Below, piece by piece: positions 1 to 64,000 of a stretch of 64,000 nt of DNA. The position numbers and the translations under genes were made by a program. The notes under the pieces were generated by a model. That model did not search any database, was not told where the DNA came from, and was given only the letters and a program-made list of their open reading frames with translations. The first letter of the stretch is position 1, and the number at the start of each line of letters is the position of its first letter. The DNA comes from Acutalibacteraceae bacterium. Its GTDB lineage: Bacteria > Bacillota > Clostridia > Oscillospirales > Acutalibacteraceae. Location: assembly GCA_045538935.1 (NCBI GenBank), contig JAZQEI010000004.1, positions 4,479 to 68,478 of the forward strand. Direction: 5' to 3'.

Positions 1-2
1 GT

Positions 3-467
3 TTTTTTTACTTCCCAAAATTGTATTTGAACAAGCAGGACAACATTTTATATATTGGCGAAACCAACTGTACAGGGTGTACTCTGTATTATTATGATGC
101 AACAACTTTAACACTTAAGAGCAAGTTTAATAAAAACGATTATGGAATGTTGAATCATACCAGAGAAATTTTCCATGTAGGAAATGAAATCTTTTGGGGC
201 AATTATCGTTTTTCAGATACAAATGCAAAACAAATAATCGGCAGATACGGTGAGGCTGATTACGGAAGCGTTAATTTTGCATCAAGCGAAATAGTGTCAA
301 CATTTGAGGGCCTTTTCCTTACCGATACTTATGAGTGTATTATCGATTATTTGGATTCTGGATTTAAATATGAATATATTCTTGTAACAGAATCTTATAA
401 TATTTTCTTTAGAGCTAGAAGTGTTGACAAAGATATAATTATTGGTATTAATTTTAGTATGCAATAA
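3..467 (+). CDS. hypothetical protein, C-terminal part (5' end lies outside the window)
   Basis: The frame is open from nt 3, with no stop before the TTG at 21 that the ORF track uses. It ends at TAA 465-467 and is followed by a hairpin terminator. I cannot assign a motif. Confidence 0.5.
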   Translation, partial: FFYFPKLYLNKQDNILYIGETNCTGCTLYYYDATTLTLKSKFNKNDYGMLNHTREIFHVGNEIFWGNYRFSDTNAKQIIGRYGEADYGSVNFASSEIVSTFEGLFLTDTYECIIDYLDSGFKYEYILVTESYNIFFRARSVDKDIIIGINFSMQ

Positions 468-481
468 TTGTAAATAGACAT

Positions 482-509
482 AAAGCACCATCTGTTAAGA
501 TGGTGCTTT
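482..509 (+). terminator. rho-independent terminator
   Basis: Perfect inverted repeat AAAGCACCATCT / AGATGGTGCTTT with loop GTTA, followed by a T-rich stretch. Confidence 0.7.
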
Positions 510-531
510 AAATTTTGGTATTGAATTTTTA

Positions 532-560
532 TTGTTTGTGGAATTTGGATATGATATAAT
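532..560 (+). promoter_or_regulatory. sigma-A type promoter for the hydrolase gene
   Basis: TTGTTT (532-537), 17-nt spacer, then extended -10 TGaTATAAT (552-560). Confidence 0.5.
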
Positions 561-616
561 ATACTAAAATCTTTGATTATTTGAAAATTGTTTTAATGAA
601 TTTTAAGGAGAATAAA

Positions 617-1126
617 ATGAAATATTTAATTGTTGTAGATATGCAGGTGGATTTTATAAATGGTGCCCTTGGTAGCCAAGATGCTATGGCAATAGTACCG
701 AATGTTGTAAACAAGGTAAAGAATTTTGACGGGAAAATCATTTTTACTCGCGATACTCATTTTGATAATTATATGCAATCACAAGAAGGAACCAAACTAC
801 CTATACCTCATTGCATTAAGGGTACTGACGGTTGGCAGATTTGTAGAGAATTGCAGCCTTATGCTAAAACAATAGTTGATAAAATAACCTTTGGTAGTGT
901 AGATTTACCGCAAATTATTAAAAACTATTCAGAGCCGATTGATGAAATAGAGCTTTGTGGGCTTTGTACCGATATTTGTGTTATATCTAATGCAATGATT
1001 TTAAAAGCCACGTTCCCTGAGGTTAAAATTACGGTTGATGCCTCTTGCTGTGCGGGTGTTAGCAAAGATAGCCATAATACTGCTTTAAATGCTATGAGAG
1101 CAGTACAAATTGATATTAAAGAGTAG
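617..1126 (+). CDS. isochorismatase-family cysteine hydrolase (nicotinamidase-like)
   Basis: ATG 617 lies 6 nt after AAGGAG (605-610). LIVVDMQVDF near the N-terminus and LCGLCTDICV (catalytic Cys context) are typical of the isochorismatase/PncA fold. The track start at 581 (TTG) has no RBS. Confidence 0.8.
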   Translation: MKYLIVVDMQVDFINGALGSQDAMAIVPNVVNKVKNFDGKIIFTRDTHFDNYMQSQEGTKLPIPHCIKGTDGWQICRELQPYAKTIVDKITFGSVDLPQIIKNYSEPIDEIELCGLCTDICVISNAMILKATFPEVKITVDASCCAGVSKDSHNTALNAMRAVQIDIKE

Positions 1127-1220
1127 TTATAATAAAAACTTTTTATTTTACTGTTGATGACAACATCAGTGGCTTGAATGCATAAGCGCCTTAATAAATA
1201 GTTTGATTAAAAGTAAAGAA

Positions 1221-1246
1221 AATAAGCCGTGACTTTCACGGCTTAT
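1221..1246. terminator. bidirectional hairpin terminator
   Basis: AATAAGCCGTGA ctt TCACGGCTTATT, perfect 12-bp arms with T-runs on both strands. It lies between the convergent hydrolase and XRE genes and overlaps the XRE stop codon. Confidence 0.75.
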
Positions 1247-1458
1247 TTTTGTGTATTTGGGTTATTTGTTCTGTCTAATAAAAAATCCACAGAAACTTTA
1301 TAATAATCGGCTAGTTTAATTAAAACCTCTGCCGTAAGAGAAATAACACCAGTTTCATATTGCGAATAGGTATTTTGCGATACGTTTAGGTATGCGGCTA
1401 GCTCTTTTTGTTTTATATCCCTATCTTCTCTAATGCCTCGAAGATTTTTAAATTGCAT
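1243..1458 (-). CDS. XRE-family helix-turn-helix transcriptional regulator
   Basis: 71 aa from ATG 1458. The track start at 1467 is a GTG inside the GGGTGA RBS. QKELAAYLNVSQNTYSQYETG is a classic HTH_3 motif. Confidence 0.85.
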   Translation of the reverse strand: MQFKNLRGIREDRDIKQKELAAYLNVSQNTYSQYETGVISLTAEVLIKLADYYKVSVDFLLDRTNNPNTQK

Positions 1459-1483
1459 AAAAATCACCCTATAATATTATGCG

Positions 1484-1530
1484 ATATCTGTAATAAAGAT
1501 ATTGACTTTTATCTGTAATACAGATATAAT
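1484..1530. promoter_or_regulatory. two palindromic operators overlapping a consensus promoter
   Basis: Two palindromes: ATATCTGTAATAAAGATAT (1484-1502, one arm mismatch) and TATCTGTAATACAGATA (1510-1526, perfect 8-bp arms). The second fills the 17-nt spacer between TTGACT (1502-1507) and TATAAT (1525-1530), a promoter that reads toward the gene at 1573. Confidence 0.6.
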
Positions 1531-1572
1531 ATGTTTGAATAATGCGAATATTCGTAAAAAGGGGATAAAATT

Positions 1573-2139
1573 ATGTTTTGTAAAAATTGTGGTAAAGAAG
1601 TCGCTGAAAACGAAAAACGTTGCGCTAATTGTGGAGCTAAAATGCCAAAACCTAAAAAGCTTGTATGTAAAAAATGGTGGTTCTGGGTATTAATGGGTTT
1701 AGCAACTTTAATGACTATAGGAATAATAAGTCCGCCTGATACTGACTTTGAAACAACAAGTAGCACACAACAAATAACACAGTCACAAGGTGATACACAA
1801 TCTGAGGCAAACACAACTCAATACGAAAAAATAGACCTAAAAACTATGTTAGATGAGTTAGATGAGAATGCTTTAAAGGCAGAAAAAACCTATCAAAACA
1901 AATATGTTGAGGTTGCTGGCGAGATAGTGACTTTTGATAGTGATGGATCATATATTAGCATAGAACCGGTTAATGCTGACGATTGGAACTTTGATACTGT
2001 TATGTGTAAAATTAAAGATGATGCACAGCGAGATTTTCTTTTAGAAAAATCAAAGGGTGATAAAGTAACTGTAAAAGGGCAAATAGTGTCGGTTGGCGAA
2101 CTTCTTGGATACACCATAAAAATACACGAAATACATTAA
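1573..2139 (+). CDS. zinc-ribbon / single-TM / OB-fold (tRNA_anti-like) membrane protein
   Basis: RBS AAGGGGA. N-terminal CxxC-x11-CxxC (CKNCGKEVAENEKRCANCG), one hydrophobic helix, an S/T/Q-rich linker, and a C-terminal YQNKYVEVAGEIV...DKVTVKGQIV pattern typical of the tRNA_anti-like OB domain. Confidence 0.7.
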   Translation: MFCKNCGKEVAENEKRCANCGAKMPKPKKLVCKKWWFWVLMGLATLMTIGIISPPDTDFETTSSTQQITQSQGDTQSEANTTQYEKIDLKTMLDELDENALKAEKTYQNKYVEVAGEIVTFDSDGSYISIEPVNADDWNFDTVMCKIKDDAQRDFLLEKSKGDKVTVKGQIVSVGELLGYTIKIHEIH

Positions 2140-2154
2140 AAAACGAACAGTAAA

Positions 2155-2184
2155 AAGATGCACGAAAACCGTGCATCTTTTGCT
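2155..2184 (+). terminator. rho-independent terminator
   Basis: AAGATGCACG aaaac CGTGCATCTT followed by TTGCTTTT. Confidence 0.7.
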
Positions 2185-2259
2185 TTTGCTTGTAATTAAT
2201 ATGGATATCTTGCGGTTTTTATTTGTATGTGCTATACTTTCTCGTAAGGTGGTGGTTTT

Positions 2260-3045
2260 ATGAGACGAAAAGTTATTTTGATTTCAATTGATGGAATGCG
2301 TCCTGACGGACTAAAGGCATGCGGCAACCGTTATGTTAATGAACTCGAAAAAATATGCAGTTATACATATAATGCTAGCTCTATGAATCCTACTGTAACA
2401 TTACCGTGCCATTTTTCCATGACTCATTCTGTGACTCCGCAACGACATGGTATACTAACAAACACATATGTTCCGCAAGTTAGACCTGTAGATGGTATTT
2501 TCGAAAAAATTAATGCTGCAGGCGGTATTTGCGCTATGTTTTATGGTTGGGAGCCGTTAAGGGATATTGTATCTGCAGGCGCTCTAAAATTTTCAACTTA
2601 CGTTAATGCTTATATGCAAGAAAGCGGTGATACCGTTTTAACCGATGAGGCCGACAAACTGATTAGAAAGCATAAACCCGATTTTGTTTTTCTGTATATG
2701 GTTGAGACCGATGAAAAAGGCGGCCATGACAACGGATGGATGAGTGATGAGTATTTGAAAAGGATTTATACGGCCATTGATAATACAAAGAGAATGATAG
2801 AAAAGTTTTCGAATGAATACTCGGTTATTATTATGGCAGATCACGGCGGACATGATCGTATGCACGGAACACAATTGCCTGAGGATACTACAATTCCGTT
2901 GTTCTTCCTTGGCCCTGAGTTTAAGCCTGGGAACAATATAAAGGACGCTTCACTTTTAGATATTGCTCCTACAATTGCAGATATTATGGGTGTTTCTAAA
3001 GATGCGAATTGGGAAGGCAAGTCTTTATTGGACAATACTTTTTAA
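2260..3045 (+). CDS. alkaline-phosphatase superfamily enzyme (nucleotide pyrophosphatase/phosphodiesterase type)
   Basis: RBS AAGGTGG. ISIDGMRPD metal site, NPTVTLPCH (Thr nucleophile context) and MADHGGHD are hallmarks of the type I phosphodiesterase/NPP family. Confidence 0.7.
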   Translation: MRRKVILISIDGMRPDGLKACGNRYVNELEKICSYTYNASSMNPTVTLPCHFSMTHSVTPQRHGILTNTYVPQVRPVDGIFEKINAAGGICAMFYGWEPLRDIVSAGALKFSTYVNAYMQESGDTVLTDEADKLIRKHKPDFVFLYMVETDEKGGHDNGWMSDEYLKRIYTAIDNTKRMIEKFSNEYSVIIMADHGGHDRMHGTQLPEDTTIPLFFLGPEFKPGNNIKDASLLDIAPTIADIMGVSKDANWEGKSLLDNTF

Positions 3046-3263
3046 TGGCGATTAAGCTTGAAAAATAAAATAAATTTTTCTTTAAAAGATTTCGGCAATT
3101 TTAATCTCGTTGTTGTGGGCGGAGGTTTCACTCGATGAGAAAAAATCCATACAAAAAACAGACCCTGTATCAGTAAAATTAAAGTTGTAACAGTTTCGAC
3201 ACAAATGTTTACTTTTTTTGCAGTTTGAGTATAACGCTTATATAAAACCTGCCTAATTTGGAA

Positions 3264-3401
3264 ATGTTTTTACGAGAAAATTGTTCGGCACTGTTCTTTT
3301 TGTATATTGCGCTTTACTATTACTTGTTTTTATTATTCAAAAAAAGAGTAAAGGAAAAAAGCACAACCGAACAAGAACAGCGCAGCTTTCAAAATGTTTA
3401 A
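3264..3401 (+). CDS. possible 45-aa small membrane protein (not in ORF track)
   Basis: The ATG 3264 ORF encodes MFLRENCSALFFLYIALYYYLFLLFKKRVKEK..., one hydrophobic helix plus a basic tail, ending 15 nt before a good terminator. The RBS is weak or absent, so this is speculative. Confidence 0.2.
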   Translation: MFLRENCSALFFLYIALYYYLFLLFKKRVKEKSTTEQEQRSFQNV

Positions 3402-3415
3402 ATAATTTAAAGTTA

Positions 3416-3446
3416 AAAACGAGTCGATTATTCGGCTCGTTTTTTG
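3416..3446 (+). terminator. rho-independent terminator inside a 470-bp non-coding gap
   Basis: ACGAGTCGA ttat TCGGCTCGT (9 bp with one G-U pair) followed by TTTTTT. Confidence 0.65.
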
Positions 3447-3514
3447 TTAAATACTCTTGAAAATAAAAACTTAAGGATGTATTATGTTATATGTTGTAAA
3501 AAGGAGGTATTTAA

Positions 3515-4621
3515 ATGGCTGTTGTAAGGTTTATAAAAAAGAATACCGTTTTATGTATTGCAGCATTAGCGGCTATTATAACCTGCTTTTTTGTTCCGCC
3601 CGATAAAGAATATTTTTCTTACCTAGATTACAAAACACTAGCATGCCTATTTTTAACACTCGCTGTTATTTGCGCACTTAGAAATATTAAGTTTTTTACT
3701 ATTGTAGCGCGAAAACTAGTGCTTTTATCGGGAAATTTAAGGAGCCTGTTTTTGATTTTAATATTTATAACCTTTATAGGCTCTATGATAATTGCAAACG
3801 ATATGGCGCTTATAACCTTTTTGCCTTTGGGATATTTTGCGTTAACTACAGTAAAAGAAGAAAGATATATGGCATATCTTTTTATATTACAAAATATTTC
3901 TGCAAATTTAGGAGGTATGCTAACCCCGTTTGGTAATCCGCAAAATTTATATTTATATTCGTTTTTTAATATACCAACAGGCGAATTTTGCTCAATTATG
4001 CTGCCGCCGTTTTTGCTGGCAGTAGCTATGCTTATATTGTTTTGCTTTTTTGTAAAACCAAGAAAATTTACTATAGACACATCTTTCCCGGAAAAATTAA
4101 ATATTAAAAAAACTTTGCTTTATATTGCTTTATTTTTACTTTCAATTTTAATAGTATTTCGTATAGTACCGTTTGTTTTAGGATTAATTATTGTACCTCT
4201 TGTGTTGTTTTTTGTAGATAAAGAATCATTACTTATGGTAGATTATGCATTGCTTGGTACATTCTTTTTCTTCTTTATTTTCGCGGGAAATCTTGCCAGA
4301 ATAGATGTAGTAAATAAGGTTTTATACGAGCTTTTGCAAAAAGACACCTTGCTTGTATCAACTCTTTCTTGTCAGGCAATAAGCAATGTGCCTACCGCAA
4401 TTTTGCTTTCTCGTTTTACTACCGATTATAAATCGTTGCTTTTGGGAGTTAACATAGGTGGAACGGGCACACTTATAGCATCTTTGGCAAGTCTTATTAC
4501 CTTTAGTGAATTCAAAATTTTGTATCCTGGGCATAATAAGAAGTATTTTTGGATGTTTACCATTATAAACCTTATATTCCTTGTTGTTATGGTGGTATGC
4601 TCAAAACAGTTCTTTGTGTGA
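3515..4621 (+). CDS. ArsB/NhaD-superfamily (CitMHS/SLC13-like) anion permease
   Basis: RBS AAAGGAGG. Polytopic 368-aa protein with NDMALITFLP and TPFGNPQNLYL motifs, characteristic of this permease superfamily. Confidence 0.65.
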   Translation: MAVVRFIKKNTVLCIAALAAIITCFFVPPDKEYFSYLDYKTLACLFLTLAVICALRNIKFFTIVARKLVLLSGNLRSLFLILIFITFIGSMIIANDMALITFLPLGYFALTTVKEERYMAYLFILQNISANLGGMLTPFGNPQNLYLYSFFNIPTGEFCSIMLPPFLLAVAMLILFCFFVKPRKFTIDTSFPEKLNIKKTLLYIALFLLSILIVFRIVPFVLGLIIVPLVLFFVDKESLLMVDYALLGTFFFFFIFAGNLARIDVVNKVLYELLQKDTLLVSTLSCQAISNVPTAILLSRFTTDYKSLLLGVNIGGTGTLIASLASLITFSEFKILYPGHNKKYFWMFTIINLIFLVVMVVCSKQFFV

Positions 4622-4637
4622 TAGAATAGGAGTTTTT

Positions 4638-5165
4638 ATGAAGATATTAGCCAACATTATAGGAATATTAGCGGTTGTGCTGTTTGTGCTAAGCTATCAA
4701 CAAAAAACGCGCCGATATATTGTAATAACGAACATTTTATCGCGCGTGTTTTATGTTACGCAGTATATGTTGCTCTTTGCTTTTAGTGGCGCTGCTATGG
4801 ATTTAACTGGATTGCTTGTGTCATTACTGGCTCACAAAAAAGATAAAAATTTTATATCAAAACACATAAAGCTGTGGGTTGTAGCATCGCTTTTATTTAT
4901 TGTGGCGGTTGGACTTTTGTTTTATAAAGATATTTTTAGCATTTTGCCCATTATCGCCGTAATTTTCGAGGTAGGCGCCTTGTGGCTAACTAAAGAAAAA
5001 CATATTAGAATAGTATCGTTGTTATCCACACCGTTTTGGCTTGTATATAATATTTTGTGCGGTGCATACGGCTCGGCGGTGGGAAGTGTACTTGCAATGG
5101 TATCTATTGTTTCGGCTTTTATCCGTTATGATATAAGAAGGGAAATAAAAGATGAAAAAATTTAA
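4638..5165 (+). CDS. YgjV-family inner membrane protein
   Basis: ATG 4638 lies 5 nt after AGGAG. About 175 aa with 5-6 TM helices. The N-terminus IIGILAVVLFVLSYQQKTRR resembles YgjV-type proteins. The track start at 4581 overlaps the upstream gene and was rejected. Confidence 0.6.
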   Translation: MKILANIIGILAVVLFVLSYQQKTRRYIVITNILSRVFYVTQYMLLFAFSGAAMDLTGLLVSLLAHKKDKNFISKHIKLWVVASLLFIVAVGLLFYKDIFSILPIIAVIFEVGALWLTKEKHIRIVSLLSTPFWLVYNILCGAYGSAVGSVLAMVSIVSAFIRYDIRREIKDEKI

Positions 5166-5958
5166 AGGAATTTTATTTTGCACCGACCTAGACGGAACGC
5201 TTTATAAAACCGATAAAACTATATCTGACGAAAACAAACAGGCTATAGAATATTTTAAAGAAAACGGCGGCTATTTTACATTTATTACCGGAAGACCGCC
5301 TGTTATTTCGGCCGATGTTTACAACTTTATAAAACCCAACGCACCAATTGGCTGTAACAACGGTGGTGCGGTGTATGATTTTGAGAATAAAAAATATATT
5401 TGGGCCAAAGAACTAGAGCCAAACGTCAGAATTCTTATAGATTTTATAGAAGAAAATATGACAAATATGGGCATACAAATAAACACGTATGACGATATAT
5501 TCTTTCACACCGATAACTCGGCTATGGAACGGTTTAGAAGGCTTACAAATACAGAGCGTATAATAAAAAGATATAATCAAATATCCGAGCCCGTTTTAAA
5601 GGTGATTTTTGCAAGTGAAGATGAGGCGCAAATTGAAAAACTGACCAAGCTTCTTGCATCTCACCCGTTAGCAGATAATTTTGATTTTATAAGAAGCGAA
5701 CGCATTTTATACGAAATTTTACCCAAAGGTATACACAAAGGCGTTGCACTTAAAAAAATAGCCGAGAGCCTAGGTGTTAAAAAGACCGTTGCGGTTGGCG
5801 ATTACGATAACGATATCGGTATGCTAAATGCGGCAGATATATCTTTTGCTGTAGAAAATGCGTCTTTAAGCGCCAAAGCGGCGGCAAATTATATAACCGT
5901 TTCTAACAATGACCACGCCATAGCCGCAATTATAAATAAGCTCAATAAAATCTTGTAA
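5152..5958 (+). CDS. Cof-type HAD-IIB family hydrolase (sugar phosphatase-like)
   Basis: LFCTDLDGTL (DxDGT nucleophile motif), FTFITGRP and a C-terminal GDYDNDIGML motif. Confidence 0.8.
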   Translation: MKKFKGILFCTDLDGTLYKTDKTISDENKQAIEYFKENGGYFTFITGRPPVISADVYNFIKPNAPIGCNNGGAVYDFENKKYIWAKELEPNVRILIDFIEENMTNMGIQINTYDDIFFHTDNSAMERFRRLTNTERIIKRYNQISEPVLKVIFASEDEAQIEKLTKLLASHPLADNFDFIRSERILYEILPKGIHKGVALKKIAESLGVKKTVAVGDYDNDIGMLNAADISFAVENASLSAKAAANYITVSNNDHAIAAIINKLNKIL

Positions 5959-6045
5959 TATTTTGTAAAATTTTGAAGAAATTACTATTGAAAACCATAT
6001 AAAGTGGTTGTATAATAATGTCAGTACAATATTTGGGGTGTTCTT

Positions 6046-7080
6046 ATGCTTAAAAAAATATCGGCCATTATACTGGCTTTATGCTTAATTGTGTGTGTGG
6101 GCTGCTCAGAAAAAACCGACGAAGAAATTATATCCTCAAGCGAAATAGAGGTTCCTGTTTCGTCTGAGCCTGAGCGTTTTGTAAATCCGCTAACAGGCGT
6201 TAAAGAATTAGAAAACGAGGGCGATACTTTAAATCGACCGGTAGCTATAATGATAAACAATATGTCTAATGCTCAAAGCGTTCAAGCAGGCGTTTGCAAG
6301 GCCGACATCGTTTATGAAACCGAAATTGAAGGCGGTATTACCAGACTTTTAGGCGTATTTCAAGATTTAGAAAGCGTAGGTCAAATTGGTACTGTGCGTT
6401 CGGCTCGTTACGCTTATATAGATTTAGCAATGGGTCATAATGCAATTTATATTCACCACGGTCAAGATCCAACATATGCAAAGCCCCACCTTGCCGATGT
6501 AGACAGCATTGCGATACACGAAAATCTTTATGGTGATCGCATATCTAACGGTTTAAAACATGAGCATACTCTTTATACATATGGCGATGTGCTTTGGAAG
6601 GGCATAGGCACTAAGTTTAAAACCCAAAATAAGAGTGCAAAAAACTGGCAAAGCTTTGCCGCTGAAGATGAAACCATAACACTTACAGGCGGAACGGCCA
6701 ATACGGTTTTAGTTCCATTCTCTGGTGATTACAAAACTAAGTTTGTTTACGATGCCGATAAAAAGGTCTACACCCGTTATTTTAAAGATACCTTAAGAAA
6801 AGATTACATAACCGGTGAGACCACGCAGGTTAAAAACGTATTTGTACTTTTAACAAGCATTACCGATTATCCCGACGGTCAGCACAGAAAAATAGATTTA
6901 TCTAGCGGTGAGGGCTACTACATAACCAACGGTGCCTATACACCTATAAAATGGAAGAAGGGCGCCTCAACAAGTTCATTTAAGTTTACTAATGTTGATG
7001 GCACCGAACTTACGGTTAGCGCAGGCAATAGCTGGGTATGCTTAGCCTCTAAAAAATACGCTAATCCTAAATTTGAGTAA
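6046..7080 (+). CDS. DUF3048-domain lipoprotein (YerB-like)
   Basis: Lipobox LIVCVGC|S, and RPVAIMINN...ADIVYETEIEGGITRLLGVF typical of DUF3048. Confidence 0.75.
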   Translation: MLKKISAIILALCLIVCVGCSEKTDEEIISSSEIEVPVSSEPERFVNPLTGVKELENEGDTLNRPVAIMINNMSNAQSVQAGVCKADIVYETEIEGGITRLLGVFQDLESVGQIGTVRSARYAYIDLAMGHNAIYIHHGQDPTYAKPHLADVDSIAIHENLYGDRISNGLKHEHTLYTYGDVLWKGIGTKFKTQNKSAKNWQSFAAEDETITLTGGTANTVLVPFSGDYKTKFVYDADKKVYTRYFKDTLRKDYITGETTQVKNVFVLLTSITDYPDGQHRKIDLSSGEGYYITNGAYTPIKWKKGASTSSFKFTNVDGTELTVSAGNSWVCLASKKYANPKFE

Positions 7081-7195
7081 TATATTATTTTTAAGCGCAC
7101 TAAAACACTATGTTTTGGTGCGCTTTTTGTTAATTTGGTTGACCCGATCAATAATATATGCTAAAATTAAGAAAATTGTTTTTGGGGTGTTCGCT

Positions 7196-7840
7196 ATGGC
7201 AAAGAGAATTTTATTTCAGGGTGATTCTATAACCGACGTTGGCAGAGTTGATGATACCAGATTTAGCCTTGGCAGTGGATATCCTTTGCTTGTAAAATCA
7301 AGTTTGGGTTATGATTATCCTAATAGTTACGAGTTTTTTAACCGCGGTATAAGCGGCAACAGAATAGTAGACTTGTATGCCAGAATAAAGGCTGATTTTA
7401 TAAATATAAAGCCGGATTATGCAAGTATATATATTGGCGTCAATGATGCATGGCACGAAATCGCATGGCAAAACGGCGTAGACACAAAGAAGTTTAAAAC
7501 TTTATATAAAATGATGTTAGATGAGATTTTAACTGCATGTCCTAATATTAAGCTTATATTAATTGCTCCCTTTGTTTTAGAGGGAAGTGCAACCTGCAAC
7601 ACCGAAGAAATTCCAAACAGATTAGAACGGTTTAAACTAGACGTAGCCGAAAAAGCACAGGTTGTAAAAGAGTTATCACAAGAATATAATTTTTCCCTTA
7701 TTGAGCTTCAGCCTGCCTTTAATAAGGCTTTAGAACAAGCTCCGGCAGAGTATTGGACGGGCGACGGTGTTCACCCAACCCCTAACGGTCACGAACTAAT
7801 TAAAAGACTTTGGTTAGAAGTTTTTGAAAATATAAAATAA
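7196..7840 (+). CDS. SGNH/GDSL-family hydrolase
   Basis: ATG 7196 after a GGGGTG RBS. Block I ILFQGDSIT, block III GVNDAW and block V DGVHPT. The track start at 7073 was rejected because it has no RBS and adds a hydrophobic artefact. Confidence 0.8.
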   Translation: MAKRILFQGDSITDVGRVDDTRFSLGSGYPLLVKSSLGYDYPNSYEFFNRGISGNRIVDLYARIKADFINIKPDYASIYIGVNDAWHEIAWQNGVDTKKFKTLYKMMLDEILTACPNIKLILIAPFVLEGSATCNTEEIPNRLERFKLDVAEKAQVVKELSQEYNFSLIELQPAFNKALEQAPAEYWTGDGVHPTPNGHELIKRLWLEVFENIK

Positions 7841-7852
7841 AGTGGTGTTATT

Positions 7853-9253
7853 ATGGAAAGAGAACGTTTATCAAGCCGTTTAGGCTTTATTTTGCTTAGC
7901 GCCGGTTGCGCTATTGGTGTAGGTAATGTGTGGAAATTTCCTTGGATGGCAGGGCAGTACGGCGGTGGCGCCTTTGTGCTTATTTATCTTTTATTCTTGG
8001 TAATTTTAGGCCTTCCTGTTATGGTAATTGAGTTTTCTTTGGGTAGGGCGAGTCAAAGCAGCCCCGTAGGACTTTACCAAAAACTAGAAAAACCAGGCCA
8101 AAAATGGCATATCCATGGATATGCTGCTTTGGTTGCAAATTTCTTGCTTATGATGTTTTATACATCTGTTACCGGATGGATACTTTATTATTTTGTAAGC
8201 TTTTTGTCCGGCAAAATGACAGGTATTTCCGATGCGGCATCTAGTAATATGTTCCCCAATATGCTATCTAATCCGGCTGTAATGGTAGGCTTTATGGCAA
8301 TAGTGGTTGTAATGGGCTTTTTAATACTCTCGTTTGGACTGCAAAAGGGTGTTGAAAAAGTAACAAAGTATATGATGATAGCATTGCTTTTGTTAATGGT
8401 TGTTCTTGCAATAAACAGCTTTACTCTCTCGGGCGCAAAAGAGGGTTTAACCTTTTATTTAAAGCCCGACCTTTCAAAAATAAATGGAAATGTTATTGTT
8501 GGCGCTATGACACAAGCCTTCTTTACCCTAAGTCTTGGTATAGGCTCTATGGCGATTTTCGGCAGCTATATTGGTAAAGAACGTTCGTTAATGGGTGAAT
8601 CAATAAACATACTTGTTTTAGATACGTTTGTTGCCGTGGTTGCGGGTCTTATAATTTTCCCCGCCTGCTTTACCTTTGATGTTGAGCCGGGAGCAGGACC
8701 CAGTTTACTCTTTGTAGCAATGGCAAAGGTGTTTAACAATATGAATGGCGGCAGAATTTGGGGCTCGTTGTTCTTTATGTTTATGGTGTTTGCGGCAATG
8801 TCTACCATTATTGCTGTGTTCGAAAACATTTTAGCTTGTGTTCGCGAAATTACGGGTTGGAACAGAGCTAAAGCCTGTGCAATTTGCGGTGTAGCAGTAC
8901 TTGTACTATCGGTACCGTGTGCTTTGGGCTTTAATTTGTGGTCGGGCTTTGTGCCGTTTAATACAGGCTCGTCTGTTTTAGATTTAGAAGACTTTATCGT
9001 GAGCTATTGTCTATTACCGCTTGGTGCTCTTTGCTACGTTTTATTTTGTGTTAGCAAAAAGGGTTGGGGCTTTGACAATTTCCTTAACGAAGCCAATGCA
9101 GGTAAGGGTTTAAAACTAAAGAAGTGGATGCGCCCGTATATGACCTACGTTTTACCCGCAATTATAATCCTTGTATTTGCTATTGGTATATTAACCTTCC
9201 CCTTTGCTGATAACTTTACCATTTTAGACTGGATAAAGGGAATGTTAAAATAA
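7853..9253 (+). CDS. sodium-dependent transporter, neurotransmitter:sodium symporter (SNF) family
   Basis: N-terminal RLGFILLSAGCAIGVGNVWKFPWMAGQYGGGAF is the SNF signature. 11-12 predicted TM helices. Confidence 0.85.
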   Translation: MERERLSSRLGFILLSAGCAIGVGNVWKFPWMAGQYGGGAFVLIYLLFLVILGLPVMVIEFSLGRASQSSPVGLYQKLEKPGQKWHIHGYAALVANFLLMMFYTSVTGWILYYFVSFLSGKMTGISDAASSNMFPNMLSNPAVMVGFMAIVVVMGFLILSFGLQKGVEKVTKYMMIALLLLMVVLAINSFTLSGAKEGLTFYLKPDLSKINGNVIVGAMTQAFFTLSLGIGSMAIFGSYIGKERSLMGESINILVLDTFVAVVAGLIIFPACFTFDVEPGAGPSLLFVAMAKVFNNMNGGRIWGSLFFMFMVFAAMSTIIAVFENILACVREITGWNRAKACAICGVAVLVLSVPCALGFNLWSGFVPFNTGSSVLDLEDFIVSYCLLPLGALCYVLFCVSKKGWGFDNFLNEANAGKGLKLKKWMRPYMTYVLPAIIILVFAIGILTFPFADNFTILDWIKGMLK

Positions 9254-9264
9254 TTATTACAACA

Positions 9265-9291
9265 AAAACGGCGGGCTACCCGCCGTTTTTT
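9265..9291 (+). terminator. rho-independent terminator
   Basis: AAAAACGGCGGG ctac CCGCCGTTTTTT. Confidence 0.8.
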
Positions 9292-9292
9292 A

Positions 9293-9321
9293 TTGACCTT
9301 TTTAACATATAATGGTATAAT
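9293..9321 (+). promoter_or_regulatory. sigma-A type promoter for the SulP-GtrA-CysK block
   Basis: TTGACC (9293-9298), 17-nt spacer, then extended -10 TGgTATAAT (9313-9321). Confidence 0.55.
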
Positions 9322-9347
9322 ACTTTAGTTTTAAAGGGGAATAGAAT

Positions 9348-10637
9348 ATGAAGGACTTTTATCTTAAACCTAAACTGTTTTCGGCACTTAAAGGTTATAC
9401 AAAAAACAGGGCTATAAACGATATTATTGCAGGTGTAATAGTTGCTATAATTGCTCTGCCGCTTTCTATTGCATTAGCCTTAGCTTCAGGTGTAGAGCCC
9501 GCTCAGGGTGTATATACTGCTATTGCTGCAGGCTTTGTGGTATCGCTGCTTGGCGGCAGCAGAGTACAAATAGCAGGGCCTACCGCCGCATTTGCAACCA
9601 TAGTGGCCGGTGTCGTTGCCACAAGCGGTTTGGACGGATTATTTATTGCTACCGTTATAGCCGGATTTTTGCTTATACTTATGGGTGTGTTTAAACTTGG
9701 CACATTTATAAAATATATGCCGCATACCATTACCGTAGGCTTTACGGGCGGCATAGCTGTAACTATATTTTTAGGGCAGATAAAGGACTTTTTAGGCATT
9801 ACATATTCACAAGGCGTAAGACCTATTGAAACACTTGAAAAGGTAGAGGCAAATATACACCATATTTCTTCTTTTAGCCCCATAGCCTTTTTAATAGGCT
9901 TACTTAGCCTTGCGATTTTAATTTTTTATCCTAAAATTGAAAAACGTTTACCTCCGTCATTACTCGCGGTTATAGTGGGCGCTCTTCTGGTTAACCTTAT
10001 ACCCGCTATAAATGAAAATGTTTACACAATAGGTGACCTTTATAATATTCCGCAAGGGTTACCCAAAATGGATTTTGCAAGTTTTGATTTTTCTGCCGAG
10101 AAAATTATTTCGGTATTGCCCAACGCATTTACAATTGCTATACTAGCTGCAATAGAGTCGCTTTTGTCTTGCGTAGTTGCCGACAGTATGGTAAACTCAA
10201 AACATAACCCCAACAGTGAGCTCGTAGCACAGGGTATGGGAAATATAGCATCTGTTTTCTTTGGAGGTATTCCCGCAACTGGTGCTATAGCCAGAACATC
10301 GGCAAATGCCAAAAATGGCGGCACTACTCCGGTAGCAGGTATGGTGCATGCAGTTGTGCTTTTATTGGTTGTTTTATTCTTAATGCCTTACGCAGCCCTC
10401 ATACCAATGCCCACCATAGCAGCAATATTGTTTATGGTAGCATACAATATGAGTGAAAAAGAAAAGTTTATTAAGATTTTTAAAACAAAACAAATACCCG
10501 ATATACTTGTTTTATTAACCACGTTTTTACTCACTGTTATTTTTGACTTGGTTGTAGCAATAGCGGTAGGTGTGGTAATGCATATTTTGTTCGTACTCAT
10601 TAAAAAAGTAAGGGGTCGCAAAAATGACCGAAGCTAA
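9348..10637 (+). CDS. SulP-family inorganic anion transporter, membrane domain only (no STAS domain visible)
   Basis: DIIAGVIVAIIALPLSIALALASGV and IGGIPATGAIARTSAN are SulP signatures. The ORF stops right after the last TM segment, where a STAS domain normally follows. Confidence 0.75.
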   Translation: MKDFYLKPKLFSALKGYTKNRAINDIIAGVIVAIIALPLSIALALASGVEPAQGVYTAIAAGFVVSLLGGSRVQIAGPTAAFATIVAGVVATSGLDGLFIATVIAGFLLILMGVFKLGTFIKYMPHTITVGFTGGIAVTIFLGQIKDFLGITYSQGVRPIETLEKVEANIHHISSFSPIAFLIGLLSLAILIFYPKIEKRLPPSLLAVIVGALLVNLIPAINENVYTIGDLYNIPQGLPKMDFASFDFSAEKIISVLPNAFTIAILAAIESLLSCVVADSMVNSKHNPNSELVAQGMGNIASVFFGGIPATGAIARTSANAKNGGTTPVAGMVHAVVLLLVVLFLMPYAALIPMPTIAAILFMVAYNMSEKEKFIKIFKTKQIPDILVLLTTFLLTVIFDLVVAIAVGVVMHILFVLIKKVRGRKNDRS

Positions 10638-11037
10638 AAAAGAGTTTTTAAGATCTGTAAAATTTGTACTGTTTTCTATAAGCGCAGGAGCCATACAGAT
10701 ATTGAGCTTTACCGTTTTAGAAGAGGTACTGCATATAACACACTGGGTATCGTATTTGGTTTCACTTATACTTTCGGTTTTATGGAACTTTACGCTTAAC
10801 CGCAAATTTACGTTTTATTCGGCAAGCAATGTGCCCATAGCAATGCTAAAGGTTGCCGGTTTTTATCTAGTGTTTACGCCGTTATCTACTTGGTGGACAG
10901 CGGTACTAACCGGCGATAAAGTAGGCCTTAATGAGTACATAGTTTTAATAGGTACAATGCTTATTAACTTTGTTAGCGAGTATTTGTTCCAACGCTTTGT
11001 TGTTTTTAAAAATTCCATTGATACCGCAAAAAAATAA
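10624..11037 (+). CDS. GtrA-family membrane protein
   Basis: 137 aa with 4 TM helices. WNFTLNRKFTF and FVSEYLFQRFVVF are GtrA-like motifs. The start overlaps the SulP stop by 14 nt. Confidence 0.7.
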   Translation: MTEAKKEFLRSVKFVLFSISAGAIQILSFTVLEEVLHITHWVSYLVSLILSVLWNFTLNRKFTFYSASNVPIAMLKVAGFYLVFTPLSTWWTAVLTGDKVGLNEYIVLIGTMLINFVSEYLFQRFVVFKNSIDTAKK

Positions 11038-11054
11038 TTCAAGGTGATTTTTTA

Positions 11055-11981
11055 ATGATTTGTAATACTATTTTAGACGCAATGGGCAACACCCCCATAA
11101 TAAGACTAAACAATATGGTCGGTGAAAACGATGCCGAGATTTTAGTTAAGTTTGAGGGCTTAAATGTAGGCGGCTCAATAAAAACACGTACGGCATTTAA
11201 TATGATACAAAAAGCTGAGGCGCAAGGACTTATAAATAAAGATACCATTATTGTAGAGCCAACAAGCGGCAACCAAGGAATTGGCCTTGCTCTTGTGGGC
11301 GCAGTAAAGGGAATAAAGGTCAAAATAATTATGCCCGACTCTGTCAGCGAAGAGCGCAGAAAGCTTGTAGAGCATTACGGCGCAGAGGTAATCTTGGTAC
11401 ACGATGCCGGCAATATAGGCCTTTGTATAGAACAGTGTTTAGAGCTTGCATTAAAAATGAAAAGCGAAAATCCAAACGTGTTTGTGCCTCAACAGTTTGA
11501 AAATCCCGCAAATCCTGAAATTCAGCGTATTGGTACTGCTGCCGAAATATTAGAGCAGGTAGGACACAAAATTCACGGTTTTTGTTCGGGTATTGGAACA
11601 GGCGGTACAATAACAGGCATTGGTGAAGTGTTAAAACAAGCTAATCCTAATATGACTATTTGGGCGGTAGAGCCCGAAAACGCCGCTATTTTGTCGGGTG
11701 GCTCAATAGGCACTCATGTTCAAATGGGTATAGGTGACGGAGTAATACCTGTAATACTTAATCAAGAAATTTTTGATGATGTTTGCATAATAAAAGATGA
11801 AGAAGCTTTACAAGCCGCCAAAGATTTAGCTCTAAAAGAAGGCATTATGTGTGGCATAAGTAGCGGCACCAATGTTGCAGCGGCTTTACGTCTTGCTAAA
11901 AAACTCGGTAAAGGTAAAACTGTAGTAACCGTTCTGCCCGACACAGCCGAGCGCTATTTCTCAACCCCACTTTTTGAATAA
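11055..11981 (+). CDS. cysK: cysteine synthase / O-acetylserine sulfhydrylase family PLP enzyme
   Basis: GNTPIIRLN, the PLP-lysine context GGSIKTR, EPTSGNQGIGLA and the GIGTGGTITG loop. Confidence 0.8.
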   Translation: MICNTILDAMGNTPIIRLNNMVGENDAEILVKFEGLNVGGSIKTRTAFNMIQKAEAQGLINKDTIIVEPTSGNQGIGLALVGAVKGIKVKIIMPDSVSEERRKLVEHYGAEVILVHDAGNIGLCIEQCLELALKMKSENPNVFVPQQFENPANPEIQRIGTAAEILEQVGHKIHGFCSGIGTGGTITGIGEVLKQANPNMTIWAVEPENAAILSGGSIGTHVQMGIGDGVIPVILNQEIFDDVCIIKDEEALQAAKDLALKEGIMCGISSGTNVAAALRLAKKLGKGKTVVTVLPDTAERYFSTPLFE

Positions 11982-11984
11982 ATA

Positions 11985-12020
11985 AAAAACGCACAAATCA
12001 TTACGATTTGTGCGTTTTTT
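11985..12020 (+). terminator. rho-independent terminator
   Basis: AAAAAACGCACAAATC attac GATTTGTGCGTTTTTT. Confidence 0.85.
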
Positions 12021-12044
12021 GTCTGATAGAAAGCTGAATATTTT

Positions 12045-12066
12045 AAAAAAGAGCAATAACGTGCAA
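12045..12066 (+). promoter_or_regulatory. conserved 22-bp motif, copy 1 (candidate regulator binding site)
   Basis: AAAAAAGAGCAA-taac-GTGCAA sits immediately upstream of a -10-like GATAAT (12073-12078). The same 12+6 nt with the same 4-nt spacing recurs at 15181-15202. Confidence 0.45.
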
Positions 12067-12283
12067 CTTTTGGATAATACAGTATATAGCAACTAATTCT
12101 TAAATATGTTTAAATATAATTGAAAAAATGTTTTTGTTGTGTTAAACTGTACTTACCATAGTTTTTTGGTTTAAGGGGTGAGCTCAACTGAATACAAAAG
12201 TAAATGAACCCGTAAATTTCCCGTTTATTGTTTCGCGTGATGTAACATCTGGCGTTGATAATGTAGAAACAGTTCGCAAGGCC

Positions 12284-13060
12284 TTGCACGAAGCAATAGA
12301 AATTAAATATTTTTACGAGGGCACAGCAACTCTTTTAATTGGTACCAATACCGTGTCGGTAAAGGCCGGAGATATAGTTGTTATTAACCCGTATGAGTTT
12401 CACGCTACGGTAGACTGCGGTGAAAAAAAGGGTAAATACCATTTATTTATGGTGCCTTTAGACTTTTTTTCTAACAATCAAAAAAGCGACCTTAATCTAC
12501 GCTCTCTCTTGCTTGTAGAAAAGAACTTTTTTAAGACTCTTATAAAAGATGAAAGAATGTCTAAAATTTTGCTCCGTATAGTGCAAGAAAATGCCGAAAA
12601 GCAACCCTTTGCCGAAATGGCAATAAAGGGGCTTTTGATGGAGTTTTTCTGTTTAATGTTCAGAAATTATACTCTAAACAAAGAAGAATCAGATTTTTTA
12701 CAAAAAGAAACCTTGCGGTCATACAAACTTATAGAACCGGCTCTCAGACATATACGTGATAATTTCGCAGAACCCTTTACGGTCGATATGCTCGCAAATT
12801 TTTGCGGACTAAGTAAGCATTATTTTTGTAGAGTTTTCAAAAATGTTACGGGCAAAACGGCTATGGAATATTTAAGGGACTACAGAATAAAGGTTTCAGA
12901 CGCAATGCTCACCAATACTGACAAAAGCATAAATCAAATTTCTGAGCAGTGCGGTTTTGAAAGTGTAAATTATTACTGCCGTTGTTATAAGGCTCATTAC
13001 GGCTTTTCGCCAAGTAAACGCAGAGCAAAAGGAGATGCTCCATTTGAATCGTTACCTTGA
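12284..13060 (+). CDS. AraC-family transcriptional regulator (cupin sensor domain plus HTH)
   Basis: C-terminal FCGLSKHYFCRVFKNVTGKTAMEYLRDYRI...INQISEQCGFESVNYYCRCYKAHYGFSPS is the AraC double HTH. The N-terminal GDIVVINPYEFH is cupin-like. The frame stays open and cupin-like back to 12182, so the true start may lie upstream (see findings). Confidence 0.8.
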   Translation: MHEAIEIKYFYEGTATLLIGTNTVSVKAGDIVVINPYEFHATVDCGEKKGKYHLFMVPLDFFSNNQKSDLNLRSLLLVEKNFFKTLIKDERMSKILLRIVQENAEKQPFAEMAIKGLLMEFFCLMFRNYTLNKEESDFLQKETLRSYKLIEPALRHIRDNFAEPFTVDMLANFCGLSKHYFCRVFKNVTGKTAMEYLRDYRIKVSDAMLTNTDKSINQISEQCGFESVNYYCRCYKAHYGFSPSKRRAKGDAPFESLP

Positions 13061-14132
13061 TATTTTACAAAAACAAAACACTAAGGTGTTAATCACGGGT
13101 GATAGCCTTTCGTATAACCGCTATTCCTACTATGAAGAGCCGCATATGAATGCGTATGAGTGCGGTGTTTCAATGCCTAGCTGGTCTTTTAGGGTTAGAG
13201 ATAAAATTTATGAACTTGATTCTCAGCTTATATACGGCAGCAATATTTTGTTTAACCAGTGCGGTGCGGTGGGTGTAGATGACCCTGATGCCGACAAATT
13301 TGCCGCCGCATTTGATGGCAAGTGCTATACCGTAGTTGCAAAAGATGAAGTATCGTTTAATGTTAATATAAAGTCGAGCACATTGGCTTTTTATTTTCAG
13401 ACTCGCCCCACCAATTATTGCACCTTTGATCTTTACATAGACGGTGAGCTTGCACACTCCAACATAAATACTAAGGGCGATGCCGAGTTCTTTAAAGGAT
13501 ATGCTATTTTACCGGTTAAAGCTCAGTGCAATGAAAATTTTAAAGAGCATAAAATAGAGTTTCGCAATATAAAGGGCGAGAATCCTAAAATCACCATAGG
13601 TGCGGTTGGCTCAAAATATATCGATATAAATCTTACCGGAAAGGGAAGCCAGACCACAAGATTTTTTATTGATAATTTTGATGAGCGTATTGGTCGTTTT
13701 GCACCAGATTTACTAATAATCATACTTTCTGCAAATGACCGAGCTTACGTAGCGCCCGAGGTTATGCGAAAAGATTTATTAGAGCTTTTCGCCCGCATTT
13801 TCAAGGTGAATAAAGACTGCAAAATACTGTTTTTACTGCCGCCATATTCGCATTTTGGCTCCAAGCCCCATATGGATTCGGGCATATATTCGTCTATAGA
13901 CACCGCCAACGTTTATAACACGGTTATTCGTGACGTAATAGCAAATTTAGGCAATGCTTGGTATAAGCATCCCGATTTAGACGGCACTATAAATTACGAT
14001 ATTGATATTTTGGCGGTTTGCGATTTATTTGATACTGAGAATCCGTCAGAATGGCGAGCTGATAATATTCATTTAAACCAAAACGGAAACAACATACTGT
14101 TTAAAGCAGTATGCGACAAATTAGGAATTTAA
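13035..14132 (+). CDS. SGNH/GDSL-type esterase with an inserted beta-rich domain
   Basis: VLITGDSLS (block I) and DNIHLNQNGN (block V). The start is ATG 13035, or TTG 13044 which has better spacing to AAAGGAG. It overlaps the AraC stop. Confidence 0.7.
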   Translation: MLHLNRYLDILQKQNTKVLITGDSLSYNRYSYYEEPHMNAYECGVSMPSWSFRVRDKIYELDSQLIYGSNILFNQCGAVGVDDPDADKFAAAFDGKCYTVVAKDEVSFNVNIKSSTLAFYFQTRPTNYCTFDLYIDGELAHSNINTKGDAEFFKGYAILPVKAQCNENFKEHKIEFRNIKGENPKITIGAVGSKYIDINLTGKGSQTTRFFIDNFDERIGRFAPDLLIIILSANDRAYVAPEVMRKDLLELFARIFKVNKDCKILFLLPPYSHFGSKPHMDSGIYSSIDTANVYNTVIRDVIANLGNAWYKHPDLDGTINYDIDILAVCDLFDTENPSEWRADNIHLNQNGNNILFKAVCDKLGI

Positions 14133-14142
14133 GGTGATTTTT

Positions 14143-15048
14143 ATGCAAAAAGCAAAAAGAATTGACGTACACGTTCACGCAACGCTTTTCCCCGACCTTG
14201 TACCCGATTGCAAATGGGGCGGCAGAGTTTTAACCGCCGAGGATCATATGGAGTATTGGGATAAAATAGACATTGACTATGGTGTTTTACTACCTATAGT
14301 TGCTCCCGAGGGACAGCTGCATCCGATGTCTTGCGAATCTGCAAAAATTATTGTCGATAAATATCCCGATAAGTTCGCTTGGTTTTGTAACATAGACCCA
14401 CGCTTTATGAATAATGCCGAAACATCTGATTTTAAGGTAATGCTTCAGCATTATAAAAACTTAGGTGCAAAAGGTGTTGGCGAAATTACATCTAATATGC
14501 ATGTAGACGACCCCAGAGTACAAAAGCTTTTTGCCGCTTGTGCCGAGTTAGATATGCCCGTAACTATTCACGTTGGCTTTCAAGAAGGCGGCTGCTACGG
14601 CATTATTGACGATTTACATCTTCCGAAAATTGAAAAGCTGTTACAAGATTATCCGAATTTAAAGCTTATAGGTCACTCGCAGCCATTCTGGATGGAAATG
14701 GGCACCGATGTAACCGAGGAAAACCGCAATAATCATTGCCCAACAACCAAGGTAGAAGAGGGCAGAATAGCAGAACTTATGCGTAAATACCCCAATTTAT
14801 ATGGAGATTTATCGGCAGGTAGCGGATCTAATGCTTTAATGCGCGATGAAGAATATGCTATAAAATTTGTTGAAGAATTTGCCGACAGACTTATGTACGG
14901 CTGTGATATCTGCGCAAAGGCAAACGATTTGCATTATAAATTTGATGCCTGGCTTAACCGTATGGTTGACGAGGGCAAAATCAGCATAGAAAACTACAAT
15001 AAGATAGTTAGAGAAAATGCTATTCGCATTCTTAAACTTGATATTTAA
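14143..15048 (+). CDS. metal-dependent amidohydrolase (amidohydrolase_2 / PF04909-like), paralog A
   Basis: ATG 14143 after AAGGTGA. IDVHVHA metal motif, LIGHSQPFW and a C-terminal YGCD...ENAIRILKL. Roughly half of its positions are identical by eye to the product of 15281-16186. Confidence 0.7.
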   Translation: MQKAKRIDVHVHATLFPDLVPDCKWGGRVLTAEDHMEYWDKIDIDYGVLLPIVAPEGQLHPMSCESAKIIVDKYPDKFAWFCNIDPRFMNNAETSDFKVMLQHYKNLGAKGVGEITSNMHVDDPRVQKLFAACAELDMPVTIHVGFQEGGCYGIIDDLHLPKIEKLLQDYPNLKLIGHSQPFWMEMGTDVTEENRNNHCPTTKVEEGRIAELMRKYPNLYGDLSAGSGSNALMRDEEYAIKFVEEFADRLMYGCDICAKANDLHYKFDAWLNRMVDEGKISIENYNKIVRENAIRILKLDI

Positions 15049-15080
15049 ATTTGCTTTCAATTTTTCCATACTTTTTTACA

Positions 15081-15125
15081 AGGAAACAACCCTAAGTTTT
15101 ACGCTTAGGGTTGTTTCCTATTTTA
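15081..15125 (+). terminator. strong rho-independent terminator inside the amino-sugar locus
   Basis: 16-bp perfect stem AGGAAACAACCCTAAG / CTTAGGGTTGTTTCCT, 7-nt loop, then ATTTT. Confidence 0.75.
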
Positions 15126-15180
15126 ATAGGAGTTGTTAAAAAGTTGACAATAAATTGACTATAAAATTCATTATTTTGTC

Positions 15181-15202
15181 AAAAAAGAGCAACCCAGTGC
15201 AA
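15181..15202 (+). promoter_or_regulatory. conserved 22-bp motif, copy 2
   Basis: AAAAAAGAGCAA-ccca-GTGCAA, identical half-sites and spacing to 12045-12066, upstream of the internal promoter. Confidence 0.45.
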
Positions 15203-15222
15203 TTTTTAATCAATGTAGTGCA

Positions 15223-15251
15223 TTGATTTATGACACATTATATAGGATAAT
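15223..15251 (+). promoter_or_regulatory. internal sigma-A type promoter
   Basis: TTGATT (15223-15228), 17-nt spacer, GATAAT (15246-15251). The small palindrome TCAATG-tagtg-CATTGA (15210-15226) overlaps the -35. Confidence 0.45.
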
Positions 15252-15280
15252 TGTATTAACAAATATTAAGGGGGTATTTT

Positions 15281-16186
15281 ATGGAAAACATAAAGAAAAT
15301 AGATATCCACGCACACGGTACAGCGTTTCCTGAATATTTGCCCAGTAAAGAATGGGTTGGCAGATTTTGCTCTGGCGAAGAGACCATTGCCTTTTACGAT
15401 AAGCTTAACATCGAAAAGGGTGTTTTGCTTCCGGTTTCATCCCCCGAAGCCTTTGTGTCACCCATGACTAGTGAAAATTGCAAATATATAACTACGCAGT
15501 ATCCGGACCGTTTCTTGTGGTTTTGTAACGTAGACCCAAGAGCCTTAACCAACGAATCTACGGCAGATTTAAAGCAACTGCTTGTTCACTACAAAAAACT
15601 AGGCGCCTTAGGTGTGGGTGAGGTAACGGCACAAATTTATGCCGATGACCCAAAGCTCGATAATCTTTTTGGTTGTTGCGAAGAATTAGATATGCCGGTG
15701 CTTATACATATTGCCCCAAAATTTGGCGGCGGCTACGGCATTGTAGATGATTTAGGACTGCCGCGAATTGAAAAAATGCTTAAAAAGCATCCTAACCTAA
15801 AGCTTATAGGTCACTCACAACCGTTTTGGGCAGAAATTTCGGCCGACTTAACAGAAGAGCAGCGTAACGATTTCCCCAAAGGCAAGGTTACTGAGGGCAG
15901 AGTAGTAGAACTTATGCGCAAATACCCAAACCTTTACTGCGACCTTTCTGCAGGTAGCGGCGCAAATGCTATGATGCGTGACGAAGAATTCGCAATGAAG
16001 TTTTTTAATGAATTCCAAGACCGCATCCTTTACGGCTGTGATATTTGCGACGTTTCAAACACACACCCGTTTATGTTTAACGACTGGTTAAACAAAATGG
16101 TTGAGGAAGAAAAGCTCCCCGTAGACATCTACCGCAAGATAGTAAGAGAAAACGCTATAAGGCTTTTAAAGCTGGAGGAAAATTAA
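15281..16186 (+). CDS. metal-dependent amidohydrolase (PF04909-like), paralog B
   Basis: RBS AAGGGGG. IDIHAHG, LIGHSQPFW and YGCD...ENAIRLLKL. Clear paralog of 14143-15048. Confidence 0.7.
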   Translation: MENIKKIDIHAHGTAFPEYLPSKEWVGRFCSGEETIAFYDKLNIEKGVLLPVSSPEAFVSPMTSENCKYITTQYPDRFLWFCNVDPRALTNESTADLKQLLVHYKKLGALGVGEVTAQIYADDPKLDNLFGCCEELDMPVLIHIAPKFGGGYGIVDDLGLPRIEKMLKKHPNLKLIGHSQPFWAEISADLTEEQRNDFPKGKVTEGRVVELMRKYPNLYCDLSAGSGANAMMRDEEFAMKFFNEFQDRILYGCDICDVSNTHPFMFNDWLNKMVEEEKLPVDIYRKIVRENAIRLLKLEEN

Positions 16187-16981
16187 ATGAACGTATTTAT
16201 TTTAGCCGACCTGGAGGGTGTATCTCTTGCGGACCACATTAGCATGATGCGACCAGAGCCCAAAGATAATCACCCCGGTTACGACTTTGCGTGCGAGCGT
16301 TTAGCAGTAGATCTTAACACCGCAGTAGATGCCGCCTTTGCGGGCGGTGCCGATACCGTAACTGTAATAGACGGTCATTTCAGAGGCGAAAATTTAGACC
16401 CCAATAAGCTCGATAAAAGAGCGGTTAAGTTAAACATTGAAGAATTCAGACCAATGGGTTGGGGTCGGTTCGATGCTCTTGTTTTGTTAGGTGCACACGC
16501 TATGGCCGGTACCGAGAACGCATTTTTGGATCACACCCAGAATTCTATTACCTGGTATGAATACAAGGTTAACGGAAAATGTTACGGTGAGATTGGTCAG
16601 GATGCTATAATGGCGGGCGCGTTTGACGTTCCGCTTGTGGCGGTTACGGGCGACGAGGCCGCTTGCGCAGAGGCCAAAACCTTAGTGCCAAACGTTTACT
16701 GCGCTGCAGTTAAAAAGGCAAAGGGCAGAAACAATGCTGAGTGTTTAGATCACGATACCGCACAAAAGTTAATTTTCGAGGCCGTAAAGAACGGTGTTGA
16801 AAACGCAAAGAACTTTGCGCCCTACAAAGAAACCTTCCCCGCAAAAATTTCGGTTACATACACTCGTAACGATTATGCTGATGCCGCAATGGAAAATCGT
16901 CCCAATTGCACAAGGCATGGCAGAACTGTTGAAAAAACAGAAGAAAAATTAGAATGCTTCCCGCAACTTCATTTGTGGTAA
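16187..16981 (+). CDS. M55-family (DppA-like D-aminopeptidase) metallopeptidase homolog
   Basis: RBS GGAGG. The N-terminal VFILADLEGVS and GAHAMAGT...FLDHT patterns match the peptidase M55 layout. Confidence 0.6.
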   Translation: MNVFILADLEGVSLADHISMMRPEPKDNHPGYDFACERLAVDLNTAVDAAFAGGADTVTVIDGHFRGENLDPNKLDKRAVKLNIEEFRPMGWGRFDALVLLGAHAMAGTENAFLDHTQNSITWYEYKVNGKCYGEIGQDAIMAGAFDVPLVAVTGDEAACAEAKTLVPNVYCAAVKKAKGRNNAECLDHDTAQKLIFEAVKNGVENAKNFAPYKETFPAKISVTYTRNDYADAAMENRPNCTRHGRTVEKTEEKLECFPQLHLW

Positions 16982-17017
16982 AACAATACATTTCAATTAT
17001 TTAAAGGAGAAATTATT

Positions 17018-18262
17018 ATGGAAAAATTAGCAATCTTTGGCGGAGAAAAAACAAAAACTACACCCTACGGCACAGGCAAACGTTTTGGCAAAGAAGAGCT
17101 TGCAAATTTAGAGGAAGCTTTAAACCAAAACACATTATTTTACTGGTTTGGCAATATGACTAAGCGCTTTACAAAGAAATTTGCCGATATGTACGGAGCA
17201 GATTACTGCGTTGCAACTTCTTCGGGTACTGCATCTATTCACGTAGCATTAGGCGCTATTGGTGTTGGCCCTGGCGATGAGGTTATTACATCTCCTATAA
17301 CCGATATGGGAAGCTTAATCGGTATTCTTTATCAGAACGCAATTCCTGTATTTGCAGACTTAGACCCAAACACCTACAATATGGATGCAAAATCTATTGA
17401 AGCAAAAATCACTCCCAGAACAAAGGCAATAGTGGTTGTTCATTTATCTGGTAACCCTGCCGAGATGGACGAAATTTGCCGTATTGCTAAAAAGCATAAC
17501 GTATATGTTATTGAGGACTGCGCACAGTCTTATTGCTGTAAGTACCAAGGCAAATATGCTGGTACTTGGGGTGATATCGGTTGCTTTAGCCTTAACGACT
17601 TTAAGCATATTTCTGCAGGCGACGGCGGTATGATTATTACCAACAACCAAGACCTTTATCACAGAGCATTAATGTTTGCCGATAAAAACTTTAACCGCCT
17701 AGGTACCGAGGTTGTTAAAAACGTACCTTATCTTGCACCTAACTACCGTATGAACGAGCTTACCGCTGCAGTGGCTATTGCTCAACTAGACAGAGTAGAA
17801 GAAATCTGCGCAAAGCGTAAAGCATACGGCGATAAATTACATGAAGCACTTCACGGCATCCCCGGAATTATTCCGCAGAAGATTTATGACTGTGCAGAGT
17901 GCTCTTACTGGTTCTATATGTTCACAGTAGATGAAAATGAGCTTGGCACAACACGTAAAGAGTTTGTTGAGGCTCTAGTAGCCGAAGGCATTATTGCATT
18001 TAACGGCTACATTCCGTCTTGCGTATATCAGTACGATATGTTCAAAAATAAAACCATTTATCCCGGTACTACACAGTATCCGCTCGATGGCGTACACGGC
18101 GAGGCAATCCAGTACAAAGACGGTGACTGCCCGAATGCAGAGCATATTATTGATACCTGCGTAAAACTCACAGTAAATGAGTTCTATACCGAGCAAGATT
18201 TAGAAGAAACAATCGCAGCTATCAAAAAGGTTGCAACATACTTTAATGCCAATAAAAAATAA
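17018..18262 (+). CDS. DegT/DnrJ/EryC1/StrS-family PLP aminotransferase 1
   Basis: ATSSGTASIHVAL, VIEDCAQS and the PLP-lysine context FSLNDFKHISAGDGGMI. Confidence 0.8.
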   Translation: MEKLAIFGGEKTKTTPYGTGKRFGKEELANLEEALNQNTLFYWFGNMTKRFTKKFADMYGADYCVATSSGTASIHVALGAIGVGPGDEVITSPITDMGSLIGILYQNAIPVFADLDPNTYNMDAKSIEAKITPRTKAIVVVHLSGNPAEMDEICRIAKKHNVYVIEDCAQSYCCKYQGKYAGTWGDIGCFSLNDFKHISAGDGGMIITNNQDLYHRALMFADKNFNRLGTEVVKNVPYLAPNYRMNELTAAVAIAQLDRVEEICAKRKAYGDKLHEALHGIPGIIPQKIYDCAECSYWFYMFTVDENELGTTRKEFVEALVAEGIIAFNGYIPSCVYQYDMFKNKTIYPGTTQYPLDGVHGEAIQYKDGDCPNAEHIIDTCVKLTVNEFYTEQDLEETIAAIKKVATYFNANKK

Positions 18263-18293
18263 TTTTTAATTGAGAAATAAAAGGAAAATTATT

Positions 18294-19628
18294 ATGGAAA
18301 AATTAGCATTACTCGGCGGTACACCCGTCATAGATGATAGTTTAACAAAAGAAAAATACGATCATCTATTTAAATGGCCAATTATGGGTAAAGAAGAAGA
18401 GGAAGTTGCCTTAGATGTTGTTAGAAACAACAGATTTTCTGCTACCGACATTACCGAAAAGTTCCAAGAAGAATATGCCGCTTGGATCGGCTCTAAGTAT
18501 GCTATAGCATATTGCAACGGCACAGCATCTCTTTCGGCCGCAATGTTTGCAATAGGTCTTTCTCAGGGTGATGAAATTATCTGTCCTACAAAAACCTATT
18601 GGGGCAGCGTTTCGCAGGCAATAAACTTCGGCGCATCGGCAGTTTTCTGTAACATCAACGAAAATCTTTCCTTAGACCCTACCGACCTTGAACGTTGCAT
18701 CACACCCAAAACCAAGGCAATAATGGTTGTTCACTATCTTGCATACCCTGCCGATATGGATGCCATAATGGCCATTGCTAAAAAGCACAATTTAAAGGTT
18801 ATAGAAGACGTTTCTCACGCTCAGGGCGGTATGTATAAGGGCAAGCGTCTGGGTACCTTTGGTGACGTTGGCGCAATGAGTCTTATGAGCGGTAAGTCTT
18901 TTGCTGCAGGTGAGCTTGGTATTTTAGTTACCGATGATCGCCATGTTTACGAGCGTGCAATGGCGTTTGGTCATTACGAGCGTAACAACGAAAATTACAT
19001 AAAGGAAAGCGATGAGCTTAAAGGCTATTATCATATAGCACTTGGCGGCATTAAGGGCAGAGCAAATCAGCTTTGCTCGGGTATAGCCAGAGTTCAGCTT
19101 AAATATTACGATCAGCGTTGTGCAGAGATTAGAAAGGCTATGAACTACTTCTGGGATTTAGTAGAAGATCTTCCCGGTATTCGTCCTATACGAGTTGATG
19201 AATCTACAGGCTCTAATATGGCAGGCTTTTATTCTCCACACGGAATTTACAAGTCCGAGGAGCTTCATGGTTTGTCGGTTAAAAAGTTCTGCGAGGCATT
19301 AAGAGCCGAGGGTTATAAACTAAGCTGGGAAGGTGCAAACTTCTGCTTGCATACACATAAGTTCTTTAAAACCTTTGACCTTACCGGTAGCGGCAAGCCC
19401 ACAAGAATCGCTTATAATGACCGCGATGTAAGAGAAGATGACGACAAGTGCAAACCGAGTGAAAGCATTTCTTGCTTCTCTGTACCTTGGTTTATACATT
19501 ACGATAAAGAATGGATCGAAAAATATGCGTCTATCTTCCGTAAGGTTATACTAAATCACGAGCAACTATTAGAGTTCGATACCGACAAATCTCAAGGCGG
19601 TAGATGGTATGGCACAACAAACGTCTAA
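18294..19628 (+). CDS. DegT/DnrJ/EryC1/StrS-family PLP aminotransferase 2
   Basis: ATG 18294 lies 8 nt after AAGGA. YCNGTASLSAAM, VIEDVSHAQG and MSLMSGKSFAAGELGIL. The track start at 18270 was rejected. Confidence 0.8.
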   Translation: MEKLALLGGTPVIDDSLTKEKYDHLFKWPIMGKEEEEVALDVVRNNRFSATDITEKFQEEYAAWIGSKYAIAYCNGTASLSAAMFAIGLSQGDEIICPTKTYWGSVSQAINFGASAVFCNINENLSLDPTDLERCITPKTKAIMVVHYLAYPADMDAIMAIAKKHNLKVIEDVSHAQGGMYKGKRLGTFGDVGAMSLMSGKSFAAGELGILVTDDRHVYERAMAFGHYERNNENYIKESDELKGYYHIALGGIKGRANQLCSGIARVQLKYYDQRCAEIRKAMNYFWDLVEDLPGIRPIRVDESTGSNMAGFYSPHGIYKSEELHGLSVKKFCEALRAEGYKLSWEGANFCLHTHKFFKTFDLTGSGKPTRIAYNDRDVREDDDKCKPSESISCFSVPWFIHYDKEWIEKYASIFRKVILNHEQLLEFDTDKSQGGRWYGTTNV

Positions 19629-19650
19629 TGTTAAATTTTAAGGAGTTAAT

Positions 19651-20649
19651 ATGGCTAATAAACTAAATTTTGGTATTTTAGGCTGTGGAATGATAGCTAA
19701 TTTCCACGCTAAAGCAATACAGTCGTTAGATAATGCTGTTCTTTACGGCGTTGCTGATAACGATTTTAACAGAGCCCAAGGTTTTGCCGAAAACTATTCT
19801 ATTAAGGCATATAAAACTTATGAAGATATGCTTTCTGACAGTGAGATAGATGCTGTTTGCGTTTGTACTCCAAGCTTTTTCCATGCCGAGAATGCAATAG
19901 ATGCATTAAGGGCTAATAAGCATGTAGTGCTAGAAAAACCAATGGCTATAACTGTAGAAGATGCCGAGCGCATAATAGCAGAGTGCAAAACAAGCGGCAA
20001 ACTTTTAACCGTTATTTGCCAGCTTCGCTTCTCAAGCGATATGCAAAAATTAAAGCAGTTAATAGCCGAAGATGCTTTTGGTAAAATTGCTTTTTGCGAC
20101 CTTTATATGAAGTACTGGCGTGACCCATCTTATTATGCAAACGGCGGTTGGAAGGGCACTAAGAAGTTTGATGGCGGCGGCGCTTTAATGAATCAAGGTA
20201 TTCACGGCGTAGATGCTTTGTTGTATCTTGCTGGCGATGCTAAACTTTTAAAAGCCAAAACAAAAACACATCTTCATAATATTGAGGTTGAAGATTTAGC
20301 GGTTGCTATGTTAGAGTTTGAAAACGGCGCGTTAGGTGTTATAGAGGCATCTACCTGCGTAAACCCTGGTTTTGACCGTAAAATAGAAATTTTAGGCTCA
20401 AACGGTTGCGCAATATTAAAAGAAGATAAATTTGAAAAGCTTGTAGTAAGAGGCGAAACTATTATAGAAAACGGTAGTCAGAATGCTGTCGGTACGGCGT
20501 CAGACCCGTCGGCTATGAGCCACAAGCTACACGCTATGCAAATAAACAACCTAATAAATGCAGCTATGGGTAAGGAAGCTTTACTTATTGACTGCAATGA
20601 GGGACTAAGAGCAGTTAAGCTTATTGAAGAAATTTATAAGGAGATATAA
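19651..20649 (+). CDS. Gfo/Idh/MocA-family oxidoreductase 1
   Basis: N-terminal Rossmann FGILGCGMIANFHA, the EKP motif (VVLEKPMA) and a C-terminal GFO_IDH_MocA_C-like region. Confidence 0.8.
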   Translation: MANKLNFGILGCGMIANFHAKAIQSLDNAVLYGVADNDFNRAQGFAENYSIKAYKTYEDMLSDSEIDAVCVCTPSFFHAENAIDALRANKHVVLEKPMAITVEDAERIIAECKTSGKLLTVICQLRFSSDMQKLKQLIAEDAFGKIAFCDLYMKYWRDPSYYANGGWKGTKKFDGGGALMNQGIHGVDALLYLAGDAKLLKAKTKTHLHNIEVEDLAVAMLEFENGALGVIEASTCVNPGFDRKIEILGSNGCAILKEDKFEKLVVRGETIIENGSQNAVGTASDPSAMSHKLHAMQINNLINAAMGKEALLIDCNEGLRAVKLIEEIYKEI

Positions 20650-20653
20650 TAAA

Positions 20654-21538
20654 ATGAAACAGTTTAGAGTAGGTATTGTTGGTACTGAAAATAGCCATGC
20701 ACACGGCTTTACAACCGCCTTTAATAAGGCAGACGAAAATGGTAATTTTAAATATCCCGACTGTCGTATTACACTTGTTTACGGTCACTACCCCGAGGAA
20801 AACGAGCGCTTAGTTAAGGAATTCGGTGCTGACAAGGTGGCAGAAAACCTAGAAGAAATGGTAGCTAATGTTGATGCAGTTATCGTTTGTGCAAGAGACG
20901 GTAAATTCCATTACGAATTTGCAAAACCGTTTATTGAAGCAGGCATACCTGCATTTATCGATAAGCCTTTTACTACCGACCCCGAAGAAGCGGTTGCTCT
21001 TATAAATCTTGCAAAAGAAAATAACGTTCCTCTTTGCGGTGGCTCTATGCTTAAATTTGCCGACAATATTATGGAGGCAAAGGCAGCACGTTTAAATGGC
21101 GAGAGAGAAACATTGGGCGGCTCGGTTTGCGCTCCTGTTATATTAAACAGTGAGTACAGCGGATTTTTCTTTTATGCATCACACCTTGCAGAAATGACAT
21201 TAGAGTCGTTTGGTTATAATCCCATAAGCGTTACCGCAAAATTAAGCAAGGGTGGAGTATGCGCTACTGTAAATTATGAAAACTTTAGCGTATCTAACCA
21301 CTTTACTGAAAACGGTTGGAATTATGCCATCAGCACATATACCACTAAAGAAATTGTTGCAGCTCCTATGACATTAGACAATGCAGGCGCCAGAGAAATT
21401 GATGAATTTGTACAGATGCTTCGCACAGGTAAAATGGGCAACACCTACGAAGAGTTAGCGTTCCCCGTATTTTATCTTAATGCCATAAAGAAGGCATACG
21501 AAACAGGCGAAGAAGTAAAAATTGAAGCTAAATTTTAA
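20654..21538 (+). CDS. Gfo/Idh/MocA-like oxidoreductase 2 (divergent)
   Basis: ATG 20654. VGIVGTENSHAHGF and AFIDKPF (a DKP variant of the EKP motif). The nucleotide-binding loop is atypical. Confidence 0.6.
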   Translation: MKQFRVGIVGTENSHAHGFTTAFNKADENGNFKYPDCRITLVYGHYPEENERLVKEFGADKVAENLEEMVANVDAVIVCARDGKFHYEFAKPFIEAGIPAFIDKPFTTDPEEAVALINLAKENNVPLCGGSMLKFADNIMEAKAARLNGERETLGGSVCAPVILNSEYSGFFFYASHLAEMTLESFGYNPISVTAKLSKGGVCATVNYENFSVSNHFTENGWNYAISTYTTKEIVAAPMTLDNAGAREIDEFVQMLRTGKMGNTYEELAFPVFYLNAIKKAYETGEEVKIEAKF

Positions 21539-21547
21539 GGAGATTTT

Positions 21548-22309
21548 ATGAAGACATTAACTAAAGACAAGTTAGTTGTTAATATTTACGATACAAGATC
21601 CGAAATGGGTGCCGCCGCAGGTACTAAGGCTGCTGAGCTTATAAAGAAATACCTTTTGGCGAAGGAAGAGGTAAATGTAATATTTGCCGCCGCACCTTCT
21701 CAAAACGAAACACTAGATACTCTTGTAAAGGCTGAGGGTATTGACTGGAGCAGAGTAAATGCGTTCCATATGGACGAATATATAGGCCTTAGCAAAGATG
21801 CTCCACAAGGCTTCGGCAACTTTTTAAGGGAGCATATATTTAAATTTTTACCCTTTAAGAGTGTAAATTATATCGACTGCGAGGCAAAGGATATCGATGC
21901 CGAGTGCGCACGTTATTCTGCACTTTTAAAGGCAAATCCTGTGGATATAGTTTTACTCGGCATTGGTGAAAACGGTCACATTGCCTTTAACGACCCCCAT
22001 GTTGCCGACTTTAATGATAATGCTATGGTAAAGGCCGTAAAATTAGATGATGTATGCCGTCAACAACAGGTTAACGACGGCTGCTTTAAGACTTTAAGCG
22101 ATGTTCCCGAGTATGCTTTAACCCTAACAATTCCTACATTAGTAAGTGCCAAGCATATGGTATGTACAGTACCTGCAGCTACAAAGGCTTGGGCTGTAGC
22201 AGCTACCGTAAATGAGGAAATTTCTGAAAAGGTTCCGGCAACCATTATGCGCAAGCACGAAAGCGCTATTATGTATTGCGATAAAGACAGTGGGAGAGAT
22301 TTACTGTGA
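21548..22309 (+). CDS. nagB: glucosamine-6-phosphate deaminase/isomerase family protein (NagB-like)
   Basis: FHMDEYIGL and LLGIGENGHIAFNDP are the NagB/6-phosphogluconolactonase-fold signatures. The IFAAAPSQ loop differs from canonical NagB, so the substrate may differ. Confidence 0.7.
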   Translation: MKTLTKDKLVVNIYDTRSEMGAAAGTKAAELIKKYLLAKEEVNVIFAAAPSQNETLDTLVKAEGIDWSRVNAFHMDEYIGLSKDAPQGFGNFLREHIFKFLPFKSVNYIDCEAKDIDAECARYSALLKANPVDIVLLGIGENGHIAFNDPHVADFNDNAMVKAVKLDDVCRQQQVNDGCFKTLSDVPEYALTLTIPTLVSAKHMVCTVPAATKAWAVAATVNEEISEKVPATIMRKHESAIMYCDKDSGRDLL

Positions 22310-23463
22310 TACTTAAAATTACAGGCGGACGTCTTATTACAAACGACGGTATCATAGAGGGTAAAGACATTTACACCGAAAACGGCATTATAACCCATAT
22401 TACCGCAGAACAACTTCCGTATGATGAGGTTATTAACGCCAACGGTAATTTTGTGTCGCCCGGTTTTATAGATTTACACGTTCACGGTGCGGTAGACTGT
22501 GATTTTTCTGATCAGAGCGAAACATCTGTAATAAATGCCGTAAATTATCATTTAAAGCACGGTACAACTACTATTTATCCTACCATTACCTCTGTTCCGG
22601 TTAGTGTTATGGATAATAGCTTAAAGGCAATAAAATCCGTAATGCAAAGCGGTAATACACCTTGCAATATTGCTGGCGCACATCTAGAGGGGCCGTACTT
22701 TTCTCCTATGCAGTGCGGTGCGCAGAATCCCGAAATTATAACACCTCCAAAAAAGCAAGATTATGAGCTTCTTTTAAACAAGTACGACGGTGTTATAAAA
22801 CGTTGGAGCTTTGCGCCTGAGCTAGATGGCACCGATGATTTTATGGATGCTTTAAATGAGGCTGGGGTAGTATCGTCTGTTGGACATACCGATGCACTTT
22901 ACTCAGATGTACAAAGGGTATATAATAAGGGCTGTAAACTTATAACCCACTTTTATTCTTGCACCTCTACAATAACTCGCGATAAAGGTTTTAGACGTCT
23001 TGGCGTTGTAGAGAGCGGATATTTGTTTGATGATATATCGGTAGAGGTAATTGCCGACGGATGTCATATTCCAAAGGAGCTCTTTGGCCTTATATATAAG
23101 ATTAAGGGCGATGATAACATCTGTCTTGTTACCGATGCTATACAACTTGCGGGTAGCAAGTGCGAGGTAGGCAGTGTTGGCGGTGTGCCTTGTAAGGTTA
23201 AAGACGGTGTCGCAAGGCTTATGGATGAAAGCGCCTTTGCAGGTAGCATTGCTACTACTGATAGATTAGTGCGCTTTTGTGTAAACGATGTAAAGCTACC
23301 AATACATAAGGCGGTTAAAATGATAACCAGTAACCCTGCACGTGTAATGGGCCTTAAAAACAAAGGTCAGTTACAGGTTGGGCACGATGCCGACATAGTT
23401 ATTTTTGATAACGATATAAATATTAAAAATGTAATCGTAATGGGAAAAGAAGTGAACATATAA
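22306..23463 (+). CDS. nagA: N-acetylglucosamine-6-phosphate deacetylase family amidohydrolase
   Basis: GTG start overlaps the upstream stop. GFIDLHVHG, GAHLEGPYF, VGHTDA, EVIADGCHIP and LVTDA follow the NagA motif order. Confidence 0.75.
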   Translation: MILKITGGRLITNDGIIEGKDIYTENGIITHITAEQLPYDEVINANGNFVSPGFIDLHVHGAVDCDFSDQSETSVINAVNYHLKHGTTTIYPTITSVPVSVMDNSLKAIKSVMQSGNTPCNIAGAHLEGPYFSPMQCGAQNPEIITPPKKQDYELLLNKYDGVIKRWSFAPELDGTDDFMDALNEAGVVSSVGHTDALYSDVQRVYNKGCKLITHFYSCTSTITRDKGFRRLGVVESGYLFDDISVEVIADGCHIPKELFGLIYKIKGDDNICLVTDAIQLAGSKCEVGSVGGVPCKVKDGVARLMDESAFAGSIATTDRLVRFCVNDVKLPIHKAVKMITSNPARVMGLKNKGQLQVGHDADIVIFDNDINIKNVIVMGKEVNI

Positions 23464-24440
23464 TGAATATAGCATTTGCAGGTTTAAAGCACTCGCATAT
23501 TTTTGTTTTGTATAATTTAGCACAGCAAAATAATAAGTTTAATGTTGTGGGTGCATTTGAAGATGGTGCTGAATATGTGCAGTTAGCCAATAAAAACGGA
23601 GTAGAGTGTAACTACAAAACCTTTGACGAGTTATTAAATGACAAAAATGTTGATGTAGTAGCTTTAGGCGGCTATTTTGGCGAGCGCGGACAAATGGCAA
23701 TAAAGGCATTAAAGGCAGGTAAGCACGTAATAGCCGACAAGCCTCTTTGTACATCTTTAAAAGAGCTTAAACAAATTGAAAAATTGGCACAAAAAAGCGG
23801 CAAAAAGGTAAGCTGTATGTTTACCATGCGCTTTGACGAGCCTAAAGTGTTAGCTGCCAAAAAACTTTATGAGAGCGGCGCATTAGGTCAGATTAATAAC
23901 GTGATTTTCTCAGGCCATCATCCTTTGCAGTATGGCAGACGACCAATGTGGTATTTTGAAAAGGGTAAACATGGCGGTGTTATTAACGATATTGCTATTC
24001 ACGCTATAGATATTTTATCTTTTGCATTTGGTTTAGAGATTGAAACCCTAAATGCTGCAAGGTGTTGGAACGCATACGCGAGCGAGCAAAAGTGCTTTAA
24101 AGATAGCGGCCAAATTATGCTTACGGCTTCTAACGGAGCAGGTATAATGGGTGATGTTTCTTATGCCATACCCGATGGTGTAGAGTTTAAATATCCTAAT
24201 TACTGGCGTTTCCAAATTTTTGGAACAAAGGGCGTTTTAGATTTCTCTTTAGGCGGTTCAGATGCAGTATATTACCTTAAAGATGACCCCACACCGCACA
24301 AGCTAGAAGAGTGTGACACCAATAATTATCTTGATGATTTTTATAATCTTGTAAACGGTGAAGAAAATGTTGTTTTAACTCCAGAAGAGGTATTTGCCGC
24401 AACAAAAACCACTTTAGAAATTCAGCGTTTAAGCAAATAA
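23463..24440 (+). CDS. Gfo/Idh/MocA-family oxidoreductase 3
   Basis: ATG overlaps the upstream TAA (TAATG). HVIADKPL (EKP-type motif) and the overall Gfo/Idh/MocA layout. Confidence 0.7.
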   Translation: MNIAFAGLKHSHIFVLYNLAQQNNKFNVVGAFEDGAEYVQLANKNGVECNYKTFDELLNDKNVDVVALGGYFGERGQMAIKALKAGKHVIADKPLCTSLKELKQIEKLAQKSGKKVSCMFTMRFDEPKVLAAKKLYESGALGQINNVIFSGHHPLQYGRRPMWYFEKGKHGGVINDIAIHAIDILSFAFGLEIETLNAARCWNAYASEQKCFKDSGQIMLTASNGAGIMGDVSYAIPDGVEFKYPNYWRFQIFGTKGVLDFSLGGSDAVYYLKDDPTPHKLEECDTNNYLDDFYNLVNGEENVVLTPEEVFAATKTTLEIQRLSK

Positions 24441-24450
24441 TTATAATAAA

Positions 24451-24477
24451 AACAACCACTTTTGTGGTTGTTTTTTT
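24451..24477 (+). terminator. rho-independent terminator
   Basis: AACAACCAC tttt GTGGTTGTT followed by a T-run. Confidence 0.8.
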
Positions 24478-24525
24478 ATTTTTAATATTGTAAAATGGAA
24501 AAAAGAAAAATTAAGGGGTGTTTAT

Positions 24526-26223
24526 ATGTTGCATTTAATACCTAAGGTAAAAACTCTAAAAATATTTGATGGTTTTTTATCAAAAAATACCGTTTGCATT
24601 AATACTGATTTTGAGGATGAGCGTCTTTTTATTGCTGCAAAAAATTTGCCTCAAAATGTTGACGGCATAAAATTAGAATTTAATATTCAAAGTAATGATA
24701 GTGAAATTTATGAAATCGAAATAAAGCAAGATTTAATTTCGGTTAATGCAAATTCTATAGTCGCTGCATTTTATGCTATTCAAACACTTCGACAAATTTT
24801 TACGCATAAAAATATTCCTTGCCTTTATATAAAAGACTGGCCCGATTTAAAGTATCGCGGCTTTTATCACGATGCGACAAGGGGTAGAATTTTAACCGTA
24901 GACGCCGCCAAAAAGCTAATAGATACAATGGCTTATTATAAGCTTAATTCCTTGCAGCTTTACGTAGAGCATACCTATGAGTTTAAAGAGCTCAAAGAGC
25001 TTAATAAAACTACAGGTTGTTTAACGAGCGAAGAATTGCACCAAATAGATTTATATGCAAAGCAAAACTTTATTGATTTTATTCCGTCGCTCTCAACCTT
25101 TGGACATATGTATGAAATTTTAGAGCAAGAACCCTTTAAAAATTTAAGGGTTTTAAAAGAAAACTTTAAAAATTATCTGTTTGCCCGTATGATGCATCAT
25201 ACAATAAACCCAGAAGAAAAAGAGAGCATTGAGCTTGTTAAAAGTTTAATAGATCAGTACGTGCCTTGCTTTTCTTCGGAATACTTTAACATTTGCTGTG
25301 ACGAAACCTTTGACCTCAAAAATTACAAGGGTCAAAGCGATTCTAAAACGCTTTATATAGAGTTTGTAAAGCAAATTATTGCTCACGTAAAAGCAAAAGG
25401 CAAAAAGGTTATGATGTGGGCCGATATTTTGCTTGAATACCCCGAGCTTATTGAGCAAATAGATGATGACATTTATTTTTTAAACTGGGAGTACGAGCCT
25501 GAGCCTAACGAGCAAAAAATTATAAAATTTAAAAATTTAGGACGCACTCAAATTGTTTGCCCTGGCACTTGGTCTTGGTACCGTTTCTGTGAAAGGGTAG
25601 AGTGGGAAGAGCAAAACATTGCTAATATGGCAAATTATGCTTATGAACACGGTGCTTTTGGTATGCTTAATACCAACTGGGGCGATTTTGGTCACCCGGC
25701 CCCTATAGAGCTTGCTCTTTACGGTATGGTTCTCGGCGCCGCAAAATCTTGGGAGCATAAAACAAACCTTGACGATGATTATTTTGCCGATGTTGATTAT
25801 CTGCTTTATAAGCAAGACGGTGCAGTAGCTATTTTAAAACAGCTCAGTCTTTACCATTCAAAACTCGAGTGGCGCGATTTTGTTGCAGTTAAGGTTGCTT
25901 TTGAATACGGTGACAAACCTGAAATTAAACTTTCAGAGCAAACCGTAAAAGAAATTCAGCGTGAGTATAAAGAAATAATGTTAAAAATAAACGCTGAGCC
26001 TCAAAACGAATTTTTATCGGCTTTTGGCTTAGCTGCCAAAGCAGTTTTGGTAATTGCAGAAATCACAGCTAAAATTGCAGGCTACAATATAGAGCGCATT
26101 ACCAACACAAAAGAGTTTTTAGGTGAGTATTCAAAACAGTGGATTTCACAGAGCAAAGAAAAAGAGTTGTTCTTAGTAACCGACGTTTTCGAAACTCTAG
26201 AGGCAAAATCAAAGGAGATATAA
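24526..26223 (+). CDS. GH20-family beta-N-acetylhexosaminidase, cytoplasmic (no signal peptide)
   Basis: RBS AAGGGG. WPDLKYRGFYHDATRG (GH20 TIM-barrel start) and YFNICCDE (catalytic D-E pair context). There is no N-terminal hydrophobic signal. Confidence 0.7.
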   Translation: MLHLIPKVKTLKIFDGFLSKNTVCINTDFEDERLFIAAKNLPQNVDGIKLEFNIQSNDSEIYEIEIKQDLISVNANSIVAAFYAIQTLRQIFTHKNIPCLYIKDWPDLKYRGFYHDATRGRILTVDAAKKLIDTMAYYKLNSLQLYVEHTYEFKELKELNKTTGCLTSEELHQIDLYAKQNFIDFIPSLSTFGHMYEILEQEPFKNLRVLKENFKNYLFARMMHHTINPEEKESIELVKSLIDQYVPCFSSEYFNICCDETFDLKNYKGQSDSKTLYIEFVKQIIAHVKAKGKKVMMWADILLEYPELIEQIDDDIYFLNWEYEPEPNEQKIIKFKNLGRTQIVCPGTWSWYRFCERVEWEEQNIANMANYAYEHGAFGMLNTNWGDFGHPAPIELALYGMVLGAAKSWEHKTNLDDDYFADVDYLLYKQDGAVAILKQLSLYHSKLEWRDFVAVKVAFEYGDKPEIKLSEQTVKEIQREYKEIMLKINAEPQNEFLSAFGLAAKAVLVIAEITAKIAGYNIERITNTKEFLGEYSKQWISQSKEKELFLVTDVFETLEAKSKEI

Positions 26224-26862
26224 ATGTTCAGCGTAATTTTCGATATGGACGGAACTCTTTTAGACACCCAGCGCATTTTTATTGATGCTTGGAACTGTGC
26301 AGGTGATATGCAGGGAATAAAAAATCTGGGCGCACATATTCCAAACGTTTGCGGAATGGGTGAGCCTGCCTGGACTGCATATTTGGTAGAAAATTTTAAA
26401 AGTCTTGATATTTTAAAGTTTAAAACCGATGCTCACGCTTATATTGTAGACCATTTGGAAGTGAAATTCAAAAAAGGCGCAAAAGAGTTGCTTGAGTTTT
26501 TAAAACAAAACGGTATAAAAACGGCCATTGCCTCGGGCTCGGCAACGCCGGTTGTTAAGCATCACTTAGGGGTTGTGGGAGCTAATGATTACTTTTTATC
26601 CGTTCTTGGCGGAGAGACCGTTACAAACGGTAAGCCCGCACCCGATATTTTTCTTTTGGCTGCTGAGAAAATAGGCGCTAATCCTAAAGACTGCTTTGTA
26701 ATAGAAGATTCTGAAAACGGAATTGTGGCAGGGTACAGGGCAGGAATGAACTGTATAGGTGTTCCTGATATTGTGCAGTTTAAAGATGAAATAAAAGACA
26801 AATGCTATGCATATGTAGACTCGCTTTTAGATGTAATAGATATTTTTAAAAATTTAATTTAA
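26224..26862 (+). CDS. HAD-IA family hydrolase (beta-phosphoglucomutase/phosphatase-like)
   Basis: VIFDMDGTLLDT, ASGS, GKPAPDIF and VIEDSENG motifs. Confidence 0.8.
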   Translation: MFSVIFDMDGTLLDTQRIFIDAWNCAGDMQGIKNLGAHIPNVCGMGEPAWTAYLVENFKSLDILKFKTDAHAYIVDHLEVKFKKGAKELLEFLKQNGIKTAIASGSATPVVKHHLGVVGANDYFLSVLGGETVTNGKPAPDIFLLAAEKIGANPKDCFVIEDSENGIVAGYRAGMNCIGVPDIVQFKDEIKDKCYAYVDSLLDVIDIFKNLI

Positions 26863-26871
26863 TAAAAAAAC

Positions 26872-26900
26872 AACCGCCAAGGCTTCATGCCTTGGCGGTT
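26872..26900. terminator. bidirectional terminator
   Basis: AACCGCCAAGGC ttcat GCCTTGGCGGTT, flanked by an A-run upstream and TTTTAATTT downstream. It lies between convergent genes. Confidence 0.8.
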
Positions 26901-26920
26901 TTAATTTAACATTATTTATT

Positions 26921-28537
26921 TTACTTGTTTTTTGTTATTGCTTTAATAACAAGCAGAACGCCTATCATAAGGGCAATAGCGAGGGGAAGTAAAACGTATG
27001 CGCTCTGAACAAATGCTGCAATTACATATACTACAAACGATGTTGCAGCAACTGTTATAGCATAAGGTAACTGAGTCGATACGTGGTTAACGTGGTTAGA
27101 CTGGCTACCTGCAGAAGACATAATTGTTGTGTCAGAAATAGGCGAGCAGTGGTCGCCGCAAACAGCACCTGCAAGGCAAGCCGAAACGCCTATTATTAAA
27201 AGCTCGCTTGACGGATCGAAGATAGCGGTAACAATTGGAATAAGAATACCGAATGTGCCCCAAGATGTGCCTGTAGAAAAAGCAAGCACACAAGCAACTA
27301 AGAATATAATTGCCGGTAAGAAGTTTGCAAGACCCGCAGCGGCAGAGTCCATAAGAGCCTCAACAAATTCTGCAGCACCAAGTAAACCGGTCATGTTCTT
27401 AAGTGCAGTTGCAAAGGTTAAAATTAAAATTGCGGGCACCATTGCAATAAAGCCCTTGGGAATGCATTCCATAGCCTCTTTAAATGTAACAACTCTTCTT
27501 ATAATAAGGTAAACCATTGTAACAATTAAAGCTACTAAAGCGCCCCACGGAAGACCTACTGTTGCGTCGGTATTGCCGAATGCAGTAACAAAGTCGTCAC
27601 CTGCAAAGAATCCGCCAACATAAAGTAAACCTATAACCGATAAAACAACTAATACAATAACGGGTAAGATAAGATCAATAACTCTGCCTCTTGGGTTAGC
27701 ATCATCGCTGTCTACAGAGTCAGCAAACTCTTCGCCGCCACTTGTAAACAAATCACCGTTGGCGGCATTTAGTTCGTGTAATTTCATTGGACCGTAATCG
27801 AACTTCATTAAAGTTAAGGCTATTACAAATACTATCATAAGTAATGAATAGAAGTTGTAGGGAATAGCCTTTATAAATAACTCAATACCCGAAAAACCGG
27901 TACCCTCAGTAAATTCTGAAACAGCAGCAGCCCAAGAAGAAACGGGGGCTATCATACAAATAGGGGCGGCGGTTGCGTCAATAATAAAAGCGAATTTTGC
28001 ACGTGAGATTTTGTGGCTATCGGTAACAGGGCGCATAACGCTACCAACGGTTAAGCAGTTAAAGTAGTCGTCAATAAAGATTAAAACGCCAAGTGCAAAG
28101 GTAGCTAAAGCTGCGCCAACCCTTGTCTTAATATGTACCTTTGCCCAACGTCCGAACGCTGCCGAGCCGCCCGCCTTGTTTATAAGAGCAACAACTGAGC
28201 CTAAAATAACAAGGAAAATAAAGATACCGGCTGTACCAGATACGGCCGAGATTAAACCTTCATTAACTACGTTATCTAACGCTTTAACGGGGTTAAAGTC
28301 TGCCGAGAGCAAGCCGCCCAAAACAATACCTATAAACAAAGAAGAATAAACTTCTTTAGTTATAAGTGCAAGGACGATAGCAACAATAGGCGGAACGAGT
28401 GCCCAATATGTTGCAAAAAATTTTGAGACTTCTTCTACAGCTTCGCCGTCTGTTGCAAATGCGGCTAAAGGCATTACGCATACCAAAGCCAGAACAAAGG
28501 CCGCAATTAGCAGATTTTTTTTGCTAAAAATTTTCAT
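26921..28537 (-). CDS. NhaC-family Na+/H+ antiporter-type transporter
   Basis: ATG 28537 after AAGGAGG. Large polytopic protein with FFATYWALVPPIVAIVLALITKEV and CGDHCSPISDTTI motifs typical of NhaC-family proteins. The track start at 28576 was rejected. Confidence 0.75.
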   Translation of the reverse strand: MKIFSKKNLLIAAFVLALVCVMPLAAFATDGEAVEEVSKFFATYWALVPPIVAIVLALITKEVYSSLFIGIVLGGLLSADFNPVKALDNVVNEGLISAVSGTAGIFIFLVILGSVVALINKAGGSAAFGRWAKVHIKTRVGAALATFALGVLIFIDDYFNCLTVGSVMRPVTDSHKISRAKFAFIIDATAAPICMIAPVSSWAAAVSEFTEGTGFSGIELFIKAIPYNFYSLLMIVFVIALTLMKFDYGPMKLHELNAANGDLFTSGGEEFADSVDSDDANPRGRVIDLILPVIVLVVLSVIGLLYVGGFFAGDDFVTAFGNTDATVGLPWGALVALIVTMVYLIIRRVVTFKEAMECIPKGFIAMVPAILILTFATALKNMTGLLGAAEFVEALMDSAAAGLANFLPAIIFLVACVLAFSTGTSWGTFGILIPIVTAIFDPSSELLIIGVSACLAGAVCGDHCSPISDTTIMSSAGSQSNHVNHVSTQLPYAITVAATSFVVYVIAAFVQSAYVLLPLAIALMIGVLLVIKAITKNK

Positions 28538-28550
28538 GTTTTTCCTCCTT

Positions 28551-28598
28551 AAAGAAAAATAAAACAAAAGGCACAAGAACCAAAGAAGCCCCTATGCC
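28551..28598 (-). promoter_or_regulatory. terminator-like hairpin plus U-run in the 5' leader of the NhaC-type gene
   Basis: On the minus-strand RNA: GGCAUAGGGGC-uucuuug-GUUCUUGUGCC (11 pairs including G-U) followed by UUUUGUUUUAUUUUUCUUU. It ends just before the AAGGAGG RBS. Confidence 0.4.
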
Positions 28599-28654
28599 AA
28601 AACGGCAGAAAACGAGCCGCAAAAAGTTTTACATTTCTTTTTTTTACAAGGTCA

Positions 28655-28683
28655 ATGTTACCATAGTAGACATATAGTGTCAA
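28655..28683 (-). promoter_or_regulatory. sigma-A type promoter for the NhaC-type gene
   Basis: Minus strand TTGACA (28683-28678), 17-nt spacer, TAACAT (28660-28655). This predicts a leader of about 110 nt. Confidence 0.5.
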
Positions 28684-28708
28684 CAATTTTTTACATAATA
28701 TGTTAGTT

Positions 28709-29497
28709 TTAACCAAATAGATTTAAAGCGTTTTTGTAAGCAATTTTTTCAAAATCGTTTTGGCTTAAACCTAAAGAGTTTAGCATTCTAAGTTCCATAT
28801 CGGCGGTGTGCCACGGGCAGTCGGTACCGAATAGTATTTTATCACACCCATGCTTTTCAATTATTTTTTCTAAATAATACTTTGGCATTGATGCATAAGA
28901 AAATGCCGTATCAAAATAAATATCGGTACCACATAGCTTTTCTAACACTTCTTCACTGCAGTTTAGCCCGCCCATATGAGCGGCAACAACCGGAGAATCA
29001 AACCAAGAAAAAGCTTTTAACATGCTGTCGGGCATTGCTTTGTATGGCGGAGCAAATCCGTAATCCAGCCCGGCGTGAAAAACGGTAATAAGACCAAGAG
29101 AAGATATTTTTTTATATATTGGTTTTAACTTTTCGTCATCTACAAAAAAGCCTTGGTAGTCGGGGTGTAATTTTACGCCCATAAGGCCTAGTTCTTTTAT
29201 GCGCTCAAGTTCTTCTAAGGCGTTTTCGGCAAATGGGAAAACAGAGCCAAATGCAATTATTTTAGGATCTTTGTTTATTTGGGCCGCAAAATCGTTTACG
29301 CTTTGCATTTGATGTGCATTTGTAGCAATACTAAGCACAACAGATTTGTCTACATTTGTATTGTGCATAACCTGCTTCAAACTGTTAAGAGTGCCATCAG
29401 TATGGTTCTTTAGCCCGCCGGATACATGGGTTAATTTATCTATTGCTCCTTTTGCGATTTTATCCGGAAAACAATGAGTATGAAAATCTATAAGCAT
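28709..29497 (-). CDS. amidohydrolase-family metal-dependent hydrolase
   Basis: N-terminal MLIDFHTHCFPDKIA (HxH metal motif), VAAHMGG and a C-terminal FGTDCPW. I took the start as ATG 29497. TTG 29521 is an alternative. Confidence 0.7.
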   Translation of the reverse strand: MLIDFHTHCFPDKIAKGAIDKLTHVSGGLKNHTDGTLNSLKQVMHNTNVDKSVVLSIATNAHQMQSVNDFAAQINKDPKIIAFGSVFPFAENALEELERIKELGLMGVKLHPDYQGFFVDDEKLKPIYKKISSLGLITVFHAGLDYGFAPPYKAMPDSMLKAFSWFDSPVVAAHMGGLNCSEEVLEKLCGTDIYFDTAFSYASMPKYYLEKIIEKHGCDKILFGTDCPWHTADMELRMLNSLGLSQNDFEKIAYKNALNLFG

Positions 29498-29623
29498 ATA
29501 AAACACTAGCCTTTCTAACAATTATTATAAACCTAAATAGTAACTTTTACAAATAAAATCTTTATTTTATGGTTGACAACCCTTGTATTTAAGATATAAA
29601 ATCGTACAAAAGGAGGAATAAAA

Positions 29624-30268
29624 GTGTACACCAAACATACCTTTAAGTCCGATAAGTTTTTTAATTTCAACTACGTTCAGTATTTGCCTAAAGATTATGA
29701 TCCTAATAAAAAATATCCGCTAGTATTCTTTTTGCACGGTGCGGGGGAACGCGGTGACGATTTAGATGTTGCGATGCGTAATGGATATATGAAACATGTG
29801 CGTGAGAGCGGAAAAGAATATCCGTTTATATTTATTGGTCCGCAATGCCCATTTGAAAAATATTGGGGCTGTTATACAGAATCGCTTTTGGGCTTTTTAG
29901 ATTACATAATGCAAACTTTACCCATAGATGAGGACAGAGTTTATCTTACAGGTCTTAGCATGGGCGGTACGGGAACATTTATGCTTGCAATGGCGGCACC
30001 CGACCGTTTTGCAGCCTTAGCTCCTGTTTGCGGCACAGGTATTTATTGGCACGCTTGTGTTATAAGACATATACCTATATATATTTACCATGGTGACTGC
30101 GACGACATTGTACCGCTTTATGAATCTACAAATATGTTAAGAGCCCTTAACAGTGGCGGTGGTACCGCTAAAATAAAGGTTTTACATGGCGAAGGCCACG
30201 GGGCTTGGGAAGCGGCGTATTCAGATGATGAACTTTTAGAGTGGATGTTAAGCCAAAGAAGAAAGTAA
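29624..30268 (+). CDS. alpha/beta-hydrolase esterase (phospholipase/carboxylesterase-like)
   Basis: GTG start after AAAGGAGG. FFLHGAGERG, nucleophile elbow GLSMGG, and HGDCDDIVP and GEGHGAW completing the triad. Confidence 0.75.
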   Translation: MYTKHTFKSDKFFNFNYVQYLPKDYDPNKKYPLVFFLHGAGERGDDLDVAMRNGYMKHVRESGKEYPFIFIGPQCPFEKYWGCYTESLLGFLDYIMQTLPIDEDRVYLTGLSMGGTGTFMLAMAAPDRFAALAPVCGTGIYWHACVIRHIPIYIYHGDCDDIVPLYESTNMLRALNSGGGTAKIKVLHGEGHGAWEAAYSDDELLEWMLSQRRK

Positions 30269-30324
30269 AAAACAAAAGGACTTGAGAGGTGTTTCTCTCA
30301 AGTCCTAAAAAAGTTTTGTGGTAA

Positions 30325-30564
30325 TTATTTTACTATGCCACAGTAGTTTAGTACTGTTAAAACAATACCTGCAGTAACATAAAGCTCAACTACAGTGCCT
30401 GTTACATAGGTAACAAGACCAACAAGTGGTAATCTTCCCAAAATGGCAAGCAATACACCAATAATTGCTGCCGCAACAACATAAATTACGATGTTTATTA
30501 CTAAAGCTTTAACATCTGGCTTTTCTTTAAAAGAAAAAGGGAATATTTTTTTTAATGTATCCAA
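30325..30564 (-). CDS. small membrane protein (2 TM), unknown function
   Basis: TTG 30564 lies 9 nt after AAGGAG. The track start at 30603 has no RBS. Two hydrophobic helices. Confidence 0.5.
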   Translation of the reverse strand: MDTLKKIFPFSFKEKPDVKALVINIVIYVVAAAIIGVLLAILGRLPLVGLVTYVTGTVVELYVTAGIVLTVLNYCGIVK

Positions 30565-30657
30565 TATAAAAACTCCTTTATATGTTTTTTTATATTTTAA
30601 CATAAAACTACAAAAAATGCAAGTTTGTTAAGTCTATACTTTGTAGGAGGTGCCATT

Positions 30658-31536
30658 ATGCCCAAAAGTTATACATCTGTAAATGAATATAATTTTAAAA
30701 AATACGGCTGTAAGGTATATAAACTTAGTATAAATGCAGGTTTTTCTTGTCCTAATCGTGATGGCACTTGCGGAAAAGACGGTTGTATTTTTTGTTCCGA
30801 GAGTGGCTCTGGCGAGTTCGCTGTAAGCGGTTCTGATATTTTAAATCAGCTTGAAAATGCCAAAAAAAGAGTAGAAAGCAAAATCAAAAGCGGCAAATAT
30901 ATAGCATACTTTCAAGCTTACACAAACACCTATGCGCCAATAGAGGTGTTAAAAGAAAAATATTTAAAGGCAATAGAGCCAGATTATATAGTTGGCATTA
31001 GCATTGCAACTCGTCCCGACTGTTTGGGTTACGACGTAATAAATTTGCTTAATCAAATAAACAAAATTAAGCCCGTAACGGTAGAGCTGGGGTTTCAAAC
31101 TTCTAACGAGCAAACTGCGGTTTATTTAAGACGCGGTTATAAAAACGATGTTTACAAAAAAGCGGTAGAAAATTTACGGGCCAAAAATATAGAGGTTGTA
31201 ACCCATATAATATTAGGCTTACCCGGTGAAAATGAACAAGATATGCTAAACACAACGCGCTTTGTTGTAGACTCTGGCAGTAATGGTGTTAAGTTTCATA
31301 TGCTTTATGTATTGCGGGGTACCGATTTAGCAACCGAATACGAGCAGGGCAAATTTAAGTGCTTAGAGTTAGAGGAATATGCTAATATTTTAAAGCAATG
31401 TATTAACATTTTGCCCCAAAATGTAGTTGTACACCGAATAACAGGTGACGGTAAAAAGGCCGATTTAATAGCTCCAAAATGGTCAGAAAACAAAAAGAAA
31501 GTACTAAATTTTTTAAATAACGCTTTAAATCGTTGA
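30658..31536 (+). CDS. TIGR01212-family radical SAM protein (YhcC-like)
   Basis: ATG 30658 after GGAGGTG. SINAGFSCPNRDGTCGKDGCIFC is the characteristic Cys cluster of this family. Confidence 0.85.
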   Translation: MPKSYTSVNEYNFKKYGCKVYKLSINAGFSCPNRDGTCGKDGCIFCSESGSGEFAVSGSDILNQLENAKKRVESKIKSGKYIAYFQAYTNTYAPIEVLKEKYLKAIEPDYIVGISIATRPDCLGYDVINLLNQINKIKPVTVELGFQTSNEQTAVYLRRGYKNDVYKKAVENLRAKNIEVVTHIILGLPGENEQDMLNTTRFVVDSGSNGVKFHMLYVLRGTDLATEYEQGKFKCLELEEYANILKQCINILPQNVVVHRITGDGKKADLIAPKWSENKKKVLNFLNNALNR

Positions 31537-31602
31537 ATTATGCTTGATTTATGGTAATATTTAGTGTAAAATATTTTTAATAGTTTGTTGAAATTTAAGG
31601 AG

Positions 31603-33162
31603 ATGAAAATTTTGATTATTAATGATTGGATAATATTAATAGCGATGGCACTTTATATGATTATGATGGTTGCTATTGGTGCTAGTATGTCTAAGAAAAA
31701 CAAAACCTCAAGTGACTTTTATCTTGGTGGCAGAAAATTAGGCCCTTTAGTAACCGCTATGAGTGCCGAAGCATCTGACATGAGCGGTTGGTTGCTTATG
31801 GGTCTGCCCGCAGTTGCGTTAATGGGCGGTTTGGCAGAGGCGAGCTGGACAGCTATTGGTCTTGCTATTGGTACCTATATTAACTGGCTTATAGTAGCAA
31901 AAAGACTTAGAGTATATAGCCATAAAATAGATGCCTTTACCTTGCCCGACTTCTTTACTCGCCGTTTTGGTGATAAGAGCCGTTTGCTTACAATAATTGC
32001 TGCTTTAATTATAGTGGTATTCTTTGTGCCCTATACAGCATCGGGATTTGCTGCATGCGGTAAACTCTTTGCGGGCTTCTTTGGTATGGATTATGTTTTA
32101 GCCATGGTGCTAAGTGCCGCAGTTATTATTATTTATTGCACACTCGGCGGCTTTTTGGCTGCTTCTACCACCGACTTTATTCAAAGTATAGTTATGACAA
32201 TTGCTTTATTTGTAGTTATTGGCTTTACAGAGGGCCTTGCAGGTGGTTTTGGTACCGTAATTCAAAATGTTGCCGGCCTTAATGGCTACCTAGATTTATT
32301 CAAGGGCTTCTCGGTTGAAACTGCAACCACAGGCTCTTACGGTGCATTGCCCGTAGCATCTACTTTAGCTTGGGGCCTTGGATACTTTGGTATGCCTCAT
32401 ATTCTTTTAAGATTTATGGCTATTGAAGATGAAAATAAATTAAAACTTTCCCGTAGAGTTGCAAGCGTTTGGGTTGTAATTTCTATGGGCGTTGCAGTGC
32501 TTATTGGTGTTATTGGTTACACGCTTATGAAGAATGGTGTTTTACCGCAATATGCAAATGCTTCTGCTGCCGAAACAATTATAGTAGATATTGCCAAGGT
32601 TATGAGCCGTTACGGTTTTGTTCCTGCATTTGTTGGCGGTATAATTTTGGCTGGTATTTTGGCATCTACAATGTCCACAGCCGATTCTCAGTTACTTGCT
32701 GCAGCGTCTAGCATTTCACAGAACTTAGCACAAGAAGCATTTGGAATTAAGCTTACACAAAAGAAATCCATGTGGCTTGCAAGAATATCGGTTATAGTAA
32801 TTTCTATTATTGCCATATTCTTGGCGCTTGATGAAAAGAGTTCGGTATTTAAAATAGTATCGTTTGCTTGGGCTGGCTTTGGTGCCGCATTTGGCCCGGT
32901 TATGCTTTGCGCATTGTTCTGGAAGCGCACAACTGCCGCAGGTGCAATATCTGGTATGATATCGGGCGGCGTTATGATATTCTTCTGGAAGTTTGTTGTA
33001 AGAGATATTTTCGCAGGTACTGTATTAGATATCTACGAACTTTTACCCGCATTTATAATAGCTCTAATTGTAATAGTCGTTGTAAGCTTGCTTACCAAAA
33101 AGCCAAACGATGAAATTGTTGCAACCTTTGACGAGGTAGACGCTCTTATAAAGCAAAAGTAA
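31603..33162 (+). CDS. putP: sodium:proline symporter (SSS family)
   Basis: SDFYLGGRKLGPLVTAMSAEASDMSGWLLMGLP is the PutP/SSS signature. The start is uncertain: ATG 31603 abuts the AAGGAG RBS, while TTG 31612 has better spacing. Confidence 0.85.
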   Translation: MKILIINDWIILIAMALYMIMMVAIGASMSKKNKTSSDFYLGGRKLGPLVTAMSAEASDMSGWLLMGLPAVALMGGLAEASWTAIGLAIGTYINWLIVAKRLRVYSHKIDAFTLPDFFTRRFGDKSRLLTIIAALIIVVFFVPYTASGFAACGKLFAGFFGMDYVLAMVLSAAVIIIYCTLGGFLAASTTDFIQSIVMTIALFVVIGFTEGLAGGFGTVIQNVAGLNGYLDLFKGFSVETATTGSYGALPVASTLAWGLGYFGMPHILLRFMAIEDENKLKLSRRVASVWVVISMGVAVLIGVIGYTLMKNGVLPQYANASAAETIIVDIAKVMSRYGFVPAFVGGIILAGILASTMSTADSQLLAAASSISQNLAQEAFGIKLTQKKSMWLARISVIVISIIAIFLALDEKSSVFKIVSFAWAGFGAAFGPVMLCALFWKRTTAAGAISGMISGGVMIFFWKFVVRDIFAGTVLDIYELLPAFIIALIVIVVVSLLTKKPNDEIVATFDEVDALIKQK

Positions 33163-33177
33163 GGCAAATAAAATTAT

Positions 33178-33210
33178 AAAAAGAGATGTGAATTTCACAT
33201 CTCTTTTTTC
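33178..33210 (+). terminator. rho-independent terminator (hairpin family AGAGATGTGAA/TTCACATCTCT, copy 1)
   Basis: AAAAAGAGATGTG aattt CACATCTCTTTTTT. Confidence 0.85.
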
Positions 33211-33263
33211 TTTACAAATAAGGGTATTTGTGTTAAAATAAAGCTTAAATAAAAGCGACGATT

Positions 33264-33467
33264 TTATTTATCTTCAATAAAAATGATGACTTCTTCAACC
33301 TTACAGTGTAAAATTGTGCAAAGGTCATTAAGGGTAACCGTGCTAATAGGACGGTTGTGCTTTAACCTGTCAATTAAGCTTCTGCTTATGCCGTAATTTG
33401 TTATTAATTTGTAAGTGGAAATATTTTTTTCTTTTAAAGTTTTATATAAAGGCTCATAAGAAATCAT
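33264..33467 (-). CDS. small XRE-type helix-turn-helix DNA-binding protein
   Basis: ATG 33467 after GAGGTGA. 67 aa with ISTYKLITNYGISRSLIDRLKHNRPISTVTLNDLC, an HTH_26/YozG-like pattern. Confidence 0.75.
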   Translation of the reverse strand: MISYEPLYKTLKEKNISTYKLITNYGISRSLIDRLKHNRPISTVTLNDLCTILHCKVEEVIIFIEDK

Positions 33468-33568
33468 CAAATCACCTCTCATACAGTATCATAATTTATG
33501 CTCGTTTCCTTGACAATGCTCTACAAAACGAGTATAATTATAAACAAAATAAGAAAGGCGGCGGTTTT

Positions 33569-35098
33569 TTGAAGAGATTTATTGCATTGAGTTTAGTATT
33601 CTTAATTTTTGTGTGTTGCTTTTCCGGTTGCAAACAACAAGTTATTACAATAGAGGAAGAAATAGAGGTGTCGGGTAGTGATGTAACCGATGTATCGGAT
33701 AACGAGACTGAAACCGAGGAACAATCGTCGTCTGATAACAAACCTACGGGCAATTCGGGGGGAAGTGGCGGTAATAAAACACCCACCACAAGTAACGGTT
33801 CACCCTCACAAAGCACAAATAACGGTGGCGGTGGTAATGCCCCTACCGATTCAAACGAATCTTCTGAACCAACATACAGTGTAAATATAGGCACACAGTC
33901 TGATATAGATTTTAAAGGCGCCACCGTTACGATTGCTTCTTACAGTCAAACTCTAGAGCCTAAAAAGACATCTAAAACCTACGATCTTGAAACCGAGCTT
34001 ATAAGGCAAATAGAGGAAAAATACAACTGTAAAATCGAATATCGTTGCATAGCCGATTCTGTGGTGTATTATAGTAGTTTTTGTATTCAAGCAATGGCCG
34101 GCACCAAATTTGCCGATATTGCAAAACTTCCGGGTGAGCAATCTTTTCCGAATGCTGCGCTAGAGGGTTATGTGCGTTGCTTAGACGGCAAGTTCGACTG
34201 GAATAGCGATATGTTTGTAAAAAAGCTAAACAACGAAGTGTTGACACTAAAGAATAAACACTATTATTTAGCATTAAAAGACAATGCATTATCGCTTACG
34301 GGTAACGGAATTGCCTTTAGGAAGAGCCTTTTTTTAAAGTTTAACATTGCTGATCCGTATTATCATGTGCTTGTGGATAATTGGACTTGGGATACATTCT
34401 TAGAAACCTGTAAACAAATGACCCGTAAAGTCGGCTATGACCAATACTACGGTATGCCAACTGCATCGATTATGTTTTCGTCTAATAATGTTAAAACCGC
34501 ATATCGCGAGGCCGAAGGTAAGTACCGTTTTAACCTTAATAGCCCCGATGCTATAGAGTGTATTGAGTTTGGCAAAAAACTTTACGATTTGGGTTATGTT
34601 CCCGAATGGAATGGTTCGAGCCTTTGGGATGCAGAGAGGGTAGCGATGACTCCGGCATCGTGGTATCTTCTTGACGGTGATGAGGATGTTGGATTTGTGT
34701 ATTATCCAAAAGGTCCTAAGGCTAACGATTATGCGTATAATAGCGCAAACATGCCGCTTGTGGTAGTACCAAGCGGTGTAAAAGATTCTGAGTTTGACGG
34801 TGTTTGCGAAATTATTAAAGATTTCTTTGGCGCTTATAACTGGAAGCCAACAGTAAAAGAACAACTTAAACAATATACTGACGATGAAAAAGCGTTAGAT
34901 ATTTTAACCGACACTGCCCAGCGTGCAATGAACGCAAACTATTGGGACACATATTATGCGTTCATTTCACATGAAATACTGTGGACTGATTATGGTATTT
35001 CTACCGGTACCGAGCCTAAGGCTTTTATGGATTCGGTAAAGGACAGAGCCCAAGAAGAGATTGATGATACGTGGGAAAAATATTCTCAGTTACCATAA
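33569..35098 (+). CDS. orphan lipoprotein, extracellular solute-binding-protein-like
   Basis: TTG 33569. Lipobox FSGC|K, a long S/G/N/T-rich linker, then a domain of about 380 aa with the look of ABC family-1 sugar-binding proteins. No permease or ATPase genes are adjacent. The track start at 33398 would overlap the XRE gene and was rejected. Confidence 0.6.
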   Translation: MKRFIALSLVFLIFVCCFSGCKQQVITIEEEIEVSGSDVTDVSDNETETEEQSSSDNKPTGNSGGSGGNKTPTTSNGSPSQSTNNGGGGNAPTDSNESSEPTYSVNIGTQSDIDFKGATVTIASYSQTLEPKKTSKTYDLETELIRQIEEKYNCKIEYRCIADSVVYYSSFCIQAMAGTKFADIAKLPGEQSFPNAALEGYVRCLDGKFDWNSDMFVKKLNNEVLTLKNKHYYLALKDNALSLTGNGIAFRKSLFLKFNIADPYYHVLVDNWTWDTFLETCKQMTRKVGYDQYYGMPTASIMFSSNNVKTAYREAEGKYRFNLNSPDAIECIEFGKKLYDLGYVPEWNGSSLWDAERVAMTPASWYLLDGDEDVGFVYYPKGPKANDYAYNSANMPLVVVPSGVKDSEFDGVCEIIKDFFGAYNWKPTVKEQLKQYTDDEKALDILTDTAQRAMNANYWDTYYAFISHEILWTDYGISTGTEPKAFMDSVKDRAQEEIDDTWEKYSQLP

Positions 35099-35105
35099 AA
35101 AACAA

Positions 35106-35146
35106 AAGAGATGTGAAACTTTAAGTTTCACATCTCTTCTTTTTTT
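35106..35146. terminator. bidirectional terminator (hairpin family copy 2)
   Basis: AAGAGATGTGAAACT tta AGTTTCACATCTCTT followed by CTTTTTTT. The right arm encodes the last codons of queH on the opposite strand. Confidence 0.8.
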
Positions 35147-35745
35147 GTATTATTTTTTGAATATATACACCCGCAGTAGTTTTGGCGGTATAGTGAATAC
35201 TCGTTTGAAAGTTCAATACTGCGCTTGTAGCCGTTTTTCTTTTTAAAGTCTGAAAATAAATATTCTACGCCGTATTCTTTGCCAACCTCGGCGCCTATTG
35301 TATTTAATTTTTCGGCATTTTTAAGTGGGCTGATAGATAGTGTTGTGCAAAAATAATCAAACCCTAATTCTTTTGCCTTTTTGGCGGCATATTCCAGTCT
35401 TAGCCTGTAGCATTTTTCGCACCGCGCGCCGCCCTCTTTTTCACGCTCTAAGCCCTTTGCAACTTCAAAAAACTCACGCGGTTCATATTCACCCTCTAAA
35501 AACTCAACTTGATTCTCAAGAGGCATTTCGCTTATAAGCCGTTTTTGCTCTTTTACCCTTAAAGAATATTCTTCGCGTTCGGTAATGTTGGGGTTATAGT
35601 AAAAAACAGTTATTTTAAAATAGCGGCTTAAGTATTCTAACACATAGCTAGAGCAAGGTGCGCAACAGCTATGCAGCAGTAGGGTAGGGATACGACCGTT
35701 AAGTGTGCTGATAGTTTTATCAAGTCGTAACTGATAATTCTCCAT
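35128..35745 (-). CDS. queH: epoxyqueuosine reductase QueH (DUF208)
   Basis: LLLHSCCAPCSSYVLE and FYYNPNI plus the C-terminal CGC cluster match QueH. Confidence 0.85.
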   Translation of the reverse strand: MENYQLRLDKTISTLNGRIPTLLLHSCCAPCSSYVLEYLSRYFKITVFYYNPNITEREEYSLRVKEQKRLISEMPLENQVEFLEGEYEPREFFEVAKGLEREKEGGARCEKCYRLRLEYAAKKAKELGFDYFCTTLSISPLKNAEKLNTIGAEVGKEYGVEYLFSDFKKKNGYKRSIELSNEYSLYRQNYCGCIYSKNNTKKEEM

Positions 35746-35768
35746 AATTCACCTATAATTATTATTTT

Positions 35769-35800
35769 AAAACCCGTATTGCAAGGCAAATACGGGTTTT
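35769..35800 (-). terminator. hairpin between the CNNM/TlyC gene and queH (weak terminator)
   Basis: AAAACCCGTATT gcaaggca AATACGGGTTTT. Only a short U-run follows on the minus-strand transcript. Confidence 0.35.
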
Positions 35801-35804
35801 GTAA

Positions 35805-37157
35805 TTATTCTTCGGTTTGTTCTTCGGCAACCTCTATTTTTTCAGAACGCACTCTTTCTATTCTGCGTTCTTCAACCTCTTCAACAATAAAACGGTAGCC
35901 TTCGTACTCAACGCTTACATATTCGTCTTCAGAAGGGATTTTGCCTATTTGCTGCATTATAAATCCGCCTATGGTGTCGTAATCGCCCTCGGGGAATTTA
36001 ATGCCTAAGGTCTCTTCAATTTCTTCAATATCGGCAATACCGTCGAACGAACAGGTAGTATCGTCTAACTCTAAAATTTCTTCTTCTTCGTTATCGTACT
36101 CGTCTTGCATGTTACCAACTATGCTCTCTAGCAAGTCTTCCATAGTAACCAGACCTGCAATGCCGCCGTATTCGTCGCAAACGAAAACCATTTGTAAGTG
36201 CTTTTCGCTCATTTCGTTAAACAGCTCGCCGCACTTTTTAGATTCGGGAACAAACTCAGCTTCACGCATTAATGTAGAAAGCTTGGCAGTTTTTGGTATT
36301 GTTTTACCAACATAACCTAGCAAGTCTTTTACGTAAAGTATGCCTTTTATGTTGTCTAACTCTTCGTCATAAACCGGTATTCTCGAATAACCGTATTCAA
36401 TAGCCAGTTTTATTACGGTGTCTATGTTTTCGTGTATTTCTACTGCTTCAATGTCGGTGCGGTGGGTCATAACGTCAGAAGCGGTTATATCGTCAAACTC
36501 GAAAATGTTGTTTATCATTTCCTTTTGACTTTCTTCTATAACGCCTTTTTCTTCACCTGCATCTACCATCATTAAAATTTCTTCTTCGGTTACAACCTCT
36601 TCGTTAGCGTTGGGATCTAAGCCGAACATTCTAACAACAAGGTTTGTTGTAACGCTTAAAATTTTAATGAAGGGTTTCATAATAGACCGTATAAATAGCA
36701 ACGTATCTACAACAGCAAAGGCAATTTTTTCGCTCTTTTGCATGCCTATACGTTTGGGGGCTAATTCGCCCAAAACAAGCGAGAAGAACGAGATGATGAT
36801 TGTAACTAGTACAGTTGACAGGCCTTTCACAAAACCGATCGGTAAATTTATGCTAACAGTTTTAATTATAAAATCAGCAAGTGGACCTGAAAAGTTTTCG
36901 GCAGCAGAGGCCGATGTTAAAAAGCCTGCTAACGTAACACCGATTTGTATGGTCGATAAAAACTGAGAAGGAAACTCGGTAAGTTTTAAAACCTTAGTAG
37001 CTTTTTTGTCGCCATCTTCGGCATCGCGTCTTAGCTTTGTGTCGTTGAGCGAGATGATTGCAATCTCACTCATAGCAAAAAATGCGTTTACTAAAATAAG
37101 TACTAATAGTAGCCCAAGTTTAAAAACTATGTTCGCGGGCCCGGGGTCGTCTAACAT
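35805..37157 (-). CDS. hemolysin-family protein (DUF21/CNNM TM domain, CBS pair, CorC_HlyC domain)
   Basis: N-terminal TM domain with EIAIISL, a central CBS pair (DVMTHRTDI..., IPVYDEELDNIKGILYVKDL), and C-terminal LVTMEDLLESIVG plus a CorC/HlyC-type end. Confidence 0.85.
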   Translation of the reverse strand: MLDDPGPANIVFKLGLLLVLILVNAFFAMSEIAIISLNDTKLRRDAEDGDKKATKVLKLTEFPSQFLSTIQIGVTLAGFLTSASAAENFSGPLADFIIKTVSINLPIGFVKGLSTVLVTIIISFFSLVLGELAPKRIGMQKSEKIAFAVVDTLLFIRSIMKPFIKILSVTTNLVVRMFGLDPNANEEVVTEEEILMMVDAGEEKGVIEESQKEMINNIFEFDDITASDVMTHRTDIEAVEIHENIDTVIKLAIEYGYSRIPVYDEELDNIKGILYVKDLLGYVGKTIPKTAKLSTLMREAEFVPESKKCGELFNEMSEKHLQMVFVCDEYGGIAGLVTMEDLLESIVGNMQDEYDNEEEEILELDDTTCSFDGIADIEEIEETLGIKFPEGDYDTIGGFIMQQIGKIPSEDEYVSVEYEGYRFIVEEVEERRIERVRSEKIEVAEEQTEE

Positions 37158-37322
37158 TTGTTATACACCTATCCTTAAAAAATATTTATTGGTATAATCC
37201 AACATTTTATATAATATATGCAAAATATACATTTGTCAATGGTTTAATAAACTTTAAATTTGTAAAATTAATTGAATTTTGTTAGAACTATCACAAATTG
37301 CTCAAAAAATAAAATTTTCCTA

Positions 37323-37351
37323 TTTACATAAGACTTAAAAAGTGTTATTAT
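37323..37351 (+). promoter_or_regulatory. candidate sigma-A promoter for PFOR
   Basis: TTTACA (37323-37328), 17-nt spacer, then extended -10 TGtTATTAT (37343-37351). Confidence 0.45.
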
Positions 37352-37425
37352 ATCTTATGTATGCAAGTACCTTAGTAAATAATACTAAGCTAAAGATGTA
37401 TAATTTTTAAGGAGGAAATATATCC

Positions 37426-40400
37426 ATGGCAAGAAAAATGAAAACTATGGACGGTAACAACGCTGCGGCCCACGTGTCTTATGCGTTTACAGAAGTTGCC
37501 GGTATTTACCCGATAACTCCGTCCAGCCCTATGGCAGACTATGTAGATCAGTGGTCGGCAAACGGTCTTAAGAACATTTTTGGCACAACCGTAAATGTTG
37601 TTGAGATGCAGTCTGAAGCGGGTGCTTCGGGTACCGTTCACGGTTCACTCGCAGCAGGTGCATTAACCACCACATATACAGCTTCTCAGGGCTTATTACT
37701 TATGATTCCGAATATGTACAAAATAGCAGGTGAATTACTACCTTGCGTTTTCCACGTTTCGGCACGTTGCGTAGCATCGCACGCACTTAACATTTTTGGC
37801 GATCATTCCGACGTTTATGCCTGCCGTCAGACAGGTTTCGCAATGCTCGCAGAAACTAACACACAAGAAGTTATGGATATCGGCGCAGTTGCTCACTTAG
37901 CATCTATTAAGAGCCGTGTTCCGTTTTTAAACTTCTTCGACGGTTTCCGTACATCTCATGAACTTCAAAAAATTGAGGTTTGGGACTTCGAAGACTTAAA
38001 AGAAATGTGCGATATGGACGCAGTTGATGCATTCCGTAAGCGTGCATTAAACCCCGAGCGCCCAGTAATGCGCGGTTCTCACGAGAACGGCGATATCTTC
38101 TTCCAACACAGAGAGGCTTGCAACCAGTATTACGATGCAGTTCCCGCTATTGTTGAAGAATATATGGACAAGGTTAATGCTAAACTTGGCACTAACTATG
38201 GCTTGTTCAACTACTACGGCGCACCCGATGCTGAAAAGATTATAATCGCTATGGGCTCTATCTGCGACGTTGCAGAAGAAGTTATAGATTATATGACAGC
38301 TGCAGGCGAGAAGGTAGGTTTAGTAAAGGTTCGTCTTTATCGTCCTTTCTCTGCTAAGCATTTAGCAGCAGCTATTCCTGAGACCGTTAAGAAGATTGCT
38401 GTTTTAGACAGAACTAAGGAGCCCGGTGCATTAGGCGAGCCCTTATACTTAGACGTTGTTGCAGCACTTAACGCCGAGGGCAGAAACATTAAGGTTATTG
38501 GCGGTCGTTACGGCTTAGGTTCTAAAGATACTCCTCCTTCAAGCATTTTTGCAGTATACGAAGAGCTTGCTAAAGATGCTCCGAAAGCACAGTTCACCAT
38601 CGGTATTAACGATGACGTAACACACCTTTCGTTAGAAGAGAAGCCCGCACCCAACACCGCAGCAGAAGGCACAATTGAATGCAAGTTCTGGGGTCTTGGC
38701 GGCGACGGTACAGTTGGTGCAAATAAGAACTCTATTAAGATCATTGGTGACCACACCGATAAGTTTGTTCAGGCTTACTTCCAGTATGACTCTAAGAAGA
38801 CCGGCGGTATTACTGTATCGCACCTTCGTTTTGGCGACAAGCCCATTAAGAGTCCTTACTACATTAATAAAGCTGACTTCGTTGCTTGCCACAACCCCTC
38901 TTATGTAATTAAGGGTTACAAGATGGTTAACGACGTTAAGCCCGGCGGTGTATTCTTAATTAACTGCCAGTGGACTGCAGAAGAGTTAAATGCTCATATG
39001 CCTGCAGAAGCTAAGCAGTATATTGCTAAGAATAACATTCAGCTTTACACAGTTAACGCTATTGACCTTGCTGCACAAATTGGTATGGGCAAGCGTACAA
39101 ACACAATTTTACAGGCTGCATTCTTTGCACTTGCAAAGGTTATGCCTATTGAACAAGCTGTTCAGTACATGAAGGACGCTGCAACAAGATCTTACCTCAA
39201 AAAAGGTCAAGACGTTGTTGATATGAACCACAAGGCTATTGATGCAGGTGTTAGCGCATTCGTTAAGATTGACGCACCTGCTGACTGGGCAAACGCTACC
39301 GACAATGCTGCTGCTGAGGTTGAAAATGGTCCTGCAAAGCTTGTTAAGATGGTAGACAACATTATGAAGCCCGTTGCTAAGATGGACGGTGACTCTTTAC
39401 CGGTTTCTGTATTCGTTGACCATGCAGACGGTACATTCGAGCAAGGCGCTTCTGCATATGAAAAGCGCGGCGTTGCAGTATTAGTTCCTGAATGGAATCC
39501 TGATACTTGCGCTAAGTGTAACAAGTGCTCGTTTGTATGTCCTCATGCTACAATTCGTCCTTTCGCTATGGATGAAAATGAAGTAGCTAACGCTCCTGCA
39601 AACTTAAAGAAGGCTCCGAAGCCTATTGTTAAAACAGAATACACCTATACTCTTGCAGTATCTCCTATGGACTGTATGGGTTGCGGCGTTTGTATTGGAG
39701 AATGTCCGACTAACTCGCTTAAGATGGTATCTCGCGAGTCTCAGGAAGACCAACAGGCAGTGTTCGATTACTGCGTAGCAAACGTAACCGAAAAGGCAGA
39801 AACTACAGCTGTAATGAACGTAATCTCCAGCCAGTACAAAAAGCCATTACTCGAGTTCTCGGGCTCTTGCGCAGGTTGTGCAGAAACAGCTTATGCTCGC
39901 TTAGTAACTCAGTTATTCGGCGACCGTATGTATATCTCTAACGCAACAGGTTGTTCGTCCATTTGGGGCGGTCCTGCTGCTACATCGCCTTACACAACAA
40001 ATGCTGAAGGCCATGGTCCTGCTTGGGCTAACTCGCTATTCGAAGATAACGCTGAGCATGGTCTTGGTATGTACTTAGGCCAAAAGGCTATAAGAGACAG
40101 ACTTATTGCACAAGTTAAGGAGATGGCAGAGTCTGATAAGGCTTCTGATTCCTTTAAGGCAGCAGCTGAGAAGTATTTAGCAACCGTTAACGACGGTAAC
40201 GCAAATGCTGAGGCTACAAAGGCTCTTATTCCTGAACTTGAAAAGGCAGCAGCTGAGGGTTGTCCTGTAGCTCCCGCTGTTTTAGCTGATAAAGAATACT
40301 TATCTAAGAAGTCTGTTTGGATCTTCGGTGGTGACGGTTGGGCATACGACATCGGCTTCGGCGGTGTTGACCATGTTCTTGCCAGTGGCAACGATGTAAA

Positions 40401-40971
40401 CATTATGGTATTCGATACCGAAGTTTACTCTAACACAGGCGGTCAGGCATCTAAGGCTTCTCAAATTGGTCAGGTTGCTCAGTTCGCAGCAGCTGGTAAG
40501 GCTATTGCTAAGAAGTCTTTAGCAGAAATCGCTATGTCTTACGGTTACATCTATGTAGCACAAATTGCTATGGGTGCTGATATGAACCAGACCTTAAAGG
40601 CTATTGCAGAAGCAGAAGCATATCCGGGTCCGTCGCTCATTATTGGTTACGCACCTTGCGAGATGCACTCTATTAAGGGCGGTATGGTTAACTGTCAGAA
40701 AGAAATGAAGAAGGCCGTTGCTTGCGGTTACTGGAATATGTTCCGCTTTAATCCTGCACTTAAAGAGCAGGGCAAGAACCCCTTCTCGCTCGACAGCAAG
40801 CCTGCATCTGCTGATTATAAGGAGTTCATCCTTGGCGAAGCAAGATATGCATCTTTAACACGTGCATTCCCCGAAAGAGCAGAAGAGCTCTTTGACAAGG
40901 CTGCAGCAAACGCAACCGAGCAGAGAAAGCATCTTGAAAAGCTTGTTGAGCTTTACGGCAAACAAGACTAA
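37426..40971 (+). CDS. nifJ: pyruvate:ferredoxin (flavodoxin) oxidoreductase
   Basis: 1181 aa. N-terminal MDGNNAAAHVSYAFTEVAGIYPITPSSPMA, two 4Fe-4S motifs (CAKCNKCSFVCP and CMGCGVCIGECP), and the TPP site GGDGWAYDIGFGG. Confidence 0.95.
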   Translation: MARKMKTMDGNNAAAHVSYAFTEVAGIYPITPSSPMADYVDQWSANGLKNIFGTTVNVVEMQSEAGASGTVHGSLAAGALTTTYTASQGLLLMIPNMYKIAGELLPCVFHVSARCVASHALNIFGDHSDVYACRQTGFAMLAETNTQEVMDIGAVAHLASIKSRVPFLNFFDGFRTSHELQKIEVWDFEDLKEMCDMDAVDAFRKRALNPERPVMRGSHENGDIFFQHREACNQYYDAVPAIVEEYMDKVNAKLGTNYGLFNYYGAPDAEKIIIAMGSICDVAEEVIDYMTAAGEKVGLVKVRLYRPFSAKHLAAAIPETVKKIAVLDRTKEPGALGEPLYLDVVAALNAEGRNIKVIGGRYGLGSKDTPPSSIFAVYEELAKDAPKAQFTIGINDDVTHLSLEEKPAPNTAAEGTIECKFWGLGGDGTVGANKNSIKIIGDHTDKFVQAYFQYDSKKTGGITVSHLRFGDKPIKSPYYINKADFVACHNPSYVIKGYKMVNDVKPGGVFLINCQWTAEELNAHMPAEAKQYIAKNNIQLYTVNAIDLAAQIGMGKRTNTILQAAFFALAKVMPIEQAVQYMKDAATRSYLKKGQDVVDMNHKAIDAGVSAFVKIDAPADWANATDNAAAEVENGPAKLVKMVDNIMKPVAKMDGDSLPVSVFVDHADGTFEQGASAYEKRGVAVLVPEWNPDTCAKCNKCSFVCPHATIRPFAMDENEVANAPANLKKAPKPIVKTEYTYTLAVSPMDCMGCGVCIGECPTNSLKMVSRESQEDQQAVFDYCVANVTEKAETTAVMNVISSQYKKPLLEFSGSCAGCAETAYARLVTQLFGDRMYISNATGCSSIWGGPAATSPYTTNAEGHGPAWANSLFEDNAEHGLGMYLGQKAIRDRLIAQVKEMAESDKASDSFKAAAEKYLATVNDGNANAEATKALIPELEKAAAEGCPVAPAVLADKEYLSKKSVWIFGGDGWAYDIGFGGVDHVLASGNDVNIMVFDTEVYSNTGGQASKASQIGQVAQFAAAGKAIAKKSLAEIAMSYGYIYVAQIAMGADMNQTLKAIAEAEAYPGPSLIIGYAPCEMHSIKGGMVNCQKEMKKAVACGYWNMFRFNPALKEQGKNPFSLDSKPASADYKEFILGEARYASLTRAFPERAEELFDKAAANATEQRKHLEKLVELYGKQD

Positions 40972-40999
40972 TTTCAAAGTTAGCTAAATAAACAAAATA

Positions 41000-41030
41000 A
41001 AAACGGAGTGTCGAAAGACACTCCGTTTTT
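41000..41030 (+). terminator. rho-independent terminator
   Basis: AAAAACGGAGTGTC gaaa GACACTCCGTTTTT. Confidence 0.85.
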
Positions 41031-41107
41031 GCGTTATAAATCTATAACATAATTACTAAAAATAACCATTGTTAATTAGCGGTGTATATAAAAGTTATTT
41101 AAACTTA

Positions 41108-41136
41108 TTGAAAAAAACAAAAAAGTATACTACAAT
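41108..41136 (+). promoter_or_regulatory. candidate promoter for the orphan gene
   Basis: TTGAAA (41108-41113), 17-nt spacer, TACAAT (41131-41136). Confidence 0.4.
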
Positions 41137-41168
41137 AAATTAAAAAAGAAAAATTATAGAGTTAAACC

Positions 41169-41246
41169 GAGAACACAGGGGACGGTTCTGTGTGTTCCGG
41201 AACTTGGGATATATCGGAGAACACAGAGGACGGTTCTGTGTGTTCT
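41169..41246 (+). repeat. two direct copies of a ~30-bp hairpin-forming repeat (upstream pair)
   Basis: CGAGAACACAGGGGACGGTTCTGTGTGTTC (41169-41198) and GGAGAACACAGAGGACGGTTCTGTGTGTTC (41217-41246). Each can fold via GAACACA / TGTGTTC. Confidence 0.8.
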
Positions 41247-41281
41247 GCCAGCATATTAATAAAAATCAATGAGGAGTGACC

Positions 41282-41992
41282 ATGATGAATTCAAAAATTG
41301 AGAAATTACTTTTTGGAGTACTTTGGTATATTAATTTAATAGGCCTTAGATTATTAATACCGATACAAAAGATTGATTATAAAATTACAGCGCAGTTTCT
41401 TATAATAAGTTTTGCGCTTACATCGCTTATGTTTTTTATATATTCAAAGATACGAAACAATAAAATCATGAAAACAGTAACGATATATAATAAAAACAAT
41501 GAGTTTGATGTATGTCTTTCTTACTTAGATAAAAAAATTACAAAATACAAAAAATTGGATTGGCTACAATATGAAAGAATTTTAGTAATGGCTATGAAAG
41601 GTGATGTTTTAGGATTCAAGGCGGCTACAGAACAATTAAAAATAAGACCTCACAAAGCCGACGGCCGTTTAGAAATTATACAGAAATTTGATTTTTTGTA
41701 TCAGATATTATTTGATAATTCAACCGAACAAATTACCTATAACAAAACAAATTTAGTTATAGATAATTTGATAAATTTACTTATCAATAAAAACGATATG
41801 GAATCGGATGAGGTTATTTCTGCGGCATTATTGATTTATAGTTCCGAACAATTGCTTTACAAAAGTATTGCGGCGACAATTTTATCTAAAGAGTATTTAG
41901 AGAAAGATATCAATACATCTAATTTGTATTTAAGTAAAGCTAAAGAGTTGGCACCATCTCAAGATATAATTCATTGGGTTAATAACCAGTAA
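41282..41992 (+). CDS. hypothetical membrane protein (2 N-terminal TM helices plus a helical domain), A+T-rich orphan
   Basis: ATG 41282 lies 5 nt after GAGGAG. I recognise no family. The composition is visibly more A+T-rich than the flanking PFOR and GH13 genes. Confidence 0.6.
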   Translation: MMNSKIEKLLFGVLWYINLIGLRLLIPIQKIDYKITAQFLIISFALTSLMFFIYSKIRNNKIMKTVTIYNKNNEFDVCLSYLDKKITKYKKLDWLQYERILVMAMKGDVLGFKAATEQLKIRPHKADGRLEIIQKFDFLYQILFDNSTEQITYNKTNLVIDNLINLLINKNDMESDEVISAALLIYSSEQLLYKSIAATILSKEYLEKDINTSNLYLSKAKELAPSQDIIHWVNNQ

Positions 41993-42008
41993 CTGTAACA
42001 TAAGACAG

Positions 42009-42062
42009 TAAGGCAGGGGACGGTTCTCTGTCTCATAAGGCAGGGGACGGTTCTGTGTGTTC
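42009..42062 (+). repeat. tandem 27-bp copies of the same repeat core (downstream pair)
   Basis: TAAGGCAGGGGACGGTTCTCTGTCTCA (42009-42035) and TAAGGCAGGGGACGGTTCTGTGTGTTC (42036-42062). These share the core CAGGGGACGGTTCTGTGTGTTC with the upstream pair. Confidence 0.8.
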
Positions 42063-42072
42063 TGAACAAAAC

Positions 42073-42106
42073 AAAAAGCTTATCGGCTAACACCGATAAG
42101 CTTTTT
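42073..42106. terminator. bidirectional terminator
   Basis: AAAAAGCTTATCGG ctaaca CCGATAAGCTTTTT. It lies between the orphan gene and the convergent GH13 gene. Confidence 0.85.
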
Positions 42107-43960
42107 TTATTTTTGCGATAGTACCGTTATTCCCATACTGTCTACTAAAACCTTATTATCGTTTGGCTCATTGCCCATAAGGGTGGTAGGGATGGTGAAT
42201 GAATTTGGTAAGGGAAGCGTTACCGCAAAATCGTTGCGGTTTACGGCAATAAATACTGTGTTGGTTTCGTTTTGCCTTATAAAGTTTACAACACCAAAGT
42301 CACTTGGTAGCGGTATAAATTTACCACCGTTAAAGGCAGAGTTAGAAGTTCTTATTTTACCGAGTTCTTTATAAAACTCTAAAAGCTCGGTGTTTTCATT
42401 GCCCCAAGGGTAAGTAGCGCGGCAGAACGGGTCGGCGCCGCCAGTAACGCCGGCTTCATCACCGTAAAATAGTGACGGCACACCGGGTATGGTGTACTGT
42501 AAAGTGGCGGCAAGCTTAAGGCGTTTTACACCTAAAGCGTATTGCTCGGCGGTTAAATTAAAGTCGGCTTGCTCGGCTCTTGCTTTGGGGATATAATCTG
42601 CACCAAGCACGGTTAAAATACGCGCGGTATCGTGGGTGCCTATGTGATTCATAAGCATATTTACGCTATGCGGTGGGTAATTTTCTAAAATATCGAGTAC
42701 CAAATCTATAAAATCGCGCGAGTTACCGCCCTTAACAAAGTTTATTATGCCGTTTGCAAAGGGGTAATTCATAACAGAATCTAACTGTTTGCCGAGTAAA
42801 AATCTGCGGCGGTATGAATAACTTATTTTGTTTGTGGCGTCCTCCCAAACCTCACCAAGCAAATATGCGTTGGGTTTTTCGGTTTTTATGGCGGTTTTAA
42901 TTTTATCTAAAAATTCATCGGGTAGTTCATCGGCAACGTCAAGCCGCCAACCGTCTGCGCCAAGGCGAAGCCACTTTTTTAAAATGCCGTTTTCACCGGT
43001 TATATATTCGGTGAATTTTTCATCGTTTTCTATAACCTCGGGCAAAGTGGGTACACCCCACCAACTGTGGTAGTCGTTTGGCCAGTTGTTAAATTTATAC
43101 CAACTGTAAAACTCAGAGTCTTTAGAGTTATATGCGCCGTTTCCACTATAGCGCGAATATTTGTTAAAGTAAATACTGTCATCACCCGTATGCGAGAAAA
43201 CGCCGTCTAAAACAATATGCATACCACGTTTTTTAGCGGCTTTACATAAATTAACAAAATCTTGCTCTGTACCGAGTAAAGAATCTATTTTTGTATAGTC
43301 GGCGGTGTTGTAGCGGTGGTTAGAGTGAGCCTCGAATATTGGGTTTAGGTAAATGCAGTTTACACCCAAACTTTTTATATAATCGAGTTTTTGCTCTATA
43401 CCTTTTAAATCGCCACCGTAGTAGTCGTTACAAAGCGAACATACCCCATTATTTTGGCGGTGTTCGGGGATTTTTGACCAGTCCTCACACAAATATCGGT
43501 CGGTTGGTACACCCTTTTTCTCACTACCTGAGTTAAAAAAGCGGTCGGGGAAAATTTGGTATATTATGCCGCCACCTAGCCACTCTGGCTGGTCAGCAGT
43601 TTCTTCATATACAGTTATTTGCCATGCGCCGCCATCAGAAGATACATAACCTAAAGAATGGTCAAATTTTGTTACAAAAAACTCACCGTGCTGTGAAGTA
43701 TACCTAAATTTATACCAATAAAGCCCTACATCAAGAGAAATTTCGCAAGAATAAAACCTATAATCCTCCAGCCATTCACCCGGCTCTAATTTAATTTCTT
43801 TTACAGAATGGTCAATATCTGACTCTAAAATTAAAAACGCATCAAAGCATAAAGCATCTTTATGCAACAATAGCCGTAGCCGCAGATTTTCACCTGCAGC
43901 GACGGCTGTTTGTTTTGATTTATATAAAGAATTTTTAGAATCAAACGGGAAGTATTGCAT
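42107..43960 (-). CDS. GH13-family alpha-glucosidase/amylase (neopullulanase/cyclomaltodextrinase-like), intracellular
   Basis: Conserved GH13 regions: IYLNPIF..HRY, GWRLDVADE, LLGEVW and NHIGTHD. There is an N-terminal accessory domain and no signal peptide. Confidence 0.85.
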   Translation of the reverse strand: MQYFPFDSKNSLYKSKQTAVAAGENLRLRLLLHKDALCFDAFLILESDIDHSVKEIKLEPGEWLEDYRFYSCEISLDVGLYWYKFRYTSQHGEFFVTKFDHSLGYVSSDGGAWQITVYEETADQPEWLGGGIIYQIFPDRFFNSGSEKKGVPTDRYLCEDWSKIPEHRQNNGVCSLCNDYYGGDLKGIEQKLDYIKSLGVNCIYLNPIFEAHSNHRYNTADYTKIDSLLGTEQDFVNLCKAAKKRGMHIVLDGVFSHTGDDSIYFNKYSRYSGNGAYNSKDSEFYSWYKFNNWPNDYHSWWGVPTLPEVIENDEKFTEYITGENGILKKWLRLGADGWRLDVADELPDEFLDKIKTAIKTEKPNAYLLGEVWEDATNKISYSYRRRFLLGKQLDSVMNYPFANGIINFVKGGNSRDFIDLVLDILENYPPHSVNMLMNHIGTHDTARILTVLGADYIPKARAEQADFNLTAEQYALGVKRLKLAATLQYTIPGVPSLFYGDEAGVTGGADPFCRATYPWGNENTELLEFYKELGKIRTSNSAFNGGKFIPLPSDFGVVNFIRQNETNTVFIAVNRNDFAVTLPLPNSFTIPTTLMGNEPNDNKVLVDSMGITVLSQK

Positions 43961-43972
43961 ATACTGTCAACC

Positions 43973-46378
43973 TTATTCTACCTTGGTAATACCCCAAATG
44001 TTGTTTGCATAATCGGAAATAGATCTGTCTGCCGCAAATATGCCAGACTCGGCAATGTTTACGAGTGACATTTTATTCCAAGCGGTTTTGTCTGCATACA
44101 ATGCATCGGCCTTTTTGTGAGCCGAGCAGTAATCGGCATAATCTGCAAGAGCCATATAATAGTCGGTGTTGCGCAAAATATTTGCAATATCTGCAAATGA
44201 TTTACCGCCAAAGCCCTTGGTTAAAAAGTCGAGAACCTTTTTAAGATCTGCATTATTCTCAATATAGTGCGACGGATTATAGCCGCGTTTACGAAGCGCC
44301 ATAACCTCGTTTGTTTGCATACCAAAAATAATGATGTTTTCATCGCCTACGGCCTTATGAATTTCTACATTAGCACCGTCTTCGGTACCAAGGGTTATTG
44401 CGCCGTTCATCATAAGTTTCATATTGCCGGTACCACTGGCCTCGGTAGAGGCAAGGGATATTTGCTCGCTTATATTAGCGGCAGGTATCATAAGTTCGGC
44501 AAGGGTTACGCGGTAATCTTCTAAGAATAATACCTTTAATTTGCCCTTTGTAAGCGGGTTAGAATCTATTTCTTTTGCAAGGGCGCTAATCATTTCAATT
44601 ATCTGCTTTGCAAGAATATAACCCGGAGCTGCCTTTGCACCGAAAATATAGGTTTTAGGTGTAAATGGCGCGTTAGGATTTTCTAGAATATACAAATAAT
44701 CGGATATAATATGAAGCGCGTTAAGGTGCTGACGCTTATATTCGTGTAAGCGTTTTACTTGCATATCGAAAATAGATTCGGGGTCTAATTCAATACCGCT
44801 TGTTGCCTTTAAATAGTTTGACAAACGCACCTTGTTGTTATACTTGATTTGTCCCAAACGATCTAAAACAGTGGCATCGTCTTTGTAATTATTAAGCTTT
44901 GCAAGGTTTGATGCATCCATTATAAACTCATCGCCAATAAGTTCACATAAAAAGCTTGATAATTCGGGGTTGGCCTGATTAAGCCAACGGCGGTGTGCAA
45001 TGCCGTTTGTAACGTTGGTGAATTTGTTGGGCTCTAACTTATAATAATCGTTAAAGAGTGAGTCTGTTAAAATTTTGCTGTGTAATTTAGATACACCGTT
45101 TACTGTGTGGCAAGTAGCAACGCAAAGGTTTGCCATTCTTACAACGCCGTTTTGAATAATAGCGGTGCGCTCTACTAAGTTGCGGTCACCGGTTTGCTCA
45201 AATACTTGGTTTCTGTAACGGCGGTCAATTTCGCAAACTATCTGATAAATTCTGGGTAGTCTGTCTTTAAATAAGCCTATTGGCCAGCATTCTAAAGCCT
45301 CCATCATAACGGTATGGTTGGTGTATGCTGTGGTGCGGCTTACAATATCAAATGCCTTTTCCCAAGAATATCCGCATTCGTCAAGCAAGTGGCGCATAAG
45401 CTCGGGGATAGATAGGGCAGGGTGTGTATCGTTAATATGAATTGCTACCTTTTCGGGTAGATTATCTAGCGTGTTATACTGTCTTAAATGACGTGCCAAA
45501 ATGTCTTGAATAGAGGCGGATACCAAGAAATACTGTTGACGAAGTCTTAAGGATTTACCCTCCATATGATTATCCTCGGGGTATAAAACCTTACTTATAG
45601 ACTCGCACATGGCCTTTTGTTCCATTGCTTTTACATAGTCGCCCTGATTAAATGCTGACATATTAATGTCGCTAGATTCAGCACTCCAAAGACGCAAAGC
45701 GTTAACCGTTTTACCGTCTTTACCTGCAACCATAAGGTCGTATGGCATAGCGTGAACAGTTGTGTAGTCGGTATGCTCTATGTGGTGGAAGTTGCCGTCC
45801 CAAGATTCTTTTATTTGGCCATCGAACTTAACATCAACTGCAGAGGCCGGGCGCGGAACAAGCCACACGCTGCCACCCGGTAGCCAAAAGTCAGGCATTT
45901 CGGTCTGCCAACCGTCAACAATCTTTTGACGGAATATACCAAACTCGTATTTAATGCAGTAGCCCATTGCGGGGTACGAACCGGTAGATAGTCCGTCTAA
46001 AAAACAGGCTGCTAAACGACCCAAACCGCCGTTGCCGAGGCCTGCATCGGGTTCGCACTCATATAAATTATCTAGCTTTACGTCGAATTTCTTTAAAGCC
46101 TTGGCCATTGCTTTATCAAGATCTAAATTAAAAAGGTTGTTCTTTAAAGAGCGACCCATTAAAAATTCCATACTCAAATAGTATATGGTCTTTTTTTCTT
46201 GCTCGCTTGTTGCTTTTCTAAACTTGGTGCGGCGTTCAGACATAATGTCGTTAATAACCAGCACACATGCTTTGTAAAAAAGCTCATCAGATGCATGCTC
46301 GGGCAGAACACCAAAGTTGTGCGAGAGCTTTTTTTCTATCATAGATGACAAAACTGCGGGAGTATAGTTTTGAGCCAT
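43973..46378 (-). CDS. glgP: glycogen/maltodextrin phosphorylase
   Basis: 801 aa. LGNGGLGRLAACFLDS-type motif (LGNGGLGRLAACFLDG) and the PLP site EASGTGNMKLMMNGA. Confidence 0.95.
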   Translation of the reverse strand: MAQNYTPAVLSSMIEKKLSHNFGVLPEHASDELFYKACVLVINDIMSERRTKFRKATSEQEKKTIYYLSMEFLMGRSLKNNLFNLDLDKAMAKALKKFDVKLDNLYECEPDAGLGNGGLGRLAACFLDGLSTGSYPAMGYCIKYEFGIFRQKIVDGWQTEMPDFWLPGGSVWLVPRPASAVDVKFDGQIKESWDGNFHHIEHTDYTTVHAMPYDLMVAGKDGKTVNALRLWSAESSDINMSAFNQGDYVKAMEQKAMCESISKVLYPEDNHMEGKSLRLRQQYFLVSASIQDILARHLRQYNTLDNLPEKVAIHINDTHPALSIPELMRHLLDECGYSWEKAFDIVSRTTAYTNHTVMMEALECWPIGLFKDRLPRIYQIVCEIDRRYRNQVFEQTGDRNLVERTAIIQNGVVRMANLCVATCHTVNGVSKLHSKILTDSLFNDYYKLEPNKFTNVTNGIAHRRWLNQANPELSSFLCELIGDEFIMDASNLAKLNNYKDDATVLDRLGQIKYNNKVRLSNYLKATSGIELDPESIFDMQVKRLHEYKRQHLNALHIISDYLYILENPNAPFTPKTYIFGAKAAPGYILAKQIIEMISALAKEIDSNPLTKGKLKVLFLEDYRVTLAELMIPAANISEQISLASTEASGTGNMKLMMNGAITLGTEDGANVEIHKAVGDENIIIFGMQTNEVMALRKRGYNPSHYIENNADLKKVLDFLTKGFGGKSFADIANILRNTDYYMALADYADYCSAHKKADALYADKTAWNKMSLVNIAESGIFAADRSISDYANNIWGITKVE

Positions 46379-46430
46379 AAAATAATCTCCTTAAAATAAG
46401 AATATTTACCAAATTATTATTTACATATAT

Positions 46431-46459
46431 ATAATACCTTATTCTTGTAATTATTTCAA
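46431..46459 (-). promoter_or_regulatory. candidate promoter for glgP-GH13
   Basis: Minus strand TTGAAA (46459-46454), 17-nt spacer, TATTAT (46436-46431). Confidence 0.45.
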
Positions 46460-46588
46460 GTACTACTTTAACTTAAATTTGTGCAAATATTTGTATAAAA
46501 CATACAAATGTAGTTTACATAATCTTACGAAAGTTAATAAAATTTATCAAAACACACAAAATAACGCGAGGTTTAGTATATAGATGAA

Positions 46589-46618
46589 TAAAAAAATTGC
46601 GCCGTTTATACGGCGCAA
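46589..46618 (-). terminator. rho-independent terminator of the small ORF
   Basis: TTGCGCCGT ttat ACGGCGCAA, with an A-run on the plus strand that gives a U-run on the minus transcript. Confidence 0.75.
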
Positions 46619-46639
46619 CAATTTAAAACTAACAAAAAA

Positions 46640-46789
46640 TTATTCTTCAGGCTCGCATTCGCATTCAATATAACCATCAACCGGCTTTTCTTTGTTTAAA
46701 ACACGGTCAATAATAACTGCAACGCCTGCTGCAATAGAAACAGCTGCAACAATACCGGTTATAATCCATAAAACATGCTTTGCTTTCAT
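46640..46789 (-). CDS. 49-aa small membrane protein, absent from the ORF track (below its length cutoff)
   Basis: ATG 46789 lies 7 nt after AAGGTGG. It encodes MKAKHVLWIITGIVAAVSIAAGVAVIIDRVLNKEKPVDGYIECECEPEE and has its own terminator. Confidence 0.6.
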   Translation of the reverse strand: MKAKHVLWIITGIVAAVSIAAGVAVIIDRVLNKEKPVDGYIECECEPEE

Positions 46790-46950
46790 AATCTAACCAC
46801 CTTGTAAAAATTTTCACATACAAATTATACTATAAAAACCACCGTTTGTCAACGGGATAGATTTTTCTTACAAAAAATTAAAATAATAGTGGTGATATTA
46901 AATATTATGTGATATAATTATATAAATATAAAAATTTTCTGGAGAAAACC

Positions 46951-48228
46951 ATGTCAGCTACACTTCATAATCTTTTAGAGGGTGTTGACGGTCTGCTGTT
47001 AAAAGATACCCGTTTTAACACGACCCTTGTAACCTTTAACTTTTATTTGCCAATAAAAAAAGAAACCTTGGCCGAGAATGCATTATTACCATTTGTTTTG
47101 TCATCTTGTTGTGATGAATATAAAACCTCGGTGCTTTTAAACCGTCGTTTGTGCGAACTTTATGGTGCAAGATTGTCGGCTTCGGTAGGCAAGGCGTTAG
47201 ATTTTTTGCATATACGTTTTGCAATAAGCAGCATTAATGACGAGTTCGCTCCAAATAACGAGAGTGTTGTTTTAAAATCGGCAGAGCTTTTGGCATCTTT
47301 GATTTTTGCACCAAGCCTTTGTAACGGAGAATTTTTGCAAAAAGACCTAGATCGTGAAAAGCGCAAGTGTAAAGAGCGTATACTGTCTGAAATTAACGAT
47401 AAGCGCTTATACGCCCGCCGCCGTTTAATAGCCGAAATGTACAAAGGCCACCCTTATGGTCTTAGCAAATACGGCGAATTAGATGATGTAGAAAAAATAA
47501 CCATCGCATCGCTTACAGCTGCGTGGGAGAGAATGCTTCGAGAATCGTATGTGCGCATTATAGTATCTTCTAAAGATGACTGTGATGAAATTTTTGCAAG
47601 AGCAAAAGCGGCTTTTTCTGCCATAGAGCGCAAGAATATTCCGGACATAAACCAGAAAATAGAGTTTGAACCAAAGAAAAACGTAGTTATAACCGAACAA
47701 ATGGATATTGTTCAGGGCAAAATTGCAATGGGCTTTACGTCTAGCCTAAAGGGTGACGCTAAAACGGCTTTTCCGCTAAATGTTATGTGTGATTTGCTTG
47801 GCGGCGGAACATACTCTAAGTGCTTTAAAAATGTTAGAGAAAATTTAAGCCTTTGCTACTACTGTTCTGCTACTGCGGCAAGGCATATTGGTTTTATGCT
47901 TGTAGAAAGCGGTGTAGAGGCTAATAAAAAAGAACTTTTAAAGCAACAGGTATTAAAAGAGCTTAAAGCTATGCAAAACGGTGAGTTTTCTGATGAAGAT
48001 ATTTTATCGTCTAAGCTTAGCCTAACAAGTGCATTAAAATCGTACTCCGACAGTCAGTCGGCTTTAGACGGTTGGTATGCGGCAAGACTTTTAAAGGATG
48101 ATTTTATCTCGCCAGATGATTTAGCCGTAATTATAAACGGCATAACCCGTGAGCAAATAATAAATGCGGCAAAGGCGGTAACTTTAAGCACGGTTTACGA
48201 GCTAATGCCTCAAGGTGACGCCATATGA
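46951..48228 (+). CDS. M16-family (pitrilysin-like) peptidase subunit lacking the HxxEH zinc motif
   Basis: Size and layout fit an M16 protein and it is translationally coupled (ATGA overlap) to the next gene. No HxxEH motif is visible, so it is probably the non-catalytic partner. Confidence 0.65.
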   Translation: MSATLHNLLEGVDGLLLKDTRFNTTLVTFNFYLPIKKETLAENALLPFVLSSCCDEYKTSVLLNRRLCELYGARLSASVGKALDFLHIRFAISSINDEFAPNNESVVLKSAELLASLIFAPSLCNGEFLQKDLDREKRKCKERILSEINDKRLYARRRLIAEMYKGHPYGLSKYGELDDVEKITIASLTAAWERMLRESYVRIIVSSKDDCDEIFARAKAAFSAIERKNIPDINQKIEFEPKKNVVITEQMDIVQGKIAMGFTSSLKGDAKTAFPLNVMCDLLGGGTYSKCFKNVRENLSLCYYCSATAARHIGFMLVESGVEANKKELLKQQVLKELKAMQNGEFSDEDILSSKLSLTSALKSYSDSQSALDGWYAARLLKDDFISPDDLAVIINGITREQIINAAKAVTLSTVYELMPQGDAI

Positions 48229-49502
48229 AAAAAGAAATCTTTAAAAGTGAGCTTTTAAAAGAGCAATACACAAAGGTAACTTGTGATAACGGACTTGAAA
48301 TTTATATATGCGAAAAGAAACAACTTTCGTCTACCTATGCGGTTTTTGGCGCAAAGTACGGCTCTATAGATACTGCATATATAAAGCAAAACGGTGTTAG
48401 ATGTGACTTACCCGAGGGTGTGGCACACTTTTTAGAGCATAAACTATTTGAAAGCGAACAGTTAGATGCTTTTGAGCAGTTTGCAAAAACCGGTGCATAT
48501 TCTAACGCGTATACCTCGTTCGATAAAACATGTTATTTGTTTTCATGCAGTGACCTTTTCGAAGAAAACTTAGACATATTACTCGGTTTTGTAACAAACC
48601 CGTATTTTACAGAGCAAACTGTTTTAAAAGAACAGGGAATAATTGGTCAAGAAATTGATATGTATAAAGACAGCGCCGGTTGGTGTGTAATGTTTAATAT
48701 GCTAAGGGCAATGTACTCAAACCACCCTGTGCGTATAGATATTGCGGGTACAAAGGAGTCTATTGCAAAAATAAGTAAAGATATTTTGTACGACTGCTAT
48801 AATACTTTTTACCACCCGTCTAATATGTTTTTGTGTGTTGTGGGCAATGTAGATACACAAAAAATTATAAATACAGTAAACTCAAAAATAACCGAAAAGC
48901 CGCAAATTTTAAAAGAACGAATTACTGTTTTAGAGCCTAACGAATGTAATGAAAATTATGTTGAGCAAACGGGCCAGGTGGCAATGCCAGTGTTTTGCTA
49001 CGGATTTAAAGAAATCAATACAAATCTTACCATACATGATAAAATCTGCAGTTCGGTTTTGCTTGATGTAATTGCATCAGATATATCTCCGCTGTTTGAA
49101 AATCTTACCGAGCAAGGACTTATTAATGATGAGTTTTCGAGCGAGCATTTTTGTGGCAGAGGTTATGCGGTATCTATGTTTGAGGGTGAATCCTCTGACC
49201 CTAAAGCAGTAGTTAAAAGCATAAATGATGAAATAAATCGTTTAAAAGAGCAAGGTATAGACGAAAACTTGGTAACCAGCGTAATCAATGGAATGTATGG
49301 CAGCATAATACGTCGCTTTAACTCTGCTGAGAGCATAGCAACTTTACTTGTAGATGCTGCGGTAGATAATGAGCCGTTATTTGAAGAGTTAGAGGTTTTA
49401 AAAACTATAACTACAAGTGATATTGAACGGAAACTTGAGAATTTAAATTTAGAAAACGCCGTTTTATCGGTAATATATCCAAAGGAGAAACAGAATGTAT
49501 AA
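48225..49502 (+). CDS. M16-family zinc peptidase (catalytic subunit)
   Basis: GVAHFLEHKLFE contains the inverted zincin motif HxxEH. Confidence 0.8.
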   Translation: MKKEIFKSELLKEQYTKVTCDNGLEIYICEKKQLSSTYAVFGAKYGSIDTAYIKQNGVRCDLPEGVAHFLEHKLFESEQLDAFEQFAKTGAYSNAYTSFDKTCYLFSCSDLFEENLDILLGFVTNPYFTEQTVLKEQGIIGQEIDMYKDSAGWCVMFNMLRAMYSNHPVRIDIAGTKESIAKISKDILYDCYNTFYHPSNMFLCVVGNVDTQKIINTVNSKITEKPQILKERITVLEPNECNENYVEQTGQVAMPVFCYGFKEINTNLTIHDKICSSVLLDVIASDISPLFENLTEQGLINDEFSSEHFCGRGYAVSMFEGESSDPKAVVKSINDEINRLKEQGIDENLVTSVINGMYGSIIRRFNSAESIATLLVDAAVDNEPLFEELEVLKTITTSDIERKLENLNLENAVLSVIYPKEKQNV

Positions 49503-50412
49503 CGTAACTATTTTTGGTATTAACATTACCCTTAATCCCGTTGCCTTTACTATTCCTATTGGTTCGGGTTGGCAGGTTTATTGGTATGGCATAATAATTG
49601 CCACAGGTTTTTTACTTGCGGTAATTTATGGTATGAAAACTGCCGAGCGCTATTCTCTTAACAAAGATAAAATAATGGACGGCGTGCTTATTGTTGCACC
49701 GGTTGCAATATTGTGCGCAAGAATATACTATATAATATTTGATGGTGAAAAGTTAGAGTCGTTTGGCGACTTTTTCGGATTTACATCTAAAGGCTTTTCC
49801 GGACTTGCAATATACGGCGCAGTAATAGGCGCTTTTGTGTCGGCTGTATTGGTTTGCAAGTTGTTTAAAATGAATATTTTAGATGTATTAGATATTACTT
49901 CGGTCGGTTTTTTAATCGGACAAGCCGTTGGCCGTTGGGGTAATTTTGTCAACCAAGAAGCATTTGGTACACATACGGGCAGTAAGTTTTGGGGTATGCA
50001 AAGTGAGCGTACCATTGCCGAGGTCGGACAAGGTTTAGTACACCCGTGCTTTTTGTATGAATCGGTTTGGTGTATAATTGGTTTCTTTTTACTAAACCAC
50101 TTTAGCAAAAAGCGTCAGTTTAAGGGCCAAATTATTTTAATGTACTGTGCTTGGTATGGCTTTGGCAGAGCGATAATAGAGCTTTTACGTACCGATTCTT
50201 TAATGATAGGCCCCGTTAGAGTTTCATTCCTTGTGTCTTTAATTATTTGCATAGGCTCTGTAATAGCGCTTGGTTTTATGCTTAAAAAAACAAACACAAA
50301 AACAGAAAAAGAACAAGAATATGTTCCTATTTTTGCCGATGCTATGGAAGAAGAAACTACGTCAGCAACCGATGAAGAATTAGGAGAGCAAAACGATGGC
50401 ACAGATAATTGA
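49495..50412 (+). CDS. lgt: prolipoprotein diacylglyceryl transferase
   Basis: WYGIIIATGF, GQAVGRWGNFVNQEAFG and a YGFGRAIIELLR-type motif. It has an acidic C-terminal tail. Confidence 0.9.
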   Translation: MYNVTIFGINITLNPVAFTIPIGSGWQVYWYGIIIATGFLLAVIYGMKTAERYSLNKDKIMDGVLIVAPVAILCARIYYIIFDGEKLESFGDFFGFTSKGFSGLAIYGAVIGAFVSAVLVCKLFKMNILDVLDITSVGFLIGQAVGRWGNFVNQEAFGTHTGSKFWGMQSERTIAEVGQGLVHPCFLYESVWCIIGFFLLNHFSKKRQFKGQIILMYCAWYGFGRAIIELLRTDSLMIGPVRVSFLVSLIICIGSVIALGFMLKKTNTKTEKEQEYVPIFADAMEEETTSATDEELGEQNDGTDN

Positions 50413-51250
50413 TGGAAAAAACATATCTTCTCTAGTAAAAGAAGATGTTAAAAAAGAAATTGAATGCTTAAAGCAACAAAACATAGATGTTTGTCTTGCG
50501 GTTATTATTGTTGGTGACGACCCTGCAAGCAAGGTGTATGTCGGCAACAAGAAAAAGGCGTGCGAGGCAACAGGTATAAAGTCGCTTGAATATGCTTTAC
50601 CAGAACAAACTAGTGAAGACGAGCTTATTGCTTTAATAGAAAAATTAAATAATGATGCCACTGTTAACGGCATACTTTGTCAGTTGCCGCTGCCAAAGCA
50701 CATTAACGAAAAGCGCATAATAAATGCTATTTCGGCAAAAAAAGATGTAGATGCATTTCATCCTGAGAATGTTGGCCACATAATGATTGGTGATTACACC
50801 TTTTTACCCTGCACACCTGCAGGTGTTATGGAGATGTTAGAGCGCACCAATATAGACGTACAAGGCAAGCACTGTGTAATAGTAGGTAGGTCTAATATAG
50901 TAGGCAAGCCTGCTGCTGCACTAATGCTAAACAAAAGTGCGACCGTTACGGTTTGCCACTCTAAAACGGTTAATTTAAAAGAGATATGCCTTACTGCCGA
51001 TATTCTAGTTGCTGCGGTTGGCCGTGCCAACTTTATTAAAGCCGATATGGTAAAAGATGGCGCTATAGTTATAGATGTTGGTATAAACCGCAACGAGCAG
51101 GGCAAACTTTGCGGCGATGTTGATTTTGAAAATGTAAGCGAAAAAGCATCGTTTATAACCCCTGTTCCCGGCGGCGTAGGTCCTATGACAATAGCCATGC
51201 TAATGAAAAATACTCTTACTGCGGCTAAGCAGCAAAATAATTTAATTTAG
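50396..51250 (+). CDS. folD: bifunctional methylenetetrahydrofolate dehydrogenase / methenyl-THF cyclohydrolase
   Basis: AQIIDGK, VGDDPASKVYVGNKKKA, LPLPKHI, GRSNIVGKPAA and PVPGGVGPMT. Confidence 0.95.
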   Translation: MAQIIDGKNISSLVKEDVKKEIECLKQQNIDVCLAVIIVGDDPASKVYVGNKKKACEATGIKSLEYALPEQTSEDELIALIEKLNNDATVNGILCQLPLPKHINEKRIINAISAKKDVDAFHPENVGHIMIGDYTFLPCTPAGVMEMLERTNIDVQGKHCVIVGRSNIVGKPAAALMLNKSATVTVCHSKTVNLKEICLTADILVAAVGRANFIKADMVKDGAIVIDVGINRNEQGKLCGDVDFENVSEKASFITPVPGGVGPMTIAMLMKNTLTAAKQQNNLI

Positions 51251-51259
51251 GTGAACATT

Positions 51260-52009
51260 TTGAAACTAAAAAAACTTTTAGTAAGCCTTTTAATTATAAT
51301 TTTAATAAGTGTTAATGCATCGGCTTTAAGTATAGAAGAACATTCTTTAGAGTTTGATGTATCGGAAGAATATACCATGTTAACAGCAAACAATCTAAAG
51401 AAAAATGAAGACTTTATAAAAAGTTTGGGACATTCTGTTTCATCTATGCAAACGTTTTTTAAAGATAATTCGGTTTTGATTTTTGCGGCTAATTCTGATA
51501 ATTCAAAGCAAATAAAGCTTACTTATAATAAGACCGATTTCTCAACTCAAATCGGCTCTCTCAAAAATCTTAACGATAACGATTTTTATGGTGTTTTTGA
51601 GCAAATATTAGGCAAAGACGCTAAAGGACAACTCTATATTACTAACAATATGAAGATGTACTGTGTTGCATCTAAGAGTTCTGATAGCGGCGGAAATTAT
51701 TGCACTATTCAGTTCTTTACCATAATAAACGGCAACATATATAATTTATCGTATTCCGAGTCGTCGGCAGATGTATACGCCGTTTACGATAATGCTCAGG
51801 ACATTGTACTTAACCTAAACATAACCGATAAAGCGTTGTCTGTTACCGCAGAAGATGTAGATAACGATGTTATTATGGCTTTGGTTGGCATACTTATTTT
51901 GGCAGCTTTGGCTATTGCGGTTTATGTAATAGTAACCTTTGTTAAAGATATTAAGAACAAGCAAACAACCGATGAGGATGACTCGGTTATACGCCGTAGA
52001 AGGTTTTAG
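51260..52009 (+). CDS. hypothetical secreted protein with a C-terminal membrane anchor
   Basis: TTG 51260 lies 7 nt after AGGTGA. Signal peptide KLKKLLVSLLIIILISVNASA, and a C-terminal TM helix followed by a basic/acidic tail. Confidence 0.55.
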   Translation: MKLKKLLVSLLIIILISVNASALSIEEHSLEFDVSEEYTMLTANNLKKNEDFIKSLGHSVSSMQTFFKDNSVLIFAANSDNSKQIKLTYNKTDFSTQIGSLKNLNDNDFYGVFEQILGKDAKGQLYITNNMKMYCVASKSSDSGGNYCTIQFFTIINGNIYNLSYSESSADVYAVYDNAQDIVLNLNITDKALSVTAEDVDNDVIMALVGILILAALAIAVYVIVTFVKDIKNKQTTDEDDSVIRRRRF

Positions 52010-52029
52010 ACCTTTATTGGGGGAATTTT

Positions 52030-54153
52030 ATGAAAAAGCGAATAGCCCTTGCAGTTTTAATTGCAGCAACGGTATTTATGGTTTTGTTTTCGGTATTGTG
52101 CTATCCGGGTAAGTACTACATAAACGCTCCAGCGGGGGATATCTTATACGAGTTTGGCACGGATGATATTGTCGATAGTAGAGATTGCGCAATCGAAGAT
52201 AATCAAATAATAACCGACTATTCTGCCGACCCGTATATTCAGTTTAGCGGTTTTTCTACAACGGCAGAGTGCATTGTTATAAATATGGAGTGGCTAGACA
52301 ACGGCTCCGATATGCTACTATATTTTTATAATGATGTTGATTTAAAAGAAGAGGAATATGTTTTTGTACACCCCAATGCCATAATAGACGGCAATGTATT
52401 TGTTAAAATTCCCGAAAATACCGAGTACAAAAGTATTAGACTTAAATCTAAGAGTTCTTACGTTTTAAACACGGTACAGTTTTATGAGAACTGTGAAACG
52501 GTTAGAGTAGATACCCCTATATCTGCTAAAAGGTATGTTTTTACCGCTCTTGCTACAATTATTACAGCGGTAGGCGTATATTTTTGCGACACTAAATTTT
52601 TATTTAGTCAAAAAATTTATAACTACACAAAACCTCGCATAAAAAAATATGCGACATTTTCTCTTGGTATAATTTTATCAATTATTTTAAGTTTGGCGGC
52701 AGAGTTTGTTATTTTTAGGTTTTTTGAGCCAAACCCTGCCTTAGCTTTTTTTCATTACGGACGCTTTGCGTTTATATTTGGTGCGGTTTCTGTGATATTC
52801 TCATTTTTGTTTTTCTTTAGAGCTAACGGCACCGAGATTATAAAAAGTCCCGAAAAAATCCTTTTTTGCATAATAATGCTTGTTGGCACGGCGCTTATTA
52901 TAGGCTCGCCCGTAGGCCAGTGCAGTTGGGATGTTTGCCGTCATTATGAGTGGGCGCATAATGCTTCATTTTATGGCACCGCATATACTACCAGAGCCGA
53001 CAAATTAATTTACGATATGAATTGGGTCGCATGGCCTAATTATAATAGGGTAATTAATGCCGAGCATATCGCCCAGCTTAACGAATTTGGAAGTATGTAT
53101 TTGGGCACAGCGTCTGCATCCACCAAATTACCGCATATATTAAGCGGTGTGTTTATAGCGGTTGGCAGATTATTTGGAGCTACATTTTTTCAGCAGTTTT
53201 TACTTGGCGAGTTTGCTGTTTTGCTTACATATGCCTCTGTTTGTTATTTTGCAGCAAGAAAACTAAAAAGCGGTAAAATGATATTATCGGTAATAGCATT
53301 ATTGCCTACAAATTTATTTATGGTATCAAACTATTCCTACGACGGTTGGGTAACCTCGTTTATAATGCTTGGTACCGCATATTTTGCGGCGCAGATGCAA
53401 GACAAAGAAAAAGGTTTTTCTTTTACCGACACACTAATCATGTGCCTTGCATTTGTACTTGCCTGTTTACCTAAATTGGTTTACTTTACGGTTTTACTTA
53501 TACCGCTTGTATTAAGAAAATCTACCTTTACAAAAAAAGATTATAAAATATATTATTCTACCTGCATTAGCAGTATGCTGTTGCTTTGTGTATTGCTTGC
53601 AATAAGGTCGGTTTGGTCTATAAGCTCTGGCGGCGATACTCGCGGCGGCGAAGTAAATTCACAGGAGCAATTTAATTTTATTTTAAATAACATATTTGAT
53701 TATGCAAAAATACTCTTTAGTTTCCTTTTAGAGTATTTATCGCCCTTTAAAGCCTACAAGTACATAACCAATTTTGTGCACGTAGGTTGGGGTGTGTTTG
53801 CGCCGCTGTATATAACCCTTTTAGCAGTTACCCCATTTACCGATAAATGCGAACATGACTTGTTTAAAGGACAAAATAAAACAAGAATATTGTCGGTAGC
53901 GTTTTTTGTTTTAACTTGTATGCTTATGGCAACGGCATTTTATATTTCGTTTACCGAGCCGGGAAGCAAAATGATATTAGGCTGCCAGCCCAGGTATATA
54001 ATTGCACTTTTACTGCCGCTTTTGCTGTTTATAGGCAACCCCGGAATATTAAAGCTTGCAAACAAAAAATGGTACAATGCAACGATTATGTCGTTGCTAG
54101 GCTTCGGCTCACTGTCTAATTTATTTGTTTTAACAGTTTCAAACTATTATTAA
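52030..54153 (+). CDS. large polytopic membrane protein, putative GT-C-fold glycosyltransferase-like
   Basis: RBS GGGGGA. One N-terminal TM helix, an extracytoplasmic domain of about 150 aa, then at least 12 TM helices. The architecture matches the product of 57132-59162. The family assignment is an inference. Confidence 0.5.
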   Translation: MKKRIALAVLIAATVFMVLFSVLCYPGKYYINAPAGDILYEFGTDDIVDSRDCAIEDNQIITDYSADPYIQFSGFSTTAECIVINMEWLDNGSDMLLYFYNDVDLKEEEYVFVHPNAIIDGNVFVKIPENTEYKSIRLKSKSSYVLNTVQFYENCETVRVDTPISAKRYVFTALATIITAVGVYFCDTKFLFSQKIYNYTKPRIKKYATFSLGIILSIILSLAAEFVIFRFFEPNPALAFFHYGRFAFIFGAVSVIFSFLFFFRANGTEIIKSPEKILFCIIMLVGTALIIGSPVGQCSWDVCRHYEWAHNASFYGTAYTTRADKLIYDMNWVAWPNYNRVINAEHIAQLNEFGSMYLGTASASTKLPHILSGVFIAVGRLFGATFFQQFLLGEFAVLLTYASVCYFAARKLKSGKMILSVIALLPTNLFMVSNYSYDGWVTSFIMLGTAYFAAQMQDKEKGFSFTDTLIMCLAFVLACLPKLVYFTVLLIPLVLRKSTFTKKDYKIYYSTCISSMLLLCVLLAIRSVWSISSGGDTRGGEVNSQEQFNFILNNIFDYAKILFSFLLEYLSPFKAYKYITNFVHVGWGVFAPLYITLLAVTPFTDKCEHDLFKGQNKTRILSVAFFVLTCMLMATAFYISFTEPGSKMILGCQPRYIIALLLPLLLFIGNPGILKLANKKWYNATIMSLLGFGSLSNLFVLTVSNYY

Positions 54154-54209
54154 GTGCTAGAAATTGCAGTAGTTTTAAGTAACATTTTAAAATAATACTA
54201 AATACAAAA

Positions 54210-54247
54210 AGAATGTCACTCATTTTAAAAGAGCGACGTTCTTTTTT
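54210..54247 (+). terminator. rho-independent terminator
   Basis: AGAATGTCACTC attttaaaa GAGCGACGTTCT (one mismatch, one G-U pair) followed by TTTTT. Confidence 0.6.
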
Positions 54248-54310
54248 GCATTATATTCGCCTGTGCTACATATATAATAATAAAGATTTAAAAAGGATAG
54301 GTGATTCAAA

Positions 54311-55243
54311 TTGAAAACATTTTGCCCTGAAGGGTGGTTAAATAATAAAAAAGAAAATAAGCGTTTAATGCTTACTCCAAGTGATTTAACCGAAGCTCAT
54401 ATAAATGGAGAAATATTAGAGTCTGTTGCCGTAATGTGCGATGCTGAGCATAATTTAGTGGTTAATTTAGGCTGTATGAAGGGCATTATTCCAAGAGAAG
54501 AGGGTGCTATAGGTATACAAAGCGGCAAAACCAGAGATATAGCACTTATATCTAGGGTGGGTAAACCCGTAAGCTTTATGGTTACCGATTTAAAGTTTGA
54601 TGAAGATGGAAACCCATATGGTGTTCTCTCGCGCCGCAAGGCTCAACAAAAATGTATAGAACAATATATTTGCGAGTTATCTGTTGGCGATGTTATAAAT
54701 GCAAAGGTAACACATTTAGAAAGCTTTGGCGCTTTTTGCGATATCGGTTGCGGTATAATTGCGTTACTTCCTATAGATTCAATTTCTGTTTCGCGCATTG
54801 CACACCCTAAGGATCGCTTTTTACCGGGTGATGATATTAAGGTTATAATAAAAAGCATTGCCGACGACGGTAGAATAACTTTATCCTCTAAAGAACTGCT
54901 TGGCACGTGGGAAGAAAATGCCAATAAATTTAAAACGGGTCAGACTGTGTCGGGTATTGTCCGTTCGGTAGAAGACTATGGAATTTTTGTAGAGCTTACT
55001 CCAAATCTTGCGGGCCTTGCCGAAGCAAAATCTGGGGTAGAAGTAGGTCAAGTGGCCAGTGTGTACATAAAAAGTATTATCCCCGAAAAAATGAAAATAA
55101 AGCTAATTGTTATAGATAGTTTTTTTGATACATCTGGCCCAAAACAATTAGAGTATTTACACACAAGCGAACATATAGACTATTGGCAATATTCACCTAG
55201 TGTAAGTCCAAGAAAAATAATAAGTGAGTTTAAAAATTTTTAA
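54311..55243 (+). CDS. S1 RNA-binding domain protein
   Basis: TTG 54311 after AGGTGA. At least two clear S1 motifs: VGDVINAKVTHLESFGAFCDIG and TGQTVSGIVRSVEDYGIFVELT. Confidence 0.75.
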   Translation: MKTFCPEGWLNNKKENKRLMLTPSDLTEAHINGEILESVAVMCDAEHNLVVNLGCMKGIIPREEGAIGIQSGKTRDIALISRVGKPVSFMVTDLKFDEDGNPYGVLSRRKAQQKCIEQYICELSVGDVINAKVTHLESFGAFCDIGCGIIALLPIDSISVSRIAHPKDRFLPGDDIKVIIKSIADDGRITLSSKELLGTWEENANKFKTGQTVSGIVRSVEDYGIFVELTPNLAGLAEAKSGVEVGQVASVYIKSIIPEKMKIKLIVIDSFFDTSGPKQLEYLHTSEHIDYWQYSPSVSPRKIISEFKNF

Positions 55244-55416
55244 AACGAATTAGCAAAGTCCGTTTTTTTGGACACACAATATGTTAAATTTAAAACGTCA
55301 AGAGGAGATAAAAAACAATTTTTGACAAAAATTTTAAAAAAACCTTGACAAATAAAACGCTCTAATATATAATAAAAACAGAAAAAGAACAAATGTTCGT
55401 TTTGGAGGAAATCAAA

Positions 55417-55608
55417 ATGAGTTTATCTTATACACTATCTACTATTATAGAAATAGCCGTTGGTGGCTTTATAATTTGGGGCTTTTTTAACGAGGGCAAA
55501 ATAGCGGCCTTTGAACAAAAGTTATTTAAGAAAATCAAAGCACGTTTTGCAAGACCCAAAGTATCTGTTGTAAGAGTAGAGGCTAAAAGCACTCGCCACT
55601 GTGCATAG
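55417..55608 (+). CDS. small membrane protein (63 aa)
   Basis: ATG 55417 lies 8 nt after GGAGG. One TM helix (IIEIAVGGFIIWGFF) and a basic tail. A TTGACA/TATAAT-type promoter lies upstream. Confidence 0.55.
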   Translation: MSLSYTLSTIIEIAVGGFIIWGFFNEGKIAAFEQKLFKKIKARFARPKVSVVRVEAKSTRHCA

Positions 55609-55659
55609 TTTTTGTTTTTTTATCCATTCTTTTCGTTTCCTTTCATTTACCACCATATT

Positions 55660-55701
55660 AAGTAAGCACCGCTGCAGAAAAAACTGTGGCGGTGCTTACT
55701 T
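55660..55701 (+). terminator. hairpin terminator (weak T-run)
   Basis: AAGTAAGCACCGC ... GCGGTGCTTACTT, 13-bp arms. Confidence 0.5.
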
Positions 55702-55719
55702 ATATGTATTTTAAACTTA

Positions 55720-55748
55720 TTGACTAAAAATCTCTTTTAAGGTATACT
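55720..55748 (+). promoter_or_regulatory. sigma-A type promoter for the GT2 gene
   Basis: TTGACT (55720-55725), 17-nt spacer, TATACT (55743-55748). Confidence 0.5.
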
Positions 55749-55786
55749 TAAAAGGTAAATATTTATAGTTTTACAGAGGTGCATTT

Positions 55787-57094
55787 ATGGCTAACAAATT
55801 GGTCAGTGTTTGTATTAACGCATACAATGCGGAAAAGTTTATTTTAAAAACTGTAGAATCTGTTTTAAACCAAACATATAAAAATTTGCAGGTAATTATT
55901 GTTGATGACTGTTCTACAGATAACACCTACGACCTTGTTAAATCAATAAGCGATGATCGCGTTGAGATATATAAGACGGCACTTAACGGGCATATGTCGT
56001 TTGCATGCAATGAGGCGTTAAGGCACGTTAAGGGCGATTATGTTGCGCATCTTGATGCCGATGATTTATGGGTGGAAAACAAGATAGAAAAGCAGGTTGC
56101 TTTTTTAGAACAAAATCCCGAGTATGCTGCTTGCTTTACCTATGCCGAGATAATAGATGAAAACGGCGATGTTTGTGATGAAAGTTACGACGATTTTAGG
56201 AAATTATTTGTCTTTGAAAATCGTTCGCGCGCACAAATGTATAGGTTTTTATTTGATAATTCTAATAAACTTTGCCATTGTAGTGCTTTGGTAAAAACCG
56301 ACATTGTTAAAAAAGTAGGCGCCTATGACAACACAATACTATATCTTCAAGATTATGATTATTGGATGAGATTACTCACTATTTCATCAATATATATACT
56401 TCCTGAACGTCTTACTTTAGTTAGGCGCCATAGCACTAACAATAGCAATATGAACGATGAAAAGTGGAGTGCGTACCGGAACGAATCAATAAGAATTATT
56501 TATAAGTCAATAAATCTTTGTCCCGACGATTTGTTCCTCGAAGCTTTTGCTGATAAGCTTAAAATACAAGGTCTGCATACCAATGAGGAAGTCGAGTTAG
56601 AAAAGGCGTTGCTATTACTTGAAGGGTCACCTGTTTTTAAAGAAAATCCCGTTTTGGGCTTGTATAAATTCGCAGAACTTTTTAAAGAAGAAGATTATAT
56701 AAAACTGGCAGAACAAAAGTTTGGATTTTCAACTAGAGATTTATATAAAATTCAGCAAAGTAAGTGCTATATCGATATTGGCGAGTATAAGCATTTGGTA
56801 GGTACTGTTAATAATTTAGATTCACAACTTAATATAGAAAAGAATCTCAATAAACAAACAACCGAAGAACTAGAACGCTGTAAAAAATATATAAATGATT
56901 TAGAGGTGGTTAGAGATTCTAGCAATTCGCATATTAGTAATCTTGAAAACTATATAAAACAGCTTGAAGGTTACGTGCGCGAGTTAGAAAACCGCGTCAA
57001 TCTTCTTAATGACAATATAAATGAGATCACAAATAGCTTTTTTTGGAAAATTACCAAACCTTTTAGAAAAATCAAATCTTTATTTAACAAATAA
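55787..57094 (+). CDS. family-2 glycosyltransferase with a C-terminal coiled coil
   Basis: VSVCINAYNAEKFI...VIIVDDCSTDNT and HLDADD (DxD) define a GT2 domain. The last 100 or so aa are heptad-rich (LENYIKQLEGYVRELENRVNLLNDNINEI) and end in SFFWKITKPFRKI. Confidence 0.8.
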   Translation: MANKLVSVCINAYNAEKFILKTVESVLNQTYKNLQVIIVDDCSTDNTYDLVKSISDDRVEIYKTALNGHMSFACNEALRHVKGDYVAHLDADDLWVENKIEKQVAFLEQNPEYAACFTYAEIIDENGDVCDESYDDFRKLFVFENRSRAQMYRFLFDNSNKLCHCSALVKTDIVKKVGAYDNTILYLQDYDYWMRLLTISSIYILPERLTLVRRHSTNNSNMNDEKWSAYRNESIRIIYKSINLCPDDLFLEAFADKLKIQGLHTNEEVELEKALLLLEGSPVFKENPVLGLYKFAELFKEEDYIKLAEQKFGFSTRDLYKIQQSKCYIDIGEYKHLVGTVNNLDSQLNIEKNLNKQTTEELERCKKYINDLEVVRDSSNSHISNLENYIKQLEGYVRELENRVNLLNDNINEITNSFFWKITKPFRKIKSLFNK

Positions 57095-57133
57095 AAACAA
57101 GCCTCAAACTGTTACGTTTGAGGCTTGTTTTTT
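57095..57133. terminator. bidirectional terminator
   Basis: AAACAAGCCTCAAAC tgttac GTTTGAGGCTTGTTT followed by TTT. It lies between convergent genes. Confidence 0.85.
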
Positions 57134-59162
57134 ATATCCAATATCGGTTTAACAAAACTACAGCAATATATATAAACACCGTTAAATGATAACCGCACAA
57201 ATATGTTACGTGGTTAATGCCTTGAATACTCTTTGATATTTTCGGGAAGTACCATGGCACAAGAAGTAGGGGTAAGATGGGAAGAAAGTATCTGCCTTGT
57301 ATTCCGCCAATTAGAGGGATGTCTATTATATATTTTGAAATATCGGCAACAGAAATTATCTCGGAGTCTATGCCGTTAGCCGCAAGGGTCCATGTAAACA
57401 TAGAAAGAATAGTAATAATCGACATACCAAAGAATACAATAACCATTATTACAATATCAAACTTATTAAAAGGATTTTTTTCTAATGGTTTGTGTCCTTT
57501 ATTGTGAAAATCAAAAAGGCTGAAGAATAGCAAGTTTGCAATAACAAAAACAGAAAAAATTAATGCTACGGGTGTATCAAACCAACCGAGATCGCCTGTG
57601 ATTTGTATCAGCCAACCAGAAGAATATTGTATGATAGTATTTAAAATTAATTTGCTTGATGCCTTTATGTTTAGGAATGTAGCAATTAGTATTTTTCCGT
57701 AACTGATTTTTGGTAAAACTTTTATTCCAAATATAATAGCGGCAATTACACACAACAGCGCAGCCGACAAAAATAGCCACTTGTGTTTTTTAATGAAATC
57801 TCCGGTAAGTCTAAACAAATAAAAGTTAAAGTCGATTTTTGATATGGGAATAGTTAATATTAAAACTACTACTAACGCATATGGTATTTTTGTTACGGCA
57901 ATAACAAAAACTAACGATAACATTATTGCTAAATCTAAAAGGGTGAATTTGTCTTTGCTGAATTTAACGTATAATACATAAGCGAAAAACAAAAAATATG
58001 TCGAAAGCAAGAACGAATCGTATGATAACGACGGAAACTCTTGCAGACAGATAGGTAAAAGTAAAATTGCCGTCATTAATTCTTTTTTTATTGGTATTAT
58101 TTTAATAGTCCAATACCCAAAGATTGCATATGATAACACGGCAAAAATTTCTGATACACTTAGTACCGCCCAAAGCGGAAGCCTCAAAAGCGAGGTTAAA
58201 ACAACACCAATAGCTTGCGGTAAATGTCTTAAAACCAAAACAGATGGCAAAGTAAACCGACTTGGCAATTGCGATATGGTATTCATATTAAAATATGTTA
58301 ATAAGTTTACTTTTTGATCAAAGTTTCTTGTTATGCGTGCGGTATCGGCAAAATCGCCTATAGCATTTATATCAATATCCCAGTTTAATTCTTCGTAAAT
58401 TAACAAAAGGTGCGTTAATTCGTCGGGAACCTGATATATTGGCATTAAAAAAGCAAAAATAAAACCAGAAATAATAGCGGTGAAAAAGAAGACTTTTTCA
58501 CAATTGAATTTATTTTTGAAAAGTTTTTGGTCGCATCTGCTTTTAATAATAAAATATACTATAAGCCAAATACCAACAGATACAAGAGTACCTGTAATTA
58601 TATCTAAAACAAGCTGCTTTTTTAATGCGAGAATATCGGCTGTATCGTTTATCTTTATTGAAGAAATACTAACTATTTCAGGGTTTACTATTTGTGAACC
58701 GCCGTATGCATCGTATCTTGAATAAATTTCGATTTCTTCGGCCGAAGAAACACCAATTTTATGCAGTGATGTATATCCGCGTATGCCGGTGTTAGATATA
58801 CCAAACGATTCGGTTTTGTTGTTTTCTAAAATACGTAACGAAATGTCGCCTGTGCTTGTTTTTTGGTCATCGAATTGAATGGATATAGAAACAATTTTTT
58901 TCGGTATGTTTTCCAAAAACAACGAATAATCATGAGATACGGCCCCTACACCGTTGGGCTCACTAACAACAATATTCTGATTAGATTTTATATATTCGCT
59001 GTCAAAAGTTTTTGATTCGCTTTGTGAGAACAAAAGGGAAGTGGTTTTTCCAAAAGAAAACAAATCGAAATTTCCCATTGACACATAAGTAACCAGTATA
59101 TAAAGTGTTACGATAAAAGCTAGAGTTAATGCTAGTATCTTTTTTATATTAGCTTTTTGCAC
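57132..59162 (-). CDS. large polytopic membrane protein, DUF2142/GT-C-like putative glycosyltransferase
   Basis: GTG start overlaps the upstream GT2 stop. One N-terminal TM helix, an extracytoplasmic domain of about 170 aa, then at least 12 TM helices. PIYQVPDELTHL in the first loop resembles the acidic loop motif of GT-C/DUF2142 proteins (recalled from memory, not searched). Confidence 0.55.
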   Translation of the reverse strand: MQKANIKKILALTLAFIVTLYILVTYVSMGNFDLFSFGKTTSLLFSQSESKTFDSEYIKSNQNIVVSEPNGVGAVSHDYSLFLENIPKKIVSISIQFDDQKTSTGDISLRILENNKTESFGISNTGIRGYTSLHKIGVSSAEEIEIYSRYDAYGGSQIVNPEIVSISSIKINDTADILALKKQLVLDIITGTLVSVGIWLIVYFIIKSRCDQKLFKNKFNCEKVFFFTAIISGFIFAFLMPIYQVPDELTHLLLIYEELNWDIDINAIGDFADTARITRNFDQKVNLLTYFNMNTISQLPSRFTLPSVLVLRHLPQAIGVVLTSLLRLPLWAVLSVSEIFAVLSYAIFGYWTIKIIPIKKELMTAILLLPICLQEFPSLSYDSFLLSTYFLFFAYVLYVKFSKDKFTLLDLAIMLSLVFVIAVTKIPYALVVVLILTIPISKIDFNFYLFRLTGDFIKKHKWLFLSAALLCVIAAIIFGIKVLPKISYGKILIATFLNIKASSKLILNTIIQYSSGWLIQITGDLGWFDTPVALIFSVFVIANLLFFSLFDFHNKGHKPLEKNPFNKFDIVIMVIVFFGMSIITILSMFTWTLAANGIDSEIISVADISKYIIDIPLIGGIQGRYFLPILPLLLVPWYFPKISKSIQGINHVTYLCGYHLTVFIYIAVVLLNRYWI

Positions 59163-60006
59163 CTTTTACACCTCGTTTGTAATCAATATAGCCTCTAAAC
59201 ATTGCCCAAAGCTTTTTAAGTTTTTGCTTTTCACAAATTAAAATTCCTTTTACTTCGTTTTTGGTGCATCTTCTTTCGGCATAGCAATAATCGGGATGTC
59301 TGTCTTCGTACATATCGCAAAAATAATGTCTGTTTCTTACAATATAATAACGTCTCATGGGACTGTGATTTGATCCACAGTATGTTTTTCCGCGGAATTT
59401 TTTAAATACAACATCGCCTAAATTGTGTTTGAGCTCTACCTGTGGTAAACGCCATATATCATATCCGTGGTCACGAAGATTAAGACAATAATCAAAATCT
59501 ACCGCATCTATAAACATCCAATCCTTAAAACCGCCTATTTGTGAATATGCTTTAAGGTTTATTATGTTTCCGGATGTCATTACAACAGCAGGGCTGTCTA
59601 TTTGTTCTAATTTTTCGTCTTGGTTGGTGATCATTCTGTGAAAAGGCGTAATAAGGCCGATTTTTTCATAAGGATACTGACAATTCTCGGTTTGTTTGCA
59701 CTGAACAAGAAAATCTTTCATTTTTTCTACGCCGTCGTCGCTAAAGGAACTATCTTGATCCATAGTGAGCAACCAATCGTAACCGTCATCTATTGCATGC
59801 TTAGCGCCTCTGTTTAGGGCATAAGCTATTCCTAGGTTTTTGTTGTTGGGTAAATAAACAATTTTTTCGTTATTAAGCTTTTCACTGTGGTTAACGCAAG
59901 AATTGTCAACCGCATAAACCACATCGACATAATCAATATACGACTTAATATTTTCAAAAATTTTGTCGTCTGGATTATATAGTACTACGACGGCTGCTAA
60001 TTTCAT
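59149..60006 (-). CDS. family-2 glycosyltransferase (rhamnosyltransferase-like)
   Basis: RBS AAGGGGA. AAVVVLYNPD..., YAVDNS and LTMDQDS (DxD-type) are typical of WbbL-like GT2 enzymes. Confidence 0.75.
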   Translation of the reverse strand: MKLAAVVVLYNPDDKIFENIKSYIDYVDVVYAVDNSCVNHSEKLNNEKIVYLPNNKNLGIAYALNRGAKHAIDDGYDWLLTMDQDSSFSDDGVEKMKDFLVQCKQTENCQYPYEKIGLITPFHRMITNQDEKLEQIDSPAVVMTSGNIINLKAYSQIGGFKDWMFIDAVDFDYCLNLRDHGYDIWRLPQVELKHNLGDVVFKKFRGKTYCGSNHSPMRRYYIVRNRHYFCDMYEDRHPDYCYAERRCTKNEVKGILICEKQKLKKLWAMFRGYIDYKRGVKGAKS

Positions 60007-60018
60007 ATTTTTCCCCTT

Positions 60019-62247
60019 TTATCGTCCTAAAATTCTTTTTATTAATCTAAAAGTACTTTTTAACGGGCGCGATATAATTTTTGGTACCCTAATTTTGTTT
60101 ACAATGCGCCATTTAGCCGAACTTAGAATCTCATTAAGCATGTTTTGGGCATCGCTATTGTTAACTATAAATGAGCCGGAAAGGTCGCTTTCTTGCTTTA
60201 TAATATATCGCAAGGCCTCGTAATCGACCGTTTTAGATTGGCTCAAGTTGTAAATTGTTTTGTATTCTTGTGACATTTCTAAAACAGATTTAAAATTATA
60301 ATCCTTAACGCAAGCAACGGCTCTGTTATAATCCTCGGTATTATTTTTGATTTTTACTAACAGTTTGCTTATATCGTTTTCGTTAGAGCCTTTTGGCAAA
60401 ATCCAACCAAGATTATATTTTTTAACCCGTTCTGCTCCCGCGCCTAAATCAAGCGAAATTACCGGTATACCTGCAGATACAGCCTCATTGGTGGTGTAAG
60501 AATATGTTTCGGGCCAAATTTGCAAGAAACAAATAACATTGATTTTATTTTCCCAGAGTAGTTTACTTAAATTATCTCTTTCATAGGGGCCGTGGAAAAT
60601 ATAGTTAGAAGTATTTTGCTCTAAATCCGGATATTCGCTTTTACCGAACACATGAAATTCAATATCTTTGTCAATATTGCTTTTTACAAGCTTTCTAATT
60701 ATCTCTCCGCCTTTGTGAAGGCATATAACACCAATAAATGCTACCCTTAGCTTATCGTCTACCGAGTAAGATAGGTCGGTTTTGTTGTTGTTAACTCCAT
60801 GTTCTATAGCGGTAATATCAATATCGCTATATACTGCTTGTAGTCTTTCTTTTGTATCTTCGGACGGAACAATAACGGTATCAATTTGTTTTAAAAAGTT
60901 ATGCCAGTCAGCTTGCCATTCTTTTACTATATTATTAGATGCACGGTTGGTAGAAATAAGACATTTTTCACAGTCCTTAGATTCTAGGTCGCCGCAATAT
61001 TTTTTGTTGCAATAAAGCATTGTTATTGACGGACACAAAGAATAATAATCGTGAAGCGTAATAATAGAGTTAATGTTATATTTTTGGGTAACAAAGGCAA
61101 TGTCAAAATAATGTCCAATCATATGGTGAATATGCACCGAGTCAATGGCATATGCGCGAACAATATAATCTAACATTTGGCCATATTCTTTGTTAAAACG
61201 GTTGTATCTTGAAGTCTGCTGTATTTTAAACGGCATAGTAGTTCTTAAAACTTCATCACCGAAATGCGATTCTAAAATATAACCGCTAGCGGTGGGGAAC
61301 AAAACGTGAAAATTCATCTCGTTAATAAGAGACGACATAATATCCCTAACATGTACAGTGGTTCCGCCTAGAGTATTATCCCACTCGTGAATAATAAGAA
61401 GAACGTTTTTCTTATTTCTTAACTTTAGGTTGTATTTTATGTTTTTACAAATATGTCCTAGCGGATAAGAACGGCACCAAGCGTCTACATTGTAGCAATA
61501 AGACGGATATTTTTCTTTAAGTATTGCAAGGTGCTTTTCAATAACCTTTTCTCGCTCAGATGAGAAAGACTGACTTTCTAAATGATAAACAATTACATCG
61601 TCACACAAAAGGTTTTTATAGCCGTAATCTATACACCTATAAGAGAAATCATTTTCTTCGCCATAGCCTCTGCCAAAGCTTTTTTCATCAAAGAAACCTA
61701 GCTTAGAAAGCACCTCGCGGCGAATATACATACAAAAGCCGTGGGCGGTGGGAAGCTCAGGGTATTCGCGGTATGCGCATTTTGTTAGCATATCGTTATA
61801 CTCGTCTATTGTTATATCTGTAGGAACTTCGTTTCGCATTAGTCCCTGCGGTACCGAAGCTAAAGTAGCATTGTTAGATAAAGCGGTAACTGTGCCAACT
61901 TTGGGCTCGGAGTACGCACAGTTTCTCATTTTGTTAAGCCAATCTTTGCCTACAATGGTGTCGCTGTTTAAAAGCAGCACATCGTTATCAGATAATTTCA
62001 TGCCCACATTAACCGTGCCAACAAAACCTTTATTAACTTCATTCTCAACAACAATAATATTAAGTGAAGGGTTTTGAAGTTTTATTTGGTTTATATGTTC
62101 ACTGATTCTGTTGTCTGGACTGCAGTCGTTTATTAAAATAAGCCTGTCCTGTTTTAAATTCGTGTTAGCAATAACCGAGTTTATACAGTTTACAGTAGCA
62201 TCGTATGCATTATATATAGGGATAATAACGTCACAAAAAATATTCAT
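60019..62247 (-). CDS. two-domain glycosyltransferase (N-terminal GT2, C-terminal GT4/GT1-type)
   Basis: N-terminal VIIPIYNAYD...LINDCSPD plus LLNSDT. The C-terminal half has the GT4 layout (FHVFGK...IFHGPY...ETYSYTTNEAVSAGIPVI). The tail is SSAKWRIVNKIRVPKI. Confidence 0.75.
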   Translation of the reverse strand: MNIFCDVIIPIYNAYDATVNCINSVIANTNLKQDRLILINDCSPDNRISEHINQIKLQNPSLNIIVVENEVNKGFVGTVNVGMKLSDNDVLLLNSDTIVGKDWLNKMRNCAYSEPKVGTVTALSNNATLASVPQGLMRNEVPTDITIDEYNDMLTKCAYREYPELPTAHGFCMYIRREVLSKLGFFDEKSFGRGYGEENDFSYRCIDYGYKNLLCDDVIVYHLESQSFSSEREKVIEKHLAILKEKYPSYCYNVDAWCRSYPLGHICKNIKYNLKLRNKKNVLLIIHEWDNTLGGTTVHVRDIMSSLINEMNFHVLFPTASGYILESHFGDEVLRTTMPFKIQQTSRYNRFNKEYGQMLDYIVRAYAIDSVHIHHMIGHYFDIAFVTQKYNINSIITLHDYYSLCPSITMLYCNKKYCGDLESKDCEKCLISTNRASNNIVKEWQADWHNFLKQIDTVIVPSEDTKERLQAVYSDIDITAIEHGVNNNKTDLSYSVDDKLRVAFIGVICLHKGGEIIRKLVKSNIDKDIEFHVFGKSEYPDLEQNTSNYIFHGPYERDNLSKLLWENKINVICFLQIWPETYSYTTNEAVSAGIPVISLDLGAGAERVKKYNLGWILPKGSNENDISKLLVKIKNNTEDYNRAVACVKDYNFKSVLEMSQEYKTIYNLSQSKTVDYEALRYIIKQESDLSGSFIVNNSDAQNMLNEILSSAKWRIVNKIRVPKIISRPLKSTFRLIKRILGR

Positions 62248-62280
62248 ACTACACCAACTTAAAATATATAATCATAATTA

Positions 62281-62309
62281 ATTATAACATACAGCAATTG
62301 CTATGTAAA
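62281..62309 (-). promoter_or_regulatory. sigma-A type promoter for the three-gene glycosyltransferase operon
   Basis: Minus strand TTTACA (62309-62304), 17-nt spacer, TATAAT (62286-62281). Confidence 0.55.
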
Positions 62310-62362
62310 CTGTTTTTTGTTATTAGATGTTGCATTATTGTTGAGTAAAATTTTCTTTTACG

Positions 62363-62563
62363 TTATACTGCAAATATGACCACTGACAATACTGGGTAGG
62401 GCAATATTATGAATAAAGATATAAAAAGTACATAGATGAACACTTTCCAAAAATCGTAAGATTTAATCCTACCGGCGAGGCTAATCCGCATATTTGGCTG
62501 CCTATGCAGTACATAGTCTACAAGGGCCTTATTAATTATGGATACCACAAAGATGCCAAACAC
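62363..62563 (-). CDS. doubtful 66-aa hydrophobic ORF (possibly the remnant of a membrane protein gene)
   Basis: It is the only ORF in a gap of about 430 bp. It has a GTG start with no RBS and the hydrophobic segments are only at its ends. Confidence 0.2.
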   Translation of the reverse strand: MFGIFVVSIINKALVDYVLHRQPNMRISLAGRIKSYDFWKVFIYVLFISLFIILPYPVLSVVIFAV

Positions 62564-62644
62564 CCATTACGACGCTCTTAAAATGCTTGGATAGATCTTT
62601 GGTGTGTATGTTTGCTTTTGTAATGAATTAGGTGCTTAAACAAA

Positions 62645-62677
62645 AAAGGTTCGATAGAAAAGCTCTATCGAACCTTT
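62645..62677. terminator. bidirectional terminator
   Basis: AAAGGTTCGATAGA aaagc TCTATCGAACCTTT, flanked by A- and T-runs. Confidence 0.8.
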
Positions 62678-62681
62678 TTTG

Positions 62682-63434
62682 TTATTTTGGTTTATTTCTT
62701 TTTCTATATTGCAAAGGAGCAATACCGTATTCCTTTTTAAATAGCATAGAAAACTGCGCAGAGGTTGAAAAACCGCAACGGTATGAAATTTCGGTGCAAC
62801 CGAGTGAACTTGCGAGCAGTAGCTCTTTAGCTGCTTCTAATCGTTTTTTTAGCACAAACCTTTGTGGTGAATCACCGGTTATGCTTTTAAACTTGTGCTG
62901 AAAATAATCGTAACTATAGCTTAACTGTTTTGCAAGGTCTTTAAAAACTAATTTGCTTCTAAAGTTTTCAGATAAGTAGTTAATTGTATAGTCAAAGTTT
63001 TTTGGCACCGACACGTTGGTCATTTGGTTTCTTACGATTTGAATATACAGTTCGTTTAGCTTTGCGGTAATAACCTCGTTATATCCGTAAGACTGCTTAT
63101 TGGTTTCATCCAAAATTGCGGTTGCAATTTTTAAAATTTCACCCGATTTATCTACTGCCATATCTGCAGAAAGCATTTTATCGCAAAAAAAGCCTAGGCA
63201 TAGAACTTCACCGTCACATTCATGAATTTCGCTGTGTGCGGTAAATGGTGATATTATACTGTAATGATCTTTTTCGAAATGATATTCATTTTCACCAATT
63301 CGTGCAGTACCGCTACCCTCTATGTAATATACAAATTCATAAAACCTGTGTATGTGGTCGTAAATAATATTTGTTTCGTTAGTTGGCGATTTCCACGCTA
63401 ATTCTAATCGTAAAATTGCCATAGCATATTCCAC
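62682..63434 (-). CDS. AraC-family transcriptional regulator (cupin plus HTH), second copy in the window
   Basis: The C-terminal LAKQLSYSYDYFQHKFKSITGDSPQRFVLKKRLEAAKELL...ISYRCGFSTSAQFSMLFKKEYGIAP is the AraC HTH pair. The start is GTG 63434 or ATG 63422. Confidence 0.8.
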   Translation of the reverse strand: MEYAMAILRLELAWKSPTNETNIIYDHIHRFYEFVYYIEGSGTARIGENEYHFEKDHYSIISPFTAHSEIHECDGEVLCLGFFCDKMLSADMAVDKSGEILKIATAILDETNKQSYGYNEVITAKLNELYIQIVRNQMTNVSVPKNFDYTINYLSENFRSKLVFKDLAKQLSYSYDYFQHKFKSITGDSPQRFVLKKRLEAAKELLLASSLGCTEISYRCGFSTSAQFSMLFKKEYGIAPLQYRKRNKPK

Positions 63435-63698
63435 CGACCTTTCTTTGTAAACAAATTATAGCATATTATTTTGCTCTTTCAATACCAAAAAGCCAATTAG
63501 TATAAAAAAATGACCAAATTATTATATAATATGTTTAAAGCAGACTATTATAATACAGTTAGAAAAATTTTGTATTTTTGCCTAAAATAAGTAAATTTTG
63601 GGTCTTTCAATGCAAAAAACTTAGTTATTTAATACATAAATTTTCAAATAAATTGAGAATTTTGCATTGAGTACGGAATATTAAGGAGGAACGATTTT

Positions 63699-64000
63699 AT
63701 GAAAAAACGCTTACTGTCAGTTTTCCTTGTTGTATGTTTGATTTTAACGTCTGTTTATACGGGCGTTATAACTGCATTTGCAACCACAGGGGAAATAGAA
63801 AAATTTTACAGCCCCACAATTGAAACTAATACGGGCGATATGAACATTATCCCGTATAACAACTCGGGCTTTACCGTTGATTTAGCGGCAGCGTTTTGCG
63901 CTAACCAAATGCTTATAGATATGAATCACGACGGTATACTCGACCTTGTTATAGGTACAGGTTCGTCGTCTTACGATGGTCACTATGTTTTTTACGGCAA
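63699..64000 (+). CDS. secreted protein, N-terminal part (FG-GAP/VCBS-like repeat), runs off the window
   Basis: ATG 63699 after AAGGAGG. Signal peptide MKKRLLSVFLVVCLILTSVYTGVITAFA. DMNHDGILDLVIG resembles an FG-GAP/VCBS calcium-binding repeat. Confidence 0.6.
   Translation, partial: MKKRLLSVFLVVCLILTSVYTGVITAFATTGEIEKFYSPTIETNTGDMNIIPYNNSGFTVDLAAAFCANQMLIDMNHDGILDLVIGTGSSSYDGHYVFYG

Follow-up and report, generated by a model that had tools for sequence, protein, structure and literature searches.

The WbpD/WbpE/WbpB and GnnB/GnnA systems follow a biosynthetic logic, and canonical NagB deaminases carry a phosphate loop and Arg172. The locus described here, from a stretch of DNA analysed over its full 64 kb (the window), employs enzyme types usually known from amino-sugar biosynthesis, and forms a genuine operon, conserved in gut Clostridia, whose role is very probably to break down an unusual N-acylated amino sugar. 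A published orthologous pathway was not found in the literature, and both substrate and pathway appear to be undescribed. The locus comprises 14 co-directional open reading frames on the + strand (12284-26862); an initial annotation gave fifteen genes, although its own list of units of three, nine and two also sums to 14. Spacing runs from -26 to +36 nt, with exceptions of 232 nt (15049-15280) and 85 nt (24441-24525).

12284-13060, + strand: AraC-family regulator, cupin sensor and HTH (PF00165, PF12833, PF02311)
13035-14132, + strand: cytoplasmic SGNH/GDSL-type esterase with an inserted middle domain (PF13472, 30.9 bits, just below the gathering score of 32.9)
14134-15048, + strand: PF04909 metal-dependent hydrolase AH2a, paralogue of AH2b (E 1.9e-15)
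15281-16186, + strand: PF04909 metal-dependent hydrolase AH2b
16187-16981, + strand: M55 (DppA-like) metallopeptidase (PF04951, E 1e-55, 189 bits)
17018-18262, + strand: DegT1, DegT/DnrJ/EryC1/StrS PLP aminotransferase (PF01041, 296 bits)
18270-19628, + strand: DegT2, second DegT-family aminotransferase (PF01041, 213 bits), its start likely the ATG at 18294
19651-20649, + strand: Gfo1, Gfo/Idh/MocA oxidoreductase (PF01408, PF02894, PF22725)
20624-21538, + strand: Gfo2s, divergent Gfo/Idh/MocA protein, middle of three (PF01408 only)
21548-22309, + strand: NagB-like deaminase/isomerase, a distinct subfamily lacking the canonical phosphate site (PF01182)
22306-23463, + strand: NagA-type N-acetyl-amino-sugar deacetylase (TIGR00221, 236.2 bits; PF01979)
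23463-24440, + strand: Gfo3, third Gfo/Idh/MocA oxidoreductase (PF22725, PF01408)
24526-26223, + strand: divergent cytoplasmic GH20 beta-N-acetylhexosaminidase, accessory (PF00728, PF02838)
26224-26862, + strand: HAD-IA phosphatase/beta-phosphoglucomutase-like hydrolase, accessory (PF13419)

The family calls of the initial annotation were all borne out by profile search, with the SGNH protein just under the cut-off. The gene order is beyond chance, being conserved in other lineages. Two independent metagenome loci (L170/171 and L172) have AraC, PF04909, M55, DegT2, Gfo1, Gfo2s, NagB-like, NagA and Gfo3 genes in identical order with an SGNH gene downstream, their core-locus products being 29-77% identical to those of the window (in L170 and L172, DegT2 75-76%, Gfo3 61-62%, Gfo2s 58-63% and SGNH 29-30%); in L084 the core is present but rearranged. 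In L008, L170/171, L172 and L084, then, nagA and the nagB-like gene are conserved together with the aminotransferase and dehydrogenase genes, and given this recurrence in several lineages, a single cytoplasmic amino-sugar pathway is reasonable. The supposed 12-gene core is not supported: the GH20 and HAD genes are restricted to this species, the second PF04909 gene and DegT1 vary, and SGNH is conserved. Wider surveys show an amide or metal hydrolase with DegT and Gfo as the recurrent unit, in the form AraC-AH2-DegT2-Gfo1 in L167 and M55-AH2-DegT1-Gfo1 in L005, with a further minimal unit in L085. Across these broad surveys the DegT/Gfo/PF04909 module does not generally have NagA and the NagB-like protein as partners; they accompany it in one clade only. 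Gfo3 always adjoins NagA and the NagB-like protein.

Candidate regulatory sites and terminator-like hairpins lie in and around the operon.

12048-12066, + strand: direct-repeat motif AAAGAGCAA-N4-GTGCAA, candidate regulator site upstream of the AraC gene
15081-15119, + strand: terminator-like hairpin ending unit 1 (17-bp stem, 7 GC pairs)
15184-15227, + strand: candidate operator of unit 2, a direct repeat (15184-15202) followed by the palindrome ATCAATGTAGTGCATTGAT (15209-15227)
24448-24475, + strand: terminator-like hairpin ending unit 2 (12-bp stem and T-run)
26872-26900, either strand: bidirectional terminator shared with the convergent transporter operon (12-bp stem with 8 GC pairs, a T-run on each strand)

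To judge from the reading frame, the AraC gene probably starts upstream, at about 12188, where an in-frame CTG follows the RBS AAGGGGTG; the 32 upstream codons are free of stops, and orthologues are 287-294 aa long. With 2 mismatches or fewer allowed, the direct repeat occurs at just two places in the window (12048-12066 and 15184-15202), a search that is partly circular because the pattern was built from those very sites. The palindrome occurs once in the window. Its core, TCAATGyAGTGCATTGA, precedes the PF04909 gene at the equivalent position in four other loci, without mismatch in L167, L170 and L172 and with 2 mismatches in L008. Promoters of AraC, GH78 and ceramidase-like genes carry it too. 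With 3 mismatches or fewer allowed, 2.35 Mb of sequence gave 10 matches, of which about 7 fall in promoter regions of these kinds. Terminator-like hairpins stand at the sites named by the initial annotation. As for the promoter that it placed after unit 1, the sole + strand promoter-like site in the gap 15049-15280 is weak (9/12; 15223-15251, overlapping the palindrome), and the promoter scan overall did not rise above shuffled sequences.

The analysis establishes the protein families, the shared gene order, the conservation of the operator and the patterns of residues; the direction of the pathway, the order of its steps, the hydrolase roles and the substrate are inferred. The reading that we put forward, tentatively and at somewhat short of even confidence, is of a catabolic operon, cytoplasmic and under AraC control, that degrades an N-acylated amino sugar with more than one nitrogen function, probably by a non-phosphorylative three-stage route. 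An imported oligosaccharide would first be trimmed by the SGNH esterase and by a glycosidase, which is GH20 here and GH51-like in sister loci. The esterase has visible GDS and DNIH (DxxH) motifs and no signal peptide; the GH20 protein, which the initial annotation had described as lacking a signal peptide, has no hydrophobic N-terminus, has the catalytic pair CDE and a best PDB match at E 4e-13, and among 173 loci is found in L008 only. The HAD protein, with a DMDGT motif, also has its orthologue in L008 only, the minimal module of L167 being followed by an unrelated HAD gene; it has no role in the proposed scheme, which counts against the latter.

The N-acyl group on the 'extra' amino group would then be removed by the metal hydrolases AH2a, AH2b and M55. 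AH2a and AH2b are indeed paralogues (56% identity), and the AH2b family, with invariant D8, H10, H12, E114, H143, H178 and D254, is the DegT2 family's commonest neighbour. Loci from Lentisphaerota, Victivallales and Armatimonadota encode a ceramidase-like protein instead of PF04909 beside DegT and Gfo. Ceramidase-like proteins are an amidase family, so the substitution points to an amide-hydrolase role, and in those loci they would be the N-acyl-removing hydrolases. AH2b is proposed as an N-deacylase. Against this, its structure model (pLDDT 93.7) has only remote relatives and is equally distant from lactonases, decarboxylases and hydratases, and we know of no characterised N-deacylase in PF04909. 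The M55 gene adjoins AH2b homologues in L005, L169, L170 and L172 and lies near one in L088; its product may act as an amidase on an N-acyl substituent, aminoacyl or other.

The exposed amine would be converted to a ketone by a DegT-type enzyme and the ketone to a hydroxyl by a Gfo/Idh/MocA enzyme. In a catabolic locus the order deacylation, transamination, reduction is likelier than the oxidation and transamination first suggested. Both aminotransferases (30% identical to each other) retain an invariant catalytic lysine, Lys196 in DegT1 and Lys201 in DegT2, and in L041 DegT2 is fused to a DegT1-like half. Gfo1, with GxGxxA and EKP motifs and best PDB matches to 3q2i/3q2k (E 3e-41), is proposed as a keto-sugar reductase or 3-dehydrogenase. 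Its NCBIfam matches, both below cut-off, are IolG (1e-44) and UDP-GlcNAc 3-dehydrogenase (NF040723, 1e-39); that IolG comes top counts against the scheme. In Gfo2s only the N-terminal domain is recognised, with a DKP motif and a best PDB match to GnnA (7bvj, E 5e-8). A biosynthetic direction, which the initial annotation had also allowed, is disfavoured because the locus and its relatives are accompanied by AraC regulators, glycosidases (GH20, GH51-like, GHL6/GH42M, GH109 and GH78), esterases and LplABC-type sugar ABC transporters, and in one case by a KDG tail. DegT1 orthologues (55-81% identity) usually adjoin an AraC gene, but a 74%-identical homologue in L086 lies next to polysaccharide-biosynthesis genes, which counts against the scheme.

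In the catabolic direction, NagA would take off the 2-N-acetyl group and the NagB-like isomerase-deaminase would turn the 2-amino aldose into a ketose and ammonia. This is not a canonical nag operon, as was initially recognised. The NagB-like protein fails TIGR00502 (135 bits, cut-off 236.9); it keeps the catalytic DEY, GH and K, but E148 is D, the loop reads FAAAPSQN and R172 is G, and these motifs occur in at least 118 of 120 homologues, the phosphate loop and Arg172 being lost in essentially all. Since, in addition, a sugar kinase or PTS is absent from every core locus, the fructose-6-P end product put forward initially is doubtful. The substrate may nonetheless be phosphorylated, because NagA narrowly clears the GlcNAc-6-P deacetylase model (TIGR00221, 236.2 against 225.65 bits) and, beside its HxH, E, H, H and D ligands, retains an Arg in the anion-binding segment. 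Under the non-phosphorylative route the deaminase substrate would be a uronate, yielding fructuronate, or a 6-deoxy sugar, and the product would reach central metabolism through Gfo3 (best PDB match 3u3x, E 4e-30) and enzymes encoded elsewhere, for example via mannonate and KDG. In L084 a UxuA-SDR-Eda-PfkB tail starts 19 bp downstream of the core; its presence in one locus only, and the absence of uxuA, kdgK and eda from the 64-kb window, count against the scheme.

The cluster itself contains no kinase, PTS or transporter, as first described, but a transporter gene and a third PF04909 gene lie immediately downstream, convergent with the operon and sharing its terminator.

26921-28576, - strand: NhaC-family membrane transporter (PF03553, E 1.6e-48)
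28709-29521, - strand: AH2c, third PF04909 hydrolase (E 1.4e-20), upstream of the transporter

The NhaC-family translation has many hydrophobic, membrane-like segments, and its position makes it a candidate importer; AH2c has no BLAST similarity to AH2a or AH2b. The probable source of the sugar would be a surface glycan of bacteria or archaea, or another complex glycan; a diamino hexuronic acid is one candidate for the sugar. GH51-like and rhamnosidase neighbours suggest glycans of plant type, from which diamino sugars are, to our knowledge, not known; this too is counted against the scheme.

The likeness to kanosamine and nucleotide-sugar enzyme logic is real. Among the nearest relatives of Gfo1 and Gfo2s that are solved or curated are 3-dehydrogenases acting on 2-acetamido sugars. 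The deacylation, transamination and reduction proposed here would be the reverse of the biosynthetic logic of WbpD/WbpE/WbpB or GnnB/GnnA.

The stretch at 12284-26862 is very probably a locus of the amino-sugar utilisation type with an uncharacterised enzyme logic, and it provides a testable lead to a missing catabolic pathway as well as to subfamilies of NagB, PF04909 and M55 proteins that seem to be mis-annotated. The initial annotation counted fifteen genes here, but only 14 ORFs are present, all co-directional on the forward strand, and its own list also totals fourteen. Its family calls were all borne out by hmmscan against Pfam, with the SGNH esterase just under the gathering score.

Genes and terminator-like hairpins of the locus (window positions, strand, description)
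12284-13060, +, AraC regulator (Pfam hmmscan)
13035-14132, +, SGNH esterase (PF13472, 30.9 bits against a gathering score of 32.9; GDS and DxxH motifs)
14134-15048, +, AH2a, PF04909 hydrolase (56% identical to AH2b)
15081-15119, terminator-like hairpin
15281-16186, +, AH2b, PF04909 hydrolase (56% identical to AH2a)
16187-16981, +, M55 peptidase, DppA-like (Pfam hmmscan)
17018-18262, +, DegT1, PF01041 aminotransferase (30% identical to DegT2)
18270-19628, likely start 18294, +, DegT2, PF01041 aminotransferase (Pfam hmmscan)
19651-20649, +, Gfo1, Gfo/Idh/MocA protein (canonical GxGxxA and EKP motifs)
20624-21538, +, Gfo2s, Gfo/Idh/MocA protein (N-terminal domain only recognised; DKP motif)
21548-22309, +, NagB-like protein (PF01182)
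22306-23463, +, NagA deacetylase (PF01979)
23463-24440, +, Gfo3, Gfo/Idh/MocA protein (DKP motif)
24448-24475, terminator-like hairpin
24526-26223, +, GH20 glycosidase (D-E pair kept; no signal-like N-terminus)
26224-26862, +, HAD-IA hydrolase (Pfam hmmscan)
26872-26900, terminator-like hairpin (bidirectional)

As had been proposed, the GH20 enzyme shows no signal-like N-terminus and no kinase, PTS component or transporter is encoded inside the cluster. Directly 3' of it lies a convergent NhaC-family transporter gene (26921-28576, -) that shares its terminator, followed by a third PF04909 gene (AH2c, 28709-29521, -) which is unrelated to AH2a and AH2b. A sodium:solute symporter (SSF) gene is found 5 kb downstream (31585-33162); the ong importer of oxidised amino sugar is of the same family, and no link between this gene and the cluster is established. 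Farther along are housekeeping genes (37426-46378), encoding pyruvate:ferredoxin oxidoreductase (37426-40971) and an alpha-amylase family protein with a glycogen/maltodextrin phosphorylase (42107-46378, -), then two large DUF2142 membrane proteins (52030-54153, +; 57132-59162, -) amid GT2/GT4 glycosyltransferase genes (52030-62247), probably a cell-wall glycopolymer assembly locus, and a second AraC-family gene (62682-63434, -). No uxuA, uxuB, eda or kdgK was found within the 64-kb window. An Rfam scan of the whole window returned no RNA family, and thus no riboswitch in the 232-nt gap ahead of AH2b, and a promoter scan, taken overall, performed no better than on shuffled sequence. Look-up of the exact DegT1 sequence gave no record. 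The AraC ORF as listed begins with TTG at 12284 and encodes 258 aa, about 30 aa fewer than its orthologues (287-294 aa); about 96 nt upstream, at 12188, an in-frame CTG is preceded by a good RBS, AAGGGGTG, in an arrangement repeated in L008, a MAG of the same species, and this non-canonical CTG is likely to be the true start.

A core of about 10 genes is co-conserved in the window's clade, as shown by loci L170/171 and L172, which keep the gene order, and L084, which rearranges it. Starting from the NagB-like protein, the same order was recovered twice independently, as AraC-AH2-M55-M55-DegT2-Gfo1-Gfo2s-NagB-like-NagA-Gfo3-SGNH-GH51-like in L170/171 and as AraC-AH2-M55-DegT2-Gfo1-Gfo2s-NagB-like-NagA-Gfo3-DegT-GH51-like-SGNH in L172, with products 29-77% identical to the window proteins. 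The same genes in L084 are followed, 19 bp further on, by UxuA-SDR-Eda-PfkB (a KDG tail). Judging by equal lengths of the longest contigs, homologues of the NagB-like protein may in several further cases lie on one contig with homologues of AH2b or DegT1. The Clostridia of gut and rumen carry these families in abundance: for AH2b and for the NagB-like protein alike there are more than 120 homologue clusters (90% identity), and every one of the best 120 listed reaches 60% identity or more to its window counterpart. A 12-gene core conserved across Clostridia is ruled out, as among 79 GTDB species-representative loci around DegT1 relatives the complete set occurs only in the same-species L008 (contig JAFSCI010000001.1, 'MAG: Clostridia bacterium RGIG3013, goat rectum'), whose proteins are 76-99% identical to those of the window in full synteny. 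The next closest DegT1 homologues come from Acutalibacteraceae, Faecousia, Flemingiibacterium and other Oscillospiraceae MAGs. Among 173 loci, the GH20 gene and an orthologue of the HAD gene occur in this species only, the usual glycosidase elsewhere being GH51-like. NagA (22306-23463) is only 76% identical to its L008 counterpart (L008:15310-16464), against 84-99% for the other products, which suggests local recombination or faster divergence of that gene alone.

Wider surveys recover a smaller assembly. DegT1 orthologues (55-81% identity) usually have an AraC gene alongside, often PF04909 and Gfo1-like genes, and sometimes DegT2 and Gfo2s. Around DegT2 relatives, in 45 metagenome loci of at least 8 kb each, the neighbours are PF04909 (14 loci), Gfo1-like (8), DegT1 (7) and Gfo4-like (6) and, more rarely, M55 (4), ABC permeases (4), ceramidase-like proteins (3) and a NagB-like protein (1). 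The widely recurring unit is therefore a metal/amide hydrolase with a DegT aminotransferase and a Gfo enzyme, exemplified by L167 (AraC-AH2-DegT2-Gfo1-HAD), L005 (M55-AH2-DegT1-Gfo1) and L085 (AraC-AH2-GHL6/GH42M-AH2-DegT1-Gfo1). On the notion of a single pathway co-conserved with nagA/nagB the surveys point both ways: the genes form one operon in the window's clade, and the wide surveys mostly yield the module without NagA or a NagB-like protein. Related modules in L018, L091, L106 and L107 are accompanied by sugar ABC systems. GH109-type NAD-dependent glycosidases accompany those in L106 (8681-13515), where a PGA_cap (CapA-like) protein and a BD-FAE esterase are encoded too, and in L169 (2491-3714), which adjoins a PL8/GH88/KduI glycosaminoglycan locus. 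The related module of L012 (a Bacillota MAG) comes with a third DegT/Gfo pair and with an alanine racemase and a PF01261 xylose-isomerase-like TIM-barrel gene (3568-4755, 13568-14431), the last two absent from the window.

The NagB-like protein has kept the catalytic Asp (MDEYIGL), His (GENGHIAFNDP) and Lys208 of NagB, with Glu148 changed to Asp. By alignment rather than structure, FAAAPSQN replaces the phosphate loop GLPTGGTP (GLxTGxTP) and Arg172 has become Gly, in NDGCF. These motifs recur in at least 118 of 120 homologues examined, and the protein scores 135.2 bits against a cut-off of 236.9 for the NagB equivalog TIGR00502. Its assignment as plain NagB is ruled out by the residue evidence. 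NagA narrowly exceeds the GlcNAc-6-P deacetylase equivalog TIGR00221 (236.2 against 225.65 bits) and retains the metal ligands, the catalytic Asp and the Arg in the anion-binding segment. No GlcNAc PTS or kinase is found in the window cluster, L170, L172 or L084, the PfkB of L084 sitting with Eda and UxuA. Given a NagB-like protein that has lost the phosphate loop and Arg172, and no kinase or PTS in any core locus, the substrate is likely to be non-phosphorylated, and fructose-6-P, into which the pathway had been thought to feed, becomes doubtful as its product.

These features also bear on whether there is one pathway at all. An ordinary GlcNAc-6-P set of nagA, nagB and GH20 could lie by chance beside an unrelated DegT/Gfo/PF04909 module, and it can be said for this that the module mostly occurs without NagA or a NagB-like protein (the latter in one of the 45 DegT2 loci of at least 8 kb, the former in a few DegT1 loci), that terminator-like hairpins divide the window locus into three units and that NagA scores above its equivalog model. 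Such a juxtaposition is contradicted by the conserved embedding of NagB-like, NagA and Gfo3 in one operon, between Gfo2s and SGNH or DegT with gaps of 0-15 nt, in four lineages. Moreover, wherever the surroundings of a NagB-like subfamily member could be inspected they formed such a cluster, the subfamily is without the NagB phosphate site, and the conserved part does not include GH20. The chance that the genes are unrelated is very slim.

The 232-nt gap contains a palindrome, ATCAATGTAGTGCATTGAT, at 15209-15227, which occurs only once in the window. Its core, TCAATGyAGTGCATTGA, occupies the corresponding position ahead of the PF04909 gene in four other loci, exactly in L167, L170 and L172 and with 2 mismatches in L008. 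It is also present in the divergent promoter regions of ceramidase-like/AraC (L172) and ceramidase-like/GH78 (L170) gene pairs, and upstream of AraC in L085; 2.35 Mb contain 10 matches at no more than 3 mismatches, about 7 of them within such promoter regions. Ahead of the palindrome is a direct repeat, AAAGAGCAA-N4-GTGCAA (15184-15202), with a second copy upstream of the AraC gene (12048-12066), the pattern having been built from these same two window sites. As expected of a utilisation locus, a regulator is linked, the AraC gene at the locus head, and the palindrome and direct repeat, as putative operator sites, are conserved across loci. This conservation argues for a dedicated regulon that in sister loci would take in a ceramidase-like gene.

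Ceramidases are amidases. A ceramidase-like protein takes the place of PF04909 beside DegT-Gfo in L058, L064, L065, L069, L071, L075 and L078 (Lentisphaerota, Victivallales, Armatimonadota), and the Cohnella locus L018 has one too. Since a member of an amidase family can stand in for PF04909, the hydrolase partner is suggested to remove an N-acyl group. AH2b itself has the metal-ligand set HxH/E/H/H/D. Against solved structures it gave no match in phmmer and only 3irs (E 4e-5) in a profile search, and Foldseek with its predicted model (pLDDT 93.7) returned only remote PF04909 relatives of mixed chemistry (TM 0.5-0.64), equally remote from lactonases, decarboxylases and hydratases, so that no function can be transferred from them.

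The hydrolases would play a different part in an oxidative, non-phosphorylative hexosamine route, in which C1 of HexNAc is oxidised by a Gfo enzyme to give a lactone, a PF04909 lactonase converts this to N-acetyl-hexosaminate, NagA deacetylates it, and the resulting 2-amino-aldonate, being a D-alpha-amino acid, is transaminated or deaminated by a DegT enzyme. The 2-keto(-3-deoxy)aldonate so formed would enter the KDG pathway, and the whole would be an anaerobic analogue of the ong (oxidised-chitin) or dga pathways. Characterised sugar-related PF04909 enzymes are indeed lactonases, and the TM-scores of the AH2b model to the lactonase-type structures 4dlf and 4i6k are as high as to any. The window's M55 'D-aminopeptidase' and the alanine racemase of L012 fit D-amino-acid-like intermediates, UxuA-SDR-Eda-PfkB closes L084, and the ong pathway unites GH20, an amidohydrolase-type deacetylase, a PLP deaminase and KdgK (PMC9537276). 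We nevertheless regard this route as unlikely. It leaves without a role the NagB-like protein, whose co-conservation with NagA and Gfo3 is strict, and several of the closest Gfo1 relatives oxidise secondary alcohols (sugar C3, inositol) rather than C1. Furthermore, we know of no DegT-family enzyme that acts on alpha-amino acids, and the exchange of PF04909 for a ceramidase-like amidase in other phyla is better explained by an amidase than by a lactonase.

WlbA and GnnA work with DegT aminotransferases in biosynthesis to place a 3-amino group beside a 2-acetamido group. The best solved relatives of Gfo1 are 3q2i/3q2k (E 3e-41), which we take to be WlbA, the UDP-GlcNAcA 3-dehydrogenase, and its best curated models are IolG (1.4e-44; 152 against a cut-off of 355) and the archaeal UDP-GlcNAc 3-dehydrogenase NF040723 (1e-39; 136 bits against 450). 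For Gfo2s the best solved relative is 7bvj (E 5e-8), the UDP-GlcNAc 3-dehydrogenase GnnA (preprint 10.1101/2024.11.05.622173). Both DegT families have an invariant catalytic Lys, and every DegT equivalog model is below its cut-off; the structure of NtdA is far behind other DegT structures (E 2e-28 and 2e-23, the former against 5e-60). The hydrolase/DegT/Gfo unit is present in duplicate in the window (AH2a and AH2b, DegT1 and DegT2, Gfo1 and Gfo2s), perhaps so as to deal with a pair of related substrates or with two amino positions. In a Victivallales MAG (L041:6934-9612), DegT2-like and DegT1-like aminotransferases are encoded by a single 892-aa ORF. This may be a sequencing artefact, but a genuine fusion would imply joint action of the two enzymes.

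Such relationships could also be read as biosynthesis or salvage, with GlcNAc(-6-P) from GH20, NagA and NagB being oxidised at C3, aminated and dephosphorylated by the HAD enzyme to a kanosamine-like or 2,3-diamino sugar, for use as a secreted metabolite or cell-wall precursor. Gfo, DegT and HAD match the order of chemistry of NtdC/NtdA/NtdB, a HAD gene ends the minimal module of L167 as one does the window cluster (26224-26862), and the characterised relatives of the DegT enzymes, WlbA and GnnA are all biosynthetic. A note of caution also comes from L086, where a 74%-identical DegT1 homologue adjoins glycan-biosynthesis genes. However, L170, L172 and L084 have no HAD, the nucleotidyltransferase, glycosyltransferase, acetyltransferase and exporter are all missing, and NtdA is well below other DegT structures. 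The hydrolases (two to three PF04909 proteins, M55, SGNH and glycosidases), the AraC regulators and, in other loci, the sugar importers are what a utilisation locus would typically carry, and the KDG tail of L084 also speaks against synthesis, a reading that we find quite improbable.

An aminocyclitol- or inositol-containing substrate (inosamine, a rhizopine-like compound, aminoglycoside fragments or plant glycosyl-inositol-phosphoceramides) would instead make the Gfo proteins inositol/inosose dehydrogenases and the DegT proteins inosose aminotransferases. IolG is the best curated match of Gfo1, the best structure matches of the DegT proteins include glutamine:2-deoxy-scyllo-inosose and scyllo-inosose aminotransferases, a PF01261 (IolE/IolI-type) gene follows the module in L012 and is present in L015, the operator motif is common to the ceramidase-like genes of L170 and L172, and the HAD enzyme could be an inositol-phosphate phosphatase. 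The scores, though, are far under the family cut-offs, the core loci have no iolBCDE-type genes, PF01261 is missing from the window, L170, L172 and L084, and NagA, the NagB-like protein and GH20 point to a 2-acetamido aldose, making a cyclitol highly improbable.

The scheme that we tentatively put forward as the best explanation, with rather more doubt than confidence, is N-deacylation, transamination and keto-reduction followed by NagA/NagB-like chemistry. The glycosidase and SGNH esterase would trim an imported oligosaccharide, PF04909 and/or M55 would deacylate an 'extra' N-acylamino group, a DegT enzyme would transaminate the freed amine to a ketone and a Gfo enzyme would reduce this to a hydroxyl, the reverse of WbpD/WbpE/WbpB or GnnB/GnnA logic. 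NagA and the phosphate-independent NagB-like protein would then remove the 2-acetamido group to leave a ketose, to be processed by Gfo3 and enzymes encoded elsewhere. While gene families, synteny, operator and residue patterns are matters of observation, the direction of the reactions, the order of steps, the roles of the hydrolases and the substrate are what we infer. The context is catabolic-looking, with AraC regulators, glycosidases (GH20, GH51-like, GHL6/GH42M, GH109, GH78), esterases, Lpl-type sugar ABC systems and the KDG tail, and this setting includes no nucleotidyltransferases, glycosyltransferases or acyltransferases.

The substrate might be a 2,3-di(acyl)amino hexuronic acid, from which the NagB-like protein would form fructuronate that enters the mannonate/KDG route without UxaC; we think of this as rather unlikely, the idea being prompted by L084 (one locus), the similarity to WlbA and the missing phosphate site. 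More broadly, and at perhaps a modest chance, this could be the first catabolic pathway for rare microbial-surface di-amino sugars such as 2,3-diacetamido-2,3-dideoxy-hexuronic acids or 2,4-diamino-6-deoxy-hexoses. It would run WbpD/WbpE/WbpB (GnnB/GnnA) chemistry backward on free sugars, with a new PF04909/M55 N-deacylase first and phosphate-independent NagA/NagB-like enzymes last to give a keto-uronate (fructuronate) or 6-deoxy-ketose, and would be widespread in gut Oscillospirales, recycling microbial necromass glycans. Lipid A, pseudomurein and plant GIPC as substrates are speculation.

If the scheme is correct, transamination and keto-reduction with non-phosphorylative NagA/NagB chemistry would constitute a new way of dismantling amino sugars, and a PF04909 subfamily so far uncharacterised, as well as a sugar-linked M55 peptidase, would gain a function. 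Present annotation of the operon's families goes no further than 'amidohydrolase', 'DegT aminotransferase' or 'glucosamine-6-phosphate deaminase', and a widespread mis-annotation as NagB would be corrected. Metabolic reconstructions of the gut microbiome would gain a nutrient niche that they lack at present, probably complex glycans, microbial or other, that carry N-acylated amino sugars, and the conserved operator offers a handle for finding the inducer. No orthologous cluster is described in the open-access full text searched, which does not prove that none has been published, and for sugars derived from hexosaminuronic acid, bacillosamine or nonulosonic acids the same literature yielded no pathway.

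The locus does not belong to the canonical nag operon, NtdABC, Wbp/Gnn biosynthesis or the ong pathway, although it has something in common with each. With canonical GlcNAc catabolism (NagA, NagB and NagE/PTS or NagK) it shares a NagA that satisfies TIGR00221, a PF01182 protein with the Asp and His of NagB, and a nearby GH20; it differs in a NagB-like protein that fails the equivalog and has neither the phosphate loop nor Arg172, in the absence of a kinase or PTS, in an AraC regulator instead of one of the NagC, NagR or GntR type, and in the position of its genes among aminotransferases and oxidoreductases. The Gfo/Idh/MocA, DegT and HAD trio of the kanosamine system NtdC/NtdA/NtdB (KabC/KabA/KabB) is present in the window and L167, whereas HAD is absent from L170, L172 and L084, NtdA is distant (E 2e-28), and the locus has extra hydrolases, NagA and the NagB-like protein in a catabolic-looking context. 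Rhizopine/inositol catabolism (MocA, IolG) likewise employs Gfo/Idh/MocA dehydrogenases, IolG being closest to Gfo1 among curated models, but the locus has no iol/moc companion genes and scores far under the cut-off.

In the ong pathway of Pseudoalteromonas, the GH20 enzyme OngA, the deacetylase OngB, the PLP deaminase OngC and KdgK have been demonstrated experimentally (PMC9537276). This pathway and the Salmonella D-glucosaminate (dga) pathway resemble the locus in combining GH20, an amidohydrolase-type deacetylase and a PLP enzyme to reach KDG without GlcNAc-6-P, and a KDG tail is present in L084. Yet OngB is described as a D-aminoacylase and OngC as a D-amino-acid deaminase, and by that account (PMC9537276) neither is a PF04909 or DegT-family protein, whereas the families of the locus are PF01979 NagA and PF01041 DegT, with a KdgK-like PfkB only in L084. 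The ong/dga routes also have no Gfo enzymes or NagB-like protein and are aerobic and LPMO-dependent. Finally, WbpB/WlbA-WbpE/WlbC-WbpD (UDP-2,3-diacetamido-2,3-dideoxy-hexuronic acid) and GnnA/GnnB (UDP-GlcNAc3N) share with the locus a Gfo/Idh/MocA and DegT pair acting beside a 2-acetamido group, a similarity at the family level only, as identities are low and all scores fall below the equivalog cut-offs. Unlike these systems, the locus and its sister loci have no N-acetyltransferase, UDP-sugar dehydrogenase/epimerase or glycosyltransferases, hydrolases stand in the acyltransferase's place, the context is one of AraC and glycosidases, and the proposed direction is reversed, with free sugars as substrates in place of nucleotide sugars. 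In its workings the locus resembles a sugar-utilisation operon, with an enzyme pair borrowed from 3-amino-sugar biosynthesis.

Follow-up and report, generated by a model that had tools for sequence, protein, structure and literature searches.

Hairpins of a RAYT-linked REP family at the borders of a hypervariable orphan-gene islet in an Acutalibacteraceae bacterium

Results

Four short repeats surround a single orphan gene in the analysed window, which is the whole stretch of 64,000 nucleotides from an Acutalibacteraceae bacterium. They are real repeats of an already known type (REP/RAYT). Very probably, they are relic REP hairpins of a RAYT-linked family, and they end a hypervariable islet of orphan genes.

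All four copies lie on the + strand. The 22-mer core is exact at 41176-41197 and 42041-42062, and it occurs with one mismatch at 41224-41245 (window sequence search; 0 matches in 100 shuffles). The diverged fourth copy (42014-42035) was read directly, and repeat finding clustered it with the other three in one family (D1). The first-pass annotation had described four same-strand copies, one mismatched and one diverged, and each was found where it had been placed.

Copy 1 (41169..41197, +) is intact, with the stem GAACACA/TGTGTTC and the loop GGGGACGGTTCT at 41178-41189. Copy 2 (41217..41245, +) is also intact by repeat search and ssDNA folding, and has one loop substitution (GAGGACGGTTCT at 41226-41237). 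Both upstream copies carry the left arm GAGAACACA and fold as single-stranded DNA at -8.6 kcal/mol each (z -2.6 and -3.9), as the earlier reading of their arms had proposed. The downstream copies refine that reading. Copy 3 (42003..42035, +) is distorted: its own left arm, AGACAG (42003-42008), is displaced from the loop (42016-42027) by the insert TAAGGC, and its right arm is CTGTCT (42028-42033). The REP that follows a 92%-identical gene in locus L192 is its orthologue. Copy 4 (42036..42062, +) is 5'-truncated and has no left arm; its loop is at 42043-42054, its right arm is GTGTGTTC, and it gives no ssDNA fold alone. The 27-bp tandem duplication reported for these two copies is real, by direct reading as well as by repeat finding, and its unit starts TAAGGCAGG.

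The orphan gene (P0001) occupies 41282..41992 on the + strand. It has 237 codons for 236 aa and an RBS, GAGGAG, at 41271-41276. Its GC content (27-29%) is well below that of the neighbouring PFOR and GH13 genes (42-47%) and of the genome (37.8%), which agrees with the A+T-rich single gene bracketed by repeats that had been noted before. The product has two N-terminal hydrophobic helices followed by an all-helical domain. It had been said to match no recognised family, and searches of Pfam, NCBIfam and PADLOC gave no match. PHROGs gave no credible one (best E = 0.017, function unknown). The AlphaFold model is unusable (pLDDT 49, pTM 0.34). Among 5.8 billion proteins searched, only two homologues appeared. 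Both sit in other genomic contexts with REPs adjoining each, and one of them is 500 bp from a deleted-RAYT relic arranged as REP(+)-[17 RAYT codons]-REP(-). A scan of metagenome contigs found no further contexts for the gene.

The interval between PFOR and GH13 is a variable islet. The left flank is 91% identical to the sister species (congener G001) from PFOR to window position 41139. This flank includes the PFOR intrinsic terminator, a bidirectional hairpin at 40999..41030 (+) found by terminator scan. It also includes the promoter predicted before at 41108..41136 (+), where the consensus scan found TTGAAA-17-TACAAT with 10/12 matches; this is a consensus match only. The same promoter-like site in the sister species precedes a different orphan gene. 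On the right, homology to the sister species (G001/L271) restarts at 42046. This junction falls in the loop of the last REP, copy 4; the sister species has this REP in the same position, and it forms the right edge of the islet. Next come a bidirectional intrinsic terminator (42073..42106, no strand assigned), shared between the orphan gene and GH13, and then the convergent GH13 gene itself (42107-43960, -). The earlier annotation had proposed comparing the PFOR-GH13 junction between related strains. In the sister species, five unrelated low-GC genes take the place of segment 41140-42045. Its first cassette is also REP-bracketed, and a duplicate of the PFOR 3' end with its terminator follows. 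Two other REP-associated genes of this species are strict ORFans, with self matches only.

The link between the REPs and the orphan gene is not accidental, because the islet varies and both homologues of the gene have adjoining REPs. Presumably the gene and its REPs arrived as one unit, or else recombination at the REPs exchanged it. One explanation for these junctions is that the hairpins are attC-like sites of site-specific recombination, with an unidentified recombinase swapping single-gene cassettes at a PFOR-GH13 hot spot. Such a system would place unrelated low-GC ORFans between conserved flanks in two species of one genus, and it would fit the junction inside the REP loop, the bracketed cassette with the PFOR duplication behind it, and the homologues beside REPs in other contexts. 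However, neither the islet and its surroundings (36-47 kb of the window) nor the sister locus has an integrase or other recombinase. The attC core sites RYYYAAC / GTTRRRY are missing: neither the arms GAGAACA / TGTGTTC nor the loop GGTTCTG conforms to them. Most copies in other genomes are scattered singles or inverted doublets and form no cassette arrays. Moreover, the duplication of the PFOR end is what an ordinary homologous single crossover (Campbell-type integration) would leave, a route that needs no REP. We give this explanation very little probability. From the former suggestion of recombination sites bounding an inserted cassette, the variable segment and the junction inside a REP are retained, but neither a recombinase nor an integron-type core site was found.

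The hairpin itself is not specific to the orphan gene. The family signature is the invariant 12-nt loop GGGGACGGTTCT with closing pairs C-A-R / Y-T-G and a 7-9-bp stem, whose sequence differs between lineages yet stays complementary. Among 249 exact-loop instances, 32 have 8/8 pairs, against 2.4 expected with shuffled partners. Over 125 loci, the doubly changed cells number 211 vs 94±12, and the covariation score is 0.431 vs 0.196, a value reached in 0/500 shuffles (slid registers <=0.19). Together with the folding of copies 1 and 2, this covariation gives the short imperfect palindrome (20-40 nt) of a REP, of which copies 3 and 4 are damaged versions.

The 13-mer core is present in 11/61 relatives and 96/301 Clostridia genomes (reversed-pattern control: 2 or fewer). 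It extends over Oscillospiraceae, Lachnospiraceae, Syntrophomonas, Pelotomaculum, Bacillus-like genera and Sporomusa. The first-pass annotation had warned that a highly abundant intergenic repeat would make the link to the gene coincidental. Abundance and a generic character hold for other genomes (20-156 copies, 156 being the maximum). The window's genome, on the other hand, has exactly 6 copies at 2 loci, all intergenic: the four around the orphan gene and two at C22:236929-237152. This number stays the same even when 2 loop mismatches are allowed, which rules out an abundant generic REP in this genome. Across genomes, 28% of the copies fall inside long ORFs, compared with 84% of random positions. 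A literature search for the loop string returned unrelated primer matches only.

The earlier annotation also proposed RNA folding of the UTRs. Copies 1 and 2 follow the predicted promoter and precede the RBS, and copies 3 and 4 are found between the stop codon and the terminator. Both UTRs fold strongly, at -42.7 kcal/mol (z -4.4) and -51.4 kcal/mol (z -7.6). Across genomes, the copies are mostly 3' of a gene in sense orientation (70 vs 18), and G-U pairs are common on the hairpin's given strand. All this would suit hairpins that act primarily as RNA, that is, cis-acting UTR stem-loops with a protein-binding loop, which stabilise or regulate the orphan mRNA under RNA-level selection. Nevertheless, their distribution tracks a transposase-like gene and not any gene class, and the copy number goes from 0 to 156 among related genomes. 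Frequently, copies form inverted doublets, recur in tandem as partial units, or run antisense to the gene nearest to them. The strand bias is likewise expected from ssDNA transposition at replication forks. Rfam has no family matching the hairpins; scanning with E up to 10, the best hit (E = 0.068) is far below gathering scores and lies off the hairpins, so a known RNA family was rejected. A primary role as RNA is thus very unlikely.

The transposase-like gene is the only recurrent neighbour specific to hairpin loci. Its product is a Y1_Tnp protein (PF01797, E 1e-13 to 1e-18) that also matches NCBIfam NF047646, 'REP-associated tyrosine transposase' (RAYT). The protein has about 250 aa, HxH and Y-x3-N-P motifs and a C-terminal helix-turn-helix. 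H63, H65, Y122, N126 and P127 are invariant in the RAYT alignment (A1). Hairpins surround the gene (+ upstream, - downstream) in 5/5 of the first loci and in 3/6 further loci (L184, L187, L189). The RAYT genes of genomes G169 and G215 are also flanked by inverted repeats, judged by coordinates. In L169, L184, L187, L188 and L189, the distance from the end of the upstream loop to the RAYT start codon is 52-56 nt.

Repeat and RAYT occur together. In 300 Clostridia genomes the counts are 26/18/24/232 (odds ratio 14, p = 1.2e-12), and among 61 relatives only three genomes have the RAYT, all of them repeat-bearing (p = 0.001). The pairing is strong, but not one-to-one: 12/44 repeat-rich Clostridia genomes have no detectable RAYT, and 24/50 RAYT-bearing genomes have <4 exact cores (about 18 have none). 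These results place the repeat, which had been proposed as REP/MITE-like, in a REP family tied to a Y1 transposase of RAYT/TIRYT type.

The window's genome (98% complete) has no RAYT of the hairpin family, and tblastn with E up to 10 found no RAYT remnant at either of its REP loci. It has one classical IS200 TnpA only, with an in-frame stop. Since the enzyme is missing, the six copies of this genome are taken as relics.

Other candidates were discarded. Binding sites of CsrA, SinR, LexA or SpoIIID type were dropped given the covarying stems and the RAYT linkage, and so were a CRISPR mini-array, a DGR IMH and invertase hix sites. The truncated tandem copies end at loop nucleotides 1, 3, 5, 6, 7 and 9, which rejects a single nuclease cleavage point; with no dominant end point among these loop prefixes, the pattern looks like slippage. 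Phage origin was not supported. The 76 IMG/VR matches are, by a rough size estimate, no more than chance, and only a few contigs are multi-copy.

Discussion

The gene flanked by hairpins is a RAYT of the TIRYT type. The TIRYT/TIRtron class (Di Nocera et al. 2013, PMC3733652) is the same as TnpA_Y1 subclass 2.1 (PMC6006769) and RAYT group 1 (Bertels et al. 2017, 10.1101/119735). The likeness includes a Y1/HUH protein of this size with Y-x3-N-P and a C-terminal helix-turn-helix, and a gene placed between inverted repeats with a GGGG-W-S motif. Likewise, these repeats form low-to-moderate-copy families, often as dimers or clusters, with a patchy taxonomic distribution including Clostridia. The text of PMC3733652 gives GGGGWSAS as the common motif of the TIRs flanking TIRYT genes. 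The start of our loop, GGGGACGG, agrees with that motif at 7/8 positions: GGGG-W-S and the last S match, and a G stands where A is expected. The differences are that here the motif is GGGGACGG and not GGGGWSAS, the flanking repeat is itself a hairpin with covarying stems and GGGGAC in its loop, the 12-nt loop is invariant over many Bacillota families, and the window's genome has repeats without the gene.

The classical REP/BIME-RAYT systems (REPtrons) and REPINs of E. coli and Pseudomonas (Nunvar 2010, PMC2817692; Ton-Hoang 2012, PMC3333891; Bertels & Rainey 2011, PMC3116915) share with this family the short extragenic palindromes, the RAYT gene between inverted copies, and repeat populations that outlast the loss of the RAYT. 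Inverted doublets with a short spacer are also common to both, and genome G017 has a ~125-bp unit of this type. In contrast to REPtrons, here the loop is conserved and not the stem foot, genomes usually have fewer copies, the hosts belong to a Gram-positive phylum, and the RAYT is of a different subclass with an extra HTH domain.

Besides the incomplete pairing of repeat and RAYT, the missing cleavage point and the imperfect match to GGGGWSAS, other features count against the RAYT-linked reading. The window copies are all on the same strand, unlike the inverted pairs around RAYT genes. The GTAG/CGTC head of classical REPs is absent. The conserved block is the loop, and CGTC occurs only as the complement of GACG within it.

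IS200/IS605 elements and their non-autonomous derivatives (PATEs) also depend on a Y1 HUH transposase acting on one-strand hairpins, and the left- and right-end hairpins of IS200/IS605 lie on the same strand, like the four copies around the orphan gene. Nevertheless, here the bracket encloses no transposase, the truncated copies revealed no defined tetranucleotide for cleavage or targeting, and the genome has no second identical bracketed unit. Integron cassettes are similar in their promoter-proximal single ORFans, each followed by a hairpin site folded on one strand, and in a variable array between conserved flanks. They differ from the islet in having an IntI integrase and R''/R' core sites. 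Here the loop is conserved and not the stem base, and other species carry the same hairpin at sites scattered over the whole genome.

If the RAYT works like E. coli TnpA_REP and the IS200/IS605 TnpA, it probably recognises the hairpin when this is folded in a single strand of DNA; cutting and rejoining of the strand would then spread the hairpin. In other Clostridia and Bacillota, the hairpin has multiplied to tens or >100 mostly intergenic copies. The window's genome and its congener lack the enzyme, and the six copies of the former would no longer be mobile by themselves. They may have entered with foreign DNA rather than transposed here. If transcription starts at the promoter-like site shared with the sister species, the 5' and 3' UTRs of the orphan gene would contain the REPs as strong hairpins.

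A more speculative reading, which we consider unlikely, is that TIRYT-type REPs serve as joints of an ORFan cassette-exchange system in small-genome gut Clostridia. In such a system, a lone ORFan gene with REPs on both sides would be cut out and inserted at a hot spot, for example between PFOR and GH13. This could occur by the Y1 enzyme itself, in an IS200/IS605-like 'peel and paste' with cargo and same-strand hairpins, or by recombination within the invariant 12-nt loop. Such an exchange would explain why two species have unrelated ORFans, each REP-bracketed, at one and the same locus, as well as the right junction inside a REP loop, and the orphan homologue beside a decayed RAYT.

Under the preferred reading of relic REPs, the repeats of the window flag a recombination-prone islet of ORFan genes, and no new mechanism is needed. 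Quentin et al. 2018 (PMC6006769) found no REP-like hairpins beside subclass 2.1 genes. Contrary to that report, the pairing and covariation of the stems indicate that the repeat of this class (subclass 2.1 / group 1 / TIRYT) is a genuine hairpin. Its invariant 12-nt loop is a precise candidate recognition element for an uncharacterised subclass of HUH enzymes.

REP/RAYT systems have been studied well in Proteobacteria, but hardly any description of them exists for Gram-positive bacteria. Many 'mystery' repeats, inverted or tandem, in Clostridia MAGs from gut and rumen find their explanation in this hairpin motif, including assembly breaks. What may be new here is limited to a possible contribution of REPs to the movement of ORFan genes. 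If the exchange of cassettes were true, REPs would be a vehicle for gene flux, beyond selfish repeats.

Repeat copies around the orphan gene

The first-pass annotation described four plus-strand copies of a 22-mer around one gene, and both sequence search and repeat grouping confirm them. The 22-mer CAGGGGACGGTTCTGTGTGTTC is exact at 41176-41197 and 42041-42062, and presents one mismatch at 41224-41245. The search gave 0 matches across 100 shuffles. A diverged copy at 42014-42035 was grouped with the other three by repeat finding. The copies bracket a single ORF (41282-41992). A consensus scan places a promoter-like site at 41108-41136, and terminators are located at 40999-41030 and 42073-42106.

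An extra left arm and a hairpin fold had been attributed to the two upstream copies. Both are present in copies 1 and 2 (41169-41197 and 41217-41245, plus strand), the fold being predicted. Likewise, copy 3 has its own arm, AGACAG (42003-42008, plus strand), with the insert TAAGGC between arm and loop. Copy 4 is 5'-truncated, without the left arm.

The repeat as a hairpin family

An alignment of 300-odd instances shows an invariant block, GGGGACGGTTCT, with C-A-R before it and N-Y-T-G after it. The outer arms vary by genome yet remain complementary (GGAAGCAG/CCTGCTTCC, GTGTCAAG/CTTGACAC, GGGACAG/GTGTCCC). All eight stem positions are paired in 32 of 249 distinct exact-loop instances, where re-partnered arms would give 2.4. 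We tested covariation with one instance per locus (125 rows). In 211 cells both stem sides were changed, where shuffles gave 94±12. The covariation score was 0.431 versus 0.196 and was reached by none of 500 shuffles; slid registers gave at most 0.19. These covarying, complementary arms therefore mean a hairpin on one strand, with a variable stem of 7-9 bp and a conserved loop of 11-12 nt. The Rfam search of the element gave no family match.

The copies are mostly intergenic (28% within long ORFs vs 84% of random positions) and favour the sense orientation 3' of a gene (70 vs 18). Many form convergent doublets with a spacer of 10-35 nt; in the genome G017, such doublets build a REPIN-like unit of ~125 bp with at least seven occurrences. 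Some lie in tandem arrays with truncated 5' partials. Dense arrays of full copies and 5' partials (left arm plus 1-9 loop bases) occur at L036 150-260 and 3230-3430, L124 7395-7500, and L146 3070-3170. They look like stutter, without a single breakpoint.

An effect on mRNA had also been proposed. With an active promoter, the transcript would have a 5' UTR (41143-41281) whose predicted folding energy is -42.7 kcal/mol (z -4.4); for the 3' region, terminator included, the value is -51.4 kcal/mol (z -7.6). REPs of E. coli stabilise upstream mRNA; only by this analogy do we infer that the copies at this locus might do so.

Distribution of the repeat

We counted the repeat in the organism's own genome, a 1.8-Mb assembly (98% complete) whose contig C4 holds the window. 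The possibility of an abundant repeat was not borne out: there are only six copies in all, so the repeat is not an abundant REP in this genome. The remaining two are convergent and lie at C22:236929-236958 (+) and 237124-237152 (-). The 29-bp minus-strand REP has the same 14-bp GGGGGTGATTTCGT on both sides (REP with flanks, C22:237112-237165; L005 7113-7166). These flanking copies resemble a target-site duplication. IS200/IS605-type transposition is not known to make such duplications. Paralogous zinc-ribbon membrane proteins adjoin this second locus (L005 6203-6880 and 8117-9529); the 470-aa one is an internal tandem duplication of a 225-aa module.

Clusters of the 13-mer core AGGGGACGGTTCT occur in 11 of 61 relatives (reversed-pattern control, at most one per genome). 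Among 301 Clostridia genomes, 96 contain RGGGGACGGTTCT, with a maximum of 156 copies (controls, at most 2). A core scan with one genome per species, covering 596 Gb, gave at least 120 loci, where chance alone predicts roughly 2,000 matches. We consider the signal real because of its phylum bias and the frequent paired matches. The loci listed are mostly from Bacillota, including Oscillospiraceae, Acutalibacteraceae, Lachnospiraceae, Syntrophomonas, and Pelotomaculum, and also from Desulfosporosinus, Bacillus-like genera, and Sporomusa. One contig of an Omnitrophota MAG (L078) carries the 12-nt loop 7 times within 8 kb, and in an Atribacterota MAG (L105) the loop flanks a RAYT. So, the element is not limited to Bacillota.

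The RAYT partner gene

At about 130 loci, we clustered every ORF lying up to 2.5 kb from the motif. This gave only housekeeping families and one specific cluster, a ~250-aa protein at five loci. It matches Pfam Y1_Tnp (IS200-like) and the NCBIfam 'REP-associated tyrosine transposase' (RAYT). In its alignment, HxH and Y-x3-N-P are invariant, and the C-terminal helix-turn-helix is weak. The hairpin brackets the RAYT in all five of these first loci, plus strand upstream and minus strand downstream. The same bracketing is present in three of six further loci checked (L184, L187, and L189), and two genomes (G169 and G215) were added as bracketed cases by coordinates. From the upstream loop end to the RAYT start codon there are 52-56 nt in L169, L184, L187, L188, and L189, which belong to different genera. 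This fixed spacing suggests that the REP might be part of the RAYT's own control or end structure.

Among the 61 relatives, only G017, G035, and G059 have a RAYT (pseudogenes in G059), and all three bear the repeat (Fisher p = 0.001). We also compared genomes with at least four cores and those with a RAYT at E ≤ 1e-60 in 300 Clostridia. The co-occurrence counts were 26/18/24/232 (odds ratio 14, p = 1.2e-12, kinship ignored). The pairing is not absolute: 12 repeat-rich genomes are without RAYT, and ~18 RAYT-bearing genomes are without the exact core.

No RAYT was found in the organism's own genome by tblastn and profile search. Its copies are thus relics or came with imported DNA. The sole Y1_Tnp gene there is a classical IS200-type TnpA (C5:16934-17290; L193 1423-1857; 135 bits). 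It has an in-frame TAA and is probably a pseudogene.

A variable islet between PFOR and GH13

The orphan gene is more A+T-rich than its neighbours, as had been noticed: 27-29% GC versus 42-47% in PFOR and GH13 (genome, 37.8%). Compared with the window, the sister species (G001) has 91% identity from PFOR to 41139, just past the -10 box. Identity resumes at 42046, inside the copy 4 loop, at about 80%. In the intervening segment, five other genes (33-38% GC) are present in G001 and in the scaffold (L271) of a near-identical strain. The first encodes an ORFan of 189 aa; one degenerate REP, reversed, covers its RBS, and two more degenerate REPs lie past its stop. A duplicate PFOR 3' end with terminator follows, then a 485-aa protein and three lipoprotein paralogues. 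The two species share the 5'-truncated REP that adjoins the GH13 terminator. The flanks are kept and the genes between differ, so the interval is a variable islet with conserved edges, one of them a REP. The proposal of an inserted cassette holds to this extent; the REPs may or may not be its joint.

The duplicated segment, the last ~35 bp of PFOR plus the terminator, lies directly after the first-cassette REPs (L182 2716-2815 in G001:C6; L271 1547-1646). Such a duplication is the signature of single-crossover (Campbell-type) integration of circular DNA. A second insertion in G001 (L039 2586-5388, in G001:C57), compared with the organism's own genome (G000 C22:219187-219228), spans 2.8 kb between 42-bp direct repeats. 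It holds two strict ORFans and three REPs, and the 42-bp repeat copies the 3'-terminal part of the gene upstream. One route suggested by this insertion is ordinary integration through short homology, and the duplicated PFOR end agrees. That the REPs mediate the exchange of ORFan cassettes seems improbable. L039 also carries, at 2640-2800, a run of short hairpins with differing stems, each followed by ATATCAC. They resemble G000 C21:22145-22276 (82% over 132 nt), a second, unrelated repeat type common to both species.

The orphan protein

The orphan product (P0001) is outside known families, in agreement with the initial impression: Pfam, NCBIfam, and PADLOC searches gave no match, and the PHROGs matches, with E = 0.017 as the lowest value, are at chance level. 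Its AlphaFold model is all-helical and unreliable (pLDDT 49). A small, membrane-anchored helical protein, as predicted, is the sole descriptor available.

Only two homologues were present among 5.8 billion proteins searched. P0003 has 92% identity to P0001 with a replaced N-terminus; its gene has the copy 3 orthologue after the stop and an inverted REP further on. P0002 has 69% identity and an unrelated neighbourhood (LemA, sigma-70, GDSL lipase). Its gene has a REP fragment directly before the ATG and REPs after the stop. About 500 bp downstream (L190 5894-6033) there are a plus-strand REP, the first 17 RAYT codons (MPRQARKKSKRGIYHI), and a minus-strand REP. This is a deleted REPtron (RAYT plus flanking REPs). 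The orphan gene and the REPs travel together, because both homologues elsewhere also have adjoining REPs. This association exceeds coincidence, and REPs as vehicle, recombination joint, or passengers are all compatible with it.

Relation to known elements

RAYT-like genes with flanking inverted repeats were named 'TIRYT/TIRtrons' by Di Nocera et al. 2013; their repeats form moderately abundant families with a common GGGGWSAS motif (PMC3733652). Quentin et al. 2018 equate TIRYT with TnpA_Y1 subclass 2.1, with a C-terminal HTH, which corresponds to group 1 in the RAYT classification by Bertels et al., and did not find REP-like hairpins beside subclass 2.1 genes (PMC6006769). The RAYTs detected by Nunvar 2010 were all gammaproteobacterial (PMC2817692). 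Firmicutes, Clostridia, and Gram-positives are absent from the texts of that work and of Ton-Hoang 2012 (PMC3333891). A literature search with the loop string gave no relevant occurrence.

The present element fits the TIRYT/TIRtron description. However, the hairpin nature of its repeat differs from the statement of Quentin et al. The suggestion of a REP/MITE-like family was right, and the RAYT linkage and the hairpin family specify the TIRYT-type REP/RAYT kind. The element is an enzyme-less member of this kind. To what was known of this kind, the analysis adds that the repeat is a hairpin, that its stem covaries, and that its loop is invariant phylum-wide.
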